From contig JBLDXI010000029.1 in assembly GCA_047495785.1 (NCBI GenBank), positions 1,612,001 to 1,676,000 of the forward strand: a DNA stretch of 64,000 nt, read 5' to 3'. The translations under genes and the position numbers were made by a program. Of this stretch, positions 1 to 64,000 are shown one piece after another (the first letter of the stretch is position 1; the number at the start of each line of letters is the position of its first letter). The notes under the pieces were generated by a model that worked only from the letters and a program-made list of their open reading frames with translations, was not told the DNA's origin and ran no database searches. Source of the stretch: Lepidodermella squamata. Lineage: Eukaryota; Animalia; Gastrotricha.

Positions 1-2163
1 TGAAACTTCCAATTCACCTACCGGTGAGCGGATTTGCAATCAATTTTAAACAAGCTGTTAACGTCCTTCAAATGGCGATTGATATCGTCAACAATAGAAG
101 TGACCTTCTGCCAGAATACCACATCGAGATTGCGATAATAAACGAAGGATATGACAGCGCTCTAGCGGTTTCCTCGGCTGTAAATTTTCTCCGAAATCAA
201 GAGGCTGAAAACACATCTTACATCGCCCCTCTCACAACAGGACTCTTATTCACGCCAAGCTGCAAAGCTTGGGCTGCGGCAGTCCACCATTTCAACATGG
301 CAATGCTAGCCGGGAGCTGTACAGCCGACTCAATGACCGCAAGAAGGAATATCTACCCAAATTTCTACCGATCTCTTGCTCCTGGCGAGTTATCAGTAAC
401 GGCAACTCTGTTTTTTATTCAGAAGATAGCAAATTGGACAAAATTCGTCATTATCTCTTCTTCGGTGAAATCTGCATTTGGAAGTGAAGCTTACAACCCG
501 TTTTACGTAACAGCTCAGAGATTAGGTGTGAGATTAGGTTCAGGCGTTTGAAGCCAAGTCAGAAATCGATAGCGAAACTGCTGAGCTATTTCTCTCTAGA
601 CATTACCGCATTTTTGTTTTCGAATCTGATAATTTCGAGTTCAACCTGAAATTGATCTGCCAGACCTACAAACGTGGAATTCGAGGAAAGAGATACATGT
701 TTCTGATGAAATTTCTTACATACCCGGATACAGATTCGCTTCCGGAGTTTTTGCTTCGGAATATCGGCTGCACTGCGGAGCACATCCGCCAACAACTAGA
801 ACAATCTGTATTTTTTGGATCGCCAGCCGGATGGATCATTCCGAACAATCGAACGGATCACTTAGGTATCACATTGGCGAACTTCGAACGAATTTTTCTC
901 TCCAATTATGGCGGAAATCCGAGAACTCCGGATTATGCGTATCGACACTTGTATTACGATTTGATACTTCAAAGCCTCGTAACGCTCGACGGAGCTGATC
1001 GGGCTTTGAAATTGAAAAATCGCTCGCTCAGAGACTACCAAACCAATCCTGAAGAGGTACTACACGCAGTTAATGTAAGCTTGAGGCATGTCAGCTTCAA
1101 TAGTCTGAGATTTGGTAGCTTTCGATACTCTAATCGGGTAGAGGTGGACTACGAACCACAATTTATCGGGACTTGGAGCCCTAGAGCAGGTCTCCAAATC
1201 AGGTTCAGCCTTCAGCTCAGTGAAAACGCTTCGGACCTCAAAGACTCTTCTTCATTCAGACTTGAGACTTTCATACCAATGACCGACATCTCACTTCCAA
1301 GCGACTCCCCAAAAGAAGTTGTGACCAAGCTTGGCTTATCGGTCATTGACTTTACGGTCATTAGCCTTACTTCCTTGGTCCCCTTTACAATGCAACTAGC
1401 ATGCGTCACTCGGAACGCTCGTAAGGAAAGGCATGCAAATCGTGTGATGGATTTAGTTCTGCTTATAAGCTTTGGTCTGGGATCAGTTGGTTCGATATGT
1501 TTAGTGAGATCTCCTGGGGAGATAATTTCAGGAGCGTACTGCCCCGTAGCTATTTCCGGCATTACAGCATGTTTGAATCTAATGTACGGAGTTCTGACTG
1601 TGAATCTTTATAACGAGTTCAACGCTCTTGAACGAGAAAGTTCGACTCGTTCTCATAAGCGACGATCTACGCTTCGCATCAAAGCAGTGCCCCGGAAGCT
1701 ATTGAAAAAGTCATGTATCATTTTCGCGCCATATTTCTTGGCGATTATCGCTTGGGGGATCGCTGACATGCCCTACTTAACGATATTTTACGACTTGCCA
1801 TACTGTGATGAATCGAATGACTTGATCACACATCAAGTCGTTTCGTATTGCACCTCGAATTACTTCATTTACTGGCTTATTGTCATGATGCTGTTCGACC
1901 TGTTACTTTTGATATCAGCTGTATTACTGATTTTGAAGCTGAAAAGATTCAAGGCTTTGAAATCAAGTGTCCGCTCGAAACAGCTGAGTTTTGCTGTCAT
2001 TTTTTCTGCATCTTATCTGCCAGCAGTAATTGCCATACTTCTTGCCATACGTTCTAGCCCAAAAGTCGAAGTTGTGATTTCATCAGCTCTGACGGCTCAG
2101 CTTTTAATTATGTGGTTAGCAAACAATTTCAATATATTACGGCGAATAGTGGGGAAATTATAA
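1..2163 (+). CDS. Class C GPCR, GABA-B receptor-like (Venus flytrap + 7TM, no Cys-rich domain); 5' end outside window; apparent +1 frameshift at ~537
   Basis: ORF 24-551 has flytrap/ANF-receptor motifs (AIDIVNNRSDLLPEYHIEI, YPNFYRSLAP). Frame 1 is open from 538 (VQAFEAK...RIFVF...LICQTYKRGIRGKRYMFL, resembling GABA-B 'ARIIVG...FCEVYKE.LFGK.YVW'). Seven hydrophobic segments follow, with almost no C-tail. Confidence 0.8.
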
Positions 2164-3057
2164 GCTTCATGTTTCGTGAGTTCGTAGTTTTGTTTGCTGT
2201 CTCATTCATTCATATTTCTATTGAGCGAGCCTGTTTTAATCATAATCAGTTAATCAATACATAATGCACCGGTTCGACTAATAAACGGAAACGAGTGATA
2301 GAAAACTGGGCGTAATTTTATGCAAGCGCTTTATCACTCATCGCACTGATGTTTGCTGTAACCGGTAACCTGAATTCGTGGATAACAGGTTCAAGTATTG
2401 CCCGCGGAATAGGGCTGATTTATGCCGCTACGTTTTTTACTGGGCAACTAAGCTAAATGTTCACATGACGCGACAAAAAACGCACGGAGGCGTCGCGGCA
2501 TTTAATTAGGCGCCAATTAGCCGCGTCAGAGCGTTGAAAAAATTCGCCTCAGCAAATGGACACGTCGCGAGTTCCTTACTCATTTGGAACCTGTAAGCGC
2601 TGGCGGTATTATAATCGAGATAACAAGAGCGATAACAAGGGAATTCACTATGTACACAATGACGCAATGTAATAATAGGTAACACGAAAAAAGTGAGCCT
2701 TTGCGCAATTGACATGTGAAAATGGGTGATTAACAATTTTTCTATCAAATTTTGGGAATATTCCTATGTTGACGAGCAGAAAGAGGCGATTCGTCTGGTA
2801 TATTGCTTAAAATACCTTTTTCCGGTCTCAAAAACTGTATGTTTCACTTGACGCAGGTAATGGCGTACTAATAATACCAAACTGAGTGTGATTAATACCT
2901 GGCGCGCGCCTCGCCGTAATGTCATCATAAAAATGCGCACCTCTAAGCGCGAGTACCCACCCAGCCCCGATTATACCGCCCCGTCACTTCAACGCGGTGC
3001 ATTTACTAAACACCCAGCGATTGCACTTGTAATACCCATTTTTCACACCAAACTCTC

Positions 3058-5148
3058 ATGCGAATTATATTCGCCTCGATCGTAATAATCGCTGCCGTTC
3101 AGCGATGTGTGGCCGTTGATACCACACTCACTGTTACGGCCTTCACATCGACTAGTCTGTCCTGCGGCCTGACGAAGTCGTCGAACAACGACGTGATTTC
3201 ATGGCACAAGTTATTTCTGAATGACACCTCCCTTGAAATACAAATTTCCAACGATCAAAACATTGTTTGCTGCACGTACGAGCCGGCGAATAAGTTCGTC
3301 GTATCTTCAACCGGTGGCAAGTACCAGTTGACCATCAACCAAATTTACGGCTTAGATGAGGCCATCTACTTTTGCCGGAGGAATTACGGACAATCTACCG
3401 TGGTGGCTGATTCGACGCGGTACAACATTCAGGTTCAAAATCTGGTCTCCGATAGCCAGATGTATGTTACTTATGACAACAAAGCCTACCCTAACAATGC
3501 CGAGGTCACCTTTACCTGCGTTGTTTTTGACGTCAAGCCAGCACCTAGCATCGTCTGGGTACAATTGACTGCCGCGGGTTCGGATACTTTCACGCCTATC
3601 ACAACGGGCGTAACTACAGCAAAGGAGCTTTGGAACGATTATTTCTTATACAATCGAACCTCGGTTTTGAAAATCAACGCAAAACCGGCTTATATGAAAG
3701 ATATTATCCGATGCACGGCTGTCCAGAATATTTCTAGCACAGTTGTGAAAACTGCTGTTGATTCAACCTCAACAGCCATTAACGTGGAGTGTAAGTCATC
3801 GATAGCCTATGTTGATCATATTTTGAAAGAATGTTCTACCTATAGACGGTCCTACGTGTTCTACAACGAAAATTACGAAATTCGCAGCTGCTATTGGTTC
3901 TTCAGCATCACTTACTTGTAACGTGGAAATGAACCCCATGCCAACTCAAGCTCCTCAATGCGTTTTCAATACTGTTCAAAGTTCACTGAATCCTGTGGCT
4001 AAAGTAACTGCTACGTTGACAGCCTCAAGTTACCTTATCAGCGCAAATTACAATTACAGTGTCACGTAAGTTCTCTGTTATGCTCTAGGATCGAATTTTA
4101 CTGTGTCTCTCTTCATTTTAGGAAAAATACTGATTACCGCACTATTTATTGTTACTGCCTCGGCCTCAAGGTCGAAAATGGGGTCGATGTGGCTCCAGGC
4201 TGTCCTCTGACTGTTGTAGCGCCCGGTTTGCCAGATCCAGTGATGAACTGCCGCCAATCGAACACAACCTCATCTTCCGTCATCATCGCGTGTGACGAAG
4301 GCTTTAACGGAGGTTACACGCCGCGTTACTCCTTGGACCAGTTGTCGACCGAACCAACTAGAGCTGCAACCTATTCAACGAAACGCGTCGCCACAGCCCA
4401 AGCCTCGCCATCATTCACAGTTACCGCACTTCAATCTTCGACTTTGTACCAATTCAGAGTTTGCACGGTGACTTCAGGCTTCCCGGATATGCCTCAGTGC
4501 ACGCAAGCTTTCAACGTGAGAACAATTGCTGGTCCGAGTGGCGTGACTGTGGTTGATGCTGGCTTTCAATGGTGGATCATTCTAGCGGCAGTTGGAGGCG
4601 CCCTTCTTCTTATCGTCATCATTTTCGTGATAGTCTTCCTGCTATTCCCGAAGAAGCAAGAAGAGGAAGACCCGAAGAGACCGAGTGATGTAGAAAGCGC
4701 TGTGCAGCCAACCATTTCCTCCCCGGTGTTGGTCGTCGCGCCGGCGATCGAGTTGGAAAGCTACCCGAACGCTGGTGCTGAAAATGTTGAAGAGCCTTTT
4801 GTCCTCGAGGAAGGACAAACAATGGCAATTACTCATGCGCAATTTCCCCCTGATGAGTACGCTCCCCAACCTGAACCTGAACCTGAACCTGAACCTGAGC
4901 AGATTTATGGAAATACAGCGGAGCCCGAGCCGAGATTTGGCGATGGTCACCTGATTAAGGCGGCTGTAGCTGTTGCAGCAACTGCTGCCGTTGTCGCAGC
5001 TGCTGAGGCGATCGCTGATGCCGTTGAAGAAGCCAAGAAGAAGTCCTCTTCTTCATCCTCAAGCTCTTCCGAGGAAGAGGGTCATGGTCATGAGCATAAT
5101 GAAGAAGGGGCGGAGCATCACGAGGCTGGAGGTGATGCGCAAAATTAG
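3058..5148 (+). CDS. Type I membrane Ig-superfamily protein (signal peptide, 3 Ig, FN3, TM, acidic/low-complexity tail); exons ~3058-3790, 3846-4065, 4122-5148
   Basis: Signal peptide MRIIFASIVIIAAVQRCVA. Ig motifs LSC...ISW...LTI...DEAIYFC and FTC...PAPSIVW. Introns 3791-3845 and 4066-4121 splice in frame. FN3 'CDEGFNGGY...LQSSTLYQFRV'; TM WWIILAAVGGALLLIVIIFVIVFLLF. Sidestep/nephrin-like layout. Confidence 0.85.
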
Positions 5149-6405
5149 AATATTATTTATTTTTTAATCGATGGAACCTGGTGTTTATTTCGCTGCTTGT
5201 TTTTAATTAAAAAATCTACTGTCATGACAAAAATTGCCGATTCGGAAAAGCTTATGCTTGTCGATTAGAGCCATGGCGATGATCATATGTTTTGTGTTGC
5301 TTTGATCGTTTTACATGTATAATAGATTCTAATAAAACAATTCTAAAACAATTGCCTTATGTCACTATTCCAGAGTAATTTACGTCCAGAAAAAATGGTC
5401 TGTTTGTAATAAATGGAAAAGTAAAAATATCAGGTTTGGTGTCAGATATCCTTTGAATACAAGTTCAGACTAGAATGTAACGAAAGACCACAATGTTCAC
5501 TCGGGAATGGATGTCTTTTGACTTCCTAGGCACCTGAAGATTTCAGAAGCATATTATTGAGGCCAAATCATATTAGCATGTCGTAGTTTTATTTATATAG
5601 ACCCTCCGCCGGCCGGCGCTATAGGCACATGATATTTGTATAACTTCAGAGCATGAACATCTATCTAGGGCTCGTTTAATTGAACGTTTAATAAATTGAA
5701 CATGATCATAGCCTGTTCATATTTGTCTGATATAGCACGAGTAAAGAGTCTATAATATCTGAACGGAGCCGGCCGAGATTTACGACTCGGAACGAGTCGA
5801 AGACAAGTGGAGATGAGTTTTCGTGCTGACTGGAGAGGAGCTCCGCAGGGCGTGGATCGCAAGGGCACCTAAAGGAATATGGGAAACCATATGCTCAAAT
5901 TAGCTTTAAAGGAAAATGTCGCAGAAGAGGCGGCAGGGCTTAGCCGGGGCATCAATGCAGTCTCGCGTCTCGCAAGTGCCATGTCGGACAGTGCTTCTCC
6001 AGCATTCGGAGGCCGAAGGCGTCGGGCTGGAAGCTCGCAACGTAGGATATGTAATCCTTCATTCCCCGTTATTTGCAATGAGGTACCTCGTGGCGTACCG
6101 CATCAGTTGATGCTCAGATATGTCGATGATTGCTTCCACACCAGCTTCGACGACAACACCGAATGGGTCGCACTCATTAGGCAGATCCAAGGCAGCTTTC
6201 AAGCCGTGGACCTGGAAGACAATACCAAGCTGGTGAACCGCAGGTAAGGACACTTTCAATGAGGTTTTAATCAAAATATGAAAATTATGCCAACAAATGC
6301 AAGGAAATTTCAAGGAAAGAAAATCGAACCGTGAATTTAACTGTAATGACGCTTTATTCATGAAAAAATTCTTGATCCATAAAAGAAAGTAACACATAAG
6401 TAATA

Positions 6406-6545
6406 CACTCGCAGCCATTTAACGGCTGCTAATGCGTTGAACTTTCGATTAACGAGTTAACAAGTGTTAATTCGATTCCGTCTAATGCTCACTAACGCGT
6501 TAATCGAAAGTTAACGCGTTAGCAGCCTTTAAATGGCTGCGAGTG
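6406..6545. mobile_element. Palindromic MITE (~140 bp) with TA flanks, in the 3' UTR of ankyrin gene A
   Basis: TA|CACTCGCAGCCATTTAACGGCTGCTAATGCGTTGAACTTTCGATTAACG ... CGTTAATCGAAAGTTAACGCGTTAGCAGCCTTTAAATGGCTGCGAGTG|TA; absent from the paralogous 3' UTR at ~12510-12575. Confidence 0.85.
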
Positions 6546-6575
6546 TAGCTAGCAGAAATCTGCTACCCGAATCTG

Positions 6576-9500
6576 CTATATGCATAGGCGATAAGCGCCC
6601 TTCTCAGAGAGATAGTTAACAACAATAGTGTAACCGTGAATTTCTGCAATTTTTAATGGTGAATTGCCTTCAGTATCGCAAAGGTTGACCTCGGCTCCAC
6701 TATCAACCAGCAATTGGACCTTATTGAGGAAACCATGCGATGCCGCCTGAATTAGCGGAGTGCGTTTCTTGTCCCTGTCAAAGGCTTGGCCGTTGACGTC
6801 AGCGCGATGATTAATCAGTAAGCGCGTCGTCTCCAAGTCGCCTCTAACAACAGCTATATCCAGTGGCCGGGAGCCATATCGTCCCTCCTGAGCATTTACA
6901 TCAGCGCCGTTATCGATCAAAAGTTTTATAATGTCCAGAGACGCTCGGTTGAGCACGGCGCGATGCAAAACTGTGCCGTTTACTAAGGGCCATTTCATGA
7001 ACAAACGCTGATCGCGCCAATTCAAGTCAACATGTTCGTTATCCAACAAACTCTTAACCCGGAACAAGTTGTTTTCCGCAGCAGCGTCACTCAATTCTTC
7101 ATTCTTTTTTTCCCGTTCGGCGGCTGATATGCGAGGTGTCAACAGGCCATCCAGCGCAGCTCTCCACACAGCTGGAGCCAGCGATAATGCTTCCTTGGCG
7201 CCTTGATGATCAACCCCACGATCCAGGAGCAGCTGAACAATTTCTGGATGGCCGCTCTCTACTGCAATAGCTAGCGGTGTCTTATTCGCCCTGTTGCGAG
7301 CATTGATGTTTCTTGAATGTTGAAGAAGTAACCTTGTGACTTCAACATTCCCGGCTTTGCATGCCAGGTGTATCGCCGTGTTACCAGTGTGATCAGCAAT
7401 ATCGACGTTAGCGCCTTCCTCCAGCAAAAGATGTACTAAGTTGGCTTCGCCATTCAAAACAGATTTTGTAAGGATGATGTTGAGATCAACCTGAAACAGA
7501 AATTAGCGCTATCAATATAAAATTAAAAATATATTTTAAAAAATATAAAAAAGCAGAAAACGATCATGACCTTAATGAAATTCGGTCTAAATATGTTTAT
7601 TCAAGTTTTAAAGTAATAATTGGCATAAAAAATTCCTTAGAAACTCGTGTACATTAAAATTTTATCAACCTGGGGCATTAGTTTCTTGATTATTGCCTCG
7701 TTTTTGTTTTGCTGTGCATGCAGGATCGCATTCTCAAAAGACTCCGCCCGCAAACCAGTGATGTCACCTTCCAACAACAGAGCGACAATGTCTGTCGAAT
7801 TGCGATCAACAGCACGCAGAAGAGTAGCTTCATCGACAGCTGTTTGAGCAGCCAGGAGCGTCAGAACTGCAAGGCTGCAATTGCTTGTTACAGCATAGAA
7901 CATTACAGAATGGCCATCTTTGTCTCGAGCTGAAACATCGGCTTTTCGATTGATAAGGAGCATCATATTTCGGACAGATCCGATTTTGGCTGCCATCAAT
8001 AAAGCAGTCTCCTCCCCTACGCTGGTCTTGAAGTCGACTTGGGCACAACGGTCCAAGAGCAGCTCGACAATATTGGAGCTATCCCGCTTCGTTGCAAGCT
8101 GCAAGGCAGAGAACGATGATTCCATATCGATTGCGCTGGGACTCGCTCCTCTCTCGAGGATAGATTCGATAAGCGGCATGGATGCGTTTGACTTGATTGC
8201 AACTATCAAAGCTTCTTCACCCGATATATTCTTCGCTTCTCGGCCATCATCGAATATCCAAATTGTTCCGCATACCTTGCCTTTTATCGCCCAAGTTGGT
8301 TGAACACAGTTCTAAAAGTACACAGTTGTTTTTATATTGCTTCCATATTTTTTACACTTACGCTTGTCGCCATTAGTCGCACTACTTTGGCATCAGGCGT
8401 AAGCCCGGTCACTTCAGTCACATTGAGATTCGCATCATAAAGAAGCCAGTGCTTTTCAACCGGATCCTCTGCTTGTTCATTTGCCTATTAATAACAATAG
8501 TTTTACCAAACGATATTTGTTAAGCAATTCAACAGATTGGCGTTCAGTTCGGCATGGAGTGTGGCGAGTTTAGATATCAACAATTTACGAGTGTTTTGAC
8601 ATAAAATATCGAATTGGCACTTGTATTATTGTGTTCCATTCTTTATTACATGAATAAGACCAAACCTGTTCACATCGACCAAGTTCAGGATACCAACTAG
8701 AATTTCCAATACAAATTGACACGATTGAACCGTGTGTCAAATTGAAACCGTTATCGCAATGAACGAGGACCATCGAGCCCAGCTTCAAATCATCATTCGT
8801 CCGCAATTTTCTACCTTTTTCATCATTGATAGTTCCATTCAAAATAACAGGGAGCTTGCAGTTATCTTCAGCAAAAATAAAGCTGGGGCAATTACTGTTA
8901 ACTTCATCATTTTTCGTACCTTTTACTTGTTCCTTTTCCACACATTTTCCAGGTTCTGACCACATATCCACGTCCACGCAGGTGATCGAATTTGCTCCGA
9001 CTAGAATGTGAGTAGGCGAGCAAGCAAACGTCACGCTCGTTCCGACTGATACCGGGTAATCGATCTCTGAAGACAGGTGAGCGTTTGATGGAATCTGAAT
9101 TGTTTCCGAGCAGCCTGTCATTATTCTGTGACAATCTGAATGATGTCAACTAAAGAAGGCAAACCTTTAGATAAGCATTCGCCTTTCTGATACCAAGTTC
9201 CATTATCAAGGCAAACAATCGCTGGAGCCCCGGCGATGCCATAGCCCGGAAGACAATCAAACACGGCAGTAGATCCTGCAGTCAGCTCGAAGCTATTTTG
9301 GCTGAATTCCTTAATTTCTGCATTCGCTGGTAAAGTTAACAACTCCTCGCAAACTGAAATCCGTGAACGAGACAAACCTAGAACATTGAACTGAACAGTC
9401 CATCCTTACCCCTAGCGCAGTAACCATTTACGAGCCACACGCCTTTCTTGGTATCGAAAAGCACTGCAGCAGTTCCAACGACAGCGTAGCCAACATCACA

Positions 9501-12138
9501 TGTTATTAACCCGATGCACGTGGCTTCTGAGAAAGTCACGTTTCCGTTTTCGACAAATTTCGGCAAGATTCTGTAAGCTATTGGCAAAAAGTGACATTGA
9601 AATGCAACGGTATGATGTATGCGCAATCTTCACGAATCGTATCAACATATCAACATAATAACTAAATAAGCTATGCTTAGCAAAAAGCAAGAAACGTAAT
9701 TTTTCTATAAGCACATGTAAAATGAAACTTGCGGTCGATCTGAGAAAAACAGTAGACTTACCTTGCGAGGACAGATTTCCATAACTCGAATTGAAGCAAG
9801 CTGTTGCTCCTTGTACGCTATTATCCATGCATCCATCAAACTTTCGAAGTAATTCGGTGACTTTGCTGAATCCGAGATTCTGCGCGAACACCAGCGGCGA
9901 ATCTCCATTTGAATTTGCACCGCACGATGCGTTGTACTTGCTTAGCAGCAAATCAACCAGGGGCGGACAATTGTGTAAAATAGCTATTTCAAGCAAATTC
10001 CTTCCGAGTGGATTTTTTAACTGCAGAGCAGTAATCAAGTCGGGTGTATCAAGACGACTAAGAAAGGAATCAGCAAACTTTATGCCACTTTCCATACAGT
10101 TGATCGAATCATGAAACATTGACCGGCCCTGCGAATCACTTGATAAAAATTGAGTTGGGCTGGAAGCCATCAGGATCTGAACTAGATCGGAGCTGCCTAA
10201 CTGAAAAGCCGACAATAGAGGGGTCTCGCCCTTTTTATTCTGCATCTTTGAAAGCCAATCAACGGCACCGAGGGATACAAGTTTTTTCAGCATATCAAAA
10301 TTCTTGCTTTGAACCGCTATATGAAGAGCTGTATCGTCTGTGACTGGGTTCGTCTTGTACATTAAATCGCCGTTAGCTTCGATCAAGAAATCGCAAATCG
10401 CAGTCCGGTTCATCGAGATGGCTAAGAGGAGCGGTGTATTGCCTGATGAGTCGATTTTGTCGAACGTCAAATATGTTACGAATTCGCTTAGGAATTCCAG
10501 GTAGTCAGCTATCACAGCGACGTGTGCTGCTGACTGGTTCAAACTGTTCACAGCCTCAGTATCAGCGTGATACGTCACAATCAACTTTCGAATGAAGTTC
10601 AAATCTTTCTTTTCGAGAATCGCAACAAGAAGAGGCGTCATTCCGCTTGTGCCGTTGTATTCAGATGACGGACGAGATCGCGCATTGATAGCAGAGCTTA
10701 AATCGGCAAATTTTCTCGCAACGAATTCAAGCATATCGACTGTCTTCGCCAGATGAAGAGCTGTATAACCTCGGTTGTCGATTGAATCGATAGAGGCATT
10801 TTCACCAGGCACAATTTCGGCTAATTGTGTAGCATTGTTCGCCACTGCATTCAGGAATGGAGTGCGACCGAATGAATCCTTTTCTTCCATTATATCCTTC
10901 TTTATTCTTAACATCTGATTCAGAATACCTGAGAGAAAGCATAGGACAAAGGCATAATAGAAGCTCGGGACTTAAGACAAAATGTAGTGCAATCATCTTG
11001 CTTTCTACCTAAATGCCTTAGTAATAATAATTTATTTTCACTACTTTGACAAACCTTTGATTAAAATGCTATTTCCATCGGCTTGTTCGTCTGAACGGAG
11101 TGCCATGGCATGAACAGCGTTTCCACCATTTGAATCTTTCGCCGAAATATCCACTTTCGCCCGAATCAAAGACGTGAGGATTTGCCCATCGCGAAGAAAA
11201 GCAGCCAAATGGATCAAAGAACCAATGCCTCTGGACACGGGATCTCCATTTTTAATTGTGTACGAGCATTTAATAGATCTGGACTGTGCCTTTTTAGGGA
11301 ATCGATGGAAGAAATTGGTTATAAATGTGTAGTGGCCCTTTCGAACAGCGTAACAAAGAGGCGTATCGCCGTTTTCATCTTCCGCTGCTTCGTTGAATTG
11401 GTCGGCTGTGAAATTGTGCCGGAATACCTTCAACTGGTTACTCGCAGCGATCAGATGGGATGTTGACAGTACCCGCTTTCGACCAATTCTTGACTCCGGC
11501 TCAAATTTGCTTAGCATTTTCTCAATCTCACTGCTACCACTCGTCAGGGCGAATTTCAATGCAAAGTCACCGTTGTGGTCGTTGTGGAATCGATCGGCCT
11601 TGTTTACCAGCAGTAACTTGGCGATCTCAGCTGATGTTGCGAGGTATTTTGATTTTGCAGCGTAGAATAGAGGTGTTTGACCTTCCCGCTGTGGTGCATC
11701 GATCATTGCCTTGGGCTCAAGCTTCAGATCCATCGCCTTCCGGGCTAGCAGCTTCACTACGCCAAGGTGACCCTTGAGACAAGCTAGATGAATCGGTAAC
11801 TCTCCATTTTCGTTGACACTTGTAACGCTGATGTTGACATCAGTTAAGAGAAATGTAGTTACCTTGACGGCGCCGTTCGATGCTGCCAAATGAAGAGCCG
11901 TGTTGCTATCAGCGAATTTGTACATTTTGAAAGCGGCGAAATCAACACTTTCGCGCTGGAGTTTAGTTTTCAGTTGATCAACCAAGTCGCCAGCAATCAA
12001 CGACTCAAACGACAATGAAATTTCAGCATTGTATTTGATTTCCGTCAGATCCTCATACTCACTATCGAACGGATAATCTAAGCTTCCAGACGAAGTTGCG
12101 GTTGACAAGAGAAGAGCGTATAGGAGCCATGCCAACAT
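6576..12138 (-). CDS. Ankyrin gene A: signal peptide + ankyrin repeats + ~4 CCP/sushi modules + ankyrin repeats (multi-exon)
   Basis: Start MLAWLLYALLLSTATSSG. ANK motifs (TALHLAA, TPLFYAA, TPLLLAI) in 11055-12138 and 9762-10928. CCP modules (AVFDCLPGY.IAGA.AIVCLDNGTW; VTFACSPTHILVGANSITC; VHCDNGFNL...CIGNSSW) at 8665-9575. A phase-0 linker exon 8484-8362 joins to ANK exons 8311-~7669 and ~7489-6576. One junction needs a 29-nt intron. Confidence 0.7.
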
Positions 12139-12577
12139 TTGGACGTTGACTCGTGAGCAGTATTCAAAGCCCACAAAATAGCCAGTTATTAAAAGTGGTT
12201 TCTACTACAGATGAAATATTACTATTTACAGTTACACTGTCAGAATAATTGTTATTCATCAGAATATTTCGACTGCGGAAAGTTCACGACATTATGGGCA
12301 TTTTAGAGGCGATTAATTGAGACGATGGAACTGAGGGAAATTTTCATATAAGCGTAACAGGTTGCATGTTGCATGTAATACTAATCGCGTGCCGAGCGGT
12401 TGAGAAGCAGAATGCTTTTAATGCATTTTGAATTCTTATTTAATTCGGAATCTCTGATAATACCGGAAACTGAAAGAAGTTGTTGAATGCCCAAGCGTGA
12501 ATCGAACTAAAATGATGCTTTATTAATGTAAAATTATTGTCAACAAAGCAATGGTGAATCGCTAGCATGCGAATCTG

Positions 12578-15500
12578 CTAAAGGCATACGCTATGAGCGC
12601 CCTTTTCCGTCAGATACTTAACAACATCAGTATAACGGAGACGTTCAGCAAATATTAGCGGTGAATCGCCATCAGTATCGCAAAGGTTGACCTCGGCTCC
12701 ACTATCAACCAGCAATTGGACCTTATTGAGGAAACCATGCGATGCCGCCTGAATTAGCGGAGTGCGTTTCTTGTCCCTGTCAAAGGCTTGGCCGTTGACG
12801 TAAGCGCGACGATTAATCAGGAAGCGCGTCGTATCCAAGTCAGCTCTAACAACAGATACATCCAAAGGCCGGGAGCCATATCTTCCCTCCTGAGCATTCA
12901 CATCAGCTCCGTGATCGATCAACAGTTTTATAATGTCCAGAGACGCTCGGTTGAGCACGGCGCGATGCAAAACTGTGCCGTTTACTACGGGCCATTTATC
13001 GAACGAACGCCGATCGCGCCAATCCAAGTCAATATGTCCGCTATCCAGCAAACTTGAAACACGAGCCAAGTCGTTTTTCGCAGCAGCGTCACTCAGCTCT
13101 ATGTGCATGTTTTCCAACTCGGCGGGTGATATGGGAGGTGTCAGCAGGCCATTCAGCACGCTTCTCGACGCAGCTGGAGCCAACGGTAATGCTTCCTTGG
13201 CGCCTTGGCGATCAGCACCACGATCCAGGAGCAGCTGAACAATTTCTGGATGGCCGCTCTCTACTGCAATAGCTAGCGGTGTCTTATTCGCCCTGTTCCG
13301 AGCATTGATGTTTCTTGCATGTTGAAGGAGTAGTCTTGTGACTTCAACATTCCCGTGTTTGCATGCCAGGTGTATCGCGGTGTTGCCGCTGCCATCATCA
13401 GCAGTATCAACCTTAGCGCCACTTGCGAGCAGAAGCTGCACGAGTTCGATTTTATGAGTCGTTATAGCTTTTCTCAGCATCGAATTGAGTTCAACCTGAA
13501 ACAATTGTTTAACACAGTCTTCTTGTGATTGCATAATATTAATGTATAGGGTATAGGGAAGAATTTTTATTTGGCAAATACCATAAGCTGGTCTTATTTC
13601 GGACGGGGTAAATTCGGACACATTTGACTTTAAACTTAAATTTCTCCTCAACTCTCGCGAATATAGAGATCGTTCAAAGCACAGAAGATAGTCCTGAGTC
13701 TTGTCTATGAAATGAAACCTCAAAAACGCAGAAGTATGCGAAGAATGGTCTAACTTCTTCGCAGTCATGTCCCACGACCCAAAATAACTAACTTTTCACC
13801 AAGTAGGTATTTGTTGCTGGAGAGAAGCGGAAAATATAGAGCACCATCGATTTAGTGATGCTGTTATGTTCAAACCAATTTCACACAAATGCTTTGATCA
13901 GGAAATGCTTTAGAAAACAAGTTTTGCCCCGGCTAAATTCGGACAGCTTCAAACTACGGAAAATTAAAAAAAGATGCCAATTGGCCTCGACATTTTTTTA
14001 AATCCATATCTTAGTGAGAACAGCACTAAGCTGCGTTGGGAGCACAATTCACTATCATGCATTTTGTTTATATTTAGGTTTTTTCTTTGAATCTGGCTCA
14101 CAAATTTTGTCTCTTTAATGTGAACTTTGACCCCAATCTAAATATTCATACTAAGCTGTCCGAAATTACCCCAGTTGTGTCCGAAATCAGCCGAGTCAGT
14201 TACCTGTGAATACCAGTGCAGTTAAGGCGTATTTTTACCGCGATTACCTCTAGAATATGCAGTTTTTCAAGGCGCATATGTTGGCGTAAATCACGTAAAA
14301 AAAAGTTGTTCACCTCGAAAAAAGAAGCCCGAAAAATCAGTTTTGCCCGAAATAACACCAGCTTACGGTAAGTGAAAATCAGTTGCGTAATTTTGCGAAT
14401 TTTGGTTCAAGTCGGGTAAATTTTACTATTTAATTTGTTGGCATCGTGGCTTTCTAGATTTATGACGCTTCGGGCCAACTAAGTAATACCGAATAGATTA
14501 TCTCCATTATCTAGGCCTAGTTGAATCCAATTAGGCTCGTGGCAGGTTCGTGCTAACCTGCTTAACCTCCTACCAAATCATGGATCATATCAAGTCTTTA
14601 TTACGAGCTCCAATTCCTAGAAAATTATTTTACGCCTACTAGCTGTTATCTGCTATTAAATTTGAAAAAAGAATAACGATATTTTCAGCGCTAATCAATA
14701 ACCAACGAAAAGATATGTAGAAGTAGAAGGTAACATTATTGTATACATTTTGCAGTAATGCAATGAAATTCGCCGATATCAGTTTTAACTCTAATTATGC
14801 TAGATTTCGAGTCATATCGCATAAATGTTCAATTCTACTGACCTTTGGCAAGAGTTGATCCATTATAGCCTTGTTGTTGTAGTTGTTGTTTTGCTCTGCT
14901 AGCTGGAACGCTTCCTCAAATGAGTCAGCCTTCAAGCCAGTCATGTCACTTTTCAACAGCAGAGAAGCGATGTCCGTCGAATTGCGACCAATAACGCGCA
15001 GAAGAGTAGCTTCGTCGACTTTTGCTTTAGCGGCTAGCAACACCCGAACAGCGGGGCTGTAATTGCTTTCAACAGCGTAGTACAACACCGAATGGCCATC
15101 TTTATCCCGAGCTGAAACATCTGCGCTTCGATCGATCAGTAGCATCATATTCCCGACGAGACCGGCTCTGGCTGCCGACATCAAAGCAGTTTCCTTGCTC
15201 TGGCTGTTTTTGAAATCGACCTCGGCGCAACGGCTCAGGAGCAGCTTGACAACATCTGAGTTCTTCCGCTCGGCCGCAAGTTGCAAGGCGCTGGACGACG
15301 ATTTCTTATCGATTGCGTTCGGACTCGCGCCATTGTCAAGAATCGATCTAACTAGTGGCAGAGGCGCGTTCAACTCGATTGCCTCTATTAAAGTCCTATC
15401 CAAGCTGTCGATTTCAACTTCATCGCTGTCAAGACGTTGACGAATTTCTGATAGCTTCCCTTCTCTTGAATAACTTGGTTCGCCATAGTTCTAGAAAATA

Positions 15501-15668
15501 CGAAGTCTAAATTTTATACTTTGAGTATATTTCTTGCTAACTCACGTTTGTATTCGTATTGGCTTGTTGGGATAGAATAGGCAGATAGGATTCACCGTAA
15601 CTCGAACACAAGCAAGCTTGCGATGATAAGGTTAAGATGCAAATGCATAACAACGATCGAAAACGCAT
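12578..15668 (-). CDS. Ankyrin gene B: signal peptide + ankyrin repeats; paralogue of the C-terminal block of gene A; exons 15668-15547, 15490-~14843, 13496-12578
   Basis: Exon 1 MRFRSLLCICILTLSSQACLCSS is a signal peptide, with phase-0 GT-AG joins. Exons 2 and 3 align with gene A exons at 8311 and ~7489 (e.g. GNTAIHLACK, NGTVLHRAVLNRASLDIIKLL). Confidence 0.8.
13581..14368. mobile_element. Non-autonomous TIR element (Tc1/mariner-pogo-like, TA flanks) in intron 2 of ankyrin gene B
   Basis: TA|CCATAAGCTGGTCTTATTTCGGAC ... GCCCGAAATAACACCAGCTTACGG|TA; internal repeats of AAATTCGGACA / TGTCCGAAAT. Confidence 0.8.
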
Positions 15669-16762
15669 AATTTTCCAGTGTTGATGATTTATTTGAAATG
15701 TGAAACAAGGTTTGTGGCTGAGGTGATGCGTCATTCTTGTATCCCATTGCTGTTTCAGTCAACATTTGGGCCATAGTACGTAACTCAACATGCTACTCAA
15801 TTGCACCTTGTTGCACCTTGCTGCAAACATTAACGCATAATTGTGCTAATTTAAATTGGCTTGGTAATGAGTCGAGACTTCAGCTGAATGATATTATTAA
15901 TCGCAAAATGCATTTTTGGCTGTTTTTTTATGTATAGCTTTTGAAATTTTACCTAATAAAAAATTCAGACAACGATGAGATTCAACAAATTCATTTCGAA
16001 TTAGGAATTAATTTTATTATCAATTTATTAAGCAATTTTCATTTATTTTCAGGAGGAACCTGAATGAGCAGATGAAACGATGTAGCCGACAATTTTTACT
16101 GCTACTTGACCTAATTCTTTTGTTAAAAGATAACCACCGGCAACGTGTATTATCGCTATGGCCATTTCGAATATGATTCAATCTGCAATCAATCAATTTC
16201 GTAAGCAGAGGCTCTAAAATCCAATATCCAAAGCTACACACTGCAAGTTGGCAGTCAATTTCCTGGAAGCCCTAGCCTAAAACAGTTATTAAAGCATAAA
16301 ATAAAAAATATTTTATTGATTTCCTATAACGATTTTAATTGTTCAAGTTTATCGGCTATGAATGCGGCTTCGATTTATTTTATTTTACAAAGCCGTAAAA
16401 ACTTGGAAATCACAGCTTTTCATTCGTTATCTCGCCGATTTCGTTTGGAGTGTCTGAAAACAAATTGATAAATAAAAAACCGGACTTGAAAAGCTCCGCG
16501 CGCTGATAGAAATAACGACGAAGCCCTCTGATTAGGGCTAATTTGCTTTCAGCCGCGCGCTATACTTACCCGTAATAATCCATAATGAGAAGATCGCACC
16601 TAAAAAAACGGAAAAAAAAGAAAAAAACGCGCAAGTTTTCACGCACATGCATTCAATTTAAAATAATCAGCGAGGCGAATTCAATATTACAAAAGAAGCA
16701 GCTGGTGGCTTGTTTTTTTCAAATATGGTTAGCTGACCCTATTGTTATAATAATTTGTTTTC

Positions 16763-18716
16763 ATGTTCCTATTTATCACCCCTAAGGCGTCTCTACTAGC
16801 CGAGTCGACTCTTAATTTACTCGTGAATCAGAAGCAACAACAGCAAAATAGCGAAGAAATCCCGTCGATAGCCGCCGGCATAGCTTCGATGGCTCGTTTC
16901 ACGGACGCCGATATGTTTCCTAATTCTTACGACGGTGACGACGAGGAGGAGGACTGGATTGAAGACGAGTCGCCTAAAACTGCGAAAACAGAGTTGAAAG
17001 CGCCTGGTGATTTAGCGAGTCAAATGCTGGCATTGACGCCGGTTGGTCGGCGGCGAACTCTGCGAAAAAAGCCGCTGACAAGTGCGATAAGTACGACATT
17101 TTCGCTAGCTGATACTCTATCGCTGGATTCTAGCAATTTTTCATCAATGGCGCCGATAGTTGTCGGCGGCAAAAAATGGACATGCCGGTATGGTTCGTTT
17201 TATAAAAAATTTCTCGAGAAAAATAAACCAAGATCAGGATATTAATTTATCAATGGCGGCAAGAACATCGCTAAGCATCGAGTGCCCGGACAGTGCACAA
17301 TTTTGATATTAATATTGAGGCCCACACATCTTATACAGTGCATAAAGTTTTATTAACCTGGAGAAAAGTCTCGTGCTTAATTGCCACGTGCGCGACTCAG
17401 TTTCTTTTTTAATCGTTTATGGGATAAATCAGCTTTTCGATGATCAATGTATTTAGGTACTTGTTTTAGTTTATTTGCAATATCTGAATCGAATTTTTGT
17501 TTGAAAGGCCATTTTTGGGGTAAAAATAAAAAAAAATGCGGGTCTCAATAGCCGATTTTTTGGAATTACGAATTTGTTTGGATCCTCCCCATAACTGTTT
17601 ATTTCAACTTCCCAGTAAATTCAGGTGTGCATTTTTCAATATTTTCCTCCAATACTGATCGAAGACTCAATCGGAAAAATCGCTGATTTGTGAAACCGAT
17701 TCTAATTTTTGATATCGGCTCAGCTCACTCTAGTATATTGTGACCCTTGACCCCTAATAGAGCATTAATTTAACCTGAATTTGGACGAGCCTTAATTTTT
17801 CAATATTTGTTTGATTTGTTTGAATTATTTTGAATATTTGAATTAGTTCATATTAATCATATTTTTTAATTTCGAGTGAAAGTTTTGAAAAAATCATAAC
17901 TTTCGTATTTTCAGATTGTCGATTTCGTCGATGCTGCCAGGCGACGCGAGCCTGCTTGTCCTTCGCGAGACCTTTGAAATAATCAAGCGAAATGCCGATT
18001 CTGTCTCAATTCAAGCCATGCGAGCCCTGTTACAGCGCCTGCCATCGGCCGCCGAAAAATTCGCTAAAGCTGGCAAGATAAAATACATTGACGACGATTG
18101 TAAGTTTCTAGAAAAACACAACTTCAATTTTAGACACCCGATTTTTTCAATTTCAATTTTTCAAAATTGATTTGAAATTGAAAAATTAAAAAACTTGTAT
18201 TAGAAAATTTTGGAATTTAATTTTAAATTTAATTTTAAAATTTCTAACTTCAACTTCAAAATTTAATTTCTTATTTTATGTTTTCAAATTTTTTTATCAT
18301 TTTTAGGGGAGCTTATTAATCACGGGCGTGCGTTTCTCGGCGCTATTGAGAAGTGTATATCCCGAGCTAAAGACGTCAAAGCCCTGAAAAACTACCTATC
18401 AAACCTCGGCCAAATGCATAGCCGAGCCGGTGTTAGATCGACGGAAATACCCGTTGCGCTTCACTTCTTCGAGTCAGCCATACTCGCGTATCTACGACCC
18501 TTTCACCTTCACCAAGAACCGAGCGATAACCCGAGCGGTAAAGTACCTACTATCAGCACTTCCTCAGTTCCGAACGGGCCTAGGTACTCGGATGAAACGG
18601 GCGTTCCGAGCGAGAATCTGGAATATCAAAACCGGTCGTCTTGTTTCGTATGCACAACTTGGCGAAACTTTTTCGATCTCATCAACATTTTACTTGTCAC
18701 TGATATTAAGGAGTGA
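16763..18716 (+). CDS. Globin G1 (long acidic/Ser-rich N-extension; E7 His, F8 His; HxH...CxxC); start uncertain
   Basis: Spliced (introns ~17188-17914 and ~18099-18307): LLVLRETFEIIKRNADSVSIQAMRALLQRLPSAAEKF...WELINHGRAFLGAIEKCISRAKDVKALKNYLSNLGQMHSRAGV...FFESAILAYLRPFHLH...CFVCTTWRNFFDLI. The A-H helix pattern of a 3/3 globin is recognisable. Confidence 0.85.
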
Positions 18717-19336
18717 AAAAGTCTTTAAATAAATAAACCCGGTGCAGTAATTGTTTTGGGCGATGAATAATCGAATTGTATGCGCGTCATTGGGTTGAGA
18801 TTTCGATCCCGCTTATAGGTTTATTTTTTGTCTCGGAATTATTGATGCCTAGATTCTACTGATTGGATATAAGCCTTAATGAGCGGCCGCAATCGCCTTC
18901 CTTGCGTAAATTTTACGCTTTGATATCTGCAAAATATTAAATTATCACGATCTAAAATAGCGTTGCAATATGAAATTTGACCTGCATGAAAAGATCACGC
19001 GCATAAAGACGCGACAGTAAATCAATGCCGCCAGAAAGGACAAAAGCTTGTTTCTCGCATATGAAAATTATATAACGATGATGTATTTTTCCTGTTTTGA
19101 AAGCTCGATGCTATAATAAAAATCATCGATGCTATTTTTGACGCCCACAAATTGGACTTCGTAATTGTTGTCCCCCCCGGATTTTTGAACCCCTGGATTG
19201 AAACATTTCCCTTGAATTCCACGATCATTTTCTGTTTATTAGCCAACTGAAATAGGCATTTTCGGTTTTTCGGTTCTCGTTAGATTCTGGGAAATTGTAA
19301 TCATATTAGAATTTTAACATTTTGAAAGATTTATAG

Positions 19337-20733
19337 ATGAACGGAATGAGAGCCTCGCTGACCGTTTCCGATGTGCTGAATCGGCACCACATTGGCCGGG
19401 GGAATCATCAATTCTGCTTATCCGATGAGGACATTAAAATGCTCCGCGAATCATTCGAAAAAATCAAACCACATGCAAGTGAAATAGGAACTCGAGCTTT
19501 ACAACAGTTAGTCATTTGCATAATAATATTTTCGAATTTACTTGAATATTTAGGAGGAAATTTTTCCTAAAAATTTAGCCAGTCAAAATTTTTTTGAGGA
19601 ATTTTCCGAATTTTGACATTATTCCTTATATTTGCCTGTTCAGCTCATTGTTAATCATCAAAGTTCTCAATTTCCATGTTCTCTTAAGAATTTTAAATAT
19701 TTATCATTTTTCGACCGTTTGAATCTTTGATTTTTCCGATATTTCGAGACTCAAAAGATTTAGAACGCTGAATCGACCTAAAAACAAAAAAAACTAGATT
19801 GAAACGCTTTCTGAAGTTTCATGTCTCTCAATGAATCAAATGTTTTTTAATTTTTTCTCAATTATTTTAATTTTTTTTATTTTACTCCTTATTCCTATCC
19901 GATGACCGATATCGGCCGATATCGATTTCCCATCTCGATCAAAAATCAAAAATCAAGATAAATTTAAAAAAAATTAAAAAATTAAAATTAAAATTCTATT
20001 GCAATGGATCAAGAGAGACAACAGTTTAAAATCAACAAAAGTCGGTTGTCGCGATATTGCCTATTTACCTTGAAAAAAATCCAATTGAAATCTAATTTAT
20101 GCGAATTTGTAATTTTTTTAAATTTTCAGAATAATCGAGCGAAGTCCGGCGACCTTGGAAATATTTCAAAACGGCCCAAATCGTCGCATCAAAACCGCCG
20201 ATGCTTGGGAGCTGCAGGGCGTTGGCGTGACCATTCTATCAAGCATAGAACGCTGCGTCCTCCGGCTACAACAGCCAATCAAACTCGAAGAGTACATCCG
20301 GCAAATCGTCGATCTTCACGCGCGAGTGTTCAAAGTCAACGTCGACGAGCTAACATTCGGCCTCGACGTGTTTCAAAGCGTAATTCTCGAATTTCTCGAC
20401 GTTCAACATGGCCACCAAAAAGATGACAGCCTGCTGAGCTCGCCCAGCAGTGAATTAACCGTACCAAGTCCCGTACTGTACGACCGGCCGATAACGATGA
20501 GCTTAACGCCAACGCTGCAGCCTAAAAATAGCTCGAGGAGTAGGAGGCCGTCGCGCCGAGCTTCCGCTTTCGACGTGGAATTGGAGATGTTGCAGGTCAG
20601 TAGGAAGCGCAGCAGTGAAGCGTGTCGAATCTGTTCGCTGTGGAAGCACTTTTTCCAGGCCATTTCGAACCACATGCAGCAATGCGCAATGGCTATAAAG
20701 GACGATAATAACACGGCTGTTAACTCTCATTAA
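19337..20733 (+). CDS. Globin G2 (E7 Val, F8 His; HGH...CRIC with ~69-aa GH insert)
   Basis: LSDEDIKMLRESFEKIKPHASEIGTRALQ | phase-2 intron ~19507-20129 | IIERSPATLEIF...WELQGVGVTILSSIERCV...YIRQIVDLHARVFKV...CRICSLWKHFF. Confidence 0.85.
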
Positions 20734-20742
20734 GCACCAAGT

Positions 20743-20965
20743 TACCGTAACGAGGGGTCAACTTACAACCTAATAATCAGGGGCTAAAGCTGCACGAAAA
20801 GATGCGTTTTAAATTGCTAAAAAATCTGGAAAAAATGCGAAAAATTCCAAATTTTACAGGAAATCAGGAATCACCTTGCTAGGACTAAGGTTGAAATTTC
20901 GGACTTTTTCGAGTGATTGCTGATTTTTAAACAGGTTTCGTCCGAAGTTACCCCTCGTTACGGTG
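20743..20965. mobile_element. MITE immediately 3' of the G2 stop codon
   Basis: Inverted termini ACCGTAACGAGGGGTCAACTT / AAGTTACCCCTCGTTACGGT. Confidence 0.7.
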
Positions 20966-21249
20966 ATTGAAGAAAATATTAAAAAATTATCAATTTCACA
21001 AGCACGTGACCTAGTTGAGTTAATAAACGAATTTAGGATTACATTGAGCGCGTTGTTTAATTAACTTGGTTTTTCCCACGATATATTCTGTTATTTTTAG
21101 TAAATCTCTCCTGTGTGCGGCCGATAATTGATATTATTGCTGTGATTATTGAAGCCGCACGTGATGCGAAAAATCCGGCGCAGGGTTTATTTGGATTCAT
21201 GCCTACACTTTTGAGACAGTTTTTTTCGATTATATTCTTCGATTTTTTA

Positions 21250-22163
21250 ATGGGTGCTGGATGCTCTTTGCCGGCGCTAGTTGTGCGGCAGGTGACGTGG
21301 CGCCGCCACCCTGACCCATTTTTCAGCGTTAATGAAATATGGCTTTTACGCAGCAGTTATATTTTGATTAAACGAGATAGCGGCAATCAACGGTTTGGAT
21401 TCGATCGCGAAAAATTATTCAAACTATTTATTCGTAATTTTACAGAATTATCGATGAAATTCCCGGAGCTATGGCTGTTATCCTCGGCAAAACTTATCAG
21501 CCTGGCTCGAAAGAGGTTTGGGAAATTGAGTTAATGGCTCAAGGTAAATTTTGCAATACCTCAATTTTCGTTCATTTTAACTGTTAAAATTTTTCCAAAT
21601 TTTAAAAATTTTTGTTCGACTGAAAACTTTGCGCTAAATTTCGAAATTTTAATTTTAATTTTTTTAAATTTTCCTATATTTATACAGTAATTATTTTTTG
21701 CTTTTGATCGATTTTTACTGCTCCAAAATATCTGAATTTCATTTTTATCATGAATTTTTTTAATTATTTCAAAAATACAGGATTGATATTTCTGAGCGGA
21801 ATCGAAAGAGCCTTGCTCTTAGTCGACGAGCCCTATTTACTGACGGCATTCGTCCATCAATTGGTTCGCAATCACTCTAAACGATTCAAAATTCCTATCG
21901 ACATGCTAAAAATTGCCTTGGAGACTTTCCGAACAGCTGTCATGGTCTACCTGCAAACAAAACACCACATCCACTATGCGGATAGTGCAAATTTCGTCGA
22001 GAAATTAACCGAAAAATTAGAATCGCAAGAAATTGATTACTTCAGTGAAAAAACGTGCAAAATATGCGCGGCTTGGAGGCATTTTCTAGACACCCTGATC
22101 GGCCTAATTGTTACTAGGCTATTAACCAAATGCAAGCTGCCCTATTGTTGCGATGATTCATAA
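21250..22163 (+). CDS. Globin G3 (MGAGCS N-terminus; E7 Gln, F8 His; HxH...CKIC; apparently shortened B helix)
   Basis: MGAGCS...FSVNEIWLLRSSYILIKRDSGNQR | IIDEIPGAMAVI...ELMAQG | LIFLSGIERAL...FVHQLVRNHSKRFKI...KHHIH...CKICAAWRHFL; introns ~21392-21445 and ~21544-21780. Confidence 0.8.
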
Positions 22164-23242
22164 TAAAATATTATCCCATCAAACCGCATTTTTTCTCATC
22201 TCACAGCGTGAATAAAATGTTCACGTATTCATACTTGTTCTCATTGTATAATAGATTTTTTGTTGAGTGGTACAAAGTGATTTTTCCACGCCGAAATGTA
22301 TAAACAAATGAGATGAAACCGTTGCATCCGTGTTTTTTGCCCTCAGCAGATAACGTTATTATTTTCATAGTACATCCAGCGTATCCAGGTATACATAGAT
22401 GGAAATACCATCGCCTACCTATATTTTTCGAAAAATTTGATTTTTTTTACTACTTTTTCGAAATTTTCAGCCCAGACGTAGGATGCGAGTTTTCGCGTTG
22501 GCGTTTACGCTAAAAATCAGGCGAGATTTTCTTTTTGTCTACGATAATGACATTACAGGGCGTAAATAGGGCGTAACTCTGTCGCACGAGGTTCGATTTT
22601 TGTGCCGCCGGCCGGGATTTTCGAAAAATAAAATTAACGCTATAAAATCCACACTCGAGCCGCTCGAGTTTAATATAATTTACGCGCAATCTATCGCATT
22701 TTTTACAATAAAAAAATTGTGACTTTTCAATTTTACCACAGGCATATGTCCCAATCATTTTATAGTCCTTTTTCAGGCCTGGACAGAATAACATGTCCAT
22801 GCTTTTCATGATTCTTCATCTATCCCTCGGGGCATGAAATGATCGCTGTATTTTTTTCAAAAATTCTCGTTTTGTTTTAAAATTAATGCAAAATTTACTC
22901 TCTTGCTCTACTAGTGTGGCTGGCGTTTATTTTAGAGTCTCATCTGATGAAACGAACACTAGCGGCGCCTATTCAGAGATCGTCACTTTGCATTTTTTCC
23001 TTCCTCGCGCGCGCATCAATTTAGCGCCGCCGTTTATAGCCCAGATCCAGGCAATATTATAAGAGATACGAGTTCGCAATCATGATGATTTTTTCCCCGC
23101 TGCAATCAGTCTCTTAGGACTTTATAAAAATTCAGCCGCAATTTTTAGCCAATCAGCATATAAGTCTAGACTTTCATTTATCTATTGATGTATAGATTTC
23201 GTGGGGAATTTCTTAATGCTGAATGCTGAATGCTGAAATTCG

Positions 23243-24701
23243 ATGGGTAATTCTGCCAGAAAACCTGTTGAAGAAAACGGCTCCGCTGGCGGTGGAGATG
23301 TGAAGCAGAAAATGGCCTTATCGCTTCAACTCAGCGAAGCAAGTGCGAAGTCAATAGCTGCTGCCTCAACCTTTGAATGGTCTCAAGAGGAACTCAATAC
23401 GTTAGCCGATAGTTTCGCCTATGTTAAACAGAACTGCCACAAGGTTGCGCTCAAGGCCGTTATCAGGTAAAATTCGCGTTTTTCTAGTTTTTTCTTTGGA
23501 TTTTTTGGGTTAATTTTTTATATAGGATGGTTGATACAATGCCTGACACGGCTGGTGCGTTGGAAATCGGCACCAAAAATACTGGCGAGTCATTTGGGCT
23601 GATGAATCAAGGCCTCATTTTCCTTACAGGTAAGGTATTCTAGAAACAAGAAAGCTCCTGCAGCGTATTACCCATTTACAGTCAATGAACAGCGTTTTTT
23701 TTGACCAAAATTGCTGGAATTTTTAGGAGAGCGCTCTATTTCTTTAAAAATGAACGCATGAATTTTTTTAAAAATTTCTGATCTTAATTTATAAATATTA
23801 TTACAGATTTTAATTTTTTTCAATTCTGCTCTATACATTTTAAGAATTAAATTAATAAAAAATTCAAACATGTGAAATTTCAATTTTTTTTAAATTTTCA
23901 TGCTGTCCGCTAAGGTTGAAATTCCCCAATTTTGTTCCCCAAATTAACTGAAATCTAAGCGGAAGATTAGGAATAAATTTGCTATATTGCTGAAATCAAT
24001 GTATTCAATTGTTACTATGGTAGGATTGGAAAGCATAAAATCACACAACTTCAGTTTTCTTTATTCTTTTCGAATCAAAATTTGAATTTTACAATTTAGC
24101 AAGCATTTCATATTTAGCCTATCTAAAGCATTGCGCAATTGTCCTGAGCTAATATGTCGCGACGCAAAAAAAATATTTTTTCTAATTTTACGAATTGTTT
24201 TTATCTGGAATTGTTTATCACTCGGAAAAATTAGGCAGTTCAATTTTTTCAAAAATATTTTTGTTTTTCGTTCAAGGTATAGAAAAGTGCATCGAGCGGG
24301 CTAATGATCCTGCCAAACTGCGAGCTTATGCCAAGCATCTAAACTCGATACACAGTAAACAGCACCAGCTGAAGCTGCATCACATGGTCGGCGGGCTGAA
24401 GGCGTTCGAGGACGTCATTCTCGAGTGCATCCAAACCGGATACCAGCACAAACCGCCCCGCCGGCAAAGTTCGGCCATGACCATTCATTTGATGCAGCAA
24501 CACCCGTCTCAACGGCCGCGGCGGGTGAGCATAGTTGGCGAGCAACAGCCTTTGCAGTTACTCGGGGCCGAGCACGTGGCTATTTGTGCGATTTGCAAAG
24601 TTTGGATCAAGTTCTTCCACTTGTTATACGTGACTTTTGACCCTAAAAACGGATTGGTTAACAAGGAATTGATGGCTAATGCTGATTCAGCTCGATATTA
24701 A
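23243..24701 (+). CDS. Globin G4 (MGNS N-terminus; E7 Gln, F8 His; CAIC)
   Basis: WSQEELNTLADSFAYVKQNCHKVALKAVIR | MVDTMPDTAGAL...LMNQGLIFLTG | IEKCIERANDPAKLRAYAKHLNSIHSKQH...EHVAICAICKVWIKFF. Confidence 0.85.
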
Positions 24702-25133
24702 AATTAATTTTACACTCTACCCTCAACAATTCTTCTCCAATGACATTGTTCGAAAATAAAATGGGATTTATTCTCACTTACTCCTCATCATTTACTATTT
24801 TTGTTTCATTAGCCAACGAAGGCCTGTTTTCAAAAAAATTCTGAGATGTACCGAATTTTTTTTAATTTATTGAAGTTTTTTCAAAATTCGATTGGGAAAA
24901 TCTTACGCCGGTACCAGATTTCATTTAATTCAATACCTAAACATTAAAGACAGTATTCGAATTCTTCACCACCATCTATATTCCAACCAACGATAAATAA
25001 CCAATACTTAGGTATTATTAAGAAATATCACCTATACTGAAGTTAATTAATTCATATCTCTGTGTCTTAAAGGCAATGTTACTAAGAATTATGTAACGCA
25101 GACCACCAATAAATCGGTATCTCTCTCGTTATT

Positions 25134-25220
25134 CGGGTAAGGGTTAGGGTTAAGGTTAGGGCTGGGGTTGGGGTTGGAGTTGGGGTTAGGTTAAGGTTAG
25201 GTTAGGATTGAAGGCTGGGA
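25134..25220 (+). repeat. Degenerate telomere-like (TTAGGG/TTAGG/TTGGGG) tract; a second microsatellite (GGATATA/GGCTATA)n lies at ~25519-25561
   Basis: gggtaagggttagggttaaggttagggctggggttggggttggagttggggttaggttaaggttaggttagg. Confidence 0.7.
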
Positions 25221-26148
25221 CTTAATATTTGGGATTTGGAACTGATTGGAATAATTTGGTAATGATTTCACTAAATTCCAAATTAAATATTATATGAAAC
25301 TACAGAAAAATATATAAAATAAAGCGAAATTAAGGTTTAATAATCTTAATTAACATACTTATATTAAATCTGAGATCCGCGAAATTTGAGATTTTTAGTA
25401 GATTTTTGGGAAATTTTGAAGCTTCCCCATAGACCATAGACAAATCGGGAAATTTCCAGTTTTCTGCCGGGAAGGTCTGCGGATTCTACACTCGTGAATA
25501 AATCATTTCACTTCTGTCGGCTATAGGATATAGGATATAGGCTATAGGATAGGCGATAGGACATTCACTATCATGAATCATTGGTCGAGTCAGCTCAAAA
25601 AAAATCGAATTTCTCCATATTTATTTTGGTGAATTTTCAGCAGCAATAAACCATTCGAGGAATTTCAGCACTTCAGGTTCTAAGCATTTTTTCATATTTT
25701 TTTATACAAAAGTTGGATATACCCCTCCCTCTGCGCGACGAAGGAAAGTAATTTATACTAATTATAATGAAGTTAGGACCATTATACGAGACAAGTTATC
25801 TGCAAGTGTCTGAGGTTCAACGGAAATATGATGCTTGGCATGTGTACTCATTACCGGAAGTCTCATTCACAACAAACAAACACACTACTTTTCCGTCTAA
25901 TTCAAGGTTCCAAACCTCGAGCCCTGGTTCAAGACACGGATCGACATTTACGTTGCTCATTATTCTAAATTAATGTTGCGAACTTGCGTTGCCGCCTCGA
26001 AGCCGGGGGCGGGTGGGAAATCATGCGAGAGATCACGTTTTGAAAGGTGATCGCTCGAGTCAAAACACTGAGCATGAGCGAGAACCAAACACTTATCATA
26101 AGTTCGAGCTGTTTTACAAACATCTTATAGTTTCCTTCAGTCATTGGA

Positions 26149-26780
26149 ATGGGGTCGAATTGTTCGCAGATAACAACAAAGCTTACTGTTATCTCTGGTC
26201 CGTCAGTCATTACGCAAGAGGAGTCTCAGTTGATTCAGGAGAACTTCGAAGCCATGAATAAGCATAGCCACGAAATCGCTCTGATGTGTTACGAAAGGTA
26301 AATAACTTTTCACCATTCAAACAAATGTATCTAACTCAAGCATTCAGGATTCTAGCTGAGATACCGGAAACGGCTAACGTTTTGAAAATGGCTGGTAAAG
26401 CAGCATCTACCGAGAATGAGCTGATGAATCAAGGCCTGATTATGTTGAAAGGTTATTCATTCCAATATAGATTCGACCCCTTATCAACTTTTTTCATTTT
26501 AGGAATTGAAAAATTTGTTAAGCTCTCGAGCGATCGTTATCTTATGTTCGAAGCAGCTGGCCGGCTAACGGCGTCGCATTCCGAACGGTTCGGGTTAACT
26601 GCCCACCGAATGTCACGGGCCATTCAAGCGATTCAGGAAGTCTTCATTCAGGAGGCAATGATGCATTGCAGCCATGATGAAGAAATGACGCGAACGGCTT
26701 GGAAACGCTTTTTCCGCGAACTCAACTACATATTCAGCTCGATGGCTCGCCGAAAGCCGAGCACAGTTGCAGGGCCGTAG
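26149..26780 (+). CDS. Globin G5 (MGSNCS; E7 Gln, F8 His)
   Basis: MGSNCSQ...ITQEESQLIQENFEAMNKHSHEIALMCYER | ILAEIPETANVL...ELMNQGLIMLKG | IEKFV...AGRLTASHSERFGL...TAWKRFFRELNYIF. Confidence 0.85.
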
Positions 26781-26901
26781 TAGCGAAATCAAAATCCAGT
26801 TATTAATCCTTCAATTTCGGGATAATCCTAAAACATGTTTGATCAAGTAGCTTTTGAATAAATCATCCTTTTTGAATCAGAAGAGTTGTAGCAGTTGGGA
26901 A

Positions 26902-27557
26902 ATGGGAGGATCTTGCTCACAGAATCTTGATGTCTCGGTGACGGAGCAAGATGTGCTTCAAGATCGAGCTGAAACTTCGATCAGCAAGGATGAAGCTAAT
27001 TTGCTGGCTAACAACTTTCGGGCGTTGTCAAAAAACTCTGAAGAGATAGGACTAGCCTGCGAAGAAGTGTTCGTTCCACTTGAAATTTCTGTCTTTAATT
27101 CTCCATCCTGTTATATAAAGGCTTATTGAAAGCATGGACGATGCTGCAGCTGTTTTAGGGGCTTCAAAAGGACCAGGGGGTTCAAAATCGGCCTTAATGG
27201 GACAGGGAGTGATTCTTCTCAAAGGAATAGGTCTCCTAGTAACTCTAGCGACCGATATGACGAAACTGAAAGCGACAATTGAACGACTATCCATCAAACA
27301 TTTGGACACTTATGGACTAACTCCAGTAAAGATGGCACAGGCCCTTCAGTGTAACCTTTTCTATTACAAGTTTTAACATTTCCTGTACTAGTTTTACAGG
27401 TTTTGAGGATATCTTCATCGAGCAAGCAATCAGCTATTGCCAATCAGACCGGGAGTTGACTCACTTTGCTTGGCGCAAGCTTTTCTGGGAAGCGAAAGTC
27501 CTGTTTGTCATTCAGTCAAAACGGATGAACATTGATCGCCAAAGTGATGCATTATGA
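26902..27557 (+). CDS. Globin G6 (MGGSCS; E7 Gln, F8 His)
   Basis: ISKDEANLLANNFRALSKNSEEIGLACEEV | LIESMDDAAAVL...LMGQGVILLKGIG...IERLSIKHLDTYGL...ALQ | CFEDIFIEQA...FAWRKLFWEAK...stop 27555-27557. Confidence 0.85.
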
Positions 27558-27818
27558 CCGTTTTCCTTGTCTTAATGTCACACCCCCCATATTATACCTT
27601 AGTTTCCGGGAATTAGGCTGCTAAATTTGTTACACAGCACCTTAGATCAATAAATCTATTTGTGTTTGACGTCATTTCAAGCAATTAGTGTAATTCTTCA
27701 ATAGGTGCGATGTTCCTTTCAGCCTACAGTAGTCCATAAAGCGTTTTTCCTTGCGCAGAATGTTTACTGTAAGTGCGATTAGGAGATGAAGCCTTTCCCT
27801 ACTTTCCAAACCCACGCA

Positions 27819-28510
27819 ATGGGAAGTGTCTGCACTAAAACGGTCACCAACAGTATTCCCCGCTACGACGAACACATGGCAGCCGAGCTGAGTCACGACG
27901 AAGCAGCTTTGCTATCCGAAAGCTATCGCTTAGCCTCGAGGCATTCCATGGACATTGGTTTTCTTTGTGAACAGAAGTATATTAGAAAGCATTTATGCAA
28001 CGTTTTGTCATCTTTCATCTTTCAGACTAGTGAAGTCAATGCCAGCTGCCGCTGAGATTCTGCAAGTTAACGGCGAATCGTCGCGAACACATCGTTTTTC
28101 CCTAATGGGCCAAGGCGTAATTCTCGTGAAGGGCATCGGCTACTTCGTAAACTCTGCTCGGAACCAGGAGAAAATGATCGACCACGTGGATAGAATTGCA
28201 ACGAGACACGCTGAAAGGTTCAGTTTGTCGCCGGAACAGATGGTCGAGGCGTTAGACTGTATCGAGGACACTTTCATTGAGCAGGTCATCAAACTGATAG
28301 ATGAAGAGTTCGCGGACAGTAAGTTCTCGTTTATCAAGGTTGAAATTGTTCTCAAGAATATTATTTTTTCAAGGTACTGCCATTGCGTGGAGGAAACTGT
28401 TTAGGGATGTTAAGAATCTCTTTACCGAGCAGTCGAAAACGCTGCTGATTGTGAGACCGCAAACATCTCGCAGTATGGTCAGCAACAGCAACGGAAGCTG
28501 GAAGGAATAG
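27819..28510 (+). CDS. Globin G7 (MGSVCT; E7 Gln, F8 His)
   Basis: LSHDEAALLSESYRLASRHSMDIGFLCEQK | LVKSMPAAAEIL...LMGQGVILVKGIGYFV...VDRIATRHAERFSL...CIEDTFIEQV | ...TAIAWRKLFRDVK. Confidence 0.85.
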
Positions 28511-29115
28511 CATTTTATTATCAATTTTACCTCAATAAAACAAAATGCGAAAATATCAGTCGCTTTGTGCTCAGCTAAAGCACTTCTTTCACTCCTTTGA
28601 TTGAAACGGAGAAAATAGGATTTTGGCTCCGAAAAAGGCACCGAAAGAAGAATCCGGTTATGGCCAGCAGCCAAAATGTGATCAAGGGGCTTATGCTGCA
28701 CTGCTGATCCTTTAAGATGAAAATAAGCCGAGTAACCTGAAATAAACTTGGCGGATGTCCAAGTCAGTCAAATATGAATTGCGCCATCCGTGCTATAGGA
28801 GTGTATACCGGCATCAGTCGATCAGTGATACATTGAGCATTCGAGAAGCATTTGAAAAGCGACAAATCGTGAATCGCAATCAAATAATTATCAGGGTTTA
28901 AATTGCGTTTAAGCTTTTTAATATGTTTGCACGTATCCTCTTTTGATTTAGACTCTGCAGAACAAGTATCAGCCGGAACCTCGATGGATAATTAATATTT
29001 CTATCAGGATTACAACGGTGCCTAGTATGCTCAAACATCGCATCTGGAACGTATCGCTTTTCAGTTCAAGAGCTGAAACAATTTATTCCTTCATTCCTAT
29101 CTGTGTATTTAAAAT

Positions 29116-29912
29116 ATGGGCGGAGTTTGCTCGTCGACTGTTGATCAAATTGTCGAGATGCAGAAGGAAATGTCCTCTGTGACCAACGGATCGATCATTT
29201 CGCCAAAGGAGGCGGTCATCTTACGGGATAATTCCATGGCACTATCTCGAAATACCTCAGAAATAGCTCCTGTAATTATCAAAATGTAGTTTTTTTCATT
29301 TTCCTAACTGCTTTTTCATTGATTTTTCCTTCTCCAGAATCATTCAAAGCGACATTTCGATGATAGGAATCTTCAAAGCAGCGGGTGTGGACTCGGATAA
29401 CCCGAAAGATCTATCCAGATTAGGGAAGGCCTTCATCGCAGGTTAGCGATGCCAAAAAATTGCCAATAAAGAATTTGTCTTTTGTCATAGGATTAGGATA
29501 TTTGGCAGAGCACGCGAATGATATTCCAAGGCTGCGGGGTTATTGTGATCGATTGGCACAAAGACATAACACTAAATTCGGCTTGTCTGGCCAAATTATG
29601 AGTCGTATGGTCCACGCATCCCGCGACGCTTTCATTAACGAAGCCCTTATATGCTGCCAATCTCAAAAAGACGAAGCCAAGATTGCCTGGCTCAAATTTT
29701 TCCAGATGATCGAAGGTATTTTCGCGTCGCAGACATCCCATTTAAATTCGGTCGAGAAGCCATTGATCCCAGACAAAACAGTCACGAAGGCCGAGTTAAT
29801 CCCGCCGCAGAAATCTAATGGTTCACTACGAGAGAAATCTGTCAGCGCAGTCTCCACAATTAACCACTCATATCGCTCGCCTAATAATAATGCAATGGTT
29901 AATGTTGAATAA
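29116..29912 (+). CDS. Globin G8 (MGGVCS; E7 Leu, F8 His; C-terminal extension)
   Basis: ISPKEAVILRDNSMALSRNTSEIAPVIIK | IIQSDISMIGIF...DLSRLGKAFIAG | LGYLAEHANDIPRLRGYCDRLAQRHNTKFGL...KIAWLKFFQMI. The first two exons are missing from the ORF track. Confidence 0.8.
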
Positions 29913-30007
29913 ATTATTAGCGTGGGTCTCTTTTCTGAGAATTCTAGCACCGTCAATTTAGGACAGAAACCCTCAAATCTACTATTTATGCGATTCGAGA
30001 AAATTCT

Positions 30008-30710
30008 ATGATTCAAAACATGTTATCGAAAAGTCGAGAAATTGATGTTCCCCGGTCTAGCACCGGGGATTGTAGTCCATTCTCAGGAACACCACTTTCC
30101 TACACAAACAGCCCACCTAGTTTCGGAAACCGCCTTTCCTTGGAAGAACGGGAAATCGTTCTGTTACGGCACTCCTTCGCCGCAATGATACCACGCGCGT
30201 CTGATATCGGTCTTAAAATTGTGAAAGGGTGAGACAAATCGCTTGAAAAATGACATTTGAATCATGCAAATTCGAATCTTAGGATTTCTGAGCGAGTTCC
30301 AGAGGCACTTGACATTTTCTCAACATCTCCTAATAAAATTATCCGGAAAGGTTCGTTGCTTTCAATTTTCATCAGTAGGGTAACGATTTATTTCCGTAGG
30401 AGATAAATGGGAACTTATGTCTCATGGCAAAACCCTATTTTCCGCATTAGAGCGAGCTATACTCCGCCTAAATCGACCCGGTCCTCTTGCAGACTACATG
30501 AGAACTCTAACAGAGACGCATAAAGATCGTTACAGAGTCGTTGCTCCAATGATGGTCGTGGCGACAGAAGTTATGGAATTAGTTGTTCTCGACGAACTGG
30601 TAATAGCTCACGGCCACGACACAGAAAATGACCCGTGCGATGTTTGTCAATGCTGGCGCAAGTTTTTCGATTTGTTCCGCGGCCATCTAATGTCATCTCA
30701 AACCAAGTGA
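30008..30710 (+). CDS. Globin G9 (E7 His, F8 His; compact HGH-x6-CDVC motif)
   Basis: LEEREIVLLRHSFAAMIPRASDIGLKIVKG | ISERVPEALDIF...IRK | GDKWELMSHGKTLFSALERAI...YMRTLTETHKDRY...IAHGHDTENDPCDVCQCWRKFF. Confidence 0.85.
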
Positions 30711-30929
30711 ACGCCGCCGGAATAAGACGGCGCTAATCCCTAAAATGACTTTTTACCTCTTCTCGTGAGCTGCTGAAATTGATGATGAGAGGGAGCAGCT
30801 TTTTGCGGGATTTTACATTTTGATTGACCTGTTAAGACTATTCTATACATCCGTCTCCTCGCAACTGAACCTATTAGACGATTTTACGACCGAGAATAAA
30901 CCAAAAAAAGTCAATTTTTCACATAGATA

Positions 30930-32435
30930 ATGCATCCTAGAATAGGCTTGACCAAGTCTTGCCCGATTGCCGTGCCGAAATCCAAGACCAGTGAAATTTT
31001 CGTGCGCGTCCCAGATGGCGATGAGCTAAATGTACACAGCGCTCCGAAGAGCAGTGATGGCTTGTTAACAGTCAACGCTTTGCCTATGTGTCTCAAGGCC
31101 AAATCCTCCGATAATCATGGCGAATCGGCCTATTCAAGAAGTTACAGCGAATGTAGGGGCTCGTCGTTTCTCAATGCGGAGGCAAATCGATTTTTGGACA
31201 TTGCGAAGCAGCTGAATGGAGGGATTATGATTTCGATTAGTTCCCTCAACAATTCTATCGATGATAGCCCACCTGGAAATGAGTCGAATGGAGTGCGCTG
31301 CGACCAAGTTGACCTAATACTCGACGAAACCGAGACAGACGCTGTTTTGTCAATTTTCCGCGATGCGAAAATGAAACTTGAGGATTTAGCTAATGATAGC
31401 TTGAAAAAGTTTATTTTCTGATAAATCAACCGTTGCTAACGCTTTTTTCTCGCATAGGATGAAGTCTGACACAGTAGGCAATGGAGATGGTGAGTGGGAA
31501 CTACTAAGCCAGGACATTTCCTTCCTCGACGAAGTTTCGGGCTGTCATAAACATCCTACTCTTCGCGTCATTAGTCGTAGACGTGCTGTTCCTGGTTCGC
31601 TCGATCAAGCTTCCGGTCCGATGATCTACAAAATAGGCCATTTATCTGGCAACAAAGAAGATCTATCTTGCAAGAATTGCTATGATAAACGGAGCGAGAG
31701 CCTGCCGAATGAAAATATTGAAATACCGGAACTCAGATCATCGAGAAGATCATCCGGCAGGCCTCAGTTAGTCTCCCAGCAGTTCAGTTTCACCGAGCGA
31801 CGATCCTTAGCTCCGGAGAATTCGCTGGATGTGCTTCCACGTCAACTCAATCTACCAATGGCATTCTCAGAGAAGGAAATCTCCATCCTATGGGAAACCT
31901 TCAACTACGTAAAGCACGATGCCAGTGAAATTGGGCCGAAGGCTATTAAGAGAATCGCTGCCCTAGTTCCGGACACATTCAAGATAACTTCAGAAAATGG
32001 AGTGATTCAAGTAGGCGACGATCAATGGGGGAAAATCATGCAGCAAGGTTGGCTTGAAATCATTTCGTAACCTCCTCCTTAAATTTTTGAACATTGTCAG
32101 GTTTCACGTTTTTAAATGGAATTGAGCGATTTCTATTGCGACTCAAGCGCCCACCCGTTTTGCAGCGCTATATCAAGCAGCTGGCTGAGAGTCATGAAAA
32201 GAAATACGGCGTAGGTGTGGATAAGCTGACAAGTGCTCTGAACGTTTTCGGCACGTTGCTGATGGAGTATTTGCAAAAGAAACACTACCACGGCAGCAGT
32301 GCCGATTTTGATTTGACGATGATGAAACGCTTCACCGCTGATCACAGCCAGTGTGAAATTTGCTCGTCGTGGATAAAATTCATTGGATTTATCAGCCTTC
32401 AATTATCAGCTTGCACTAACGTGACTGAAAATTAG
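30930..32435 (+). CDS. Globin G10: long N-extension containing a vestigial half-globin, then a full globin (E7 Gln, F8 His; HYH...CEIC)
   Basis: Exons ~30930-31408, 31458-32047, 32101-32435. Full domain: FSEKEISILWETFNYVKHDASEIGPKAIKR...IMQQG|FTFLNGIERFL...YIKQLAESHEKKYGV...CEICSSWIKFI. Confidence 0.8.
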
Positions 32436-32851
32436 ATGAAGTAACCCTGAGTTTCGATGGCTTCAGTCCGTTTCAAAGTAAAGCTATGTTGTGCAGATAG
32501 GACAGTGTTGGCTATCAAGAAGTTGGAATCTTTGACAGGAATTCACTTGCGTGCAGATAGGAAAAGGTGTATTGCTAATTACTTTCTATAGAAAAATATG
32601 CGGAAAAACCGCACAGGGCTCGGCCAGCATGTGTACGGTTTTCTTCCTCTATGCGTAAATCATAATAAATCAAGAAACACGTGAAGTTTTCCATGTATTA
32701 GCTTTCTCCAGTGGCTCTTTGGCGATGTGTGATAGCAAGGCACTGTATACCTATCAATCCCTAGCATATCTTTCACTGAGGAGCAGATTCGAGTTCCTAC
32801 CCTCAAGTGGTACAATATTACAAAACATTCGTTAAACCACATCTTTATCGA

Positions 32852-33008
32852 AGCGCCAAAACAACAACTATAAAGTTCGCTATGGAAAGTACGATCGACC
32901 CTTGAACGGAAGCCAAACTTACGATCAGTATGCTCGAACGTACTACATCATTACGCTGGGCTCATTCAAGTACGATCGAATGAGTCATTGAAATGGTTGT
33001 TTTGGCGC
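32852..33008. repeat. Small fold-back element
   Basis: GCGCCAAAACAAC ... GTTGTTTTGGCGC termini with internal repeated AGTACGATCG. Confidence 0.5.
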
Positions 33009-33647
33009 GTCTCTAGCGAGATATTGCTGCGCCGTGTTTTGATAGAAAATCTTACTGCCAGCCAGTTAGAACGGATAAGGTCTTTCGAAGATTCGCAGGC
33101 TTTTGTACTGATTACTTTCCTCTCATGATAAAATTCTCATACCAGGGTATTTATCGCAATTCGAGAAAGCGTGATTTCCCGCTGAATAAATTGTTTCTTT
33201 TTTTCTGCCGCAATTTTTTACATAATTCTATATAAGTATGCAACTATGCGAGCTTTTAATTTTACGCTGACGAAAGCAGGATGGTTATTTATCAATGCTA
33301 ATTTGATTCATATTTTGCATCGCTTATATAAAAGTAAACCCAGCTTATATATGTTCTACGAAACGGACCCATTTCCTTCGCTTCAATTCCGGATCCTATC
33401 GATGCGTTAAACGATCGCTTTCTGATATCTCTGGAACTCGAATTACAAGCCTGAAGAAGGAAACGCTAGAGCTCACTGATGTCGGGTAAACTTTCAGCGC
33501 ACTTTTTTAAACTATGCGAAATTCAAGAGCGCCCACTTACTCCAAGCAAATTATTGAGATCTCATTTCAAATTTAGAATTTAGAATTCGAATTTTCCGTA
33601 GATCTTATAATAATATATTATAATATTCACGTCTGCAAACGGTGGCA

Positions 33648-34785
33648 ATGTCAAAATTGGTAAGTAGGATTATTTCCCCGGCTTTAATTTGATATTGAGA
33701 AGTAATAATATTATCCTCTCCGGGGTGTGTTAAATTGATTTCCGTCTCATCCCACTTGCATCAGCGATGAATAATAATTGTCCTTAAACACTGCAAAACA
33801 GACCCCAGGGAGCAGCGAGGCGGAACCGCCGTCACGTTATTATCAGCAGAATCGGCAACGTCGGTCGTCTCATTCACATTTCTCAATTGGAATGAACATC
33901 GTCCGCAGGTTTAGCTCTTCCCTTCTGCCAGATCGCGCTGGCAATCACCGCGACTCGAGCGATAGTTTTACGATAAATGAAACAATCGCCGAGAAGCCGC
34001 TATCTCACAGCCTGGTTTCTACCACCCTGAGTTACGAAGGCCTCCTCCAGCAGAAGAATCTGGCCGTTCTACGGCGGAAAAGCAGTGGCGCGATGCCGAA
34101 CACCCCAACGTCTGATTTCAGCCTAGCGGGTAGTTCGGAATGCTGCACGGATGAGGATGATAACGACATGTTTCTCGACCTAATTCTGTCCAATGACGAA
34201 GTTCACCTGATTAAGGAAACGTTTCGCGAGGTTAAAGATCGGCGCGATGAAGTTGCACTATGTGGCGTTCAATGGTAAGTTTCAGGTCACATGCGTTTTG
34301 CTCTCAAATAGGAAATGTTTTTGTATGTCAATAGTGTTGCCGCCAGGATGCCACAGACGTTTCGTAAACTGCATATCAACCCGTCAACAGTGAGTCATCA
34401 TGAACTCATGCCATGCGACACCTGGGAGTTGCAGCAGTGCGGCGTCAACTACCTCAGCCTAATCGAGCGATGCATTCTCCGCCTTAACCGACCGCATCGA
34501 TTGAAAACGTACCTACTTGAGGCGAGTGTTGAGGAAGAGATGAATAACTCGGTCACATCCAGTGAATTCGCCCTGATAATCGCGTCGTTTGAAGAGGCGC
34601 TGATCACATTTTTCCGGGGTAGGAACCATAATATGGAGAAGTGCATCGAGGAAACGACCTTCTCCATGGAGACAGTTTCATCCTCATCAGGTTCGGATTC
34701 TACAACTGACAGTGAGATGATCGTTGCCGTCTGGACTAAATTCTTCCGTCTAATCTATTTCGCTCTATCGCTTAAAAGTAATTAA
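33648..34785 (+). CDS. Globin-fold protein G11 lacking the proximal His (F8 Glu; E7 Cys), with long Ser-rich N-extension
   Basis: Micro-exon MSKL (33648-33659) splices in frame to 33802. LSNDEVHLIKETFREVKDRRDEVALCGVQ | VAARMPQTF...WELQQCGVNYLSLIERCILRLNRPHRLKTYLLEASVEEE...VAVWTKFFRLI. Confidence 0.75.
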
Positions 34786-35150
34786 ACTTTTGAGTTGAAG
34801 TTAAAGAGGACATTTCCTTATATCGTGGTTAATCATCTTTGAGTAGCCGTTCTCTCCCGCGCTTCTCGATATTTATATATCTCTTTTGGCAGAGTTCTTG
34901 AAATAAAACTTGATACGCCTGAAGATGTTTTTTCACTTAGCTTCAAAAGCAAGACAAATGCTATTGATCGGCGCCATTTATAACCACGCAGCATTAGGCT
35001 CCCAGGTAGTGGCGCTTCCGATGTCGCGTTGAAAACATCGGAGACATAAGCACTCATCAACTTCCTCGACATTTATTTCATCAAAGACACTGGCTAGACA
35101 GCTAATTTTTCAAGTAATAGTTGTGCTTGTTTTTTATTACTTTCGGCAAA

Positions 35151-36120
35151 ATGGGGAAAGCGATTTCAACGATGAGCATTTCGGACCGAGACGGCTTTTT
35201 CGTTGCACGACATCACGATCACGGCATTGTAGCCGTTCAACACCACCTTAAAGCGAATCAAAGCGATTATGATATCGAGCGAAGGAGGAGGTCTATTCAG
35301 GTCGTGACGGCTTATGCGGAGAACAGTAGGAACCAGCGGAGATACACAGCTACAAGCGGCGATAAGCCTAGTGGCAGACCTGGGTCGAGACTTTTCTTAT
35401 CCACAAGTATTACGCCAAGCCCTGAAGAGATTGGAATACTTCAGAAAAGTATGGAACGGTGCAAAAAGCAAAGAGAAAGAATCGCGAATCGAGCAATTGC
35501 TGGGTGAGATTCTGTTCCAACTTTTAAAGAAGTAATTGCTATTTTTTCCAAAATTTTCCAGCTTCATACGGAATATGCCAGATGCGCCTGAGATGTTGGC
35601 TAGAGCAGCTAAAGCTGGAAATCGCAGGCTGGACCCTGCTGAGCTTACCCGTCGTGGGTTGATGATGTTTTCCGGGATAGAAAGATGTGTCTACGCCCTC
35701 GATAATTTGGACAAATTGCAGTCAATGGTCGCAGATTTCGCGGATCTCCACGCCCGCCATCAAGTCCCGGTTGAAGCAATCTCAATAGTCGCTGATCTAC
35801 TTGAGACGGAAATTCTCTTCGCCGTCAGAGGAATGCATGGTAAGAGCTGCCGGTTGATCTATCGCAAGACGACGCTTGACTCACTGGCTACTGCGGCGAT
35901 TTCGAACATCAGCATCGGACTGAAAGCTGCGTCTGTTAACAATTTGATCGACGAAAAGGCGACCGAGCATTTGACGGCGCGGCACCTGACGCCGCACAAT
36001 GACTGCATGGTTTGCAATGCTTGGCGTAAATTGTTCGACATTATTAACATTGTCATGATATCGCAGATGCTTTCCACGACTAAACTTGTAGCAGCTAAGA
36101 CGCTTTCTGCTGCTACCTAG
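35151..36120 (+). CDS. Globin G12 (MGKAIS; E7 Arg, F8 His; H..C...H..CMVC)
   Basis: PSPEEIGILQKSMERCKKQRERIANRAIAG | FIRNMPDAPEML...ELTRRGLMMFSGIERCV...VADFADLHARHQV...GMHGKSC...PHNDCMVCNAWRKLF. Confidence 0.85.
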
Positions 36121-36424
36121 GCAGCATGGAAGACTTCAGTTATAGTATCGAGTAAAAGAATGCGTAATCGTAAAGACTGACTTTTTTACATTTATTGACG
36201 CATGATATGGCGCTTAGCCTTCTAATAATTTAGACATCTCGCTTTTCAGGTTTTGAGCCTCTAATCATTCTACGTCAAGCCGAGGAGTCAGCTAATTACG
36301 CAAGACATTGGCTGAACTCAATTCTTCGCGAATATTTCGTCCAAGGGACATTTCGGCGTAAACAGTCTTTTCGCTCGAAAAACTCATTTCAAACGTTAGA
36401 CAACGACTGCCGCACTATATCAAC

Positions 36425-37062
36425 AAGTTATAAAGTACTTCATTATCTCCCTAATCATGAGGAATTTTTCGAGGCGGGTTTCACCATCCGATAGACCTAG
36501 TGTTCGGTAAACTTTGCTGAAATTCTCGTTAGCATCAGATCCCAGCAGGAAAACTGGCGTAAAATGCTCCATACGATTCATTCCTTTTTTGAAATTGCTA
36601 TTTTCTATTCGATATTCCATGAGCTATTTATCGCTCTTGCCAGAGGATTTAAGTGTCTTTTCGATAGCCTGTCTGAGCCGCCGATTTCTAAACAAAATTC
36701 ATCCGCTCAGCTGAAATTGGCAGCTTCACCAATTTGTGACAGATTTCCCAAATAAATTCAAAAATCGCGTTTGGTGGATTATTGGTTTTTTCTGTCACTT
36801 CAATATTGGCTATTGACCTGATTCCTTGTCAAGAAAATAACCCGATGAAGTCTTTCCACAAGGATGGTGCCACCCAACCTCAGAACTTAAAAAATGCTAT
36901 TTTTCCAAAATTTTAAGTTTTCACAAACATAGCATGCAGCAGTTTCACCAACAGTTGTTCTGCTCCTATCCGATTCTTACAAGGTTTACCGCACACTAGA
37001 TCTATCGGATGGTGAAACCCGCCTCAGAAAATTCCTCATGGTTAAGGAGATTATGAAATATC
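36425..37062. mobile_element. Degenerate fold-back element with ~100-bp inverted arms
   Basis: atctccctaatcatgaggaatttttcgaggcgggtttcaccatccgatagacctagtg (36445-) is the imperfect reverse complement of cactagatctatcggatggtgaaacccgcctcagaaaattcctcatggttaaggagat (~36994-37051). Confidence 0.7.
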
Positions 37063-38171
37063 GCTCGGCAAAAGAAATATTGTCCGAGCTTTATATAAAA
37101 AAGAAGAAACATCTCGATAGTCCATATTTCAATATAATAGTATATTGTATGGCACAGGCGGGTTTCAAGGGGACAACAACCGTCATAGACAAATATCGGT
37201 ATTGCGGCATAATAACTGCTTTTGATTGACCGTACATTTTATTGTATTATATTGTGCGCGCTAACATTTATGCTATTATGCGCGCGAATGCCCCAATATG
37301 CGCGTTCGGTGTTATGTGTTATATAAAACAATAGCGTAAACCAGCAAACAGCAACGCTTATTATTAGCTTAATTGCCAGAAATACCATTTATTTCTTTTT
37401 TTTTCTTTTTGTTGGAGCGGATCAAGCGGAAAAAATGTCAAATCAGTGAAACGTTAAAACTACAGTATTAATTTTGTTATCATAGTCACCGCTAAAGAAA
37501 AGGGGAAAAATACGGCTAAAAGCGGCTAATGTAGACAACCCGTCGATATTGACAATCTAGCCAATTAAAGTAGTAAGCTTTCAATAAAATCTCGAGAAAT
37601 CGATTGAGATACAGCCTGAAAACCGAAAATTACAATGAGATACTACAGTGCTCCCTCGGTAACTGCAAGGGGTCGGGGTCACGACCCATGAAATTATCGA
37701 GGGAAACAGGGATGATCCCCGATGATCACGAAACATCTAGATTTTCAAGAAGCTGGGCTTCTTAAATCAATCATTTCAAATCTAAATCAGTGAAAAGAGG
37801 GTCTAAATCGAATCAAATCAAAAGCACTGATCTTTGGTTCACTTCGTTGTATAGCTTTCTAATTCGAGCTTGCGTTTTGTTCATACCGCGATCTGGCGAT
37901 ATTGGCCCATTTATCGAGGTAATTAAAGGGCAGGATGCCCTCTTTCAGCCAATCTGGAATAGGGAACCTTGAGACCGCTTTTTCAAAGTCGAACTGCTGT
38001 TGAACTGAAATGCGCAAACTCCTCTGTCTTTCGAGGCGTTTTTGGTGGCCGGCTGGCCATATTCAGCTCAGTAGCATTACGTGCAGCCGGTCGAGGCGTG
38101 TGGTCGGCGATTTGGTATAATAGAGCGAGAGAAGGCACGCAGCTGAAATATCTTGTTGAGTAATCGATAGA

Positions 38172-39620
38172 CCCGCACAGAAAAAACTGGGTGGAAAGAC
38201 GGCATTTTTACATGGCAAAATGTTACATGGTAACTCAGTTCATCTGGCTCCAGGGAACGAGCTGTAAATCTATTACATGGAACAATTGCGCGTTTACATG
38301 GAACATTACTAATACTGGTTCCACCCTCATTCCACCCTAGTTACACCTACTACCACCTACTACCACGGCCCTGTTCTAGTTTCTGTTTCCACCCGATTTC
38401 ATGAAACACGAGAAGTCCGTTTGAAGTTTTGTTTATTAAGCACAGGCCTGATAAACACAAGTCGAAGACAGCTATAATCTGCAAGTCAGGATAACAATTT
38501 AGACTTGAGCGCCAACATAAGCAACAGTAACACACCAGCACGCGCACAATGGTGAATTCAAGAGCGCAAAAAGACGTTCAGAATTTTAGAAGAATATCCA
38601 GGGAAATGTTTACAAGATAGACTGACAATACGATAGAGAGAATAAGAAAGTCGAAAGAAAATGCCATTTAACAGATTGACGAACAGGTTCATAACATTCA
38701 GTGTTTTCGTCGGCTTCGTCCCCTTTTTTCTGGCTCTCCAGTCGCACCTCGGACTTTTCCTCGGAAGCTCGCATCATCAGCTGCTTCTTGATTCTTGATC
38801 TCCCGAATTTCCGCAGTTGATACTTCAGGCTCGTCTGTTTCCGTAATTTTCGCATAGGTAGCTCTGTCACCTTTCGATACCATATGAAAGATCGGTCGGT
38901 CATCTGAAACGAGCCGGAAACTTTTCTGTATTCACAAAAATTCTCCGGGAAAAGTCACTAACCTTGGCTGCCGTAATAACACCTCGAAATTTAGGACAAA
39001 TCTTCGCATGAGGAATTGAACTGCTTGGTCGTACAAAAATTAAACAGGAATTCTAAAAAGAAAATTTATTAAAAATTGCGTTAGGAACAAAAAAAATAAT
39101 CATTAGAGACAAGTTAGAACAGACTAGTTATGACAAAGTCATAGAGAATAGCGCCACGTGCAACTTATTTTGCCAAGTTCAAATTTTTGAATTAAACGGA
39201 CCTCGGCGTGGTGTCACTTGCAAACGGCACGTTGAGGCCAGGCTTCAACAGTAGAACGCATGCGAATATTGGTTGGAATGCGGAATGTAAAGACGCCATT
39301 TTTCCATATTATTCCAAATTGTTCCATGTAAGCAAAACTTCGTGTATTCGCATGAAAAAATTGCGTAGTTACATGTCATATTTTGTGTGTAATCTCGACT
39401 AAATTCCATCTGCCTTTGATTTCACCAAATTACATGTAAACACCCCACATTGCATCGGCGATTTTTCACGCATCTCCATGTAAACCTGTGTAAGCGCGCA
39501 ATTATTCCATGTAACAACAACATCCATCTTGTTACACCCGCAGATACATGTAAAAATCGCTCCTTTACATGTCAAAATGTCGTCTCTACACTTTATTACA
39601 CCCAGTTTTTTCTGTGCGGG
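38172..39620. mobile_element. Nested non-autonomous TIR element (CACTA/CMC-like: 2-bp flanks, subterminal repeats)
   Basis: GA|CCCGCACAGAAAAAACTGGGTG ... CACCCAGTTTTTTCTGTGCGGG|GA; many TTACATG/CATGTAA subterminal motifs at both ends. Confidence 0.8.
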
Positions 39621-42080
39621 GATCTATCCACCTTAATTTACTGGGGTAATTTTTCCTTGTAAAATGATCGAACTGATCGATGGCTATCTTCCTAGTTTCT
39701 GGCGGTTTGTACCTCCTGATGTGAGATGGTTACAAGTTCTCTATTTTGGGTTTGCCGCTTTCAAATTATTAAAACGGAGAGATTTCATAAACCCTGGACC
39801 TGTTTTCTATCTGGAACATGCAATAAAAATTGCGCTTCAAACCTTTTTCACCTTTCCCTTGTGACTTCATCTTGAGCAAAACTTTATTTGAAATTTGTGG
39901 AACCATGGGTTGTAACGTGGTATACGATTTCTAGCTTTCAAGATATCTGAAAGACTGGTACCAAGACATGGGAAAATCGAGAAGGCTGGGTTGCAATTTT
40001 AGCTTTTAGGTAGTCTCATAAAATGTTCTGCATCATCCACCGTATAAATTGGAAATAAGTTTCAAGTTTGAATTTTCTCGTCAAAATGTTGATTAAGAAA
40101 AAATGAAAATGATACAATGTTCTCTCGACTCTCGACGCTTGAATTCGTGTTTAGTTTTTCAGCGATTTTACAGGAGACTATTGGCGATATTTTACTAAAA
40201 GTTGCGTGTGCTGTGTGCTCGCGGTAATATGAATCAGGAATTCATTACTACAAAATTTAGAACTCATTTTTCGCGCGCACGTTTATCTTCTAAAATGAAG
40301 AAGAAATGCGGTAAAAAAAGTTTAACTGTGTGAGTGCGCGCGCCTAAAAACAGCCCGTGTGCTCTCAAATCTGCGCGCTGCAAGTCGAAAGGTGTATTAA
40401 ATGCGCGAGGTTGTGCGCGCGCTGCAAAAAAGCCCACACAAACACACACGCGCGCGCACTAACAAAAAGATTTATTCCCGCAATTTATTCCCCACTTCAT
40501 CCGTGGTCATGCTCAAGCATGCAACCTAGCCCAACCTTTCACGCTGAATCCGAATATCTTATCATTTTGTGAAATTAGTCTTGATTTTCTTTCATAATGA
40601 AAAAGGTTAGAATTTCTCCCAATTTCAAATATTCTATGGCCTTGTTGTAAGCTTGCTGTTGGACTCAGGAGAGCAATTTGTAGCAGTCAGTTGTTATAAA
40701 ACATGAATGTTCACCTCGCAGCTTGTTACTGGCAACTATATTGTGAATTGATTGAGACGCTAATACAGTGCTCCGCAAACCTTTTTCACCTCTGGCATTT
40801 TTGGCGGCCGAAAAGCCTTGCTTCGGCCGCAGTAACGAACAGGCCCTTCTCCGGTCGCACCGACATTGGCAATGTCCTTTCATCGGCCGCAAATTTTGTT
40901 TTTGCAAGCAACTTTTTTCCATGACCAATTTTCTTTCGCTTAGTTCTATGCGCTTAGTGAAGGCGGTAATTTACAGAGGCCTCAAGAGCGAACTTCAACC
41001 GCCTAAACCGACGTTTTGCCACAACTTGAGTCATCAGAAGCGAGCAAAAGAGGTTGCTTTTATTCGCGAGCAAAGCGAGCTTGAGCTAACGGTATTTCAC
41101 AGGAATATTTGCTGAGAATAGTCTAAAATAGACTGATTCGTCATGATCGAAGGAAACGGGTTAGCCAGCCGCATTCCAGCCATCATTCGAGAAAAGCTTC
41201 CCGGCCGCGATGAACTGCCCTGCCGACCTTCGAAAAAGGCTTCGAAAAAGGGGGTTGTAAACGGGACGTGCTACAATTGCGAGCATGCGACTTTATCGTT
41301 TCAAAGCAAGTTTTCAAGTGTTAAAATTGAGTAAAAATAAAAATAAATTTTTAATTTTTGAACTAAAGCCAACAGCTTTTCATCAAAATCGAGAACTTCA
41401 TCGTTCGATTGCGAGTTGAAATTTAGGTATTGAAATTTTAAAATGTTAGTTTTCTTCAAATCATGAATGATAGGAAATCGACAGTTACTTCGGCAATTTT
41501 CGTTGCTGAACTTCTCTCACTCGGCTATGTTTCGCCATTTTCTATCAAACATGCCCATCAAATGCCTCAGAAATGGAATTTCAAAAATTACGCGCAATTA
41601 TTTTTAAATCCGATTTTCAAAAATTGAATTAAAAATTAGGTCCGGGTAGCTATTGCGAGTACGAGGCCTTACTTTATTTTTTCAAAGGCCTTAAAAGGGG
41701 GGTTTGTAAACGGGCGGAAATAACGGTTATTTGAAGCTATTAGGTACGGAATATACGGTAATTGTGGTAAGCGCTTCTACACTCGCATCTCGCATCGCAA
41801 GCAAGGATGCTCAATAGAATTTAAAAGAATTCGTAGTAATTCAATGGTTTTGTCGAAATTAAAAATGATGGGGAAACGCGATGAAAACCGCAACGCCGCC
41901 TTATAGTATGGATACATACAGCAGCAATCAGCGTAAATCGCGTGGTTTTCTCCTATCATATCAGACGTAAGGTACGTATAACGTATAATAAAGCGCTGTG
42001 CTGCGCACACACGAGTTCTATCATAGGTAATTGCGTTTACCGTGAAATTCGAGTATTAGCCAATTTGGCGCGTTTGTCAT

Positions 42081-42395
42081 TAAATATCTTTTTAAATACG
42101 AGGGTGATGTAGTTATTTTTTCAGAATTCTGAATGGTTACGGTCTGTTTCAACTGGTTGATAAAAAATTGCTGCGTTTCACTGGCTGGTTTTTTCTTGAA
42201 AGGAGATTTTGTAGGAAAATATAGACTTTTGGCCAGATTTACGGGGTTTTCAATTAATATCTTTTTAATTTCGAGGATTATATAACTATTTTCTTCAGAA
42301 TTTTGAATGGTTGGGGCCTAGTTCAACTGGTTTACAAAGAATTTCTAGATTTTACAGGCTGGCATTTTCTTAAAACGAGAGTTTATAGGAAAATG
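42081..42395 (+). repeat. Diverged tandem duplication, ~174-bp period
   Basis: Both units contain aatatcttttta...cgagg...ttcagaatt(c/t)tgaatggtt...ttcaactggtt...ggctgg...taggaaaat. Confidence 0.7.
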
Positions 42396-44155
42396 TTGAT
42401 TGTACGCGATGTTCGAATTCGTCTTTCAGCTGCCAGTTTATTAATATTTCGTCTTTGAATAAAAATTCACTGTATGGAAAAGGTGACATGCACTGAAGAG
42501 AACAATCGACGAGAAAATGACATAGTTTTAACCTATGGTTCATGTTCCTCGGCGAATTAAGACAGTAAAGCGAGATTTTCAGTGTTCAAGTTGGAATCGG
42601 TGTAGCTAAGGGATTTCGTGGATGACTACTACATTTTTCCACTGAATATCAGTGCCAAGGACCTGTCAAATGGAACTAACGGTTGATCATTAACAATTGC
42701 TGGCTATATTATTCCGAATGAATAGAAATTGCTGTCGAATGTGAAAAAATGTATCCTGTTTTATAGAATTATGTGGCGATTGTAAATAATCTAGCCACAA
42801 GAATTTCTTTATCACCCAACATAATCAACCGTTTGGCCCTCGACTTCGATTCTAAGCGGAAAAATTTCATCATCATCCACGAAATTAAAATATTACACCG
42901 ATTCATTGCTTATCACTGTCAAACTTGAATTTCAATTAATTTTTTAGGAGGAGAATTGGTCATCGATTGGAACAATATCATATTAACGTAAATTGGTCCC
43001 TGCAGTGCCTCTCATTCTTCAAACAAGAGTGAATTTTCATCTTATGATGAAATACCAATTTATCGGCTGCTTAACGACGGACAAGAGCATCAAGCCAAGT
43101 CAGGTTTTCCCTCAAAAAACTGGTTTTCTGAAAAAACCAGCCGGCAGAAAATGAGCGAATCTCAGGCCGACTTTTAATGAAGGGCTAAGGCATAAGATTG
43201 TCTGACAACATATTAGCATCATCCACGAAAATCTAAAAAAATTTCAATGAAACCAAACCAAATTCGTTAGGGCTCGAAGTAAAAAAGTGGTACGGTAGTA
43301 CTCTTATGTGTGCGTAGTATATTCATAAACAGAACGCGCGCTTTGGCGCAGCGCATAATAGCATAAATGTTAGCGCGCGCTATAATACAATGAAATGTAT
43401 GGTCAATCGAAAGCAGTTATTATGCCGCAATGCCGATATATCAACGACATGGACTAACTTCAATTTCTTCAATCCGGAACTAATCCGGAAAATGCAGTTA
43501 ACATTGCAAGATTTCTATGTCAGCTATTCTCCAATATTCGGAAGTGAGAAAAAGTGACATGGGGCATAAATGAAGTAAGATTTTTCCGAAAACTGAGTGG
43601 CCACATAAGTGTCTGTAGTGCCCAACATGAAGTTTACGTCGTCTAATGCGGAAATTTATCGTTAGTCGCGTATGTTTTTTTCCGGGCTAAGATTTTGCAC
43701 GTCTGCCTAGATCCAGATTTGACGTTAAAAGTGTCTGTATGTTCGAATTTTGAAGGGCAAAAACCAATTTGATAGAGAAATTTATGGCGTAAGGAGTTAG
43801 TACATGTTCATTTTTCAAAGTTATGCAGAACTGATTATTAGGCCAAGGAACATCGTTCATTTGTTAACAAGGAAAATGAAAATTCTACTTTAGCTACACG
43901 TTCACATCGTACTGATTGATGTTCCGATTAAGCTCAAAAATTGCTGTTGATAATTACGTCATTCTTCCTCGTTCCGAACACTCATGCAGAAGATACTTGT
44001 AGGCGTTGACCTTAGTCTTGCTCATATCTTTTGCTTACCTACTAAATTAGCCCTAATTGGGCAGCAGAGGATGTTTCAGTGTCTAGATTTCCAACTCGCA
44101 TTCAAGTCTTATTAGTTTGTATTCTATCCTGAAAGACTATCTCATTTTCGACAGA

Positions 44156-45041
44156 ATGGGCTTGGTTGGCTCGGTTTTCCGTGATCGAGAGCGTAGCAGT
44201 GACATTCAAAAGCGGAGAATTCTCGCCGATCGCCAAGTCAGAAGCGCATTTGTCGCCCTGGAATACGCGAATCGCTTTCAAATCAACAGCGGCTACAAGG
44301 AAAAGCCACATCTTTTCATTTCCTCCCGACTGACCCCGACTCCAGAGGAAATCGACGTAATTCGACGAAGTTTCGAACGGATTAAGGGGCAGTCTGAGAA
44401 GATCTCATTGAATGTCATTCGAGGGTATGGAAAATCGATTTTACAACTTTTTAAATGTTTAGCTTTTGTTTACAGGCTTGTAATGCGTATGCCTCAAGCG
44501 AGTGCGATTTTTAGCACCCACGACCCCGCCGGCATTAAACGAGGTGAAACCTTGCGATTTGTCACTCGAGGCTACGTCATGCTCCACGGGCTGGAGCACT
44601 GCATACGGAATCTGGAGAATTTGGACCAGCTGCAGGTGAAAATAGCAGCGTTCGCGGAAACTCATGTCAGGTACAAAGTTCCAATCGAGTCGGTGCCTAT
44701 CGTTGCAGACAACTTTGAAACTGAAATTTTAATCGCATGTCGGGGACTGCACGATAAAACCTGCGCGCTGACATCCGCCAGCAATGCAAGAGCTAAGACT
44801 TGCGATGGAAACGGACACTCGGCATGGAAAATAAACAAGGCCGGCTTGAATCACAGCTCCACGTGCACTGAACAATTTGACGACCATTCAGTTTGCGTTT
44901 TGTGGTAAGCCTTGATTTGCTCATTTCAATTGCATTTACATCATGATTCATTACAGCACGGCATGGAGGAAATTCTTCGATCTCGTTAATATCGTCATGA
45001 TTTCGGAAATGCTCTGTCAGGTTAATGATCAGTCGCATTGA
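44156..45041 (+). CDS. Globin G13 (MGLVGS; E7 Arg, F8 His; H..C...H..CVLC); close paralogue of G12
   Basis: PTPEEIDVIRRSFERIKGQSEKISLNVIRG | LVMRMPQASAIF...FVTRGYVMLHGLEHCI...IAAFAETHVRYKV...GLHDKTC...DHSVCVLC | TAWRKFFDLVNIVMISEM. The last intron splits the second Cys codon. Confidence 0.85.
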
Positions 45042-45192
45042 CCGTGGCTTTCACAGATAATTAGCTTGTGGAGTGAATAACAGCTGATCTACAATCTTGT
45101 AATATTTTTATTCTTAAACCTGGATTACTGCACTTCAACAAAATTGAAAAACGAAGTAAAGTAGGATATATCATATAGATTAATGGCGGTTT

Positions 45193-46579
45193 TTAGGTCG
45201 CGGTTATACGCTTTATCCAATCTAAGACCGAGCAAACGCGTACGAAACTGATGATTTGATACTCGAAGATTTTTGTAAATTCACGCGACCAGACACCTTC
45301 TAAAGTGAAAGCGTTGTCTTTATAGCAGGTAAGCGGACTTCCGCCGATCTCAGCAGAACCAGGTATCCAGTTGAAACCAGTCACCCGGGCGCAAACCATG
45401 TTCGGATGAATTTTGCCGGGCAGTGACGCGTTGTAGTGCTCCTGGCATTCGTCAGGCTGTATAAGATTCACGGCAGCTTTTCGCGTCTTAATCGACCCGG
45501 TCATGAAGCCTGTATTAGTGAACCCGGTGTTGGTTATGATGGATTGATCGCTTGTCATGCATGGGTCTTCGCACGATGCTGGCAGGCATATCGGCTGAAT
45601 ATTCCATGAATCGAAAGTTATAGGACGTGGGACAGTCGCATTCCCTATAATCGAAAAATCATTAATCTCCTTTAAGATTAAAAATTATAAATCTCTTGGC
45701 AATGAGTCAATTTAATGATGAAATCGATTTTCTCGAGGATATCGAAAAATAAGGCGCTTACTTGATATTTTAACTAGACAGAAGTCGTAGCCCATCCTAG
45801 TTGCATGCGACAGTGGATGGATTACAATTTCGGAAGAAGTCGACATGAAGGAGACTTTGACACCAAATTTGTCGTTCATAAAACCACTCGTCCATCCTCC
45901 AACGATAGTCAGCGCCTTCGGAGCCAATGCGACGCAACAATTCGCAGAAGTCAAGACCCAATCAGCATTCACAAGTGCCCCACCACATGCTGTTGATTGG
46001 TTGAAAAAATGCCGTCCGGATAGCCAGACCTGCGCCATGAGAGTAACCTATGTAATTTGCCTTAAGGCAGCTGTTTGTGATCGAGCATGCACGTTATTCC
46101 TTACCTGCCACGGGAATTCGTGATTTTCTGTCGCAACGTAGCCTGCATCTGTCAGAACACCGAAATTTCCTATTACATCAGTGCTGTTGCTTCGGATATC
46201 ATTTCGACTCCATAAAATACTACGGCCACATTTTCCTTGTACACTAGGAGGGACTGGTATCCTATCTGTGATGAAATATAATGTTAAGGATTAAAAATAT
46301 TTTTAGAATTTAACCATGAAATGCAATCGCAGAGTTGCCTGGAGGTGGAAGGGTGATGTTGTCGATCGCTTCAGCTTGTTCCCTCGACTTGCTTGTAGCT
46401 CTCCTTGTAGAACTAGGAGCTAAATAGTCGCCGTAAGTTATCGAAGGGTTGAGAGTATGGAGTAAACTTGGCATCGAAGGCTCGGGCGTAACCCGAACAT
46501 TGGCAAAGCACGCCGATGTCAACGATTTGCGGCTGACGATGTGGAAAAGCGATATAAGAACGAAAGCAAAGTTGGCCAT
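45193..46579 (-). CDS. Secreted trypsin-family (S1) serine protease homologue, predicted catalytically inactive
   Basis: Signal peptide MANFAFVLISLFHIVS; HEFPWQ; CGGALVNADWVLTSANCC (His->Asn); YDFCLVKI; NIQPICLP; MVCA; PGSAEIGGSPLTC (GDSGGP lost); FVRVCSVLDWI. Confidence 0.85.
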
Positions 46580-47448
46580 TTTTCAGCCGCTAATTATCAA
46601 ATATTTCGCATTCGTAAAAATGGCCGGCATGTTGTAGGTTAAACACGACGCGGTGTAAATTGCGCGACTTGGTTACATATAAATTTTCTTGTGTTGTTGT
46701 TATCGTCCCAACAAGCATTTCATCTTTCATCTTTCATCCGGCTCTCAATTTCACGTAAATAACTGCGCTGCTGATCGTTGTTGTAGCATTTATTAGTGAG
46801 TGACTTAGCGACTCGATACTCTCGCCGGTGAAACAGCTGTTTCATGAAAAATGCCAGCGACTCGCGCAAGTGTGTGTGTTGTAATTATTAACAGGTCGCG
46901 CGACGCCGGGCGCGGCCTGGTTTAATGCGCGCTGGTAAATAAATAACGGCGTGTTTACATAGCGACCACTGAGCTATGCGGTTTCGGCACAATTACTAGC
47001 AAAACCTAATTTTAAGTTGCCCTACATTAACCAAGCCACACCGCTGTACGCAGGCACTATTTTTCATTTTGAGAACGCTCGACCGTGGATAGTCGATTTT
47101 GATAATAGAAATGCACTCATGTGAGGGAAATAAATTTGTTTTACTCATCGCTTCCGGGGACGTATTTTTTGAAGAAAAAATTGATCGTAGTGTAATGAAA
47201 GTGTTAACGAATTTTGCGTCAGTGAACCAAAATATTGATCGCGCATGAATCTTCTTCAGGCTTTTAATCCGCGTAAGTAAGTGTACATCATTTCTTTTTG
47301 CCAAGCAATTAAACGCGCCTGTTTTTGGACAATTAAGTCCAATTTACCTTATGCTGGCAGATGCCAATCATCATAATTGCAAAACTTCGTTATTTATGTG
47401 TTTTACTCTTCGGTTTCCTGGTTTATTGATTCTGGACAGCGTAAAAGG

Positions 47449-47675
47449 TGCGAATGGTCAGAAAAAGTCGCAGGAGGCGTAGGGCATTGCTGGAATGCAC
47501 ACAGTTTTAATGAGGAGTTTCGAGAAATTGGAGAATTTCAGGAATTGCTCCAACATTGAACGTCGCCGATGTCGCACTTCTTCAAGCTCCTCAGTTTCTC
47601 GCAACTCCTTATTAAAGTGGCGCGCATTCCATCAACGTACTACGCCACCCCCGCTGCTTTTTCTGACCGTCGCAA
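47449..47675. repeat. Imperfect palindrome / MITE-like fold-back (~225 bp)
   Basis: ggtcagaaaaag...ggcgtag...tggaatgc...taatgaggagtttcgagaaa pairs with tttctcgcaactccttatta...gcattcca...ctacgcc...ctttttctgacc. Confidence 0.7.
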
Positions 47676-48408
47676 TGCGTATTTCATGACTTTTCCAAAG
47701 AATAATTAGGGCGCGTCCCAGGACTCACTGTGAAGAATTTAACGATGTTAATTAGTGAGGGACTCTATCGCCTATTTTGATTCTTAGTTTGGGCCAACGG
47801 GATGAAATATCACACGAATATATGATTTTTAGTATTCCTGTACAAATTCAGTCCAAATGTACCTCCCCGCACCTTTACCACGCCTTTTATCAATCATTCG
47901 TCGTTTGATTATCCAAAGCATCAACATATATAAATTATGCATAGCTCTTTCATAAATGCCACTTTTCACTTGTCGTCGTCAAGTTTTGATTTAATTAGGC
48001 GAGCGAAGACGTATAAGACGAAAATCTGACAAAAGCGCAAGTATATAACCGATTACGCTCAGTAAAGTCCCGAACGAGACAAAAAAGACATGAGTGGCTC
48101 ATTCTTAAAGAAGCACGCAAATGCTGAACGAGCGCGTTTCGTGTGCGTGTAGTAGAACTATAATAAATTGCGCGAATTAGATAATGCAAAATACACGCGC
48201 GATCAACTAATCTTCTAGCGGACGGAATAATCTCTCTTATCGCGCTGTGCCTCGTTGATCGATTTTGAATCCACAATTCAGCCGTCTGTAATACTTTTGT
48301 AGGCTTAATGCTCGGATTACTCGATTGCGAATTTTACAAACAAAATACGATCTTAGCTTATTTCTCAATGGCTGTAACTTCAGTGCATCAAGTCGATTAA
48401 AGGAGAAA

Positions 48409-49360
48409 ATGGGTCAAAGTGCGTTGACAGGTGACCGTAGACGCTTGAATGATGGTCAAGAAGGCCCGAAGAGTGATGAACCTAAACGGCGGTTAACCGA
48501 CGCCACCGCAGAACTAACTATTCGAAAAACACGAACATTTGACAGGATTTCTACTCTGAACGATCAATCAGCCAAAGATGCACATCTGTGCACGTTCACG
48601 ATCCAGCCGCCATGTACAGTTCTTCACTCAGCTGGTCATTCAGACGCATCGCTAGCTGACGATGGCTATGATGAAGACGAGGAAAGCCTAGCCCCAGAGT
48701 CTGAATGGCTCATAAGCGCCGAAGATAGATCAGTCATTCAGAAGACGTTCGACAACGTGAAAATAGCGAGAGAATACATCGGCTGGAAAGGAATGCAAGG
48801 GTAGAAATTTGTTTGTTCTTATACTCTCTGATCATTTAATTTCTAGGATTTTCGAAACATTTCCCGACGTAGCGCACAGTTTTCGAACATCTCCCCATAC
48901 GCCGATCAAGAAAGGGTAAAAGTGAATTATTTTTAAAATAATTAATAATTCGTCCTTCTTTTTCTCCACAGTGACAACTGGGAGCTAATGGTAAATTGTC
49001 TGACCTATTTTCGGGATTTTTCATTGTCTTTATCTACAGGGTCAGGGTATGACGTTCCTCTCAGGCATCGAGCGTTTCCTGAAACGTATAGGAAGACCAC
49101 GTGGGTTCAGAAGTTATGCCGCCGCGTTGGCGCAATCCCATCGGAAGTACTCTGTGTCTCCACACTACATGTTGACAGCGCTGGAAATATTCCAAAGCGT
49201 CATAGTCACGCATCTTACCAGCCGCGAATCGCAAATTGAGGGCGAAAAAATTCGTGCGTCATGGACACATTTTTTCGATGTGCTACGTAATGAACTCGCC
49301 TCGGCCTCAAACGCAGTAGCGACTAACGAGCAGCTTTGTCCTTACTACTCGAGTGAATGA
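48409..49360 (+). CDS. Globin G14 (MGQS; E7 Gln, F8 His; includes a 20-nt micro-exon)
   Basis: ISAEDRSVIQKTFDNVKIAREYIGWKGMQG | IFETFPDVAHSF...IKK | GDNWELM (48971-48990) | GQGMTFLSGIERFL...YAAALAQSHRKYSV...RASWTHFFDVL. Confidence 0.85.
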
Positions 49361-50651
49361 CTCAGAGACATCGAATAACCCTAGATTATAAAAATTATCG
49401 AAATTCTGTGACGAATAAACTCGGATATATTAATATCGTGTTATTGAGAAATAATTTCCTGACTCCCTTTATTAGGCCTAGATTGGCGCTTTTCATTCAC
49501 GGTTTCCGGGGCAACCCTTGACGTGGCAAAAGGCTTCGGAGTTTAGCGAACCCTAGATAATCGAAATCCCATTAAACGTGTGGGCTGAATAGATGATGAT
49601 GACGTACATTGTAATGGAGGATTATTCCATGATTTAGCGGACTAACTGAATAATAACCAAGCTATTAAAAGAAGAACCGTCTGTCTTATTGTAGCCTATT
49701 TTCGTTACCCGGGTTGAAATTTCACTCGTTTGATGGCACGTCGCCACGTCATCATAAAACACTCTTCCATTACGAGTTTGACGTCTCCGGTGGTGCCCAC
49801 CTTTCCGCGATGCTTTATAAACATTGGTTTAATACAACCACGTGCGATAGAAAAGTTGCGATCTCAGCGAACTGCATCGGAAATTGAGCACTACCGTTAC
49901 AAAAGAATGTAGACTTAAACAATGATAAAACTCGAGGCCTGAGCACATGATTTAAGTTCAGCTGTTCCTAAACCTGCGCTTTTATTCGAACTTATTTCGC
50001 GAACGAAAGCTGCAGAATGGATTCGCTAAGAATCGAGCTTTTGGTATGCAGCGCGCATGTCCATTTCGACAGTTTCCACGCATTGTCCATAACTGCAATA
50101 ATCTCCGCGATAGCACGTTCCATTTAGCAATACAAATCGCCAATCATAACCATGCTTTCGGAAGGAAAATCGTCAGCTATAGCCAGCCGGAAATGACGAG
50201 TTAGCTAGCTATTTCTCGCCCGCATTTTTGTTAATGAATGAGTGGCGAGATGCGATCGCAATATTTTACTTGGGCGGTTGAGTGCTTGCCCCTTCCTGTT
50301 GTTATTGAATCGTAGGAGCTAAATTGAGTCGTCGAATATCATATATAACCAGTCGCATCGAAAATTTCGAGATAATGACGTAAATCATTGCAATAGCGCC
50401 AAGTCACAAATTTACATAGAATAATGCATGCCGCCATCTTGTTCCATGGTAGCCTAATTAGAAAGATCAGACTAGGCTAATCACCCGCGTATTTCTCAGC
50501 GGTTAGTAACACGATATCCACATGTTAACCCTAGCCGTCGCATTATAATTGCGCTTTTTAAGTAATTTATCGTGGATGGAATGCGAGGCTCTGCATAAAA
50601 CATGACATTCATTTGTAATTTTAATCATTAGGCGATTATTATACCTGCAAA

Positions 50652-51183
50652 ATGATTTTCGATTACTGCCTCCTGGTTTACCTGATCGCAGCGATTTTGA
50701 GTCTGGGCGGACACGTTATCTGTCTGCCGATTCAGAGTACAACCGATGGTACGGTTGTAGTGCCCCTTGCTAATCCAGAATCTACCCCAGCCTTACAAAC
50801 AGCCACTGCACCTCAAAAAAAAAGCAATCGCAAATTAATGACCGAAAGGCTAGCAAGTAAGTTATTTCGAATCACGCGCCATTCACTGTTAAACGTTCCA
50901 TTTTTCAGAGCATTTCGTTGATCTGGTGCGAAGCGGTGACGATCAGAAGGCTCTTGACGTCCTACAGGCTCTGCTGCGTATTGAATCCGAAATTCGAGCA
51001 AGAAAATGCTCCGAATCACTGACGGCATCAATTTGCCAGAATACCAACCCGCAAGGCTTTTACATTTGGGCGCATATGAGAGCGCGGGAGATTTTACGAG
51101 GCGACCCGTGGCTCGAATTTAGAGACAGGCTATTGCGCTCAACTTCATCGGGTAAAGACAGTGCTCCAACAACTTCTGCGTGA
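50652..51183 (+). CDS. Small secreted protein, paralogue 1 of an unidentified family
   Basis: Signal peptide MIFDYCLLVYLIAAILSLGGHVIC; phase-1 intron ~50857-50908; C-terminal CSESLTASICQNTNPQGFYIWAHMRA...DPW. Confidence 0.7.
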
Positions 51184-51291
51184 CGTAAAATCAACTTAGC
51201 TTCTTTCATATCTTTCCAATAAAAAAGCTGAACCAGGTCACGCACATGTTTTTTTTCACCCCGACCTTTTGCACTTTGTGCCTGAGACAAA

Positions 51292-51803
51292 ATGCGGGCG
51301 ATTTTAGGGATTATTATTTCCGTTACAGCTGCTTCCGCGTTAGAAGAAAAACTGTCCGGATACGTCTCTCAGGGTGCGCAGTTTTACGAAATGTCTCGCA
51401 GGGCTAATGATGGAGGAGCAACCGAGCTAACCCTTGACACGATGCTCAAGAGCACCCTAGACAGCGAGGAAAATGTCGGGAAAATGCTAGCTGGTGAGTT
51501 GATACGAAGTGTCCACTTTTAATTAGCTCAGACGTTACCATCATTCGCACGTTCACAGATTACTACGTAAAACTGCTAGAAGCGGGTAGGAAAGACGAGG
51601 CTTACGAAATTTTGCAGCTGGTCATGGAATGGGAGATGCACAACCGATTTCGCGAGTGCAATAAGTCGCTTTCAGCTTCTATCTGCAGCAAAAACAACCC
51701 GCTTCCGTTCTACATGTGGGCGCAAGTCAAGGCCAACGATTTGACGCGTGATCCACGGAACGATTTGCGCAAACAATTGTATTCAAAAATAAAATCGCTA
51801 TAA
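51292..51803 (+). CDS. Small secreted protein, paralogue 2
   Basis: Signal peptide MRAILGIIISVTAASA; phase-1 intron at the same position; CNKSLSASICSKNNPLPFYMWAQVKA...DPR. Confidence 0.7.
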
Positions 51804-51995
51804 AGTCAATATTTGCCTGCATTCTGAATTTTTGTTATTAATTCACACACCCCCATGTTGAATCATCGCTCCGAAGCGTGAATTATTGATGTTTTATCAA
51901 TATTTCGCGTATACCGGATGTAGGACTGACGTCGGTCATGAGTGAGAATAACTGTGGTCATCTATGGTCCGTCAGACGCCTCGATTTTTCAACTC

Positions 51996-52511
51996 ATGAA
52001 GTCATCTCTGGTAATAATTATTTGGTTTTTGAGCTTAACCGATGTCGGCTGCAGTAGGAGGCCCTACGCTAATCTGCGATTGCTCACAACTTCTAGACCG
52101 GCCCACAACACGACCCCCTCACAAAAATCGGAACACGCATTAATCGAAAGTAATGGAAGTCTGAATAGTTCAAAAATGTATCTCGAATTTCATTTTTCAA
52201 TCATTTTAAGAGATGCTCAAAGCAATCCTGAAACAAGGTAATGTGTCTAAATTGAAATCCATCCTACGGAAGCTGCATGGTCGTCATAAGGAGTTGAAAA
52301 TGGAGAGGTGTCTTCAGGAGTTGCCAGAAGCAATCTGCAAATTTAAAACTCCGTTTTATTCGTAGGTTTCACGTTTCGGGTAAAATTTCCTCTATTTTGT
52401 ACTTGTTCTTTCAGATGGGCGCAATTTCGAGCCAGACAAATTATGAACGATCCTTGGAAAGATCTTCTCGATCAAATCGACTCGAAATATTTTGAGCATG
52501 AAAGTCGTTGA
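51996..52511 (+). CDS. Small secreted protein, paralogue 3
   Basis: Signal peptide MKSSLVIIIWFLSLTDVGC; two introns; CLQELPEAICKFKTPFYS|WAQFRARQIMNDPW. Confidence 0.65.
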
Positions 52512-52750
52512 AAATAAAATGCCAGCCTCAGTGCATTCACTATTTTGGCTCGTGTTTGGTGTTGTAAATTTTTTGCCGATAACGGAGCCAAGATTACCTT
52601 CAGAATTAAAAAAATGTGGTGGGAGAAGACCCAGCTGCACCCGACTGATTAGATAAGCTTTTCTTTTAGTAGCCGATCACTATTAGGTAATTAAGATTAC
52701 AAAACACGTCTGCCGTCAATAATTACAACCAACCCGGTGTTCTGAAAACA

Positions 52751-55027
52751 ATGACAGGAATCGCTCCGAGCGGACAGGAAGTAGCTCGAGGCTCGTGGGG
52801 ATCAGCAATCCAATTCTTTATCACTTCAATAGGTTTGATGAGCTTCAAGAACTGTTTCAGAGCAAACAATCGTCCACCTTAATGTAGGAGCGGCTGTTGG
52901 GCTAGGAAATGTCTGGCGTTTCCCGAACGTCGTCTTCAGTAACGGAGGAGCTGTATTCCTAATCGCTTATGTTTTAGCGCTAGTTTTTCTTGCAATTCCT
53001 CTCCTGCTACTTGAATCAGCTATTGGTCAGTACTCGAAGAAAAGCCCGATCGGAGTATGGGACATGAGCCCGATATTTCGAGGCGTCGGATTGGCAACAT
53101 TCTACAACGCACTGCTTCATGTTTGCTACTACAACACCCCTCTTACATGGTAAGCTTTCATTACAAATCGGACTGAAATGCAAATTTTCTCTCAGGGGTG
53201 CCTTTTACTTTGTGAATTCATTCACGGATAAACTTCCATGGAGCGCCTGTGATCCGGATTGGTCGCGGCCCTCTTGTGCAGTCAGTAAGTTCAACATAGT
53301 TGGGAAATAACGCCTTGTACCATTTTATCCCCAAGATAAAACCGGCGTTATCAACGCTACGAGTCCAGCAGAGGACTTCTTTTAGTTAGTTAGATTTTTC
53401 CAGTGATTCGTACATAAAATCTCCACGTTTCTTTAGCAATAACACTTTGAAGCTGTCTGGAGATGCTGAAAATTGGGGCGAATTTTCGTGGCAGGTCTAT
53501 CTCGCTAGCGTAGTCTTGTGGTTGATTCTATTCGCTGGAGTCTCGTTTGGTGCTTCGACCCTGGGCTATGTTTCATACTTCACTAGTCTCTTCCCCTATG
53601 TCATGCTTACTGTAATGATCGGCTACACAGCAACTTTGGAAGGTGCATCCCGCGGGGTTGAATACTACATCACAAAGGTAGAGTGGGACAAGTTGAGTGA
53701 TATCAAATTATGGCGAGCAGCTATCGGTCAAGTTTTTTACTCAACAAACTGCGCTTTGGGTTGCGTGATTCAACTGGCGAGTTACAACAAATTCAATCAT
53801 AATATCTACCGCGATGCAATTCTTATTCCGATTCTTGATGGTCTGACCTCAGTCTTTGCCGGATTCAGTGTTTTCACTGTTCTCGGCTTTATGTCTGTTC
53901 AAAGAAATGTTACTATCGAAGAAACTGTAGAAGCAGGTTTGTTACAAACCATTTCAAGGTGGAAAATCTGAGGTTTTAATTGAACTAAGGTCCTGGTTTG
54001 ATTTTCATAACGTACGCTGAGCTTTTCACTTACATTGACGGCGGCTACGTTTGGTCGGTCTTCTTTTTCTTCATGATTATGGTTTTGGGCATCTCGTCTC
54101 AGCTTCCGGTCATCGAAATGTTCTGCTGTGGCATTTCAGATCTGTTTCCATATTTCAACAAAACCCGTGTCCATAATTTAGCGCTGCGATTTGGTTTCGT
54201 CTTCTTCTGCATGTCCTTAGCGACGTTTTTCTATTCAGGGGTAAGACCATTCGAAAATAAAGTTCCTTTGTCTTACTCCAGTTTGATAGAATGGCTACTA
54301 CTGGTACTACCTCATTGATGAAAGAGTGGCGGGTATCCCTCTCATAGTTATTGGATTCTTCGAGCTCATCGGAGTCGCATGGGTCTACAGTGGACCAAGT
54401 ATATTCATAGAAGTTATCATTACTCATATAATTATATAAAATATCAAAGGAGCTCAAGTTCTTCTGGCTAACATCAAGGAAATGGTTGGCACAGAATGGG
54501 GCCCGACAGCTAATAAGGCATTCGGCATAACAAAATGGTATTGGCTAGTTTGCTGGCTATTCATTGCTCCGGCAACAATGGCGGTAAGTCGATGTCCTCA
54601 CGATGATAATCCTTTTGATTCCAATTCACTTTAGTTCATCCTGATTTACGACCTCATTCAAACTAGTGATAAACCTCTTGTTGCCCTTGGATACCTATAC
54701 CCAGACTGGTCTATCGCAGTTTCTTGGGTTTTGGTGGCAATTGCGCCGGCATTAATTCTATTCGCCGCTTTCTTCGTAGCCTGTCGCTTCTATGGAGCCT
54801 GCAACCCTTGGATAGCCGGTTCGGAGCCACTGGACTCGTGGGTGCCAGCGAAAGAAAAGTCAGAAGAGCCAGAGATTCCTTCAAATGTACATGAGCTACA
54901 AACTATGCAGAGCAGTGTGATCCCCAGCTACCCGCCGCCTAACTGGGCTGCCATACCACCGGCCCAAAACTACGGCGTTTACACAGTGCCGCCGCTCAAG
55001 TTGGCGCCAGGAGAGGAGAAAGTTTGA
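52751..55027 (+). CDS. SLC6 (Na+/Cl- neurotransmitter/amino-acid symporter) family transporter 1, multi-exon
   Basis: RGSW...IG|AAVGLGNVWRFP...NGGAVFLIAY...LLLESAIGQYS; YFTSLFPYVML; WRAAIGQVFYS; LASYNKFNHNIYRDA; TSVFAGFSVFTVLGFM; GPGLIFITY. Confidence 0.92.
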
Positions 55028-55239
55028 AAAACAGTCTTGTGGTGATTAATCGATGAGAAACTTGATAATATAATAAAGCTGTAGACCCACCTATGCGCCG
55101 AATCGCTATTAGCCCCACTTATTGGCTAATTTACTGCCGATAAGATAAGGCCGTTCACTTTTTCGGGTGACGTGAGTGCGGGCGCCAATAGCCAAAGCCA
55201 AGAGAAAATTACTTTTCGTATACCCTACTTTCTCGCCAG

Positions 55240-57325
55240 ATGAAAAAACACAGAACCAGACCTGTCCCTGAGTTTTCGTCGATTGACAGAGGGACTTGGT
55301 CGGGTATTCAGTATTTATTCACATCTCTCGGCTCAGCAGTTGGTCTAGGTAATGTCTGGCGGTTCCCAAATATCGTTTACAAGAACGGTGGAGCAGCATT
55401 CCTTGTTGCATACGTTATTGCCCTAATATTTTTCGCAATACCAATCTTACTACTGGAGTCTACGATCGGGCAATACTCTAAGAAGGGCCCAATCGGTGTT
55501 TGGGACCTAGCCCCAGCCCTTCGAGGAACAGGTTTTGCGACTCTATGGACCTGTTTCTGCTTCGTTGTCTACTACAATACGCCATTGGCTTGGGCAGGAT
55601 ACTACTTTTCAAGCTCATTCACATCAGAGTTGCCGTGGAAGCCTATAGGTGATCGAAAAAACTCCAACACGGCTAGAAATTCAAGTAAAATGTGTCTTAC
55701 AGATGAAACGCATGATCACAGTGTCGAGATTTTCCCGGCTGAGAGCTACTTTTAGTAAGTCAAAGAATAAAGATTAATTCCTCTAAAATCAGTGTTCTAG
55801 CAATGAAACCCTAAAACTTTCATCGGCAATTGATGAATGGGGCGAATTCTCTTGGCATGTCTACCTTTGCAACGGAATCATTTGGCTTGTCATTTTCGGA
55901 GGCGTTAGCCTTGGGGCTCAGTCTATGGGTCGCATTTCCTTCTTCACAACAATTTTTCCATACGTAAGACTCAGATCCTTCGATGTAAGACCTAATCCTT
56001 AGGCTTTTAGGTGATGATCACAATAATGATCGGCTACACTTCAACGCTTCCTGGAGCTGGCAAAGGCGTCGAATTTTACATAGCGAAGTTTGAGTGGGAA
56101 AAGCTTGCGAAAATCAGTGTTTGGCGCGATGCCATTGCCCAAGTTTTCTTCTCAACAAACTGCGGTCTCGGAACAGTCATTCAGCTAGCTTCATACAACA
56201 AGTTTAACCACAACATCTATCGAGACGTGGTCATAATCGCTGTTATAGACGCCTTGACATCAATTTTCGCTGGTTTCTCGGTGTTTACTGTCTTGGGTTA
56301 CATGGCTGAGAAGCATAACCATACAGTTGAAGATGTTTTGGACTCAGGGCCAGGGTTGATTTTCATTACGTACCCAGAGGCCTTCCTTTACATGGAAAAT
56401 GGCTTTGTTTGGTCTATTTTCTTCTTTCTGATGATAATGGTACTAGGAGTCAGCTCGCAACTCCCATGCATCGACATTTGTTGCAGCGCCATTGCAGATC
56501 TCATTCCATTTTTCAGCCGAAGCCGTTTGCATAATATTCTGTTCAGATTCGGATTCATCCTACTTTGCTTCGCCTGCACAACCTTCTTCTACTTTGGTTT
56601 CGGGTACTATTGGTACTTTTTGGTCGACGACCGTATTTCTGGAATTCCATTGATGCTGATCGCCTTTTTCGAGCTGGTTGGGGTCGGTTGGTTCTATAGT
56701 CGGCCGTGCTGTGCCTGCGCTAATGTATTGCTGAGCAATATCGAAGAAATGGTCGGCCCTACTTGGTCGAGGCGATCTTGGTCCATCTGGAAGTACGCCA
56801 AGTATTACTGGGTCATTTGTTGGACTTTGATCGCTCCTGTCATGATTGCGGTGAGTCTGTATTTTAGATCGGAAAATCTATAATTCACATTTTTCAGTTT
56901 ATCCTAATCTACGATTTGGCGGACAATAGTCCAGTCATGATTGGAACGTATCTAGTTCCAAGCTGGGCCGCTGACATGAGTTGGGCCATTGTAGCGATCA
57001 CTCCTTTGCTCATTTTCGCAGGATTAATTTTGGTCCCTTGCCTTCAGTATCGCGGTTATACGGTAAAACGCCCATACATTGCGCTGATGTTATTGAATTT
57101 TTTCATTTCAAGGCGTGGATGAATGCTCTCCATCCAATGGAAGCGTGGAAGTCTGCCCGTGATTCAGATGGCCTCGACCCAAGGTCACGAGAATCTTGGT
57201 ACGGGGCGGCTTACATCGACTACCCAGACTACCCATCCCGAAGCCCTTCCTTGCCAAGAGCTGCAGTAATAACGGAACCAAGAAGTCGACCCAGTATCAT
57301 CGACAATCTAACACTCGATATCTAA
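55240..57325 (+). CDS. SLC6 family transporter 2 (tandem paralogue)
   Basis: RGTW...LGSAVGLGNVWRFP...NGGAAFLVAY; WRDAIAQVFFS; LASYNKFNHNIYRD; SGPGLIFITYPEAF. Confidence 0.92.
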
Positions 57326-57585
57326 CCGCTTGCAAATTTTTCGCCAGAAAACAAAACAGCCATTTGTTGAGCTTTTGATTTGTTTCGAAAGAAATTCTAG
57401 TTTTAATGTATTAAACTGTGATTCAGTACACGCCAAGGTTGCGTGAGACTACAGAACGATATCCCTCCTCAAATTCGAAGTTGATCAGTTTGAATTACAA
57501 TGCTGCTAAGATTGATGGTTGATGTTGCTAAGGCCTTTGAGACCCGAGTCCAAAAGGCTACTTTTCTGTCGAAAACGCAGTAATA

Positions 57586-59022
57586 CAGTGCTCCCTCGAT
57601 AAAAGCACTGGGTCGGGAGCCAGACCCGGTCTTTAAACAAGGGAAAGCTATAACGAGGGCTGTAATTGAATGCAGAAGCTAAAAATAGACCGTTTCTACG
57701 ACTTAAGACAGTTGCCATGCCAACGCGCAGAAAGAGACGGACACGGATTACGTGTCATTAGAAATTTCGCTCGCTGAAGGCTGTTAAACAACAACACTAT
57801 GAATCATAAGTTCATCGCCAAGTTTTTATTCTTATTTGCCAAGGCGGTTTTGATTTGACTGGCTGGCCTTGTGTTTTTACTCTGATTTTAAGTCCTGCCT
57901 GGGGTTAACGAACTCAGAATAAAAAAAACCTGGAATCCCATTATTTCAATTTACTTCCAAAATGCTCAGCTCGTCCGATTTCGCAAACAAATTTCATTTG
58001 ACATCACAGCTTAAAAAACCAATCACCTTGGTCAAGATTTACCAGAATACTTCTGAATTAATCAACAGCAAGGTAAAAATCGGGCAGAAGCTCCCGCCGT
58101 CCCTCCTCGGGATGTTGCGATTTTCAAAGTCAAAATCGAATGATTAAAAGTAGTAAAAAAACCCTTAAAATTGCCAAGGCGTTGAGCAATGAAATCGTAG
58201 AGTAGTGGCCGTTTCATGTTAGATCAGGCCTATCGACTATCGAAAATCGGCTAATAATCCGATAACTTAGGACAACTGGAACGAATGAAATCGGTCTAAT
58301 TTTATGAGAATAAATCCATGTATCGAAATTAAAATAAATCGTAAAACAAGGACGCGATTCTTCATGATTACGCAACACAGCCGGGAACGAAATTGGAAAA
58401 ACTGAAGTTTCAGTTTCCTTAAAAAATCACGATTTATAATAATCCTAATCCTAATTTGATCATGCTAATAATGCTGGTAAATTTCAAGAGATTTTCTGGC
58501 CGGGAAAAAGCTAAAAATTGAAAAATCAGGGCAATTCAGATGAGTCTTTTAGTTGATCAGCAATTGGCCTGAGGGAAAATCTGCAAATCAAGGAGAGCTA
58601 AGATTGACGGGCATTTTTATAGTTATTGAAATGAATTGCTGATTTTGTCTGATATATTGGCGTAATTTCTGATATAAAGTTTAACAAAAAACAAGACGAC
58701 TCGCAGCACGACTTGAGTGGCAGCTAATCCTCACACTCTGTTGCATAATCACAGCCATTTCAAAGCCAAAAGAACAGCTTAATGCACTGATGATCTTTCA
58801 ACTCATTTGAACTAAATTTGAAATAACTGGATCTCTCAAAACCACGACAACGCGACGCTAGGTTTCTAGGAACGCTAATTTTTCACGCTTAATTTTTTTA
58901 ATCTATCAAACAATTATTATTTGTTTATTAATTTACAACTAATTTATTTAGCAGGGTCCAAAATTACGGTCTACAAACGAGGGAGTTCTTTTAAGGAGGG
59001 TGCCACTAACGAGGGAGCACTG
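57586..59022. mobile_element. Non-autonomous pogo/Tigger-like DNA transposon (~1.44 kb, TA flanks)
   Basis: TA|CAGTGCTCCCTCG ... CGAGGGAGCACTG|TA; a solo related left end TA|CAGTGCTCCCTCG occurs at 37646. Confidence 0.8.
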
Positions 59023-59089
59023 TATGACGGAGTTGCCGCATAGTTCACCTAGACCAGAGACCTAGACCTGGAGCAAAAATTGCGCCTGC

Positions 59090-60030
59090 TAAATTCGTCC
59101 GATATTGCTTTGAAACAATACCAAGTCCCAGGCATTTTTAACTAGATGATTTTGATGGCTCGATCTTGTGACGATTGCAGCTTGTCGCGAGTCGATTTTG
59201 AGGCTCGCCCAAGGGTAATGTCGCCATAATTCAGATGACTGACAACGAGACCGTTGGTCATCATGACAGCAGTTTTGCGATCAATTCCAGCATCGACAGC
59301 TTGTTAGAGAGCGAACAAGCCCTTTCGAGCCTTGCCCTTCGCCATCTCGATGTGTTCGTCTAATAAGAGCTTATTGTCAATATGGAAGCCGAGTGTGCTC
59401 ATTGATTCAGACGGCTTAATCGCAACGCCGCCGATGGTGACCGTGAAGTCAGGCGCTGTCGAATGGTGCGGCTTGAGCAGCATAAACTGCGATTTTTTGA
59501 CATTTACCGCCAGGCTGTTCTGCTTCAGCCATGCGCACCAGTTCCAGTTGTAGAACAGCCTGTAGTTCGTTGATGTTTTTCGAACCAAAGAAAATGGTAA
59601 CGTCGTCAGCGTATTGAGCAATGCCGCATCGGTTCAAAATCAAAGGCAGGTCGTTTACATAAATTGTGAACAGGAGCGGGCCAAGGACCGATCCTTGTGG
59701 CACACCGCAATCAATCGACTCGAACGGGGATGCTTCACCGTTGATTTTCGTGGTTTGGCGGCGATTGCTCAAGTAGTTTATCAAAAGGTGAACTGACCTT
59801 TCCGTTACCCCAGCGGATCGGAGCGACTCGATGATCCCATCGTGGTGAAGCGTGTCGAATGCTTTTGACAAGTCGATCGACACTGCTCCAACCACGTTTC
59901 CTGTGTCAAGTAGACGTCGCCAGCGTTCGGTAAACGATGCCACGCATGTGTCTGTCGAATGGTGTTGACGAAATCCGTGTTGCGCCGGTGTTAAGAACTT
60001 GATCGCTCGCAAGTGATCTTTCAGCTGTGT
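59090..60030 (-). mobile_element. Truncated, frameshifted non-LTR retrotransposon (LINE; CR1/L2-like) reverse transcriptase
   Basis: QHGFRQHHST, SIDLSKAFDTL, YLSNRRQ, GVPQGSVLGPLLFTIYVND, QYADD; continues in another frame as WLKQNSLAVNVKKSQFM...LGFHIDNKL. Confidence 0.9.
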
Positions 60031-61178
60031 TGCCAGGCAACGCTCGAACGTACGAGCTAGCGGCGAAGTGAAGTTTGGTTACGCAGCCAAAGTGGATTTG
60101 CGATTTCAAAATAAGATATAAAGTGAAGTCGCCCTTCGAAAGTTCCCCGCAAGTTGGCGAGACTCGATCTGAGAAGATAAGGCAGTTGGCACGGTAAAGT
60201 GTCACGTTAACTCCATTCCCATGAAGAATAGAATGATTTAACCATTATTTTTATGCATTCAACTCTTTACCGCCTCACGGTTTTACTCTCCTTTCGGACG
60301 CCATAAAAATAAGATATAAATAAATGGGTGATTATGACGTCAATTTGTCAGTGCTCAAGGCTAGCTTCTTCGCATAACTTCTGTACGTGCTACGTGCGCG
60401 AAAAAGCATTTTTCTCAATAACTTGTTTAACCAGTTGTCATTCATAACGCTGTAGTTTCCGTCAAAACTTGCCGGCGGCTTAAGGTTTGAGTGTATACTT
60501 TGAAAGCAGGTGAGTATTCGAGTCGATTTCGACAAGAGTTTGCTGCATCAGTTCAGTATGAGCTTTTCGTGATAAAACGTTTTTTAAATATTCAACTTCT
60601 ATGGCAAACTTCGCAGTGTTCATCGGTGTTATGGTGAGGCTGGGCAACATTTTTTAACTATTTCATCTTTTAATTTTCCAACAGGCCGCTTTCGGACTAT
60701 TTTTTTTGACTGAAGGCCACGAGGTTGCCGAGCAGCAAGAGACAGCTAGAGAAGAGCCATGCATTACGCCGTGGGGAACGCCTGGCACACTGAGAAGAAT
60801 ACCTGGTGCAGGTTGCGTTGAGAATGGACACGTTGTAACATCCCCTCCCAAAGCTCCCGCCAGCTGTAAAACTCGTGAAGGCAAGCCGGGTTATAAGAGA
60901 GGCAGCATGTGCGTCCGATTATGAATCGCCTATGTAATTGCATGAACTGGAGAGATGAAGAGATGGAGGCGAGCAGCACATTCAATAGATGATATGCTGA
61001 GCTAAACGTGAATGCATTTAAGAATAAATCAATAGGAGAATCATGCACTTACAATTGCTTTCATTAAAAATAAAACAAAAATAAAAATAAGGTGTTCTAA
61101 AAAAATTGTCAAGAGGCACATTTACTCCAGTTCACTGCAGACATACGCAAAATATCCGCAAATGTCGATTGCAAATTT

Positions 61179-61382
61179 CGTTTGCATAATATTCTGTTCA
61201 GATTCGGATTCATCTTACTTTGCTTGGCCTGCACAACCTTCTTCTACTTTGGTTTCGGGTACTACTGGTACTTTTTGGTCGATGACCGTATTTCTGGAAT
61301 TCCATTGATGCCGATCGCCTTTTTCGAGCTGGTTGGGGTCGGTTGGTTCTACAGTTGACCGCGTTGTGCCTGCGCCAATGTA
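61179..61382 (+). pseudogene. Duplicated fragment of SLC6 transporter 2 with an in-frame stop
   Basis: Near-identical to 56524-56727 (cgtttgcataatattctgttcagattcggattcatc...); codon CGG is replaced by TGA at ~61356. Confidence 0.85.
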
Positions 61383-63057
61383 ATTTATTTTCCAGCGCTT
61401 ACCTTGGTGTAACGAATCGATAACAAACCCCGAATAAAGCAAAATAGAAGTCGAATTTAGAATTTCGACGCGTAGGCACAACAGGTCCTTGAGCGTTGGT
61501 CTGGCTGACAATTGTCGGTGGTCCGACGATTCGATTTTTGGCGAGTGGAAGTCACTCGGGATCCAATTAGCGCGTTGACGTGTCCATGCAAATCGAGGCT
61601 ATCGATGTAGAGGCTTATATTCAATAGATTCTTCGAACTATCTACTATCGGACCATATAATTTGCACTTTGCTTACTCTCGGACCTTCACGAGTCACGAT
61701 CATACTATTCGGAATTGTAAAACGGTGATTGTATTTTTAATTTACATTTACACAGTCTACAATTTTATGCATCAAGAAAATGCTCGGTACTCGGTACAAT
61801 ATTGAACATAGCTACTTTTGGTTACTTTTGAGCTGCCTTGTCGACTGCGAACGCTTCAGCATATTTTAGTATTTTCGGACCCCGAAACACGCTTGCCCCA
61901 AAACCTAACCCCGACTCCGTTCTGCATTTAATATCAGAAATTATTCATGAATTTCCATATCAACAATCGAAATACATAGCTAGATTTTTAGGTTGACTGC
62001 CCCGCTGCCAATTTTGGAACCCGGCAAATTTCTGGAATAATATGATTTTGGTGTCAGCCATGTGCTTGCGTTATTATTCTCCCTTCTTTCAACCTTCACG
62101 AATCAAAAGTTAAAAATATATCGAAGCTGAAGCTTTTCATGTATAATCCGAACTGTAATATTGGTTTGATTTATACTATCAGCAACATAAAGAGAGTCTG
62201 TATTAAACTAAGAGAATTAACAGTGCAACACTTTCGGGTCTGACTAGTCCCGTTAGAAATAGTCTCATTCCAAGAAAATCCGCTTCAGGCTGTATTAGCT
62301 AAATTTCACCTTAATTGTATGAAATAATAGTTCAAATTGAATGTTCTCTTCTGCCCATGTTGTAAGCAGGCGCAGACAAATCAGAGCCACGAAAACCTTA
62401 AAAATCCGAATTGATTTCGAATTTCGAATTCGAACTTTGATCACACTTTCGAAAATGTGATATCAATTAAAAAATATCAGGTTAAACTAAAATTTACACA
62501 TTTGCTTCGATCACATCCCCCACTGTGTACACGCGTAACGCAGAATAGCAGGTCAAACAAATAAATAATAAATAAATTATAATGGGGTTTGCAGCCGCAG
62601 TCATTTGAATCCATGCAACTGGCGTGGCTTGGTCATTTTTTTTATTAATTTATTGTAACAATGGCAAACAAATAGTAACTGCCAGTAAAGCAGTTCACAG
62701 CAGAATTATCGGGCTAATACGTTTTCTAAACAGCTGATTTTCTTCTTTCCAAAGTGAGATTCAGAATTGGGGGACCGGAGAATCGGGGAGGAATAAAAAC
62801 ACCCAAAGTACTGGAGAGCTGTTCGAGTTGAGAGCAGGTTCTACGTCAGAACAAGCTTGCCAAATTGTTCGCGTGGTTGAGGTCCATGTTAAAGAAAACC
62901 TTTCTATTAGTTTGTGAGCGTGATAGAACGTGATGTACGTGATTGCGCGTGCCATCACGCTTGTGCAATTACTTGATTAGCGAGATTGTATGCACTCGAA
63001 AGCATAAGAAAATACAAATTACCATAGAATACTCAATGTTCAACACTATTTCTATAT

Positions 63058-63257
63058 CATAGATTAAGCCCTCCTTTCTCCTCCTTTCGCCATTCCCCAC
63101 ACGACGTTAAGGGCATCTTCCTCACAAGTCAGCTAGCTAACTTATTCGCGTTGTTATGGTCCAATTAAAAAAATCCTGTCTAGCAGTTCGTGAACCCTGT
63201 ACGTGATAGCGCATAGCAAAGGAGGGGGCGCGGAGAAAGGCGGGCTTGAAATCTATG
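63058..63257. mobile_element. MITE-like fold-back
   Basis: CATAGATTAAGCCCTCCTTTCTCC ... GGAGAAAGGCGGGCTTGAAATCTATG. Confidence 0.6.
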
Positions 63258-63374
63258 TTATGGCTATCTAAGTTCAACCATTTAGTGGTTCCACGATGTC
63301 ATATTACTTCATAATACAATTATAGACTCCTACTCATACAATATCATACATGTATATAGTAATTTCCTCCAGTA

Positions 63375-63575
63375 CACCAGAAAAAATATTACCCTATTTT
63401 ATCTACCGAATGCATGAATTTAGTTTCGGTATCTGAATTCATGCTTTCAGTAGATAAATATCTGCATTTTTGTAGATGAATTAGGGTGATTTTGGGCATG
63501 ATCATAAATGCTGAAAATCGGTAAATTAGGAAGTCCCATTTTCTAGCACCCCACTTAGGGTGATTTTTTCTGGTG
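63375..63575. mobile_element. MITE with CAC termini and TA flanks
   Basis: TA|CACCAGAAAAAATATTACCCT ... AGGGTGATTTTTTCTGGTG|TA, with an internal hairpin (tatctaccgaatgcatgaatt / aattcatgctttcagtagata). Confidence 0.75.
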
Positions 63576-64000
63576 TAATGATATCAGAAATAAAAACAAA
63601 TCTGCTAGTGAAAAAACTGATAACATAGCTTCCTTGCGTCCGAAACGTCGCCTGAATTATAAATTGTGATTTCACAATAAATTAAGGAAACCCAACCCCA
63701 ACACCGGTTTCTTGAAGGGCTCGACGCTGCTACATCACACACATAAAATCAAGTTTTGAATATTATATTTGTGAAAAGTTGGAGAAAAAGTATAGCCTTC
63801 ATCTATTTCCGGGTGGCAGGGCCACGCCTGTGTACTAACGAATTCCATATCCTTCGAATCGGTGATTGCCGCGCAGAACTTTTGTTGCTAGATGCAGCTC
63901 GCTGTTGGTAAACTTTTGCCATTCTCGGCAAAAAAGTGTGCTGATCGGGACGGCGGAAAACCCAAGTGAATACCAGGCCACGGTGGCCGTCAATGCAGAA

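Follow-up and report, generated by a model that had tools for sequence, protein, structure and literature searches.

Eight of 14 adjoining and very divergent globin genes, located on the + strand of the 64-kb stretch of DNA that was analysed (the window), encode four His and Cys residues at the corner between helices G and H, two of them (one His, the other His or Cys) at the end of helix G and the other two in a C-x-x-C-x-x-W motif with which helix H begins. We refer to these four residues as the clasp, and to the genes that encode it as G1-G4, G9, G10, G12 and G13. Residue conservation and predicted structures suggest that the clasp is a putative structural zinc site of the Cys2His2 or Cys3His type, a reading to which we assign a probability of roughly 0.55. 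That these residues converge in the folded protein, that a metal is bound there and that it is zinc are inferences.

Clasp motifs in the window

In total, nine matches to the pattern C..C..W were identified in a six-frame translation of the window, as compared to 1.5 +/- 1.1 (maximum 5) in 100 block-shuffled control sequences. Seven of the nine fall on the + strand, each at the equivalent position in the last exon of one of seven globin genes. A sequence-only reading had placed this motif before helix H in eight paralogues, and all eight were recovered at the homologous place, the eighth (CVLC in G13) being split by a 52-nt intron (44905-44956) inside the codon for the second Cys (TG/GTAAG...TTACAG/C). 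The proposed pairing with a His motif at the end of helix G was likewise observed. The Trp and the FF that follow the CxxC are present throughout the family, including the members without a clasp, and cytoglobin has a Trp at the aligned position; Trp and FF are generic to the family and not part of the clasp.

Two exons were modelled for G1 (17889..18713), of which the N-terminus was not found; HLH (18504-18512) is followed after 43 residues by CFVC (18642-18653) and the Trp (18660-18662), and the orthologue P0003 is 48% identical. The motifs HGH (20407-20415) and CRIC (20623-20634) of G2 (19337..20730) are separated by a Ser/Pro/Arg-rich spacer of 69 residues, which contains RRPS and RRAS. 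G3 (21250..22160), with the N-terminus MGAGCS, has a spacer of 27 residues between HHIH (21963-21974) and CKIC (22056-22067), while in G4 (23243..24698), which starts with MGNSAR, YQH (24441-24449) and CAIC (24585-24596) are 45 residues apart, with RRQS and RRVS in the spacer and an extra His four residues before CAIC. The minimal case is G9 (30008..30707; introns 30229-30282 and 30351-30399), where only six residues separate HGH (30609-30617) from CDVC (30636-30647). The spacer is 20 residues long in G10 (31405..32432; HYH 32283-32291, CEIC 32352-32363), 51 in G12 (35151..36117; N-terminus MGKAIS, H-GKS-C 35836-35850, CMVC 36004-36015, intron 35504-35561) and 43 in G13 (44156..45038; N-terminus MGLVGS, H-DKT-C 44750-44764, CVLC 44894-44957).

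The CxxC is absent from G5-G8, G11 and G14. The four paralogues G5-G8 (26149..29909, + strand) have a short GH corner and acylation-type MG..C N-termini, and form a clade that is sister to G4/P0007 in the tree. G11 (33892..34782, +) has neither a proximal His nor a CxxC (E-M-I-V instead); its orthologue P0011 keeps CKTC. G14 (48442..49357, start approximate, +), with the N-terminus MGQSAL, belongs to the orthogroup of P0005 and lies outside the span 18505-44965 covered by the sequence-only reading. That reading had described G5-G8 and G14 as lacking both the HxH and the CxxC, which is correct for the CxxC, but G5 keeps H-C-S-H, G8 C-C and G6 Y-C at the end of helix G.

Coverage in a probable RNA run (X2) was restricted to the predicted exons of G9-G12. 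GT..AG joints were recovered for G9 and G11 (34274>34335 in G11), G10 had exon-only coverage and G12 had loose ends at the intron borders. None of the variants listed for the last exon of G9 changes an amino acid; one of them falls in a His codon and another in a Cys codon.

Globin identity and relatives

The family profile matched 192 globin sequences in the PDB at E<=0.01, with cytoglobin as the best match (2.4e-9), and a half-domain profile also matched a globin (9e-7). The window exons scored 13-20 bits against PF00042, below the cut-off of 22, and no Pfam match was obtained for the full-length proteins P0024, P0027, P0014 and P0003. The AlphaFold model of P0024 has a pLDDT of 93-98 across the globin domain, and a Foldseek search with this model recovered globins only (TM 0.74-0.75 to Lucina HbII/III). 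As judged from these profiles and this model, the clasp proteins are true 3-on-3 globins that are hidden from Pfam. The proximal His (F8) is present in 13 of the 14 window paralogues, and is missing in G11, P0011 and P0045.

Met-Gly with a nearby Cys is found at the N-termini of G3 and G5-G8, and Met-Gly only in G4, G12, G13 and G14; in G1, G2, G9, G10 and G11 the Met-Gly start is absent or the start was not found. The MG..C N-termini, together with the lack of signal peptides in the family proteins, point to the reducing cytosol, where a CxxC would more often be a metal site than a disulfide.

A search for the motif beyond the window had been proposed, and 47 relatives, 19 of them with the clasp, were identified when 1.84 billion proteins were searched exhaustively with a profile. 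All 19 are from ENA metagenome contigs. They come from a handful of assemblies, possibly of one organism, and the breadth of the family is therefore small. WIPI3 of a relative shares about 50% identity with bilaterians in general, lophotrochozoans ranking first. No nematode match was found among the 30 of the 47 relatives that were checked, and, of the relatives found, names are attached only to a "globin CTT-W-like" protein from a clam and to multi-domain globins from Biomphalaria and a sea urchin. A homologous-protein search with the last exon of G12 gave no match, and a search with the family alignment gave six, none of which is a new clasp member. Patterns for the H-helix and E-helix motifs yielded no tblastn-confirmed relatives in JGI metagenome contigs, and structure searches of the ESM-Atlas recovered unrelated bacterial folds only (TM <0.45). 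In a feature search, globin clusters of nematodes and arthropods came up at 0.89-0.90, which we take as a lead only.

Conservation and predicted placement of the clasp

We compared 26 clasp members, namely the eight paralogues of the window and 18 other representatives in which a CxxC occupies the equivalent position. Although members are only about 20-30% identical, all four His/Cys positions are conserved among them. Two or more His or Cys in the eight residues at the end of helix G were found in 20 of the 26 clasp members, as compared to 5 of 24 clasp-less relatives; the chance expectation is about 6%, as estimated from the 5.3% His+Cys content of the family. If the six residues before the CxxC are also counted, 25 of the 26 members have at least four ligands, the exception being P0045 with three. 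The second ligand at the end of helix G is interchangeably His or Cys (HGH, HDH, H-x3-C, H-x-C), and its position is loose (+2, +3, +4, or relocated to the stretch immediately preceding helix H). The Cys pair is all-or-none, with 26 CC, two CH (C-x-x-H in P0028 and P0031) and no single Cys. The clasp has been lost at least four times.

In pairs of orthologues, the insert is 18-24% identical as compared to 35-51% for the core, and the ligands are invariant. The spacer had been described as unconserved, with a length of 6 to about 69 residues. Its range in the window (6-69 residues) and its variation between paralogues agree with that description, but in the G4 orthologue pair the spacer is as conserved as the core (38% versus 41%), R-R-x-S sites included.

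In the AlphaFold model of P0024, helix G ends at H168 and helix H is capped by C176 (N-cap), with C179 in its first turn and a pLDDT of 95-96 for the GH corner. The model of the last exon of G2 has the same layout, with a low pLDDT of 53-60 for the 69-residue insert, and in both models the His pair is at the last turn of helix G.

The four residues might instead form no site within one chain, but serve as a docking or dimerisation surface (e.g., an intermolecular zinc hook), or be inherited without a present function. Phylogenetically independent contrasts, over too few pairs (five) and although in the right direction, were not significant (sign-test p 0.25-1); nor was the apparent compensation by a ligand before the CxxC (p 0.16). 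Some clasp-less members (G5, G8, P0020 and P0022) also keep His/Cys pairs at the end of helix G. We nevertheless consider this explanation improbable, since the residues do not vary among members that are about 20-30% identical, next to an insert that has randomised, the two Cys are always lost together and the variants in ligand codons are synonymous.

A putative zinc site and its alternatives

According to the zinc reading, a His on the last turn of helix G and a second His or Cys, 2-4 residues further on or just before helix H, would be completed to a four-ligand site by the Cys-x-x-Cys with which helix H begins (N-cap and first turn). One Zn(II) chelated by these residues would join the two helices where G ends and H starts, and would close off a disordered, Ser/Asn-rich loop (5-89 residues) at its base, such that the G-H hairpin of the globin fold would survive the insert and the loop could be displayed for other uses. 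Some of these loops keep R-R-x-S kinase-type sites. The proteins would be cytosolic and mostly N-acylated, i.e., predicted to be membrane-tethered, globins of a lineage-specific clade.

The suggestion of a His2Cys2-type site that staples helices G and H is in agreement with the conservation, the His/Cys swap, the all-or-none Cys pair and the placement at the helix ends. Its proposed coupling to haem redox or sulfide sensing is not supported: P0011 and P0045, two of the three members without the haem-binding His, keep the clasp, which argues that it works independently of haem.

A metal-free thiol switch, in which the CxxC, like a thioredoxin-type helix N-cap or the Cys pair of neuroglobin, forms a reversible disulfide that alters the GH loop or the ligand affinity, with the His residues only tuning the thiol pKa, would account for the all-or-none Cys pair and for the location of the CxxC at the helix N-cap in both models. 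Moreover, redox signalling is a role of membrane-bound globins, GLB-12 among them (PMC4686822). This explanation appears unlikely, however, as the proteins are cytosolic, the C-x-x-H of P0028 and P0031 could bind a metal but not form a disulfide, and both the conserved His/Cys pair 6-90 residues upstream and its His-Cys interchange are left unexplained. Thioredoxin-like oxidoreductases as such were rejected, because the fold is that of a globin and the N-cap position is all that is shared.

Less probable still is a redox-active centre (mononuclear Fe, Cu(I) or an Fe-S cluster shared by two chains) that relays electrons to the haem; it would use the same ligands as the zinc site, but textbook globin geometry places the GH corner at a large distance from the haem, members without the proximal His keep the site and the form of the motif rules out both Rieske (C-x-H...C-x-x-H) and rubredoxin (two CxxC) sites. 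In its favour, hexacoordinate membrane-bound invertebrate globins have been proposed as electron-transfer proteins (PMC3106018). Attachment of c-type haem (CXXCH) was rejected because in none of the eight window genes is the second Cys followed by a His, the next residue being T, S, A, K, Q, S, N or T instead.

The putative zinc site resembles other zinc sites at helix ends, such as the Cys2His2 fingers, the treble clef with a CxxC at the helix N-terminus and the TAZ site with H-x3-C...C-x-C between helices, in that a CxxC at the N-cap or first turn has as its partners ligands at the end of the element before it. The H-x3-C...C-x2-C of G12 and G13 resembles the HCCC site of TAZ. All of this is a resemblance and not a membership. 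The fold is unrelated, the ligands follow one another in the opposite order to those of Cys2His2 fingers and the spacer is long (5-89 residues) and disordered. The best profile matches for helices E-G are the extracellular globin chains of annelids and siboglinids (2d2m, 3wct). In 3wct_C, the residue six positions before the H-helix Trp is a disulfide-forming Cys that aligns with the first Cys of the clasp, but these extracellular chains have no CxxC and no His partners.

Vertebrate globin X (PMC3176823) and C. elegans GLB-12 (PMC4686822) are N-acylated, membrane-bound globins that resemble the globins described here in an MG..C N-terminus of the myristoylation/palmitoylation type, in the extensions to a single globin domain and, probably, in a function other than respiration; no GH-corner clasp has been reported for them, and globin X is absent from our tree. 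Inserts of 17-40 residues are tolerated exactly in the GH corner of C. elegans globins (F49E2.4, 40 aa; R102.9, 32 aa; GLB-12, 21 aa), compared here by their description, which mentions no zinc or Cys/His motif (PMC2228317). Neuroglobin has a conserved interhelical Cys pair (CD7-D5) that changes the behaviour of an intracellular globin (PMC3535368), but this is a disulfide in the CD loop without His partners, as compared to four ligand-type residues in the GH corner. No earlier description of a Cys/His or zinc motif at the GH corner of globins was found in the literature searched, in line with the sequence-only reading, in which the feature is not known from canonical globins.

It is conceivable, but doubtful, that a zinc-thiolate clasp shuts a phosphorylatable regulatory loop, and that oxidants or NO, made at the globin's own haem as in GLB-12 or coming from outside, release the zinc, open the loop and alter membrane signalling. 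If true, this would be a new mechanistic class in a much-studied fold.

To our knowledge, including the literature searched, no structural metal site other than haem is built into any natural globin. If the clasp binds zinc, it would show how a compact helical fold accepts a long disordered insert by a stapled base, which would provide a design principle for engineered globins. It would also define a hidden globin clade that is missed by standard domain models and whose copies number in the dozens in a single, little-known lineage of animals. Many of these copies are predicted to be membrane-tethered and some have no haem ligand, which points to a role in signalling rather than in oxygen carriage.

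Globin array and clasp motif

The window DNA is of a compact animal type, with a G+C content of about 42% and introns of about 50 nt. Fourteen globin-like genes (G1 to G14) are located on the + strand between 17.9 and 49.4 kb, each with two or three modelled exons; splice sites were modelled for 13 of the 14. Sequencing run X2, which is probably an RNA run, covers only predicted exons in G9 to G12 and leaves the intergenic spacers empty. Because of this exon-only coverage, the GT..AG joints in G9 (30227>30282 and 30348>30398) and G11 (34273>34334), and the loose ends at the intron borders of G12, these four genes are probably transcribed and spliced as modelled. Intron positions vary among subfamilies of the array. 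An intron in helix E is found in G3 (21543/21781), G4 (23629/24277), G5 (26451/26503) and G8 (29441/29491) at two nearby positions, preceding GIE in G4 and G5 and GLIFLSG in G3, and is absent from G2, G9, G10, G12 and G13.

In a six-frame translation of the window, nine C..C..W matches were observed, as compared to 1.5 +/- 1.1 in shuffled sequences, and seven of them occupy the equivalent place in seven globin last exons. An eighth CxxC, in G13, is interrupted within the second Cys codon by a 52-nt phase-2 intron (44905-44956, GTAAG...TTACAG) that has no counterpart at this place in the other seven genes. With these seven direct matches and the intron-split G13, the sequence-only reading of eight paralogues with CxxC-x2-W before helix H was confirmed, as was the His-type motif at the end of helix G: HLH in G1, HGH in G2 and G9, HHIH in G3, YQH in G4, HYH in G10, H-GKS-C in G12 and H-DKT-C in G13. 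The spacer between the two halves of this clasp measures 6-69 residues. CxxC is absent from G5-G8, G11 and G14. The earlier statement that G5-G8 and G14 lack both halves was correct for CxxC, but ligand-type residues are present at the G-helix end in G5 (H-C-S-H), G8 (C-C) and G6 (Y-C). The Trp had to be removed from the motif, since Trp and FF after CxxC are family-wide features that clasp-less members share, and cytoglobin has a Trp at the aligned position.

Several other features were identified in the window. Between G10 and G11, the depth of sequencing run X1 reaches 3893 at 32950-33149, about 40-fold above the surrounding ~100, with many loose ends; this segment is a high-copy repeat. 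A trypsin-like C-terminal exon at 45193-45558 (-) has G-G-S-P-L in place of the catalytic G-D-S-G-G-P, and its product may, from these residues, be a non-catalytic serine-protease homologue. An ankyrin-repeat gene cluster at 6576-15403 (-) contains the near-duplicate pairs 6576-7457/12578-13768 and 7637-8209/14795-15403, and ankyrin genes also adjoin globins on a relative's contig, L001. SLC6-type transporter exons are present in two tandem copies at 53447-56883 (+), and 59449-60012 (-) encodes part of the reverse transcriptase of a LINE-like element.

A putative four-residue metal site

At least two of the eight residues at the G-helix end are His or Cys in 20 of 26 clasp members versus 5 of 24 clasp-less relatives, with a chance expectation of about 6% as estimated from composition. 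The second ligand alternates between His and Cys (H-x-H, H-x-C, H-x3-C), and G ends with a single ligand usually have an extra His or Cys 1-5 residues ahead of CxxC. Four ligands are available in 25 of the 26 members if these residues are counted; the association of the extra ligand with a single G-end ligand was not significant (p 0.16). The Cys pair is retained or lost jointly (26 CC, two C-x-x-H, no single Cys). In the last exon of G9, the variants recorded from other runs are all synonymous, including one in a clasp His codon and one in a clasp Cys codon. A single site is also supported by P0011 and P0045, which have the clasp and no proximal His.

Two AlphaFold models, of the metagenomic relative P0024 and of G2, both place the first His at the end of helix G and the first Cys at the helix H N-cap, with the second Cys in the first turn of helix H. 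The predicted GH corner of P0024, with a spacer of 5 aa, has a pLDDT of 95-96, and the 69-residue insert of G2 one of 53-60. The spacer had been described as unconserved. That of G4 is conserved between species, while the inserts of other orthologue pairs are only 18-24% identical as compared to 35-51% for the core, with the ligands unchanged throughout. In composition, the inserts favor Ser (14.8%) and Asn and contain little Phe, Ile or Trp. R-R-x-S sites of basophilic-kinase type occur in the inserts of G2 (RRPS, RRAS; 20416-20622) and G4 (RRQS, RRVS; 24450-24584) and recur in the orthologues P0009 and P0007 from the other species (RRHS; RRQS, RRGS), the rest of the G2 insert being only 18% identical. 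Judging by these motifs, the GH loop may be phospho-regulated.

Met-Gly is the N-terminus encoded by nine of the 14 genes (21250, 23243, 26149, 26902, 27819, 29116, 35151, 44156, ~48442), and six of these have Cys at positions 4-6 (MGAGCS, MGSNCS, MGGSCS, MGSVCT, MGGVCS and the like), the myristoylation/palmitoylation pattern known from membrane-bound globins. From these N-termini and the absence of signal peptides, the proteins are predicted to lie on the cytosolic face of membranes, where a CxxC would usually bind a metal and not form a disulfide. We favor a structural Zn(II) site of Cys2His2 or Cys3His type (probability roughly 0.55), which would fasten helix G, at its end, to the beginning of helix H and shut the base of the disordered GH loop. 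A metal-free thiol switch would use the same Cys pair and is improbable; equally so is an intermolecular site or a relic. A redox-active centre with Fe, Cu or Fe-S is less probable still, and the suggested coupling of the clasp to haem chemistry or sulfide received no support.

The lipid-anchor motif is shared with N-acylated membrane globins (globin X, GLB-12), and long GH inserts with six C. elegans globins (PMC2228317). A His/Cys clasp or zinc is mentioned in neither source paper, and our literature searches found no such His/Cys metal-type site described in globins.

Relatives and history of the clasp

A family HMM, searched exhaustively against 1.84 billion representative proteins, yielded 47 matches at E<=1e-3, of which 19 contain exactly one CxxCxxW. 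The clasp-bearing matches, which belong to clusters of 1-4 members, all stem from metagenome assemblies at ENA; JGI metagenomes were scanned twice and yielded no relatives. The named relatives, all clasp-less, are a Biomphalaria multi-domain globin, a clam "globin CTT-W-like" protein and what we take, from its accession, to be a sea-urchin multi-domain globin. Clasp globins are in tandem on the relatives' contigs as well, with G1 and G2 orthologues adjoining on L001-L004 and a 122-aa gene directly upstream of P0024 on L005.

A quick maximum-likelihood tree of 50 members, inferred with the motif and insert columns left out, recovered all clasp members in one clade of 42 (SH-aLRT 97), with clasp-less lineages nested inside. 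Clasp presence or absence changes nine times on the best tree, and strongly supported branches force at least five changes. We read this as one gain of the clasp and at least four later losses, because repeated origin of a four-residue motif at one place is unlikely. Long inserts (>=20 aa) are present in 19 of 26 clasp members versus 2 of 24 others, namely G11, which has lost the clasp, and P0031, with C-x-x-H. Five phylogenetically independent contrasts are in the expected direction (p 0.25-1), too few for the co-occurrence to be demonstrable statistically.

Divergent globins beyond routine annotation

The family profile matched 192 globin sequences in the PDB at E<=0.01, with cytoglobin as the top hit (2.4e-9) and the proximal His aligned. 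The AlphaFold model of P0024 has a pLDDT of 93-98 across the globin domain, and Foldseek retrieved only globins with it, headed by Lucina HbII/III (TM 0.74-0.75) and followed by cytoglobin and Spisula nerve haemoglobin. From the profile match and the predicted structure, the family members are true, very divergent globins. The distal E7 residue is variable (H, Q, V, R, L, C). Glu or Ala replaces the proximal His in G11 (33892-34782), P0011 and P0045, which are candidate haem-free "pseudo-globins" on the basis of these residues; CxxC is kept in the latter two and lost in G11, which is nevertheless covered by X2.

The window exons score 13-20 bits against the Pfam Globin cut-off of 22, and the full-length, intronless clasp globins P0024, P0027, P0014 and P0003 have no Pfam Globin match at E<=0.1. 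The model is blind to these four full-length members despite clear fold and profile evidence, and the clasp-globin clade would escape routine annotation.

Follow-up and report, generated by a model that had tools for sequence, protein, structure and literature searches.

An old, order-conserved tandem array of divergent 3/3 globin genes in the gastrotrich Lepidodermella squamata

Acylated, membrane-bound globins are widespread across the bilaterian non-blood globin clades (PMC7771090, PMC7457136), and the acylated membrane-bound GLB-12 acts in signalling in C. elegans (PMC5022669). This nematode has 33 GLB genes, very divergent and dispersed over six chromosomes (PMC2576238, PMC5022669), and the globins known from redox signalling are of the bis-His type (PMC5022669). 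No paper on gastrotrich globin genes was found in the literature.

According to our analysis of a 64,000-nucleotide stretch of the L. squamata genome (the window), 14 globin genes, all on the plus strand, stand at positions 16763-49360 (about 33 kb), from the ATG of G1 at 16763 to the end of the G14 stop codon at 49360. A sequence-only reading had proposed a cluster of 14 same-strand spliced globin genes there; our coordinates agree, and a family HMM run over the six frames of the window finds the same 14 loci, a 15th being absent. Every model keeps an open frame after GT-AG splicing (27 introns, median 53 nt), and pairwise identity ranges from 13 to 46%, with a median of 23%. Local alignment, the HMM scan and tree building worked on the spliced models, the Pfam search was done exon by exon, and helix numbering was derived from the alignment and one orthologue model.

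Protein searches returned relatives only in metagenome contigs of apparently one other species (species B), in which eight array counterparts follow in the same order. On a tree of the array and species-B proteins, built without an outgroup, the supported orthologous pairs and groups are G10/B10, G11/B11, G14/B14, G5-8 with B7, and G12-13 with B12-13. The array is old and conserved, since the tree interleaves the orthologous pairs and their gene order is collinear; the lineage-specific radiation supposed earlier fits the narrow range of relatives, but the radiation itself is an old one. A metagenome match (L010) to the G10 orthologue was rejected as chance, its contig having 50% GC and no globin. 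G13 exon 2, used as query in a word-indexed search, gave no match, and sequence searches gave none to nematode proteins; language-model neighbours, to be taken as leads only, were mostly nematode globin clusters (0.89-0.92 in feature space).

Gene models along the array

G1 (16763-18716, 339 aa; exons 16763-17187, 17915-18099 and 18307-18716, with start and exon 1 uncertain) combines HisE7 and HisF8 with a GH insert bearing His and CxxC, and matches Pfam Globin at 2e-4. G2 (19337-20733, 257 aa; exons 19337-19506 and 20130-20733) has ValE7, CxxC and the longest GH insert of the array (81-residue span). G3 (21250-22163, 207 aa; exons 21250-21392, 21446-21543 and 21781-22163) starts with Met-Gly and Cys5 and has GlnE7 and CxxC; its helix B is six residues short with the sole usable B12.2 donor, and the model or the gene is possibly degenerate. 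G4 (23243-24701, 250 aa; exons 23243-23466, 23526-23629 and 24277-24701), whose species-B counterpart is B4, has a Met-Gly start, GlnE7 and CxxC.

The next four genes all begin with Met-Gly and Cys5, followed by Ser6 or, in G7, Thr6. G5 (26149-26780, 176 aa; exons 26149-26297, 26348-26451 and 26503-26780) pairs TyrB10 with GlnE7, while G6 (26902-27557, 184 aa; exons 26902-27068, 27121-27350 and 27400-27557) and G7 (27819-28510, 195 aa; exons 27819-27976, 28026-28318 and 28374-28510; Pfam Globin 7e-4) pair GluB10 with GlnE7; intron 2 was observed spliced in G5 and G6. G8 (29116-29912, 231 aa; exons 29116-29285, 29338-29441 and 29491-29912) has LeuE7, and its intron 2 is backed by a loose contig end. 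In G9 (30008-30710, 199 aa; exons 30008-30228, 30283-30350 and 30400-30710) E7 is His, the His...CxxC span is the shortest, and introns 1 and 2 were both observed spliced.

G10 (30930-32435, 467 aa; exons 30930-31408, 31458-32047 and 32101-32435) carries GlnE7 in a complete domain; its orthologue B10 is intronless and 47% identical in the core. Its N-terminus probably holds, judging from profile and intron position, a relic globin half-domain (31317-31530, plus strand) with helices A-B and an E-like motif and without F8. There a phase-2 intron (31409-31457) lies at the B12.2-equivalent codon, on which the best A-B profile match also ends, and the A-B profile score was equalled by 2 of 500 shuffles in G10 and by none of 500 in B10. 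The HMM found no further globin domains in the N-terminal extensions, and position-specific scoring shows a relic in G10 only.

G11 (33648-34785, 311 aa; exons 33648-33659, which is inferred, 33802-34274 and 34335-34785) has GluF8 and CysE7 in both species and is, from these residues, probably a haem-less or non-His-ligated globin. G12 (35151-36120, 303 aa; exons 35151-35503 and 35562-36120) and G13 (44156-45041, 260 aa; exons 44156-44424, 44476-44904 and 44957-45041) are 46% identical and share a Met-Gly start, Ser6 and ArgE7, with a His/Cys...CxxC motif in G12 and CxxC in G13. G14 (48409-49360, 266 aa; exons 48409-48800, 48847-48915, 48972-48990 and 49040-49360) has a Met-Gly start, the pocket MetB10/PheCD1/GlnE7/PheE11/HisF8 and a Pfam Globin match at 7e-7; its third exon is a 19-nt micro-exon, and the splicing is supported by the intronless orthologue B14. 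The starts of G1, G2, G9, G10 and G11 are predicted from the sequence.

Two features break up the array: a gap of 8 kb that houses a TIR element, and a trypsin-like gene on the minus strand. The element, about 6.2 kb (37193-43439) with terminal inverted repeats, and a 625-bp foldback (36436-37060) occupy most of the gap between G12 and G13. The trypsin-like gene, at 45196-46300 with its 5' end placed approximately, is found in each of the two species between the counterparts of G13 and G14, and it apparently lacks the motifs of the catalytic His and Ser.

One sequencing run, probably of RNA, extends over G5-G10 and bears out five of the splice junctions. A trans-splicing or operon signature was not convincing: acceptor-like sites stand 5' of the ATG in 5 of 14 genes, against a background of 19%.

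Fold, introns, pockets and N-termini

Per-exon matches to Pfam Globin (PF00042), a check suggested earlier, were obtained for 10 of the 14 genes (E 7e-7 to 0.09), the gathering score being attained by G14 and G1 only. The array had been called hidden, with genes that automated annotation may miss, and this holds in part: most exons and some full-length orthologues do score under the Pfam cut-off. Matches to AvrPto, Katanin and DUF families, weak and under the cut-off, were rejected as helical noise. Searched with phmmer, the G14 orthologue had zero PDB matches, but the family profile succeeded, with 273 sequences matched (best 5.5e-9) and the 60 matches listed all globins. The AF2 model of the full-length G14 orthologue (pLDDT 91.8) has invertebrate haemoglobins as its best structural matches, at the top 3pt7_B, a Lucina haemoglobin (Z 18.4, with 148 residues aligned at an rmsd of 2.2 A), and the 3/3 globin fold is thereby borne out. 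G12 exon 2, folded alone with helix A absent, has cytoglobin as top match at only Z 8.2, and RsbR-type non-haem globin domains rank near it in this weak model (Z about 8). A shape search of the Atlas gave one flavohaemoglobin row and was otherwise uninformative.

The proposed motif skeleton holds as loose consensuses and fails as strict patterns, which fit only some genes: an aromatic residue at A12 and Pro at C2 occur in 12 of 14 each, Gly at E8 and Trp at H8 in all 14, and the proximal HisF8 in 13, G11 (Glu) being the exception. The ancestral B12.2 intron, also predicted, is there as a phase-2 intron at C2-6 (equivalent to B12.2) in 12 of 14 genes and in five species-B genes, and is missing from the G1 and G10 domains. 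A G7.0 intron was found in none of the 14; the sole G-helix intron is G11.1, in G6.

Six different residues occupy E7 across the array. Arg, Cys and Gln at this position are kept across species, as is GluB10, and CD1 is Phe, by alignment, in only 6 of 14. GlnE7 pockets are found in true O2 and sulfide carriers too. His at both E7 and F8 is possible only in G1 and G9, the only genes with HisE7; since the known redox-signalling globins are bis-His, the other 12 cannot be of that type, and the earlier proposal of redox globins has to be given up for them in its classical bis-His form. The GH region spans 18-81 residues, with a His/Cys...CxxC motif around the insert in eight genes; in the literature we found no description of a zinc-linked GH-loop insertion in globins, nor of ArgE7, GluB10/GlnE7 or CysE7/GluF8 pockets in animal globins.

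Read by eye, nine of the 14 genes start with Met-Gly and five do not; among the nine, Ser or Thr stands at position 6 in seven and Cys at position 5 in five. The Met-Gly codon is the first in-frame ATG in seven of the nine, and the start is retained in six species-B counterparts. We consider this N-terminus, with Cys5 where present, a candidate membrane anchor. No secretion signal is evident by eye in the array proteins, and no transmitter domain is attached to them.

Possible functions

Somewhat in preference to its negation, we hold that this is an old, order-kept tandem array of single-domain 3/3 globins, mostly membrane-held non-respiratory haem sensors or redox modules. Tandem duplication would have made the array, which two species or more would have kept in order and under selection. 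Its members are most likely cell-type-specific haem sensors or redox-signalling modules, most of which would be held at the membrane by N-myristoylation and, in G3 and G5-G8, also by palmitoylation. Their pockets, each tuned differently (E7 being Gln, Arg, Leu or Val, and B10 hydrophobic, Glu or Tyr) and probably five-coordinate for the most part, may bind or react with O2, NO, CO or sulfide. Ligand or redox state could be relayed by way of the long extensions at the N-terminus and of the GH insert, the base of which may be clasped, perhaps through a metal, by His/Cys in eight members, with G11 as a probably haem-less partner. The non-respiratory role claimed earlier is plausible from the acylation motifs, the very diverse pockets and the F8-less member, which speak to it indirectly. 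We may even suggest, tentatively, an undescribed and possibly phylum-specific globin subfamily forming a combinatorial kit for membrane gas and redox sensing, in which a clasp at the GH corner, formed by zinc or a disulfide, would link the haem to a second redox input.

The acylation and pocket evidence would also fit enzymes that protect the membrane or detoxify (NO dioxygenase, nitrite reductase, peroxidase or sulfide oxidase activity), divided among tissues or substrates. Globin X has been proposed as a protector of membrane lipids (PMC7457136, PMC7475203), and ArgE7 and GluB10 could be catalytic; yet the array has no reductase gene, and neither the extensions, which are long and disordered, nor the GH inserts nor the conserved F8-less member would be explained, and we regard such enzymes as rather unlikely. 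An oxygen store, or facilitated diffusion in hypoxic sediment, recalls the often clustered respiratory globin genes (Platynereis, chironomids; PMC7771090, PMC7457136) and suits the near-universal HisF8, the near-canonical G14 pocket and the haemoglobin-like model; but respiratory clusters hold similar paralogues, unlike the low identity here, and lipid-anchor motifs, long GH spans, the E7 residues Arg, Cys, Leu and Val, and the lack of an evident secretion signal are a poor fit, which makes it improbable.

It would be still harder to place many members outside haem chemistry, with the globin fold serving as scaffold or for ligand binding, as in RsbR-type non-haem globins. GluF8 in G11 of both species, the scarcity of CD1 Phe and the G12 exon model point that way, but that model is weak and lacks helix A, E8 Gly is invariant, and HisF8 is kept in 13 of 14 array and 8 of 9 species-B proteins; we think this very unlikely. 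Chance motifs, decaying pseudogenes or a chimeric assembly after whole-genome amplification might be suspected from the low Pfam scores, the short helix B of G3 and the MDA amplification of the probable source genome (PMC11660948). Against this, an independent DNA run covers every bin of 26141-32140, contigs are found spliced and the orthologues are collinear; DNA-level repeats between paralogues amount to one 46-nt match, which excludes recent duplication or an amplification chimera. In a divergent individual the listed frameshifting indels are all non-coding, and indels within coding DNA are multiples of three. Artefact or decay is essentially refuted, G3 perhaps excepted.

Comparison with known globin systems

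Divergent-globin radiations are already known, and the ancient collinear array is a variant of them. It shares with the Caenorhabditis GLB radiation a tiny animal with many very divergent globins bearing N- and C-terminal extensions, a divergence that predates species splits, variable central introns and some acylated members (PMC2576238, PMC5022669). Unlike the dispersed GLB genes, nearly all without B12.2 and G7.0, 14 genes here share a stretch of 33 kb, B12.2 being kept by 12 of them, and in contrast to the bis-His GLB-6, GLB-12 as well as GLB-26 only two have HisE7. With GbX and GbXL the array proteins have in common Gly2 with a nearby Cys, an N-terminal extension and a presumed non-respiratory role; the arthropod genes, however, are slow-evolving and mostly single-copy, and GbXL keeps G7.0 besides B12.2 (PMC7457136), whereas here 14 copies have diverged fast and G7.0 is absent, and in vertebrates GbX has Cys3 and is hexacoordinate (PMC7475203), as against Cys at 5 and mostly no HisE7 here. 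Tandem clusters are shared with Platynereis extracellular globins and chironomid HbL, which are secreted or abundant O2 carriers, unlike the array proteins, which carry lipid-anchor motifs and inserts and are extremely divergent. Like the arthropod androglobin domain and the RsbR N-terminal domain, G11 has no proximal His, but it is a stand-alone paralogue within a HisF8 array, with GluF8 and CysE7 conserved.

This would be a second independent, very large repertoire of divergent globins in a microscopic animal needing no oxygen carrier. The variants that occur in it naturally (ArgE7, GluB10, a paralogue conserved without HisF8, the His/Cys clasp present or absent) allow tests of the roles of non-respiratory membrane globins, and because the ordered array is preserved, unlike in the nematode case, the order of duplications, intron gain and loss and the diversification of pockets can be read directly.

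An intact tandem array of old globin genes

According to sequence reading and splicing by coordinates, fourteen genes (G1-G14, numbered in order) lie on the plus strand from 16763 to 49360, each model having one terminal stop and exclusively GT-AG introns, which measure 46-60 nt in 21 cases out of 27. Scanning the six reading frames of the entire window with an HMM built from the family recovered the same 14 loci and no further globin; together with the open GT-AG models this bears out the claim of the sequence-only reading that 14 same-strand spliced globin genes reside here. Core identity of the paralogues is low (median 22.8%, range 12.7-46.4%) and there are almost no DNA-level repeats among them, which indicates old duplicates; on the same grounds assembly echoes were rejected as their source.

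Intergenic gaps range from 95 to 1447 nt, with two exceptions. The G12-G13 gap (8035 nt) is mostly filled by a ~6.2-kb element (37193-43439) that has no long ORF and whose terminal inverted repeats, ~90 nt in length, are 90% complementary, and by an adjoining 625-bp foldback (36436-37060); no clear target-site duplication was seen. The G13-G14 gap (3367 nt) contains a trypsin-like gene (45196-46300, minus strand) in which the usual His and Ser catalytic motifs are missing. Its counterpart in the related species B, known from metagenome contigs, is also on the minus strand (L002:1599-2794), and the two are 84% identical, a conservation far above that of the flanking globins. Elsewhere in the window we noted, by eye, a nearly intronless gene resembling class C (GABA-B-like) GPCRs (3-2163, plus) and an Ig/FN3-like single-pass membrane protein with an acidic tail (3010-5148, plus). 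Several ankyrin-repeat ORFs and a Sushi plus ankyrin gene follow (6576-15490, minus), including a duplicated block (6579-8311 and 12581-15490). Beyond the array are two SLC6-like transporter genes in tandem and a short duplicated fragment (52842-57322 and 61036-61355, plus), and a reverse-transcriptase-like fragment (59307-60078, minus).

G1-G14 are globins. Searched exon by exon, ten of them match Pfam Globin (E-values: G14 7e-7, G1 2e-4, G7 7e-4, G12 9e-4, G9 3e-3, G13 4e-3, G10 5e-3, weaker still in G2, G3 and G6), the gathering score being reached by G14 and G1 only, and G4, G5, G8 and G11 give no match in this search. A profile built from these exons together with related sequences has 273 matches among PDB sequences, of which the best 60 are all globins. 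Structure prediction confirmed the proposed fold: the AlphaFold model of an intronless G14 orthologue (50% core identity with G14; pLDDT 91.8) has the globin helix order, and in structural comparison Lucina haemoglobin ranks first (Z 18.4, rmsd 2.2 A over 148 residues), ahead of other globins. The model of G12 exon 2, which lacks helix A, is weaker, and the likeness to cytoglobin, its top match (Z 8.2), is suggestive only.

Introns, expression and conservation in a related species

The ancestral globin intron pair is B12.2/G7.0 (PMC7457136, PMC2576238). The expected B12.2 intron, of phase 2 and six codons upstream of the C2 proline position, is present in 12 genes and missing from the G1 and G10 domains, so that this part of the earlier claim holds for most of the array; G7.0 was found in none of the 14. 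Second introns differ in position, being at E2.1 (G1), E8.1 (G3, G10), E14.1 (G4, G5, G8), in the D-region (G9, G14), at E6.0 (G14), at G11.1 (G6) and near the start of helix H (G7, G13), where the helix numbering comes from PDB alignments of the family profile and may in places be one position out. The G3 model, or the gene itself, is doubtful, since the sole donor available to it gives a helix B that lacks six residues. The four-exon G14 model, including a 19-nt micro-exon, agrees with the intronless orthologue. Three species-B genes are intronless (L006:7069-8295, L006:4969-5517, L002:4160-4957). Intron loss is frequent in this family.

The N-terminal extension of G10 (31317-31530, plus; species B, L006:7390-7560) carries a weak A-B-helix match ending exactly on a phase-2 intron with B12.2 spacing; after it comes a motif resembling helix E. 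Gene B10, the species-B counterpart, conserves the A-B portion, and the HMM did not detect the half-domain. The segment probably represents what is left of a fifteenth copy that became fused to G10.

Two sequencing runs contain the stretch, and the comparison with reads covered 26141-32140. Run X2, presumed to be RNA (its type is guessed) and present as contigs only, covers the gene bodies of G5-G10, its depth falling to zero in several bins that are mainly intergenic. Its contigs lack intron 2 of G5, intron 2 of G6 and the two introns of G9, with the breaks at the GT-AG ends of the models, and a loose end fits the joining of G8 exons 2 and 3; to this extent the proposed junctions are supported. 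Run X1 represents a divergent individual. Of the indels listed for it, the nine whose length is no multiple of three all fall in non-coding DNA, and three lie in coding sequence, measuring 3, 3 and 9 nt. Among the substitutions listed, at least 20 fall in 1076 coding nt versus at least 20 in 331 non-coding nt, with at least nine synonymous and at least nine non-synonymous codon changes, figures that are indicative.

With G12 exon 2 as query, phmmer found two proteins among 1.84 billion representatives, and later protein searches added only proteins from the same metagenome assembly set. The contigs have 38-40% GC (42% in the window) and the same short introns, and look like one related species. 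Contig L006 carries, in the order of the array, a G4-like gene, two inverted genes of G5-8 type (L006:4969-6510, minus), then G10-, G11- and G12-like genes; L002 carries a G13-like gene, the trypsin-like gene and a G14-like gene. Each of the two blocks sits on its own contig among different neighbours, and for G1-G3 and G9 no counterpart was found in the species-B contigs. One of the inverted genes starts with ATG in its L001 copy and has ACG at the same site in L006. A lone G14-like globin of species B (L008:10001-10873) has a Met-Gly start and Leu for Trp at H8. In a tree built without an outgroup, its bootstrap not fully converged, the pairs G10/B10, G11/B11 and G14/B14 and the groups G5-8/B7 and G12-13/B12-13 are strongly supported, and G4 and B4 share one group without resolution. 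It follows from these groupings that at least six lineages, with an orthologue identity of 36-50%, are older than the species split. In all, the array is genuine and intact, it is conserved, and at least part of it is expressed.

Possible function and known globin systems

Nine of the 14 proteins start with Met-Gly, at the first in-frame ATG in seven of the nine, with Ser or Thr at position 6 in seven and additionally Cys5 in G3 and G5-G8; six species-B counterparts keep Met-Gly. Read by eye, these starts conform to the pattern of myristoylation and palmitoylation that is usual in membrane globins (PMC7771090, PMC7457136) and make a candidate anchor. The proximal F8 residue is His in 13 of 14; G11 and B11 have GluF8 with CysE7 (window 34438 and 34534; L006:9340-9763). 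Position E7 holds Gln in seven genes; two genes have His, two have Arg, which B12 and B13 share, and Val, Leu and Cys occur once each. Residue B10 is mostly hydrophobic, but G5 has Tyr there, and G6, G7 and the two species-B B7 genes have Glu. In eight genes CxxC lies three residues ahead of the H8 Trp, and a His/Cys closes helix G, 18-81 residues intervening; both halves of this clasp are present in G10 and lost in gene B10, and the CxxC is kept in B11 and absent from G11.

Several features point to specialised, local haem chemistry: the anchor motifs, distal residues of six different kinds that are conserved between species, the long additions, which are disordered, and the F8-less member. 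We somewhat favour the suggestion that the array globins, tethered to the membrane via lipid anchors, would sense gas or redox state there. Bis-His coordination is found in the redox-signalling globins GLB-6, -12 and -26 (PMC5022669); here it is possible in G1 and G9 only, because of which the other 12 would have to act as five-coordinate ligand binders. Enzymes protecting the membrane, to which the same candidate anchors could be assigned, seem an unlikely alternative. Oxygen storage is quite improbable, and a microscopic animal would presumably gain little from 14 unrelated oxygen carriers. The idea of haem-free scaffolds, beside which the GluF8 of G11 and the HisF8 of the other 13 have to be set, appears more improbable still.

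Our literature search for gastrotrich globins found no paper. In its candidate anchor motif the array resembles globin X and X-like proteins; unlike them, it has G7.0 in none of its genes and a distal HisE7 in two, and it is not assigned to that group here. By analogy, the array would work most like the globin radiation of C. elegans, where 33 divergent globins, old and bearing extensions, lie dispersed on six chromosomes, most of these genes having lost B12.2 (PMC2576238). Both comprise many old divergent globins with extensions, but here the genes stand in tandem and 12 of 14 retain B12.2. The radiation as such has a precedent; the novelty lies in an ancient array kept collinear and in its unusual pockets.

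What the first reader, a model, noticed from the sequence alone, without database searches (positions are those of the whole stretch)
18308..49060. Distal E7 position takes six different residues across the array
Seen, aligning on L-x-x-X-G: His (G1, G9), Gln (G3-G7, G10, G14), Val (G2), Leu (G8), Cys (G11), Arg (G12, G13). The CD1 Phe also appears replaced by Leu in several (G4-G7, G12). Established: E7 governs ligand binding. Gln occurs in sulfide-binding and high-affinity invertebrate globins, and His permits hexacoordination. Inference: a panel tuned to different ligands (O2/NO/H2S/anions). Arg at E7 is especially unusual.
Basis: partly seen in the sequence, partly recalled or inferred. 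Interest (0 to 1): 0.75.

Follow-up and report, generated by a model that had tools for sequence, protein, structure and literature searches.

The report
Globin array with varied distal residue
Fourteen neighbouring globin genes of a small invertebrate carry six different amino acids at the key ligand-facing position E7, and a distant relative keeps the same odd residues in matching genes, so they look like deliberate specialisations whose targets are still unknown.

Summary
I built spliced models for all 14 genes.

That column is the true E7:
- A profile alignment to solved globins puts it on their distal His.
- It is the 7th residue of the E helix in two AlphaFold models.
- The E7-to-F8 spacing is 32 in all 14, as I recall for neuroglobin and cytoglobin.
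- The ancient B12.2 intron fixes the upstream register.

CD1 is Phe in only 6 of 14 genes.

Six residue types is not a statistical excess, because the median core column of these old paralogues has 6.5. What matters is that E7 differs between paralogues but is kept between species. A syntenic array in a distant metagenomic relative has Gln, Cys (with Glu at F8) and Arg in the matching genes. E7 is identical in 10 of 13 reciprocal-best pairs.

G9, G11 and G12 are spliced as modelled in a probable RNA run. Variants in G9 to G11 are 25 synonymous to 2 non-synonymous.

So the paralogues have probably diverged in function. The proposed O2/NO/H2S/anion panel is untested, and no gene has a Lucina-type sulfide pocket. 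Large invertebrate globin families with variable E7 are known, and Arg at E7 has been noted in Daphnia. This is a new variant of a known kind.

The parts
17931..18716 (+). G1, 2 exons (17931-18099, 18307-18716). E7 His (CAC, 18321-18323), CD1 Phe, B10 Met. Has no B12.2 intron; its intron is at E2.1.
19337..20733 (+). G2, 2 exons (19337-19506, 20130-20733). E7 Val (GTT, 20221-20223), CD1 Phe, B10 Leu, E11 Ile, giving a fully apolar pocket. Long GH insert.
21250..22163 (+). G3, 3 exons (21250-21392, 21446-21543, 21781-22163). E7 Gln (21540-21542), CD1 Ile. The first junction is doubtful: the donor is weak and the B helix comes out 6 residues short.
23243..24701 (+). G4, 3 exons (23243-23466, 23526-23629, 24277-24701). 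E7 Gln (23608-23610), CD1 Leu. Starts with MG.
26149..26780 (+). G5, 3 exons (26149-26297, 26348-26451, 26503-26780). E7 Gln (26430-26432), B10 Tyr, CD1 Leu. N-terminus MGSNCS.
26902..27557 (+). G6, 3 exons (26902-27068, 27121-27350, 27400-27557). E7 Gln (27203-27205), CD1 Leu, B10 Glu. N-terminus MGGSCS.
27819..28510 (+). G7, 3 exons (27819-27976, 28026-28318, 28374-28510). E7 Gln (28111-28113), CD1 Leu, B10 Glu. N-terminus MGSVCT.
29116..29912 (+). G8, 3 exons (29116-29285, 29338-29441, 29491-29912). E7 Leu (TTA, 29420-29422), CD1 Phe. N-terminus MGGVCS. Belongs to the G5-G8 clade, whose other members have Gln.
29948..30710 (+). G9, 5' end not determined, exons 29948-30228, 30283-30350, 30400-30710. 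E7 His (CAT, 30423-30425), CD1 Phe. Intron 2 is seen as a joint in run X1 and intron 1 is supported by a loose end.
31459..32435 (+). G10, exons 31459-32047 and 32101-32435. E7 Gln (32044-32046), CD1 Thr (its orthologue keeps Phe). The intron is at E8.1 and there is no B12.2 intron.
33778..34785 (+). G11, 5' end open, exons 33778-34274 and 34335-34785. E7 Cys (TGC, 34438-34440), F8 Glu in place of His, CD1 Leu, E11 Tyr. It is spliced and covered in run X1, and its listed variants are 10 synonymous to 1 non-synonymous.
35151..36120 (+). G12, exons 35151-35503 and 35562-36120. E7 Arg (CGT, 35653-35655), E11 Met, CD1 Leu. N-terminus MGKAIS. The junction is supported by a loose end in X1. This is the gene folded in the AlphaFold model.
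44156..45041 (+). G13, exons 44156-44424, 44476-44904 and 44957-45041. E7 Arg (CGA, 44567-44569), E11 Met, CD1 Phe. N-terminus MGLVGS. Sister of G12 (support 100/99).
48409..49360 (+). G14, 4 exons (48409-48800, 48847-48915, 48972-48990, 49040-49360), including a 19-base micro-exon. E7 Gln (CAG, 49043-49045), CD1 Phe. The model matches the relative's contiguous protein P0007.

Best explanation
The stretch is an old tandem array of 14 intact globin genes. Direct transcription evidence exists for G9 to G12, the only part where reads could be laid. The genes belong to a lineage-specific, greatly expanded family with at least 45 matching exons genome-wide. The fold is an ordinary 3-on-3 globin, closest to cytoglobin, neuroglobin and invertebrate nerve or 'membrane-type' globins. 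Nine of the 14 start with Met-Gly, and seven of those fit the MGxxxS/T fatty-acylation pattern (five also have Cys at position 5).

Shown: the variable column is the real distal E7 position. Its residue was fixed differently in different paralogue lineages long ago and has since been held by purifying selection. It differs between paralogues and is the same between orthologues of a distant relative.

Inferred: the paralogues differ in distal-pocket chemistry and probably in iron coordination.
- His-E7 members (G1, G9) are likely bis-His six-coordinate electron-transfer or nitrite-reducing globins, like neuroglobin, globin X and GLB-26.
- Gln-E7 members hydrogen-bond a bound diatomic ligand. 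G5 has the TyrB10/GlnE7 high-affinity pair.
- Val/Leu-E7 members (G2, G8) have open apolar pockets.
- Arg-E7 members (G12, G13, with a conserved Met at E11) place a cation at the pocket mouth. It may act as a gate, or as an anion and proton-relay residue, as distal Arg does in haem nitrite reductases and peroxidases.
- G11 (Cys E7, Glu at F8) cannot ligate haem in the canonical way.

The likely physiological setting is membrane-associated redox, NO, nitrite or ROS chemistry rather than oxygen transport. The actual ligands are unknown.
For: - E7 assignment: profile alignment to solved globins; the same profile state holds His or Gln in 80 of 98 database globin domains.
- AlphaFold model of G12 exon 2: E helix 25-44 with Arg31 as its 7th residue, and His63 = F8.
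- Full-domain model of the G14 orthologue: pLDDT 87.8, E helix 65-84, Gln71, His103. It matches cytoglobin, Lucina Hb, Spisula nerve Hb and myoglobins at Z 17-18 over about 145 residues.
- E7-F8 spacing is 32 in all 14. The first intron is phase 2 at B12 in 12 of 14.
- Selection: variants in G9-G11 exons are 25 synonymous to 2 non-synonymous.
- G12 and G13 are sisters (100/99), 52% identical, and both have Arg.
- The syntenic array on metagenome contig L039 has Gln, Gln, Gln, Gln, Cys (with Glu at F8) and Arg (with Met at E11) in the corresponding genes.
- E7 is identical in 10 of 13 reciprocal-best pairs at about 0.42 core identity, p = 0.012.
- A third Arg-E7 gene on contig C13 (L024) has an Arg-E7 orthologue at 54% identity.
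- Expression and splicing of G9, G11 and G12 in run X1.
- Distal Arg assists anion binding and proton delivery in haem nitrite reductases (PMC10370594).
- N-acylated globins with redox roles: GLB-26 (PMC3520999), GLB-12 (PMC4686822), zebrafish globin X (PMC3176823).
Against: - No biochemical datum exists for any member. Haem binding itself is only inferred.
- Six residue types at E7 is no more than an average column shows among these paralogues, so diversity alone proves nothing.
- Only one relative species is available. Three reciprocal-best pairs differ at E7 (His/Phe, Leu/Phe, Ile/Leu).
- Run X1 is only guessed to be RNA and is held as contigs. G1-G8, G13 and G14 have no expression evidence here.
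- Paralogues are too diverged for dN/dS site tests.
- A single origin of all the Arg-E7 genes is not rejected (AU p = 0.16), so convergence is not shown.
Confidence: 0.6

Rival explanations
1. Relaxed constraint. In this family the distal residue does not matter, for instance because the proteins act through the haem edge, another ligand or no haem at all. E7 then simply drifts like any other column in redundant tandem duplicates.
For: E7 has 6 residue types against a median of 6.5 per core column. CD1, B10 and E11 vary too. One member has even lost the proximal His. Three reciprocal-best pairs differ at E7.
Against: E7 is identical in 10 of 13 orthologue pairs at about 42% background identity (p = 0.012). 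These include the rare states Arg (two lineages) and Cys. G12 and G13 both retain Arg. Purifying selection on the genes is strong, at 25 synonymous to 2 non-synonymous.
Confidence: 0.2
2. One reading: a sensor or carrier panel in which each E7 type is tuned to one small ligand. His or Gln would serve O2, apolar residues NO or CO, Gln with aromatic residues H2S, and Arg anions.
For: General knowledge that E7 controls ligand discrimination. TyrB10/GlnE7 occurs in G5. Distal Arg favours anion binding in haem enzymes (PMC10370594).
Against: No member has the PheB10/GlnE7/PheE11 pocket of the Lucina sulfide carrier. The N-terminal acylation motifs and the neuroglobin/cytoglobin-like fold point to membrane redox roles rather than carriers. 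Nothing here measures a ligand.
Confidence: 0.15
3. Artefact: the column is not E7, or the odd residues come from wrong splicing, intron read-through or pseudogenes.
For: One apparent Arg-E7 elsewhere in the genome (L033) turned into Gln once its intron was removed. The first junction of G3 is doubtful.
Against: Every E7 codon lies inside an exon, and the E helix to F8 is ungapped. The introns of G9, G11 and G12 are seen in reads. Profile and model evidence agree on E7. All 14 reading frames are open. The relative's contiguous proteins reproduce the spliced models.
Confidence: 0.03

Closest known systems
Caenorhabditis elegans globin family (33 genes; PMC2228317, PMC2576238)
   Same: A large lineage-specific expansion of divergent, non-respiratory globins with N- and C-terminal extensions. 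Some are N-myristoylated. There is little conservation of intron positions. CD1 is replaced by Leu, Ile, Tyr, Met or Val in some, and E7 is not always His or Gln.
   Different: In C. elegans E7 is His or Gln in all but four genes (Ile or Val), and the genes are mostly dispersed. Here 5 of 14 genes in one array have Val, Leu, Cys or Arg, and the genes lie in tandem, with the order of the G4-, G6/G7-, G10-, G11- and G12/13-type genes kept in a distant relative.
Daphnia pulex monodomain HbL globins (PMC7457136)
   Same: A survey reports Ser, Ala, Arg and Leu at E7 and loss of the F8 His in some copies. Natural Arg-E7 globins and globins without F8 His are therefore on record.
   Different: Those are haemoglobin-like (HbL) genes of an arthropod whose function is questioned. 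Here Arg-E7 (with Met-E11) and Cys-E7 without F8 His are each conserved in an orthologue of another species, and the G11 gene is under purifying selection.
Globin X / GbX-like membrane globins (PMC3176823, PMC3206486, PMC7457136)
   Same: N-terminal Met-Gly (plus Cys) acylation motifs, N-terminal extensions, and a neuroglobin-like E7-F8 spacing and fold.
   Different: Arthropod GbX and GbXL keep CD1 Phe, E7 His and F8 His almost without exception, and GbX carries an intron at E10.2. Here E7 and CD1 vary widely and no gene has an E10.2 intron. The introns lie at B12.2, E2.1, E6.0, E8.1 and E14.1.
Cytoglobin, neuroglobin and Spisula nerve haemoglobin (solved structures 2dc3, 6q6p, 4mpm, 8oup)
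   Same: These are among the best structural matches, tied with Lucina Hb and myoglobins (Z 9.4 for the partial G12 model, Z 17-18 for the full-domain model). E7 to F8 is 32 residues here, the spacing I recall for neuroglobin and cytoglobin.
   Different: Those are bis-His six-coordinate proteins with His at E7. Only G1 and G9 in the array could work that way.
Haemoglobin Zurich (beta His63 to Arg) and myoglobin His64Arg mutants (own knowledge, not checked in a paper here)
   Same: Arg at E7 in a globin. In those proteins the long side chain swings towards solvent or the propionates and opens the pocket.
   Different: Those are a pathological variant and engineered mutants. Here Arg is the conserved wild-type residue of a paralogue lineage.

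Membership tests
Globin superfamily (3-on-3 fold, Pfam PF00042) | Globin fold with helices A to H | tested here: met
   The full-domain model of the G14 orthologue has pLDDT 87.8 and matches myoglobins and cytoglobin at Z 17-18 over about 145 residues. The G12 exon-2 model matches cytoglobin at Z 9.4. As single exons, the pieces give Pfam Globin E-values from 7.7e-6 to 0.12, with no hit for the G5 piece, and only the G14 exon is over the cut-off.
Globin superfamily (3-on-3 fold, Pfam PF00042) | Proximal His at F8 | tested here: met
   His in 13 of 14 genes. G11 has Glu, as does its orthologue.
Globin superfamily (3-on-3 fold, Pfam PF00042) | Ancient introns at B12.2 and G7.0 | tested here: inconclusive
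   B12.2 is present in 12 of 14 (phase 2 at C2-6). G7.0 is absent from all. Extra introns lie in the E helix.
Globin superfamily (3-on-3 fold, Pfam PF00042) | Phe at CD1 and His or Gln at E7 | tested here: not met
   CD1 is Phe in 6 of 14. E7 is His or Gln in 9 of 14. Such exceptions are tolerated within the superfamily (PMC2228317).
Globin X sensu stricto | N-terminal myristoylation or palmitoylation motif | tested here: met
   Nine of 14 start with MG. Seven of them (G3, G5-G8, G12, G13) have Ser or Thr at position 6, and G3 and G5-G8 also have Cys at position 5. The motif is read from sequence only.
Globin X sensu stricto | Intron at E10.2 (PMC7457136) | tested here: not met
   No gene has it. 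E-helix introns lie at E2.1, E6.0, E8.1 and E14.1.
Globin X sensu stricto | Groups with GbX in a phylogeny of animal globins | not tested
   No reference GbX sequences were available by reference. Earlier notes of this scan call the family a GbX-like offshoot.
Bis-His six-coordinate globins (neuroglobin/cytoglobin type) | His at E7 able to ligate the iron | tested here: inconclusive
   Only G1 and G9 have His at E7. Coordination itself needs spectroscopy.
Lucina HbI-type sulfide-binding globin | PheB10, PheCD1, GlnE7 and PheE11 pocket (PMC2657002) | tested here: not met
   No gene has Phe at B10. The Gln-E7/Phe-E11 genes (G3, G4, G10, G14) have Asn (doubtful), Val, Ile and Met at B10.
Ascaris/GLB-1-type high-affinity globin | TyrB10/GlnE7 pair (PMC2867796) | tested here: met
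   Met in G5 only.

The most novel reading that the evidence does not exclude
The Arg-E7/Met-E11 globins (G12, G13 and their orthologue) would be a previously unrecognised functional class. They could be membrane-tethered globins that use a distal guanidinium for anion chemistry such as nitrite or peroxide handling. Alternatively they could be His-Met six-coordinate electron carriers. G11 (Cys E7, no F8 His) would be a conserved thiolate-ligated or haem-free derivative. The array would then be a toolkit of mechanistically distinct haem proteins rather than a set of oxygen binders.
Probability: 0.15. Interest if true: 0.75.

Novelty: new variant of a known kind. Interest (0 to 1): 0.45.

Why it matters
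Why some small invertebrates keep dozens of globins is an open question. This array offers a compact natural experiment. There are 14 neighbouring paralogues with six distal-residue types. At least three of those types (Gln, Arg, Cys) are held constant across a deep species split, alongside varied B10, CD1 and E11 residues. Expressing a handful of these proteins would show directly how far the globin fold can be retuned by E7 alone. It would also show whether a wild-type Arg-E7 globin performs anion or redox chemistry.

Tried and rejected
- A word-based protein search with G12 exon 2 found nothing at E <= 1e-3. The exhaustive profile search was needed and gave only 54 hits.
- Literature searches for 'Arg E7' and its spelling variants gave no relevant paper. 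The Daphnia mention came from reading PMC7457136.
- An apparent fourth Arg-E7 gene (L033, C29 near 1.484 Mb) was an intron read-through. After splicing, its E7 is Gln.
- I tested whether Arg-E7 arose twice. The free tree separates G12/G13 from L024, but holding them together is not rejected (AU p = 0.16). Convergence is therefore not claimed.
- dN/dS site models among paralogues were not attempted, because identities of 20-50% mean synonymous sites are saturated.
- For G3 I considered a 35-base intron and a frameshift as alternatives to the weak-donor 53-base intron. None is satisfying.
- Read laying could cover only 6 kb (G9 to G12), so the other genes have no read evidence.
- External search and fold tools received single exons by reference, or database proteins.

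Full report
**What is there**

The window is part of contig C29 of a 121-Mb eukaryotic genome. Other notes of this scan guess a rotifer, and I did not test that. The neighbouring genes are ordinary animal genes: a class-C GPCR, Ig domains, ankyrin repeats, an SNF transporter and a trypsin-like protease.

Between 17.9 and 49.4 kb the + strand carries 14 globin genes. Raw ORFs showed the E-to-H part of each. I joined exons through GT..AG introns of 44-650 bases that keep the frame and the family's conserved spacing.

The models were assembled only inside scripts. External tools received single exons by reference.

Checks on the models:
- In run X1, which covers exons but not intergenic DNA, contigs skip 30351-30399 (G9 intron 2) and 34275-34334 (G11 intron 1).
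- Loose ends at 35503 and 30282 read on into the next or previous exon of G12 and G9.
- A database protein of a relative (P0007) is collinear with my four-exon G14 model, including its 19-base micro-exon.
- Only the first junction of G3 remains doubtful.

**Is the column E7?**

Yes, on five grounds:
- MAFFT aligns all 14 proteins without gaps from E2 to F8.
- A profile of eight contiguous exons, searched against all PDB sequences, hits only globins at the top. In each of the four printed alignments that cover this column, it falls on the distal His of the solved chain: FQAHS in 2d2m_B, LRGHS in 4hrr_B, FKAHC in 3wct_C and AKHGT in 1xq5_B.
- The same profile state holds His or Gln in 80 of 98 globin domains recovered from the 1.84-billion-protein library. 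His sits 32 states later at F8.
- AlphaFold2 of G12 exon 2 (pLDDT 72.6) gives an E helix at 25-44, so Arg31 is its seventh residue, and His63 is F8. A full-domain model of the G14 orthologue (pLDDT 87.8, pTM 0.84) gives helices A to H with the E helix at 65-84, Gln71 and His103. It superposes on myoglobins, cytoglobin, Lucina Hb and Spisula nerve Hb at Z 17-18 over about 145 residues. If the model's E1 at 65 is equated with sperm whale myoglobin's E1 at residue 58 (textbook numbering), Gln71 falls on His64. The tool does not print residue pairs.
- The first intron is phase 2 in the codon six residues before the C2 proline in 12 of 14 genes. That is the ancient B12.2 intron, and it fixes the B-helix register independently.

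**The residues**

| Position | G1 to G14 |
|---|---|
| E7 | H, V, Q, Q, Q, Q, Q, L, H, Q, C, R, R, Q |
| CD1 | F, F, I, L, L, L, L, F, F, T, L, L, F, F |
| B10 | M, L, N (doubtful), V, Y, E, E, I, V, I, V, I, I, M |
| E11 | F, I, F, F, M, L, L, F, L, F, Y, M, M, F |

F8 is His everywhere except G11, which has Glu. Its CD1 list is right but incomplete.

**Is it more than chance?**

Not as a count. These paralogues are only 20-50% identical. The median core column has 6.5 residue types, and 68% of columns have at least six. E7 behaves like an average column, while E4, E8 (an invariant Gly), E15, E16 and F8 are held.

The informative signal lies elsewhere. The profile search found only 54 relatives in 1.84 billion representatives. 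Among the single-domain hits are proteins from ENA metagenome contigs of one distant relative, 27-54% identical to their best matches here.

Contig L039 (12.8 kb) carries G4-, G6/G7- (two copies, opposite strand), G10-, G11- and G12/13-type genes in the same order as the window (the copies between them, such as a G9 type, were not found on it). Their E7 residues are Gln, Gln, Gln, Gln, Cys and Arg. The G11-type gene there also has Glu at F8, and the G12/13-type also has Met at E11.

Over 13 informative reciprocal-best pairs genome-wide, E7 is identical in 10, at a mean core identity of about 0.42 (binomial p = 0.012). The exceptions are His/Phe, Leu/Phe and Ile/Leu.

Other evidence points the same way:
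- G12 and G13 are sisters (support 100/99), 52% identical in the core, and both have Arg.
- A third Arg-E7 gene lies on contig C13 (L024). It sits next to a Gln-E7 sister and has an Arg-E7 orthologue at 54% identity.
- Of the best-supported differences between the window and runs X1/X2 that fall in G9-G11 exons, 25 are synonymous and 2 are not. Both non-synonymous changes lie in the N-terminal extensions. G11 alone shows 10 to 1.

The genes are therefore under purifying selection. The E7 state is a conserved property of each paralogue lineage.

**What it most likely means**

The family is an expanded (at least 45 matching exons), mostly N-acylated offshoot of the neuroglobin, cytoglobin and globin-X-like globins. 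Across the genome its E7 is His, Gln, Leu, Ile, Val, Arg or Cys.

I infer functional divergence of the distal pocket, as set out under the best explanation. The physiological setting is probably membrane-associated redox, NO, nitrite or ROS chemistry by analogy with GLB-12, GLB-26 and globin X (PMC4686822, PMC3520999, PMC3176823).

For Arg-E7 the most concrete idea is an anion and proton-relay role like that of distal Arg in haem nitrite reductases (PMC10370594). Alternatively it could act as a gate onto the propionates, as in Hb Zurich (own knowledge). The conserved Met at E11 raises the possibility of His-Met coordination.

None of this has been tested.

**Comparison with what is known**

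- Variable E7 and CD1 in large invertebrate globin families is established for C. elegans. There E7 is His or Gln except for four genes with Ile or Val, and CD1 can be Leu, Ile, Tyr, Met or Val (PMC2228317).
- In Daphnia pulex, monodomain globins are reported with Ser, Ala, Arg or Leu at E7, and some lack His at F8 (PMC7457136).
- By contrast, arthropod GbX and GbX-like globins keep CD1, E7 and F8, and GbX has an E10.2 intron (PMC7457136). This array lacks that intron, so I do not file it as globin X proper.

What is new here is the combination. It is a tandem array whose gene order is partly kept in a distant relative, and its unusual E7 states (Arg with Met-E11, Cys with no F8 His) are conserved between species. 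That makes it a new variant of a known kind. It offers well-defined candidates for bench work but is not a new kind of system.

The same genome's other globin clusters have been noted before by this scan on other DNA.

Noticed in passing
window 34438-34540 (G11); L039:9323-9760: G11 has Glu where the proximal His (F8) should be, and Cys at E7. The same pair occurs in its orthologue in a distant relative. G11 is spliced in run X1 and its listed variants are 10 synonymous to 1 non-synonymous, so it is not a pseudogene.
   Followed up: partly
window 35665-35667 and 44579-44581 (E11 codons of G12, G13); L039:9813-10814: Met at E11, directly over the iron, accompanies Arg at E7 in G12, G13 and the relative's orthologue. 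The independent Arg-E7 gene on contig C13 has Leu there and its orthologue has Phe. His-Met coordination is conceivable.
   Followed up: partly
whole array, e.g. 18100-18306, 21544-21780, 23630-24276, 48916-49039: Intron positions are very fluid. B12.2 is kept in 12 of 14 genes and the classical G7.0 intron is absent from all. New introns lie at E2.1 (G1), E6.0 (G14), E8.1 (G3, G10) and E14.1 (G4, G5, G8), in the D region (G9, G14), in the G helix (G6, about F8+17) and in the GH region before the H helix (G7, G13). G14 has a 19-base micro-exon at 48972-48990.
   Followed up: partly
G000:C13 about 1,013,257-1,013,634 (locus L024, minus strand): A third Arg-E7 globin lies outside the window, next to a Gln-E7 sister (L019). 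It has an Arg-E7 orthologue at 54% identity (P0008) in the metagenomic relative.
   Followed up: partly
window 21330-21480 (G3): The first intron of G3 is uncertain. The only in-frame solution uses a weak GTTTGG donor and shortens the B helix by 6 residues. Two reading frames of the same DNA both look globin-like.
   Followed up: partly
window 26983-26985 and 27897-27899 region (B10 of G6, G7); G5 B10: G6 and G7 have Glu at B10, an unusual charged residue in the distal pocket. G5 has the classical TyrB10/GlnE7 pair.
   Followed up: no
window 18640-18660, 20640-20660, 36020-36040, 44890-44970 and others: A CxxC motif lies just before the H-helix Trp, and His-rich ends of the G helix flank long variable GH inserts in G1-G4, G9, G10, G12 and G13. 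The CxxC is absent from G5-G8, G11 and G14. This is the subject of another finding of the scan.
   Followed up: no
window 32850-33049: A short stretch between G10 and G11 has about 40-fold excess depth in DNA run X2 (3969 against about 100), so it is a dispersed repeat.
   Followed up: no
window 45193-46038 (minus strand): A trypsin-like serine protease gene (Pfam Trypsin, E = 2e-9 for one exon) sits on the opposite strand between G13 and G14. The 8 kb between G12 and G13 (36.1-44.1 kb) holds no recognisable globin remnant.
   Followed up: partly
window 6576-13768 (minus strand): A run of four ankyrin-repeat ORFs lies upstream of the globin array. A class-C GPCR-like ORF is at 652-2163 and an SNF transporter exon at 56011-56883.
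   Followed up: no

Follow-up and report, generated by a model that had tools for sequence, protein, structure and literature searches.

Candidate N-terminal acylation signals in a tandem array of fourteen divergent globin genes from the gastrotrich Lepidodermella squamata

The globin array and its members without an N-terminal glycine

The window, i.e. the whole 64-kb stretch of DNA analyzed in this work, was subjected to a six-frame local profile scan that detected exactly 14 globin loci, all of them on the + strand; these genes, named G1 to G14, form an array that spans 16.7-49.4 kb, and no globin loci are present elsewhere in the window. The array consists of 14 very divergent haem globins, and the gene count given in the original prediction is thus borne out. 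For the alignment, the tree and the motif tests, spliced gene models were used locally, and database searches were carried out exon by exon. When the profile of the exons that encode helices E to H was compared with the PDB, globins were the sole matches (best E 5e-7), with the proximal histidine aligned. An AlphaFold2 (AF2) model was obtained for P0020, an intronless orthologue from a metagenomic relative (from here on R) whose mostly intronless globin genes encode proteins 33-48% identical to those of the window. This model shows an all-helical globin fold (pLDDT 89), and its top matches in Foldseek are globins without exception (target-normalised TM scores of 0.61-0.76). The PDB matches and the fold of the orthologue support the earlier claim that these proteins are globins. 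Pfam Globin (PF00042) was the top match on 8 of the 10 single exons or read-through ORFs scanned, all below threshold, with scores of 13-20 bits for these partial queries against a gathering cut-off of 22. The proximal histidine F8 occupies a nearly invariant column and is found in 13 of the 14 members, the exception being G11. It was also observed that many members of the array carry an insert in the GH loop and a CxxC motif.

A word-index protein search with exon 2 of G12 gave zero matches, which indicates that the proteins of this genome are absent from that database, and the same kind of search with the alignment A2 retrieved two proteins from R only and no named relative. An exhaustive HMMER search returned 67 matches; the ten close ones that were looked up are all ENA metagenome proteins, and the named matches among those looked up are either remote or score through many summed domains. 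These include multi-domain globins from snails, a sea urchin and a sea star, one protein of a dinoflagellate and one of a bacterium, the latter named as a chemotaxis receptor, as well as a Lottia globin with a single domain; this globin, a remote match to the family profile, starts with MGCTIS.

Five genes do not start with Met-Gly. G1 (16763..18716, +) begins with MFLFIT in a 3-exon model with GT..AG introns and has a pre-A extension of 148 aa; its orthologue in R starts with MFGRLH. G2 (19337..20733, +) has two exons and starts with MNGMRA (MPSEIF in R). G9 (30008..30710, +) starts with MIQNML, followed by a Ser-rich extension of 42 aa, and both of its introns are absent from the RNA run X1, i.e. 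they are spliced out. G10 (30930..32435, +), whose orthologue in R starts with MTSKLP, is covered by X1 from 31124 to 31900 and has an N-terminal region of approximately 295 aa; the idea that this region is a decayed half-globin received no support from the family HMM (E 0.2-0.7). G11 (33648..34785, +) probably starts in a 12-nt micro-exon that encodes MSKL (33648-33659). These five genes had been described as mostly carrying Ser-rich N-terminal extensions; this is true for G9 and G11, and it fails as a discriminator, given that the Ser content of the extensions is 7-21% in this group vs 4-20% in the Met-Gly genes, overlapping ranges that rule out Ser-richness as a mark of the former.

The Met-Gly genes and the fit of their tips to a myristoylation signal

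The remaining nine genes start with Met-Gly, all of them on the + strand and at the places where they had been reported. G3 (21250..22163, +) starts with MGAGCS, with Gly2, Cys5 and Ser6, and its frame is broken as assembled by an 11-nt remnant, TAATTTTACAG, located at 21435-21445, the position expected for intron 1; the reading frame is open solely when these 11 nt are skipped. Alternatively, a putative splice from a cryptic GT at ~21394 to the AG at 21445 might remove an intron of ~52 nt and keep the frame open at the expense of most of helix B. G4 (23243..24701, +) has three exons and starts with MGNSARK (Gly2, Arg6). Four genes follow in which Cys5 is next to Ser or Thr: G5 (26149..26780, +; MGSNCS with Gly2, Cys5 and Ser6; 176 aa, three exons), G6 (26902..27557, +; MGGSCS; 184 aa, three exons), G7 (27819..28510, +; MGSVCT; 195 aa) and G8 (29116..29912, +; MGGVCSS; 231 aa). 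The introns of G5 at 26452-26502 and of G6 at 27351-27399 are spliced out in X1, and the splice between exons 2 and 3 of G8 is visible in this run as a loose end. G12 (35151..36120, +) starts with MGKAIS (Gly2, Lys3, Ser6) and has an extension of 88 aa with a net charge of +6; the TAG upstream of its start contains an AG that could in principle serve as a splice acceptor. G13 (44156..45041, +) starts with MGLVGS and has a basic extension of 60 aa, also with a net charge of +6. Finally, G14 (48409..49360, +) has four exons and starts with MGQSALT (Gly2, Leu6).

The myristoylation signal was judged by the PROSITE pattern rule PS00008, G-{EDRKHPFYW}-x(2)-[STAGCN]-{P}, together with precedents. 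Six of the nine starts fit this pattern (G3, G5, G6, G7, G8 and G13), and it fails in G4 because of Arg6, in G12 because of Lys3 and in G14 because of Leu6. It is known that Gly-Lys substrates of N-myristoyltransferase, e.g. ARF6 and hippocalcin, are myristoylated on the glycine (PMC7048800), and the tip of G12 fits this class, as judged from its residues. Cys5 is common to G3 and G5-G8 and is likely a palmitoylation site; no cysteine is present near the tip in G4 and G12-G14.

As a baseline for chance, we considered the 1619 ATGs of the window that are followed by seven open codons. Gly is the next residue in 3.5% of them, and 0.8% fit PS00008; just five of the 1619 fit the pattern and have in addition a Cys at residues 3-6, and these should be the globin starts of G3 and G5-G8. 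The binomial tail for at least 9 Met-Gly starts in 14 genes is ~1e-10, and ~1e-5 for at least 5 in 10 when recent paralogues are collapsed. The frequency of Met-Gly in the array hence exceeds chance.

Start codons and conservation of the tips

The Met-Gly tips are probably true N-termini. The alternative is that the annotated starts are partly or wholly wrong, so that translation begins further upstream, be it at another ATG, in an additional exon or in a trans-spliced one, and the glycine is internal and never meets N-myristoyltransferase. We regard this as unlikely. It draws on the in-frame ATGs found upstream of G3 (at 21199, 17 codons before MGAGCS) and of G7 (at 27786, 11 codons before MGSVCT), which would bury the glycine if they are included in the mRNA, on the presence of an AG after the preceding stop and before the ATG in G5, G6, G13 and G14, and on the micro-exon in which G11 apparently begins, which indicates that tiny 5' exons occur in the array. 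In addition, the RNA evidence comes from one small run, X1, in the form of short contigs that leave 5' ends outside its reach and exon 1 of G5 without cover. Against it, no upstream in-frame ATG is present in G4-G6, G8 and G12-G14, and in G4 and G8 an in-frame stop lies only 9 and 6 nt upstream of the ATG, respectively, with no AG in between. For G8, the one gene with RNA support for the start region, an X1 contig that reaches 29106 is colinear with the genome through this upstream stop. The orthologues from R are mostly single ORFs whose first ATG is that of Met-Gly, preceded by a stop at a distance of 2-36 codons, the closest of them in the orthologue of G14. Furthermore, a buried glycine would leave unexplained the conservation of Gly2 with Cys5 and Ser6 at this exact spot. 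True N-termini are well supported in G4 and G8, as well as in the R orthologues of G4, G6/7, G12/13 and G14.

Conservation of the tips was observed at two distances. In the run X2, which diverges by ~3% from the window, the tip of G5 shows a single change, a synonymous one at 26157, and codons 1-6 of G6 are identical, although an in-frame 3-nt insertion is present a few codons further on. At a larger distance, Met-Gly also opens the R orthologues of G4 (MGNSSNK, which fits PS00008), G6/7 (MGASCS, an intronless gene), G12/13 (MGKSSST and MGTNLSS, the orthologues of G13) and G14 (MGQASS, intronless), and a paralogue of the G14 group in R starts with MGQSVAK. All five orthologue groups with Met-Gly in the window have it in R too, and the four groups without it lack it in both species. 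Those orthologue pairs that are resolved on the tree (G1, G10, G14 and G6/7) are more than 1 substitution per site apart. The R orthologues keep Gly2 plus Ser, Asn or Ala at residue 6, or Cys5, whereas the remainder of the extension is scrambled and cannot be aligned; Cys5 and Ser/Thr6 occur together in G5-G8 and in MGASCS. These comparisons support the idea that selection maintains the Met-Gly tips.

It could be argued that Met-Gly was simply inherited and is now functionless, a product of phylogenetic inertia or of the context of the start codon, and that these proteins are ordinary soluble globins. The nine Met-Gly genes are paralogues and hence not independent, as few as three state changes on the tree explain the pattern, and in G4 and G14 residue 6 has diverged from the consensus. 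Nonetheless, we consider this explanation rather improbable, given that Gly2 with a small residue 6 (or Cys5) persists in every Met-Gly group within extensions that are otherwise unalignable, and that tips combining PS00008 with a cysteine appear to occur in the 64 kb on globins only. As for the start-codon context, a G at +4 is missing in all five genes without Met-Gly, and Met-Gly is therefore not explained by a general Kozak preference.

Proposed anchoring and comparison with known membrane-bound globins

Taken together, the tips suggest that in the eight intact members G4-G8 and G12-G14, along with the apparently broken G3, translation starts at an ATG with a Gly codon right after it, and that most of them are probably acylated, membrane-tethered globins. 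The original prediction of tethering for the greater part of the array hinges on three weak members (G4, G14 and, under the PROSITE rule, G12), on the apparently broken G3 and on G7 with its upstream ATG. In the pathway that we infer, methionine aminopeptidase would remove Met1 and N-myristoyltransferase would attach myristate to Gly2 during translation; the weak membrane contact of the myristoyl group would then allow a DHHC palmitoyltransferase to acylate Cys5 in G5-G8, and in G3 if it is expressed. The two lipids would hold the globin on the membrane by means of a pre-A linker that is flexible and 20-27 residues long; in the model of P0020, residues 1-5 are coil and helix A begins at residue 28. 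According to this scheme, G5-G8 (and G3) would have a stable anchor formed by two lipids. In G12 and G13, which have no cysteine, the net basic extensions could add a second membrane contact, electrostatic and reversible. G4 and G14 keep Gly2 but have, in this species, an unfavourable residue 6, and their modification is doubtful.

An unmyristoylated N-terminal glycine is able to act as a degron, and a use of this residue for turnover or for another N-terminal modification, with no stable lipid anchor, would suit G4 and G14, which retain Gly2 without a good residue 6; it is a very improbable account of the tips, since the co-conserved Cys5 and Ser/Thr6 of G5-G8 and of their R orthologue form the classic dual-acylation layout, which a degron does not need, and the experimental precedent among globins favours acylation.

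Lipidation of the tips, if real, would place most of the array at membranes, and these members would not act as soluble oxygen carriers; by analogy, this would point to a role in local redox/superoxide signalling or in lipid protection, which has been shown for GLB-12 and suggested for globin X. A broader reading, which we offer tentatively and as somewhat doubtful, is that a membrane-anchored ancestor gave rise to a lineage-specific radiation of globins, whose paralogues fall into three anchoring classes stably inherited and the same in both species: Gly2 with Cys5 for a dual lipid, Gly2 with a basic linker, and long extensions with no lipid signal. If so, the paralogues would specialise by the strength of their attachment to the membrane and by compartment, and the locus, in which anchored and non-anchored members adjoin and can be compared directly, would lend itself well to testing the proposal of Blank and Burmester that the earliest animal globins were redox proteins bound to membranes. 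The array would also be an independent and unusually dense case in favour of membrane attachment as the original condition of globins in animals.

N-terminal acylation is already described as widespread among animal globins, and the array would add members to this group; since earlier work has described this motif and what it means in globins, no new question is opened. Globin X is bound to the membrane by myristoylation together with palmitoylation, and motifs for acylation are also widespread among the globins of arthropods (PMC7457136). This anchor, which in zebrafish globin X consists of myristoylation plus S-palmitoylation, is the one proposed here for G5-G8; the closest known systems include vertebrate globin X and the GbX or GbX-like globins of invertebrates. 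GbX-type globins are usually described with Cys3 ("3C-palmitoylation"), whereas the array has Cys5, and the descriptions of GbX consulted make no mention of the GH-loop insert and the CxxC motif that many members of the array carry. In Caenorhabditis elegans, membrane binding of GLB-12 is lost upon mutation of Gly2 or Cys6 (PMC4686822), and the analogy with globin X and with acylated nematode globins drawn in the original prediction is apt. GLB-12 and GLB-26 resemble the array in their short pre-A extension, in which Gly2 is the site for myristate and a cysteine close by the one for palmitate, and differ from it in that no sequence orthology is detectable; in GLB-12 the cysteine is at position 6 instead of the position 5 of G5-G8. 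In the array, moreover, the motif is shared by the majority of the tandem genes. In an ESM Atlas feature search, the clusters nearest to P0020 were those of nematode globins, a lead and not an alignment; an Atlas search with the SLC6 transporter yielded no useful taxon. Outside the globins, the Src-family kinase Lck has the N-terminus MGCVCSS, of the dual-acylated SH4 type, and the MGGVCSS of G8 is nearly this heptapeptide. The likeness concerns the lipidation signal only, the protein families being unrelated; what would be shared is the logic of the Lck-type SH4 region, in which myristate is added first and palmitate next, on the neighbouring cysteine.

Globin identity and organization of the array

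The window carries 14 globin genes (G1 to G14, numbered in order), all of them on the + strand and located between 16.7 and 49.4 kb, and an E-to-H exon profile run over the six frames recovered exactly these 14 loci and no others. Ankyrin-repeat, Ig, sushi, SLC6-transporter, trypsin-like and LINE reverse-transcriptase genes are also present, introns are approximately 50 nt long with GT..AG ends, and the source of the window is a compact animal genome. Exon models of all 14 globins were built from the sequence; every intron in them is GT..AG, and most are 46-72 nt long. The joined models served for the alignment, the motif tests and the tree, and database, family and fold queries were made with single exons or with retrieved proteins. 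Pfam Globin was the top match for 8 of the 10 single exons or read-through ORFs scanned, all below threshold, and the family profile compared with all PDB sequences matched only globins (best E value 5e-7), with the proximal His aligned. This residue is found in 13 of the 14 members, the one lacking it being G11, which also shows a Cys at the distal (E7) position. The predicted model of P0020, an intronless orthologue from a metagenomic relative (R), is an all-helical globin with a mean pLDDT of 89, whose best Foldseek matches are all haemoglobins, cytoglobin, neuroglobin or myoglobin (target-normalised TM 0.61-0.76); the model shows coil at residues 1-5, low confidence up to residue 20 and the beginning of helix A at residue 28. 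Two elements of the long N-terminal region of G10 (30930-31560), a stretch similar to helix A and the motif GEWELLSQ..FL, recall the front half of a globin, and a comparable stretch is present in the R orthologue; homology to a half-globin was unsupported by the family HMM (E value 0.2-0.7).

Contigs of X1, a small sequencing run of short contigs that lacks 5' ends and coverage of G5 exon 1, skip the introns predicted in G5 (26452-26502), G6 (27351-27399) and both of those in G9, while the junction of exons 2 and 3 of G8 is a loose end in this run. X1 behaves as RNA, and because its contigs skip introns of the array genes, G5 to G10 are transcribed. As assembled, G3 has a broken frame (21427-21446), shifted by an 11-nt remnant, TAATTTTACAG (21435-21445), that matches the conserved intron 1 in position and phase. 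Splicing from a cryptic donor some 52 nt upstream, near 21394, would reopen the frame and delete helix B. G3 is either a recent pseudogene produced by an intron-internal deletion, or a gene that uses this donor, or the product of an assembly error.

The intergenic gaps are very tight, as in 26780-26902 (G5-G6) and 29912-30008 (G8-G9): the AATAAA of G5 (26857-26862) lies 40 nt ahead of the G6 ATG, and the G9 ATG is 96 nt past the G8 stop. The spacing looks operon-like, and trans-splicing is possible given that several ATGs of the array also follow closely a TTTCAG-type acceptor. A degenerate tract of TTAGGG-like (telomere-type) repeats separates G4 from G5 (25135-25215). Between G13 and G14, a trypsin-like gene on the minus strand (45193-46579) encodes SANC in place of the expected catalytic-His motif AAHC, so its product may be an inactive protease.

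Met-Gly starts and their probable position at the N-terminus

The nine Met-Gly starts of the original prediction (G3-G8 and G12-G14) were all found at their places in the window. The PROSITE N-myristoylation pattern PS00008 is satisfied by G3, G5, G6, G7, G8 and G13, and failed by G4 (Arg6), G12 (Lys3) and G14 (Leu6). The exclusion of Lys3 is too strict: about a dozen human substrates of N-myristoyltransferase begin with Gly-Lys, with ARF6 and the hippocalcin family among them (PMC7048800). The starts of G3 and G5-G8 all have precisely the layout M-G-x-x-C-[ST]. The background consisted of all 1619 ATGs of the window with seven open codons after them: Gly comes next in 3.5% and PS00008 is satisfied in 0.8%; only five combine the pattern with a Cys at residues 3-6, the same signature as the starts of G3 and G5-G8. 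The accompanying claim that the non-Met-Gly members (G1, G2, G9-G11) are marked by Ser-rich extensions did not hold, given that the Ser content of the extensions is 7-21% in these members versus 4-20% in the Met-Gly members, which does not separate the classes.

An in-frame stop is located 6 nt upstream of the G8 ATG and 9 nt upstream of that of G4, with no AG between stop and ATG, and one X1 contig runs colinear with the genome across the stop that precedes G8. No upstream in-frame ATG occurs in G4-G6, G8 or G12-G14; such codons are present at 21199, 17 codons ahead of the Met-Gly of G3, and at 27786, 11 codons ahead of that of G7. G11 most likely starts in a putative micro-exon of 12 nt (33648-33659, ATG TCA AAA TTG, MSKL, followed by GTAAGT) spliced in phase to 33802, and tiny 5' exons thus occur in the array. 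The strongest evidence that the Met-Gly codons are true N-termini is comparative and comes from R. In this relative the orthologue of G14 begins with MGQASS (a paralogue, with MGQSVAK), that of G6/7 with MGASCS, those of G12/13 with MGKSSST and MGTNLSS, and that of G4 with MGNSSNK; in all of these groups Met-Gly is the first ATG of the ORF, and each start is preceded by an in-frame stop at a distance of 2-36 codons.

Conservation of the tip in the relative and on the tree

An exhaustive HMMER search found close relatives of the window globins only in the metagenome contigs of R, a single animal. Intron content has changed greatly between the two lineages, because the R orthologues are mostly intronless (L001, L004, L005, L008, L010) and each window gene contains 1-3 introns, about 50 nt in length; the order of the genes has nonetheless been kept, with the ankyrin genes adjoining G1-G2, and with G13, the trypsin-like gene and G14 in series. 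Trypsin-family genes hold the same position in R, in the G13-G14 gap.

Orthologue pairs of the window and R are 33-48% identical, the pairs placed on the tree are separated by over one substitution per site, and the N-terminal extensions are unalignable beyond the first few residues. Met-Gly is present in both species in 5 of 5 Met-Gly orthologue groups and is missing from both in the four non-Met-Gly groups (G1, which begins MF, G2, G10 and G11). Compared with X2, a DNA run about 3% divergent whose differences are listed in full for 25950-27073, the G5 tip has one synonymous change only and the G6 tip is unchanged, with a 3-nt in-frame insertion a few codons on. On the tree, whose backbone is poorly resolved, Met-Gly is found in the clades of G5-G8 and of G14 and in G12/G13, G4 and G3, and these fall to either side of the midpoint root chosen for drawing. 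The pattern needs a minimum of three changes and would fit an acylated ancestor with a few losses.

A second G6/7-like copy in R (L001 6300-6330, also in L002 and L003) reads ACG GGT GCA ACT TGT TCT, (T)GATCSS, so that in each of the three samples ACG takes the place of the expected ATG; its next downstream Met gives MGGLST in L002 versus MDGLST in L001. This copy could use non-AUG initiation, or its start could be under relocation. The R orthologue of G1 (L004 4482-5462) opens with a hydrophobic stretch, MFGRLHLMKWILSVPLFFSSFL..., similar to a signal peptide or a membrane anchor, and the start of the window G1 at 16763 (MFLFITPKASLL...) is just mildly hydrophobic; the non-acylated G1 might use a different membrane anchor.

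Proposed lipid anchoring and known acylated globins

A classical two-signal lipid anchor is the best reading of the Met-Gly globins, judging from their sequences. Met1 would be removed first and Gly2 myristoylated during translation; palmitoylation of Cys5 would come next in G5-G8, resulting in stable membrane attachment through a linker of 20-27 residues. G12 and G13 lack this Cys; their extensions have a net charge of +6 and could give an electrostatic second membrane signal. The extension of G4 is neutral and that of G14 acidic; on account of these charges and of a poor residue 6 in Lepidodermella squamata, lipid anchoring of both proteins is doubtful.

The named relatives of the window globins are remote according to the exhaustive HMMER search, and the nearest Atlas matches point, as a lead only, towards nematode globins. 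In Caenorhabditis elegans, Gly2 and Cys6 of GLB-12 are required for plasma-membrane binding and function (PMC4686822), and GLB-26 is N-myristoylated (PMC3520999). Zebrafish globin X is membrane-bound through myristoylation and palmitoylation (PMC3176823; PMC7457136), and acylation motifs are reported to be common across animal globins and perhaps ancestral (Blank and Burmester 2012, cited in PMC7457136). Since acylation of GLB-12, GLB-26 and globin X is on record, the Met-Gly globins of the window would add a set of members to an already described kind, the acylated animal globins.

Follow-up and report, generated by a model that had tools for sequence, protein, structure and literature searches.

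G11, one gene of a tandem globin array in a 64,000-nucleotide stretch of the Lepidodermella squamata genome (hereafter, the window), carries glutamate in place of the proximal histidine at F8 and cysteine at the distal position E7. The gene is real, expressed and maintained by selection, and it belongs to a cluster of highly divergent globins specific to its lineage. We consider it somewhat better than an even bet that G11 is a heme-free or otherwise non-canonical globin. Of all residues in a heme globin, the proximal histidine is the one regarded as indispensable, and a gene copy that lacks it is commonly written off as a pseudogene or as annotation noise; G11 is an expressed copy of this kind, with the same two replacements and a remodelled pocket in a second lineage, evolving at an ordinary rate.

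The window contains 14 divergent globin genes in tandem on the + strand, from 17.9 to 49.4 kb, all with intact models whose exon–intron structure was drawn from open segments and GT..AG junctions. G11 is flanked upstream by G10 (31459-32435, + strand), which has histidine at F8, and downstream by G12 (35151-36120, + strand), which has a Met-Gly start, histidine at F8 and a CxxC motif. The paralogues of the window are only 24–27% identical, and Pfam Globin gave weak matches for the G10- and G12-type proteins and none for the G11 exons or for the G11 counterpart described below. The globin homology of G11 was thus established by transitivity: G11 exon 2 matched the 13 paralogues in a profile comparison (hhalign, 98.6%, E = 1e-15), the family profile matched solved globins, and the paralogues have weak Pfam matches of their own. 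By sequence homology, G11 therefore belongs to the globin superfamily (PF00042, the 3-on-3 animal globins), and it joins the family of the window by hhalign, by its position in the cluster, by its B12.2 intron and by the H-helix W-x-K-F-F motif. A structural model restricted to exon 2 predicts the C, E, F, G and H helices in the globin arrangement. What sets G11 apart from its cluster family is the lack of a Met-Gly start, of the F8 histidine and of CxxC, together with a short GH loop.

The G11 gene consists of two exons. Exon 1 (33892-34274, + strand) lies in a frame open from 33778, with its first in-frame ATG at 33892, and encodes a Ser/Arg-rich N-terminal extension of ~96 residues followed by globin helices A and B up to codon B12; in a MAFFT alignment, these helices line up with those of the paralogues. 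The extension contains RRKS and starts with MNIVRR in the gene model, without the N-terminal Met-Gly acylation signal; an MG start is found in 9 of the 14 window globins and in the G12 counterpart. The intron (34275-34334, + strand; 60 nt, GT..AG, phase 2) falls in a codon six residues ahead of the C2 proline, which we take to be the classic globin intron position B12.2 in myoglobin numbering. Exon 2 (34335-34785, + strand) encodes helices C to H with the short GH loop and ends in a TAA stop at 34783-85. Left unspliced, the frame is interrupted by a TAA at 34276-78; once spliced, it is a 277-codon open frame with a product of 277 residues.

To these models we compared the contigs of three public runs, X1, X2 and X3, over positions 31400-36200 (4,801 letters). 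X2, a run flagged only 'RNA?', covers the exons of G10, G11 and G12, shows no depth at all in the intergenic bins 32366-32848, 33171-33653 and 34942-35102, and has contigs over the G11 exon 1 region that start at ~33804. One X2 contig skips the 60 nt of the intron, joining 34273>34334 (cut +1). That X2 is RNA is a guess, supported by its exon-only coverage and by this spliced joint. X3, from a different study, contributes 340 nt of exon 2, over 34377-34716. Assembled contigs speak to presence rather than level of expression, and on this evidence G11 is transcribed and correctly spliced; the initial annotation had described its frame and splice sites as intact, and the open frame, the GT..AG junction and the joined form in X2 bear this out. 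The same comparison settles whether a base error hides a histidine, which had been raised as a way for the observation to fail. An X1 contig (34354-35347) matches the window throughout, an X2 contig (34402-34843) has five differences that all lie at 34683-34695, and at the F8 and E7 codons the contigs of all three runs agree with the window. The Glu F8 codon is not a base error.

The five differences at 34683-34695 form an unusual pattern of their own. Five consecutive codons differ at their third positions (TCC TCA TCA GGT TCG to TCG TCT TCG GGC TCT); all five changes are synonymous, common to X2 and X3, and absent from the window and X1. Such a cluster would be odd as a set of independent point mutations and may reflect a change of several bases at once in the GH loop, which is Ser-rich. 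Between G10 and G11, positions 32849-33170 hold a high-copy repeat, with a summed contig depth of ~4,700 against ~100 around it in X1, a DNA run, and many loose ends; the repeat is found in X2 and X3 as well.

The assignment of the two altered heme-pocket residues rests on the reading frame, on alignment and on solved structures. In the exon 2 frame, TAC at 34510 opens the stretch Y-L-L-E-A-S-V-E-E, the ninth codon of which is GAA, encoding the F8 glutamate (34534-34536, + strand), and the E7 cysteine is encoded by TGC (34438-34440, + strand) within LQQCG. These are the residues given by the initial annotation, which read helix F as YLLEASVEE without the F8 histidine and E7 as the cysteine of QQCG. 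At F8, histidine is present in 13 of the 14 window globins and glutamate in G11 only, with agreement between a MAFFT alignment of the 14 spliced models and a separate alignment of the last exons; with the neighbours of the G11 counterpart included, histidine occupies this position in 15 of 15 other globins. Among the 13 paralogues without G11, the F8 histidine is the only invariant column, and it is opposite this histidine that the glutamate sits in the hhalign match. The family profile in turn matches solved globins, including Oligobrachia giant hemoglobin B2 (E = 4.7e-7) and myoglobins (~1e-4). In these matches, the invariant histidine of the family corresponds to the proximal histidine and a Q/H column to the distal histidine, which anchors the F8 and E7 labels to solved structures. 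The E7 column of the window family is otherwise varied, with glutamine in six members, histidine in two, arginine in two, and also valine and leucine; cysteine occurs in G11 alone and, among 17 aligned globins, only in G11 and its counterpart.

Loss of the CxxC motif had also been listed among the peculiarities of G11. The loss itself is real, as the family CxxC site ahead of the H-helix tryptophan (34714-34725, + strand) reads E-M-I-V in G11, but it is not special to this gene because five other paralogues, G5-G8 and G14, also lack the motif. At the HxH/HxC clasp position G11 reads N-H-N, and it thus has neither of the two motifs that flank the GH loop.

A second G11-type gene was found in metagenomic sequence. 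An exhaustive HMMER search of 1.84 billion protein representatives with G11 exon 2 yielded a single true relative, P0001 (119 aa, E = 7.8e-19, 38% identity), encoded on the ENA metagenome contigs L001 and L002, which are 99.8–99.9% identical to each other. A second hit, P0002 (1244 aa), is a TPR-repeat protein in which 'CLLxLNKPHEALQYY' was matched nine times, and was discarded as spurious. On L001, a G10-type, a G11-type and a G12-type gene follow one another in the same order and orientation as in the window. The G10-type gene keeps the F8 histidine ('LVNGHRRKY'), and the G12-type gene, 155 bp downstream of the G11-type gene, has an MG start, the F8 histidine ('IAAVHCSY') and CxxC. The G11-type gene between them has two exons separated by a 53-nt phase-2 intron (1763-1815) in the same codon as in G11, so that the B12.2 position is occupied in both. 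Its product starts with MEQRHN and reads T-Q-C-G at E7 and Y-L-L-D-V-K-S-A-E at F8, and hence keeps both the cysteine and the glutamate. It also keeps CxxC (C-K-T-C) and H-D-N-C. As this protein has Glu at F8 yet retains CxxC, loss of the histidine is not linked to loss of CxxC, and it was earlier than, and independent of, the loss of the clasp in G11.

Between L001 and the window we detected no nucleotide similarity and no further synteny, and L001 could come from another species or represent an old segmental duplicate instead of an orthologue. With either origin, two long-separated lineages keep the same state, and the argument from conservation is unchanged. Indeed, that a distant syntenic counterpart has Glu F8 and Cys E7 strengthens the view of G11 as an intact functional globin without the F8 histidine. 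Further searches covered other collections: a word-index protein search with exon 2 returned nothing, an ESM Atlas feature search gave no usable match, exact-product look-ups with two versions of the window open reading frame found no record, and JGI metagenome scans found no further G11-type genes with an alignment of G11 and its counterpart and nothing with the degenerate pattern L-R-L-[NK]-R-P-H-R-L-x-x-Y-L-L.

The conserved trio and its surroundings have several features of separate interest. The G10–G11–G12 order (31459-36120 in the window; 1-3287 on L001) is kept despite synonymous saturation and the absence of nucleotide similarity, and the gap between G11 and G12 is 366 bp in the window and 155 bp between the L001 counterparts; kept order and very short gaps may reflect co-regulation or an operon-like unit. 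Downstream of the trio, L001 carries Cys-rich Kunitz-like and Gly/His-rich secreted-looking genes (3485-6223, - strand) with no counterpart in the window. Intron positions vary widely across the 14 paralogues. G10 has a 53-nt intron in helix E (32048-32100, between IMQQG and FTFLNG) that its counterpart (L001 19-771) lacks, which implies intron gain or loss within the family, and G14 includes a 19-nt micro-exon (48972-48990) that encodes 'DNWELM'. In both lineages, the G10- and G11-type proteins carry in their N-terminal extensions an R-R-x-S motif that resembles a target site of basophilic kinases (G11 'LRRKSSG', 34075-34095; G10 'RSSRRSSG', 31740-31760; L001 'FRRKSG', ~1540), and G11 and its counterpart have in common an acidic D-x-F-x-D-x-x-L-[SN]-x-D-E segment just ahead of helix A.

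We next consider whether G11 could be a transcribed pseudogene or a neutrally drifting copy. Such a reading would explain why a residue deemed essential is missing, why Pfam Globin does not match and why the end branch of G11 is 1.5 times the median in a tree of the 14 genes; we nevertheless regard it as very improbable. The 277-codon frame is open and correctly spliced, and in the counterpart, too, the frame is open and the intron kept, even though synonymous sites are saturated. In a 17-domain globin tree, G11 pairs with its counterpart (support 100/100), on a shared stem of 1.08 with tips of 0.70 and 0.88. The G10 pair (100/99) has tips of 0.43 and 0.78, and G12, G13 and the G12 counterpart group at 99/97, with tips of 0.58 and 1.34 for the G12 pair. 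The long branch is therefore the shared stem and not the tips, and the extra change in G11 predates the split of the two lineages.

Comparison of each gene with its L001 counterpart yields a consistent picture. Pair identities are 41% for G10, 32% for G11 and 30% for G12, and pN is 0.40, 0.50 (0.47 in the domain) and 0.49, respectively. Because pS is saturated in all three pairs (0.79–0.86) and the paralogues are as divergent as stated above, dN/dS of G11 against its counterpart or its paralogues is not computable; pN and tip lengths like those of G12 indicate that G11 has been about as constrained as this His-bearing neighbour since the lineages split. Differences between runs point the same way: among the listed coding differences, all within the N-terminal extension or the GH loop, 10 of 11 are synonymous and one is non-synonymous, against an expected synonymous share of 23% (binomial P = 3e-6, or P = 8e-4 with the run of five counted as one event). 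A further eight differences from the window in an X2 contig over 34180-34273 lie outside this count, as do 42 rows of differences. Frame, splicing, expression and substitution pattern thus all lack the marks of a pseudogene, and since base error, non-transcription and neutrality all fail as explanations, G11 is not one. The initial annotation had named lack of transcription and neutral evolution as grounds for rejecting its reading, and neither applies: X2 covers the exons and holds the intron-less form, and a syntenic relative keeps the same state.

Changes in the G11-type proteins extend beyond the two iron-flanking residues. G11 keeps nearly all of the 40 family columns that are conserved or uniformly hydrophobic, including the A-helix E..L...F, the C2 proline, the E8 glycine, the IERC motif, FG5, G12 and the H-helix W-x-K-F-F; it departs from the family at F8, F4, E14, G8 and CxxC. 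At five heme-contact positions, both G11-type proteins have changed in the same direction relative to the 15 other globins, a comparison of n = 2 G11-type sequences placed by myoglobin-based numbering rather than by measured geometry. E14 is Leu in G11 and Thr in its counterpart, against Gly, Ala or Ser in the others; G8 is Ile/Leu against mostly Ala or Gly; G5 is Phe/Tyr and aliphatic in 15 of 15 others; F4 is Ala/Val against Leu, Ile or Phe; and FG3 is Asn/Arg, against Tyr, Phe or His in 14 of 15 others. The lining of the heme cavity has thus gained bulk at three positions (E14, G8 and G5) and lost an aromatic heme contact, which suggests that the G11-type pocket is partly filled or re-shaped. 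E11, E15, FG5 and G12 are still hydrophobic, which is compatible with a filled core as well as with a retained heme pocket.

The most conserved stretch of the G11 type, CILRLNRPHRLKTYLL (34471-34518, + strand), spans the end of helix E, the EF corner and the start of helix F, and 13 of its 16 residues are the same in G11 and its counterpart; its histidine and leucine are unique to the pair. In all, Cys E7, the 'RPH' histidine of the EF corner, Leu F2 and Glu F8 are identical in the two proteins and absent from the 15 others, as are an asparagine at the second clasp-His position, a threonine (column 130, in the trimmed GH-loop region) and Phe-Ala at the end of the H helix. At 36% identity, the chance that two given positions are both conserved is ~13%. 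Neither of the residues that we considered as an alternative proximal ligand fits, as the 'RPH' histidine, the sole histidine in the vicinity of helix F, lies 13 residues before F8 and Met F10 faces away from the pocket.

G11 might instead still hold heme through ligands other than histidine, either the Glu F8 carboxylate, with ferric iron and Cys E7 on the distal side, or a Cys E7 thiolate, in which case it would serve as a redox or gas sensor or as a heme carrier rather than bind oxygen. We view this as a possible but doubtful alternative. Tyrosine, cysteine or glutamate can ligate ferric heme in a globin, as hemoglobin M variants and engineered myoglobins demonstrate, and H93C myoglobin is an example of a Cys-ligated globin heme. 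Both G11-type proteins, though only ~36% identical, have Glu F8 and Cys E7, and no other globin of the comparison does, which suggests that each of the two side chains is important for its own sake; the pocket is still mostly hydrophobic, and from known globin geometry a glutamate at F8 would be long enough to reach the heme iron. However, the bulkier residues at E14, G8 and G5 and the lost aromatic at FG3 take up space and contacts that heme uses in the 15 His-bearing relatives. Judged by the same geometry, Cys E7 would stop several angstroms short of the iron unless the E helix underwent a large shift, which makes thiolate ligation the weaker form of this alternative. A text search of partial literature found nothing relevant on natural globins with Cys E7 or Glu F8, or on gastrotrich globins.

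The initial annotation had left a choice between a heme-less pseudo-globin and Cys-thiolate ligation. Its core, an intact functional globin without the F8 histidine, stands; the thiolate becomes less likely on geometric grounds, and a carboxylate ligand at F8 was not among the options it gave. At the level of sequence, the five coordinated pocket changes favour loss or displacement of heme.

A different use of the same two residues would place Cys E7 opposite Glu F8 in a collapsed pocket, where they would form a heme-independent metal or redox-thiol site. This would account for the exchange of both iron-flanking residues for ligand-capable side chains, for the conservation of both, and for a pocket remodelled in both lineages. 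We hold it to be unlikely, as conservation in the pocket extends to just two candidate ligands, the G11-specific 'RPH' histidine is probably too far away to add a third, and no precedent was found. Likewise an outside chance, though a slightly better one, is that a centre of either kind, a heme-independent Cys E7/Glu F8 metal or redox site or a Glu/Cys-ligated heme, has been selected in two lineages, always between the same two ordinary globins.

We therefore return to the heme-free or non-canonical globin, which is favoured by the coordinated pocket changes and by the loss of Pfam signal in both G11-type proteins. In the sequence of events that we propose, His F8 would have been replaced by glutamate and the distal residue by cysteine before the split from the L001/L002 lineage, and a burst of change on the shared stem would have reshaped the pocket, with bulky residues taking the place of small ones at E14 and G8, an aromatic that of an aliphatic residue at G5, a small that of a large one at F4 and a polar that of an aromatic one at FG3. 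Since then, the G11 type has evolved no faster than its His-bearing neighbours. G11 would have kept the globin fold, most likely without a stable His-ligated heme cofactor, and the fold may now serve to bind a small ligand or a partner, conceivably one of the adjacent globins, or act as a thiol-based sensor. From these patterns we infer a probable loss of heme and a new role for G11.

Elsewhere in the window, a large ankyrin-repeat gene cluster (6576-15403, - strand) contains two near-duplicate pairs (6576-7457 with 12578-13768; 7637-8209 with 14795-15403). Trypsin-like serine protease exons lie between G13 and G14 (45193-46038, - strand). Two tandem genes (53447-57325, + strand) resemble sodium:neurotransmitter (SLC6-type) transporters by their translated motifs, and open frames at 59304-60205 (- strand) have reverse-transcriptase-like motifs (YADD) that suggest a non-LTR retrotransposon fragment.

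G11 offers a clean natural case in which to study the use of a globin fold once canonical heme binding has been given up, and it indicates that large lineage-specific globin expansions can include maintained non-heme or non-canonical members. Hemoglobin M variants and H93C myoglobin, in which the globin pocket holds ferric heme through tyrosine, cysteine or a carboxylate, are models for a heme-binding G11; those, however, are pathological or engineered single changes in otherwise normal pockets, whereas the G11 state is natural, conserved and accompanied by several pocket changes. Among bacteria, non-heme globin folds include the N-terminal domain of RsbR, the pXO2-61 sporulation-inhibitor sensor domain, photoglobins and phycobiliproteins (PMC8717448), and bacterial non-heme globins are also discussed by Stranzl 2011, to the extent that it is cited in PMC7457136. 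G11 does not descend from a bacterial sensor-globin lineage of the RsbR or pXO2-61 type; it nests among the animal-type paralogues of its own cluster, and its sequence matches run only through that family. Closer parallels come from crustaceans, in which monodomain HbL globins of Daphnia pulex have Tyr or Val at F8 and HbL2 of the ostracod Puriana has Met at CD1, Val at E7 and Val at F8 (PMC7457136). These His-less globins were noted from alignments, and a function other than oxygen supply was suspected (PMC7457136). Like them, G11 is an animal globin paralogue in an expanded family in which the proximal histidine has been replaced. Unlike them, G11 belongs to a different clade and has glutamate rather than Tyr or Val at F8, and its replacement is conserved together with Cys E7 in a syntenic counterpart, with other positions of the pocket altered too.
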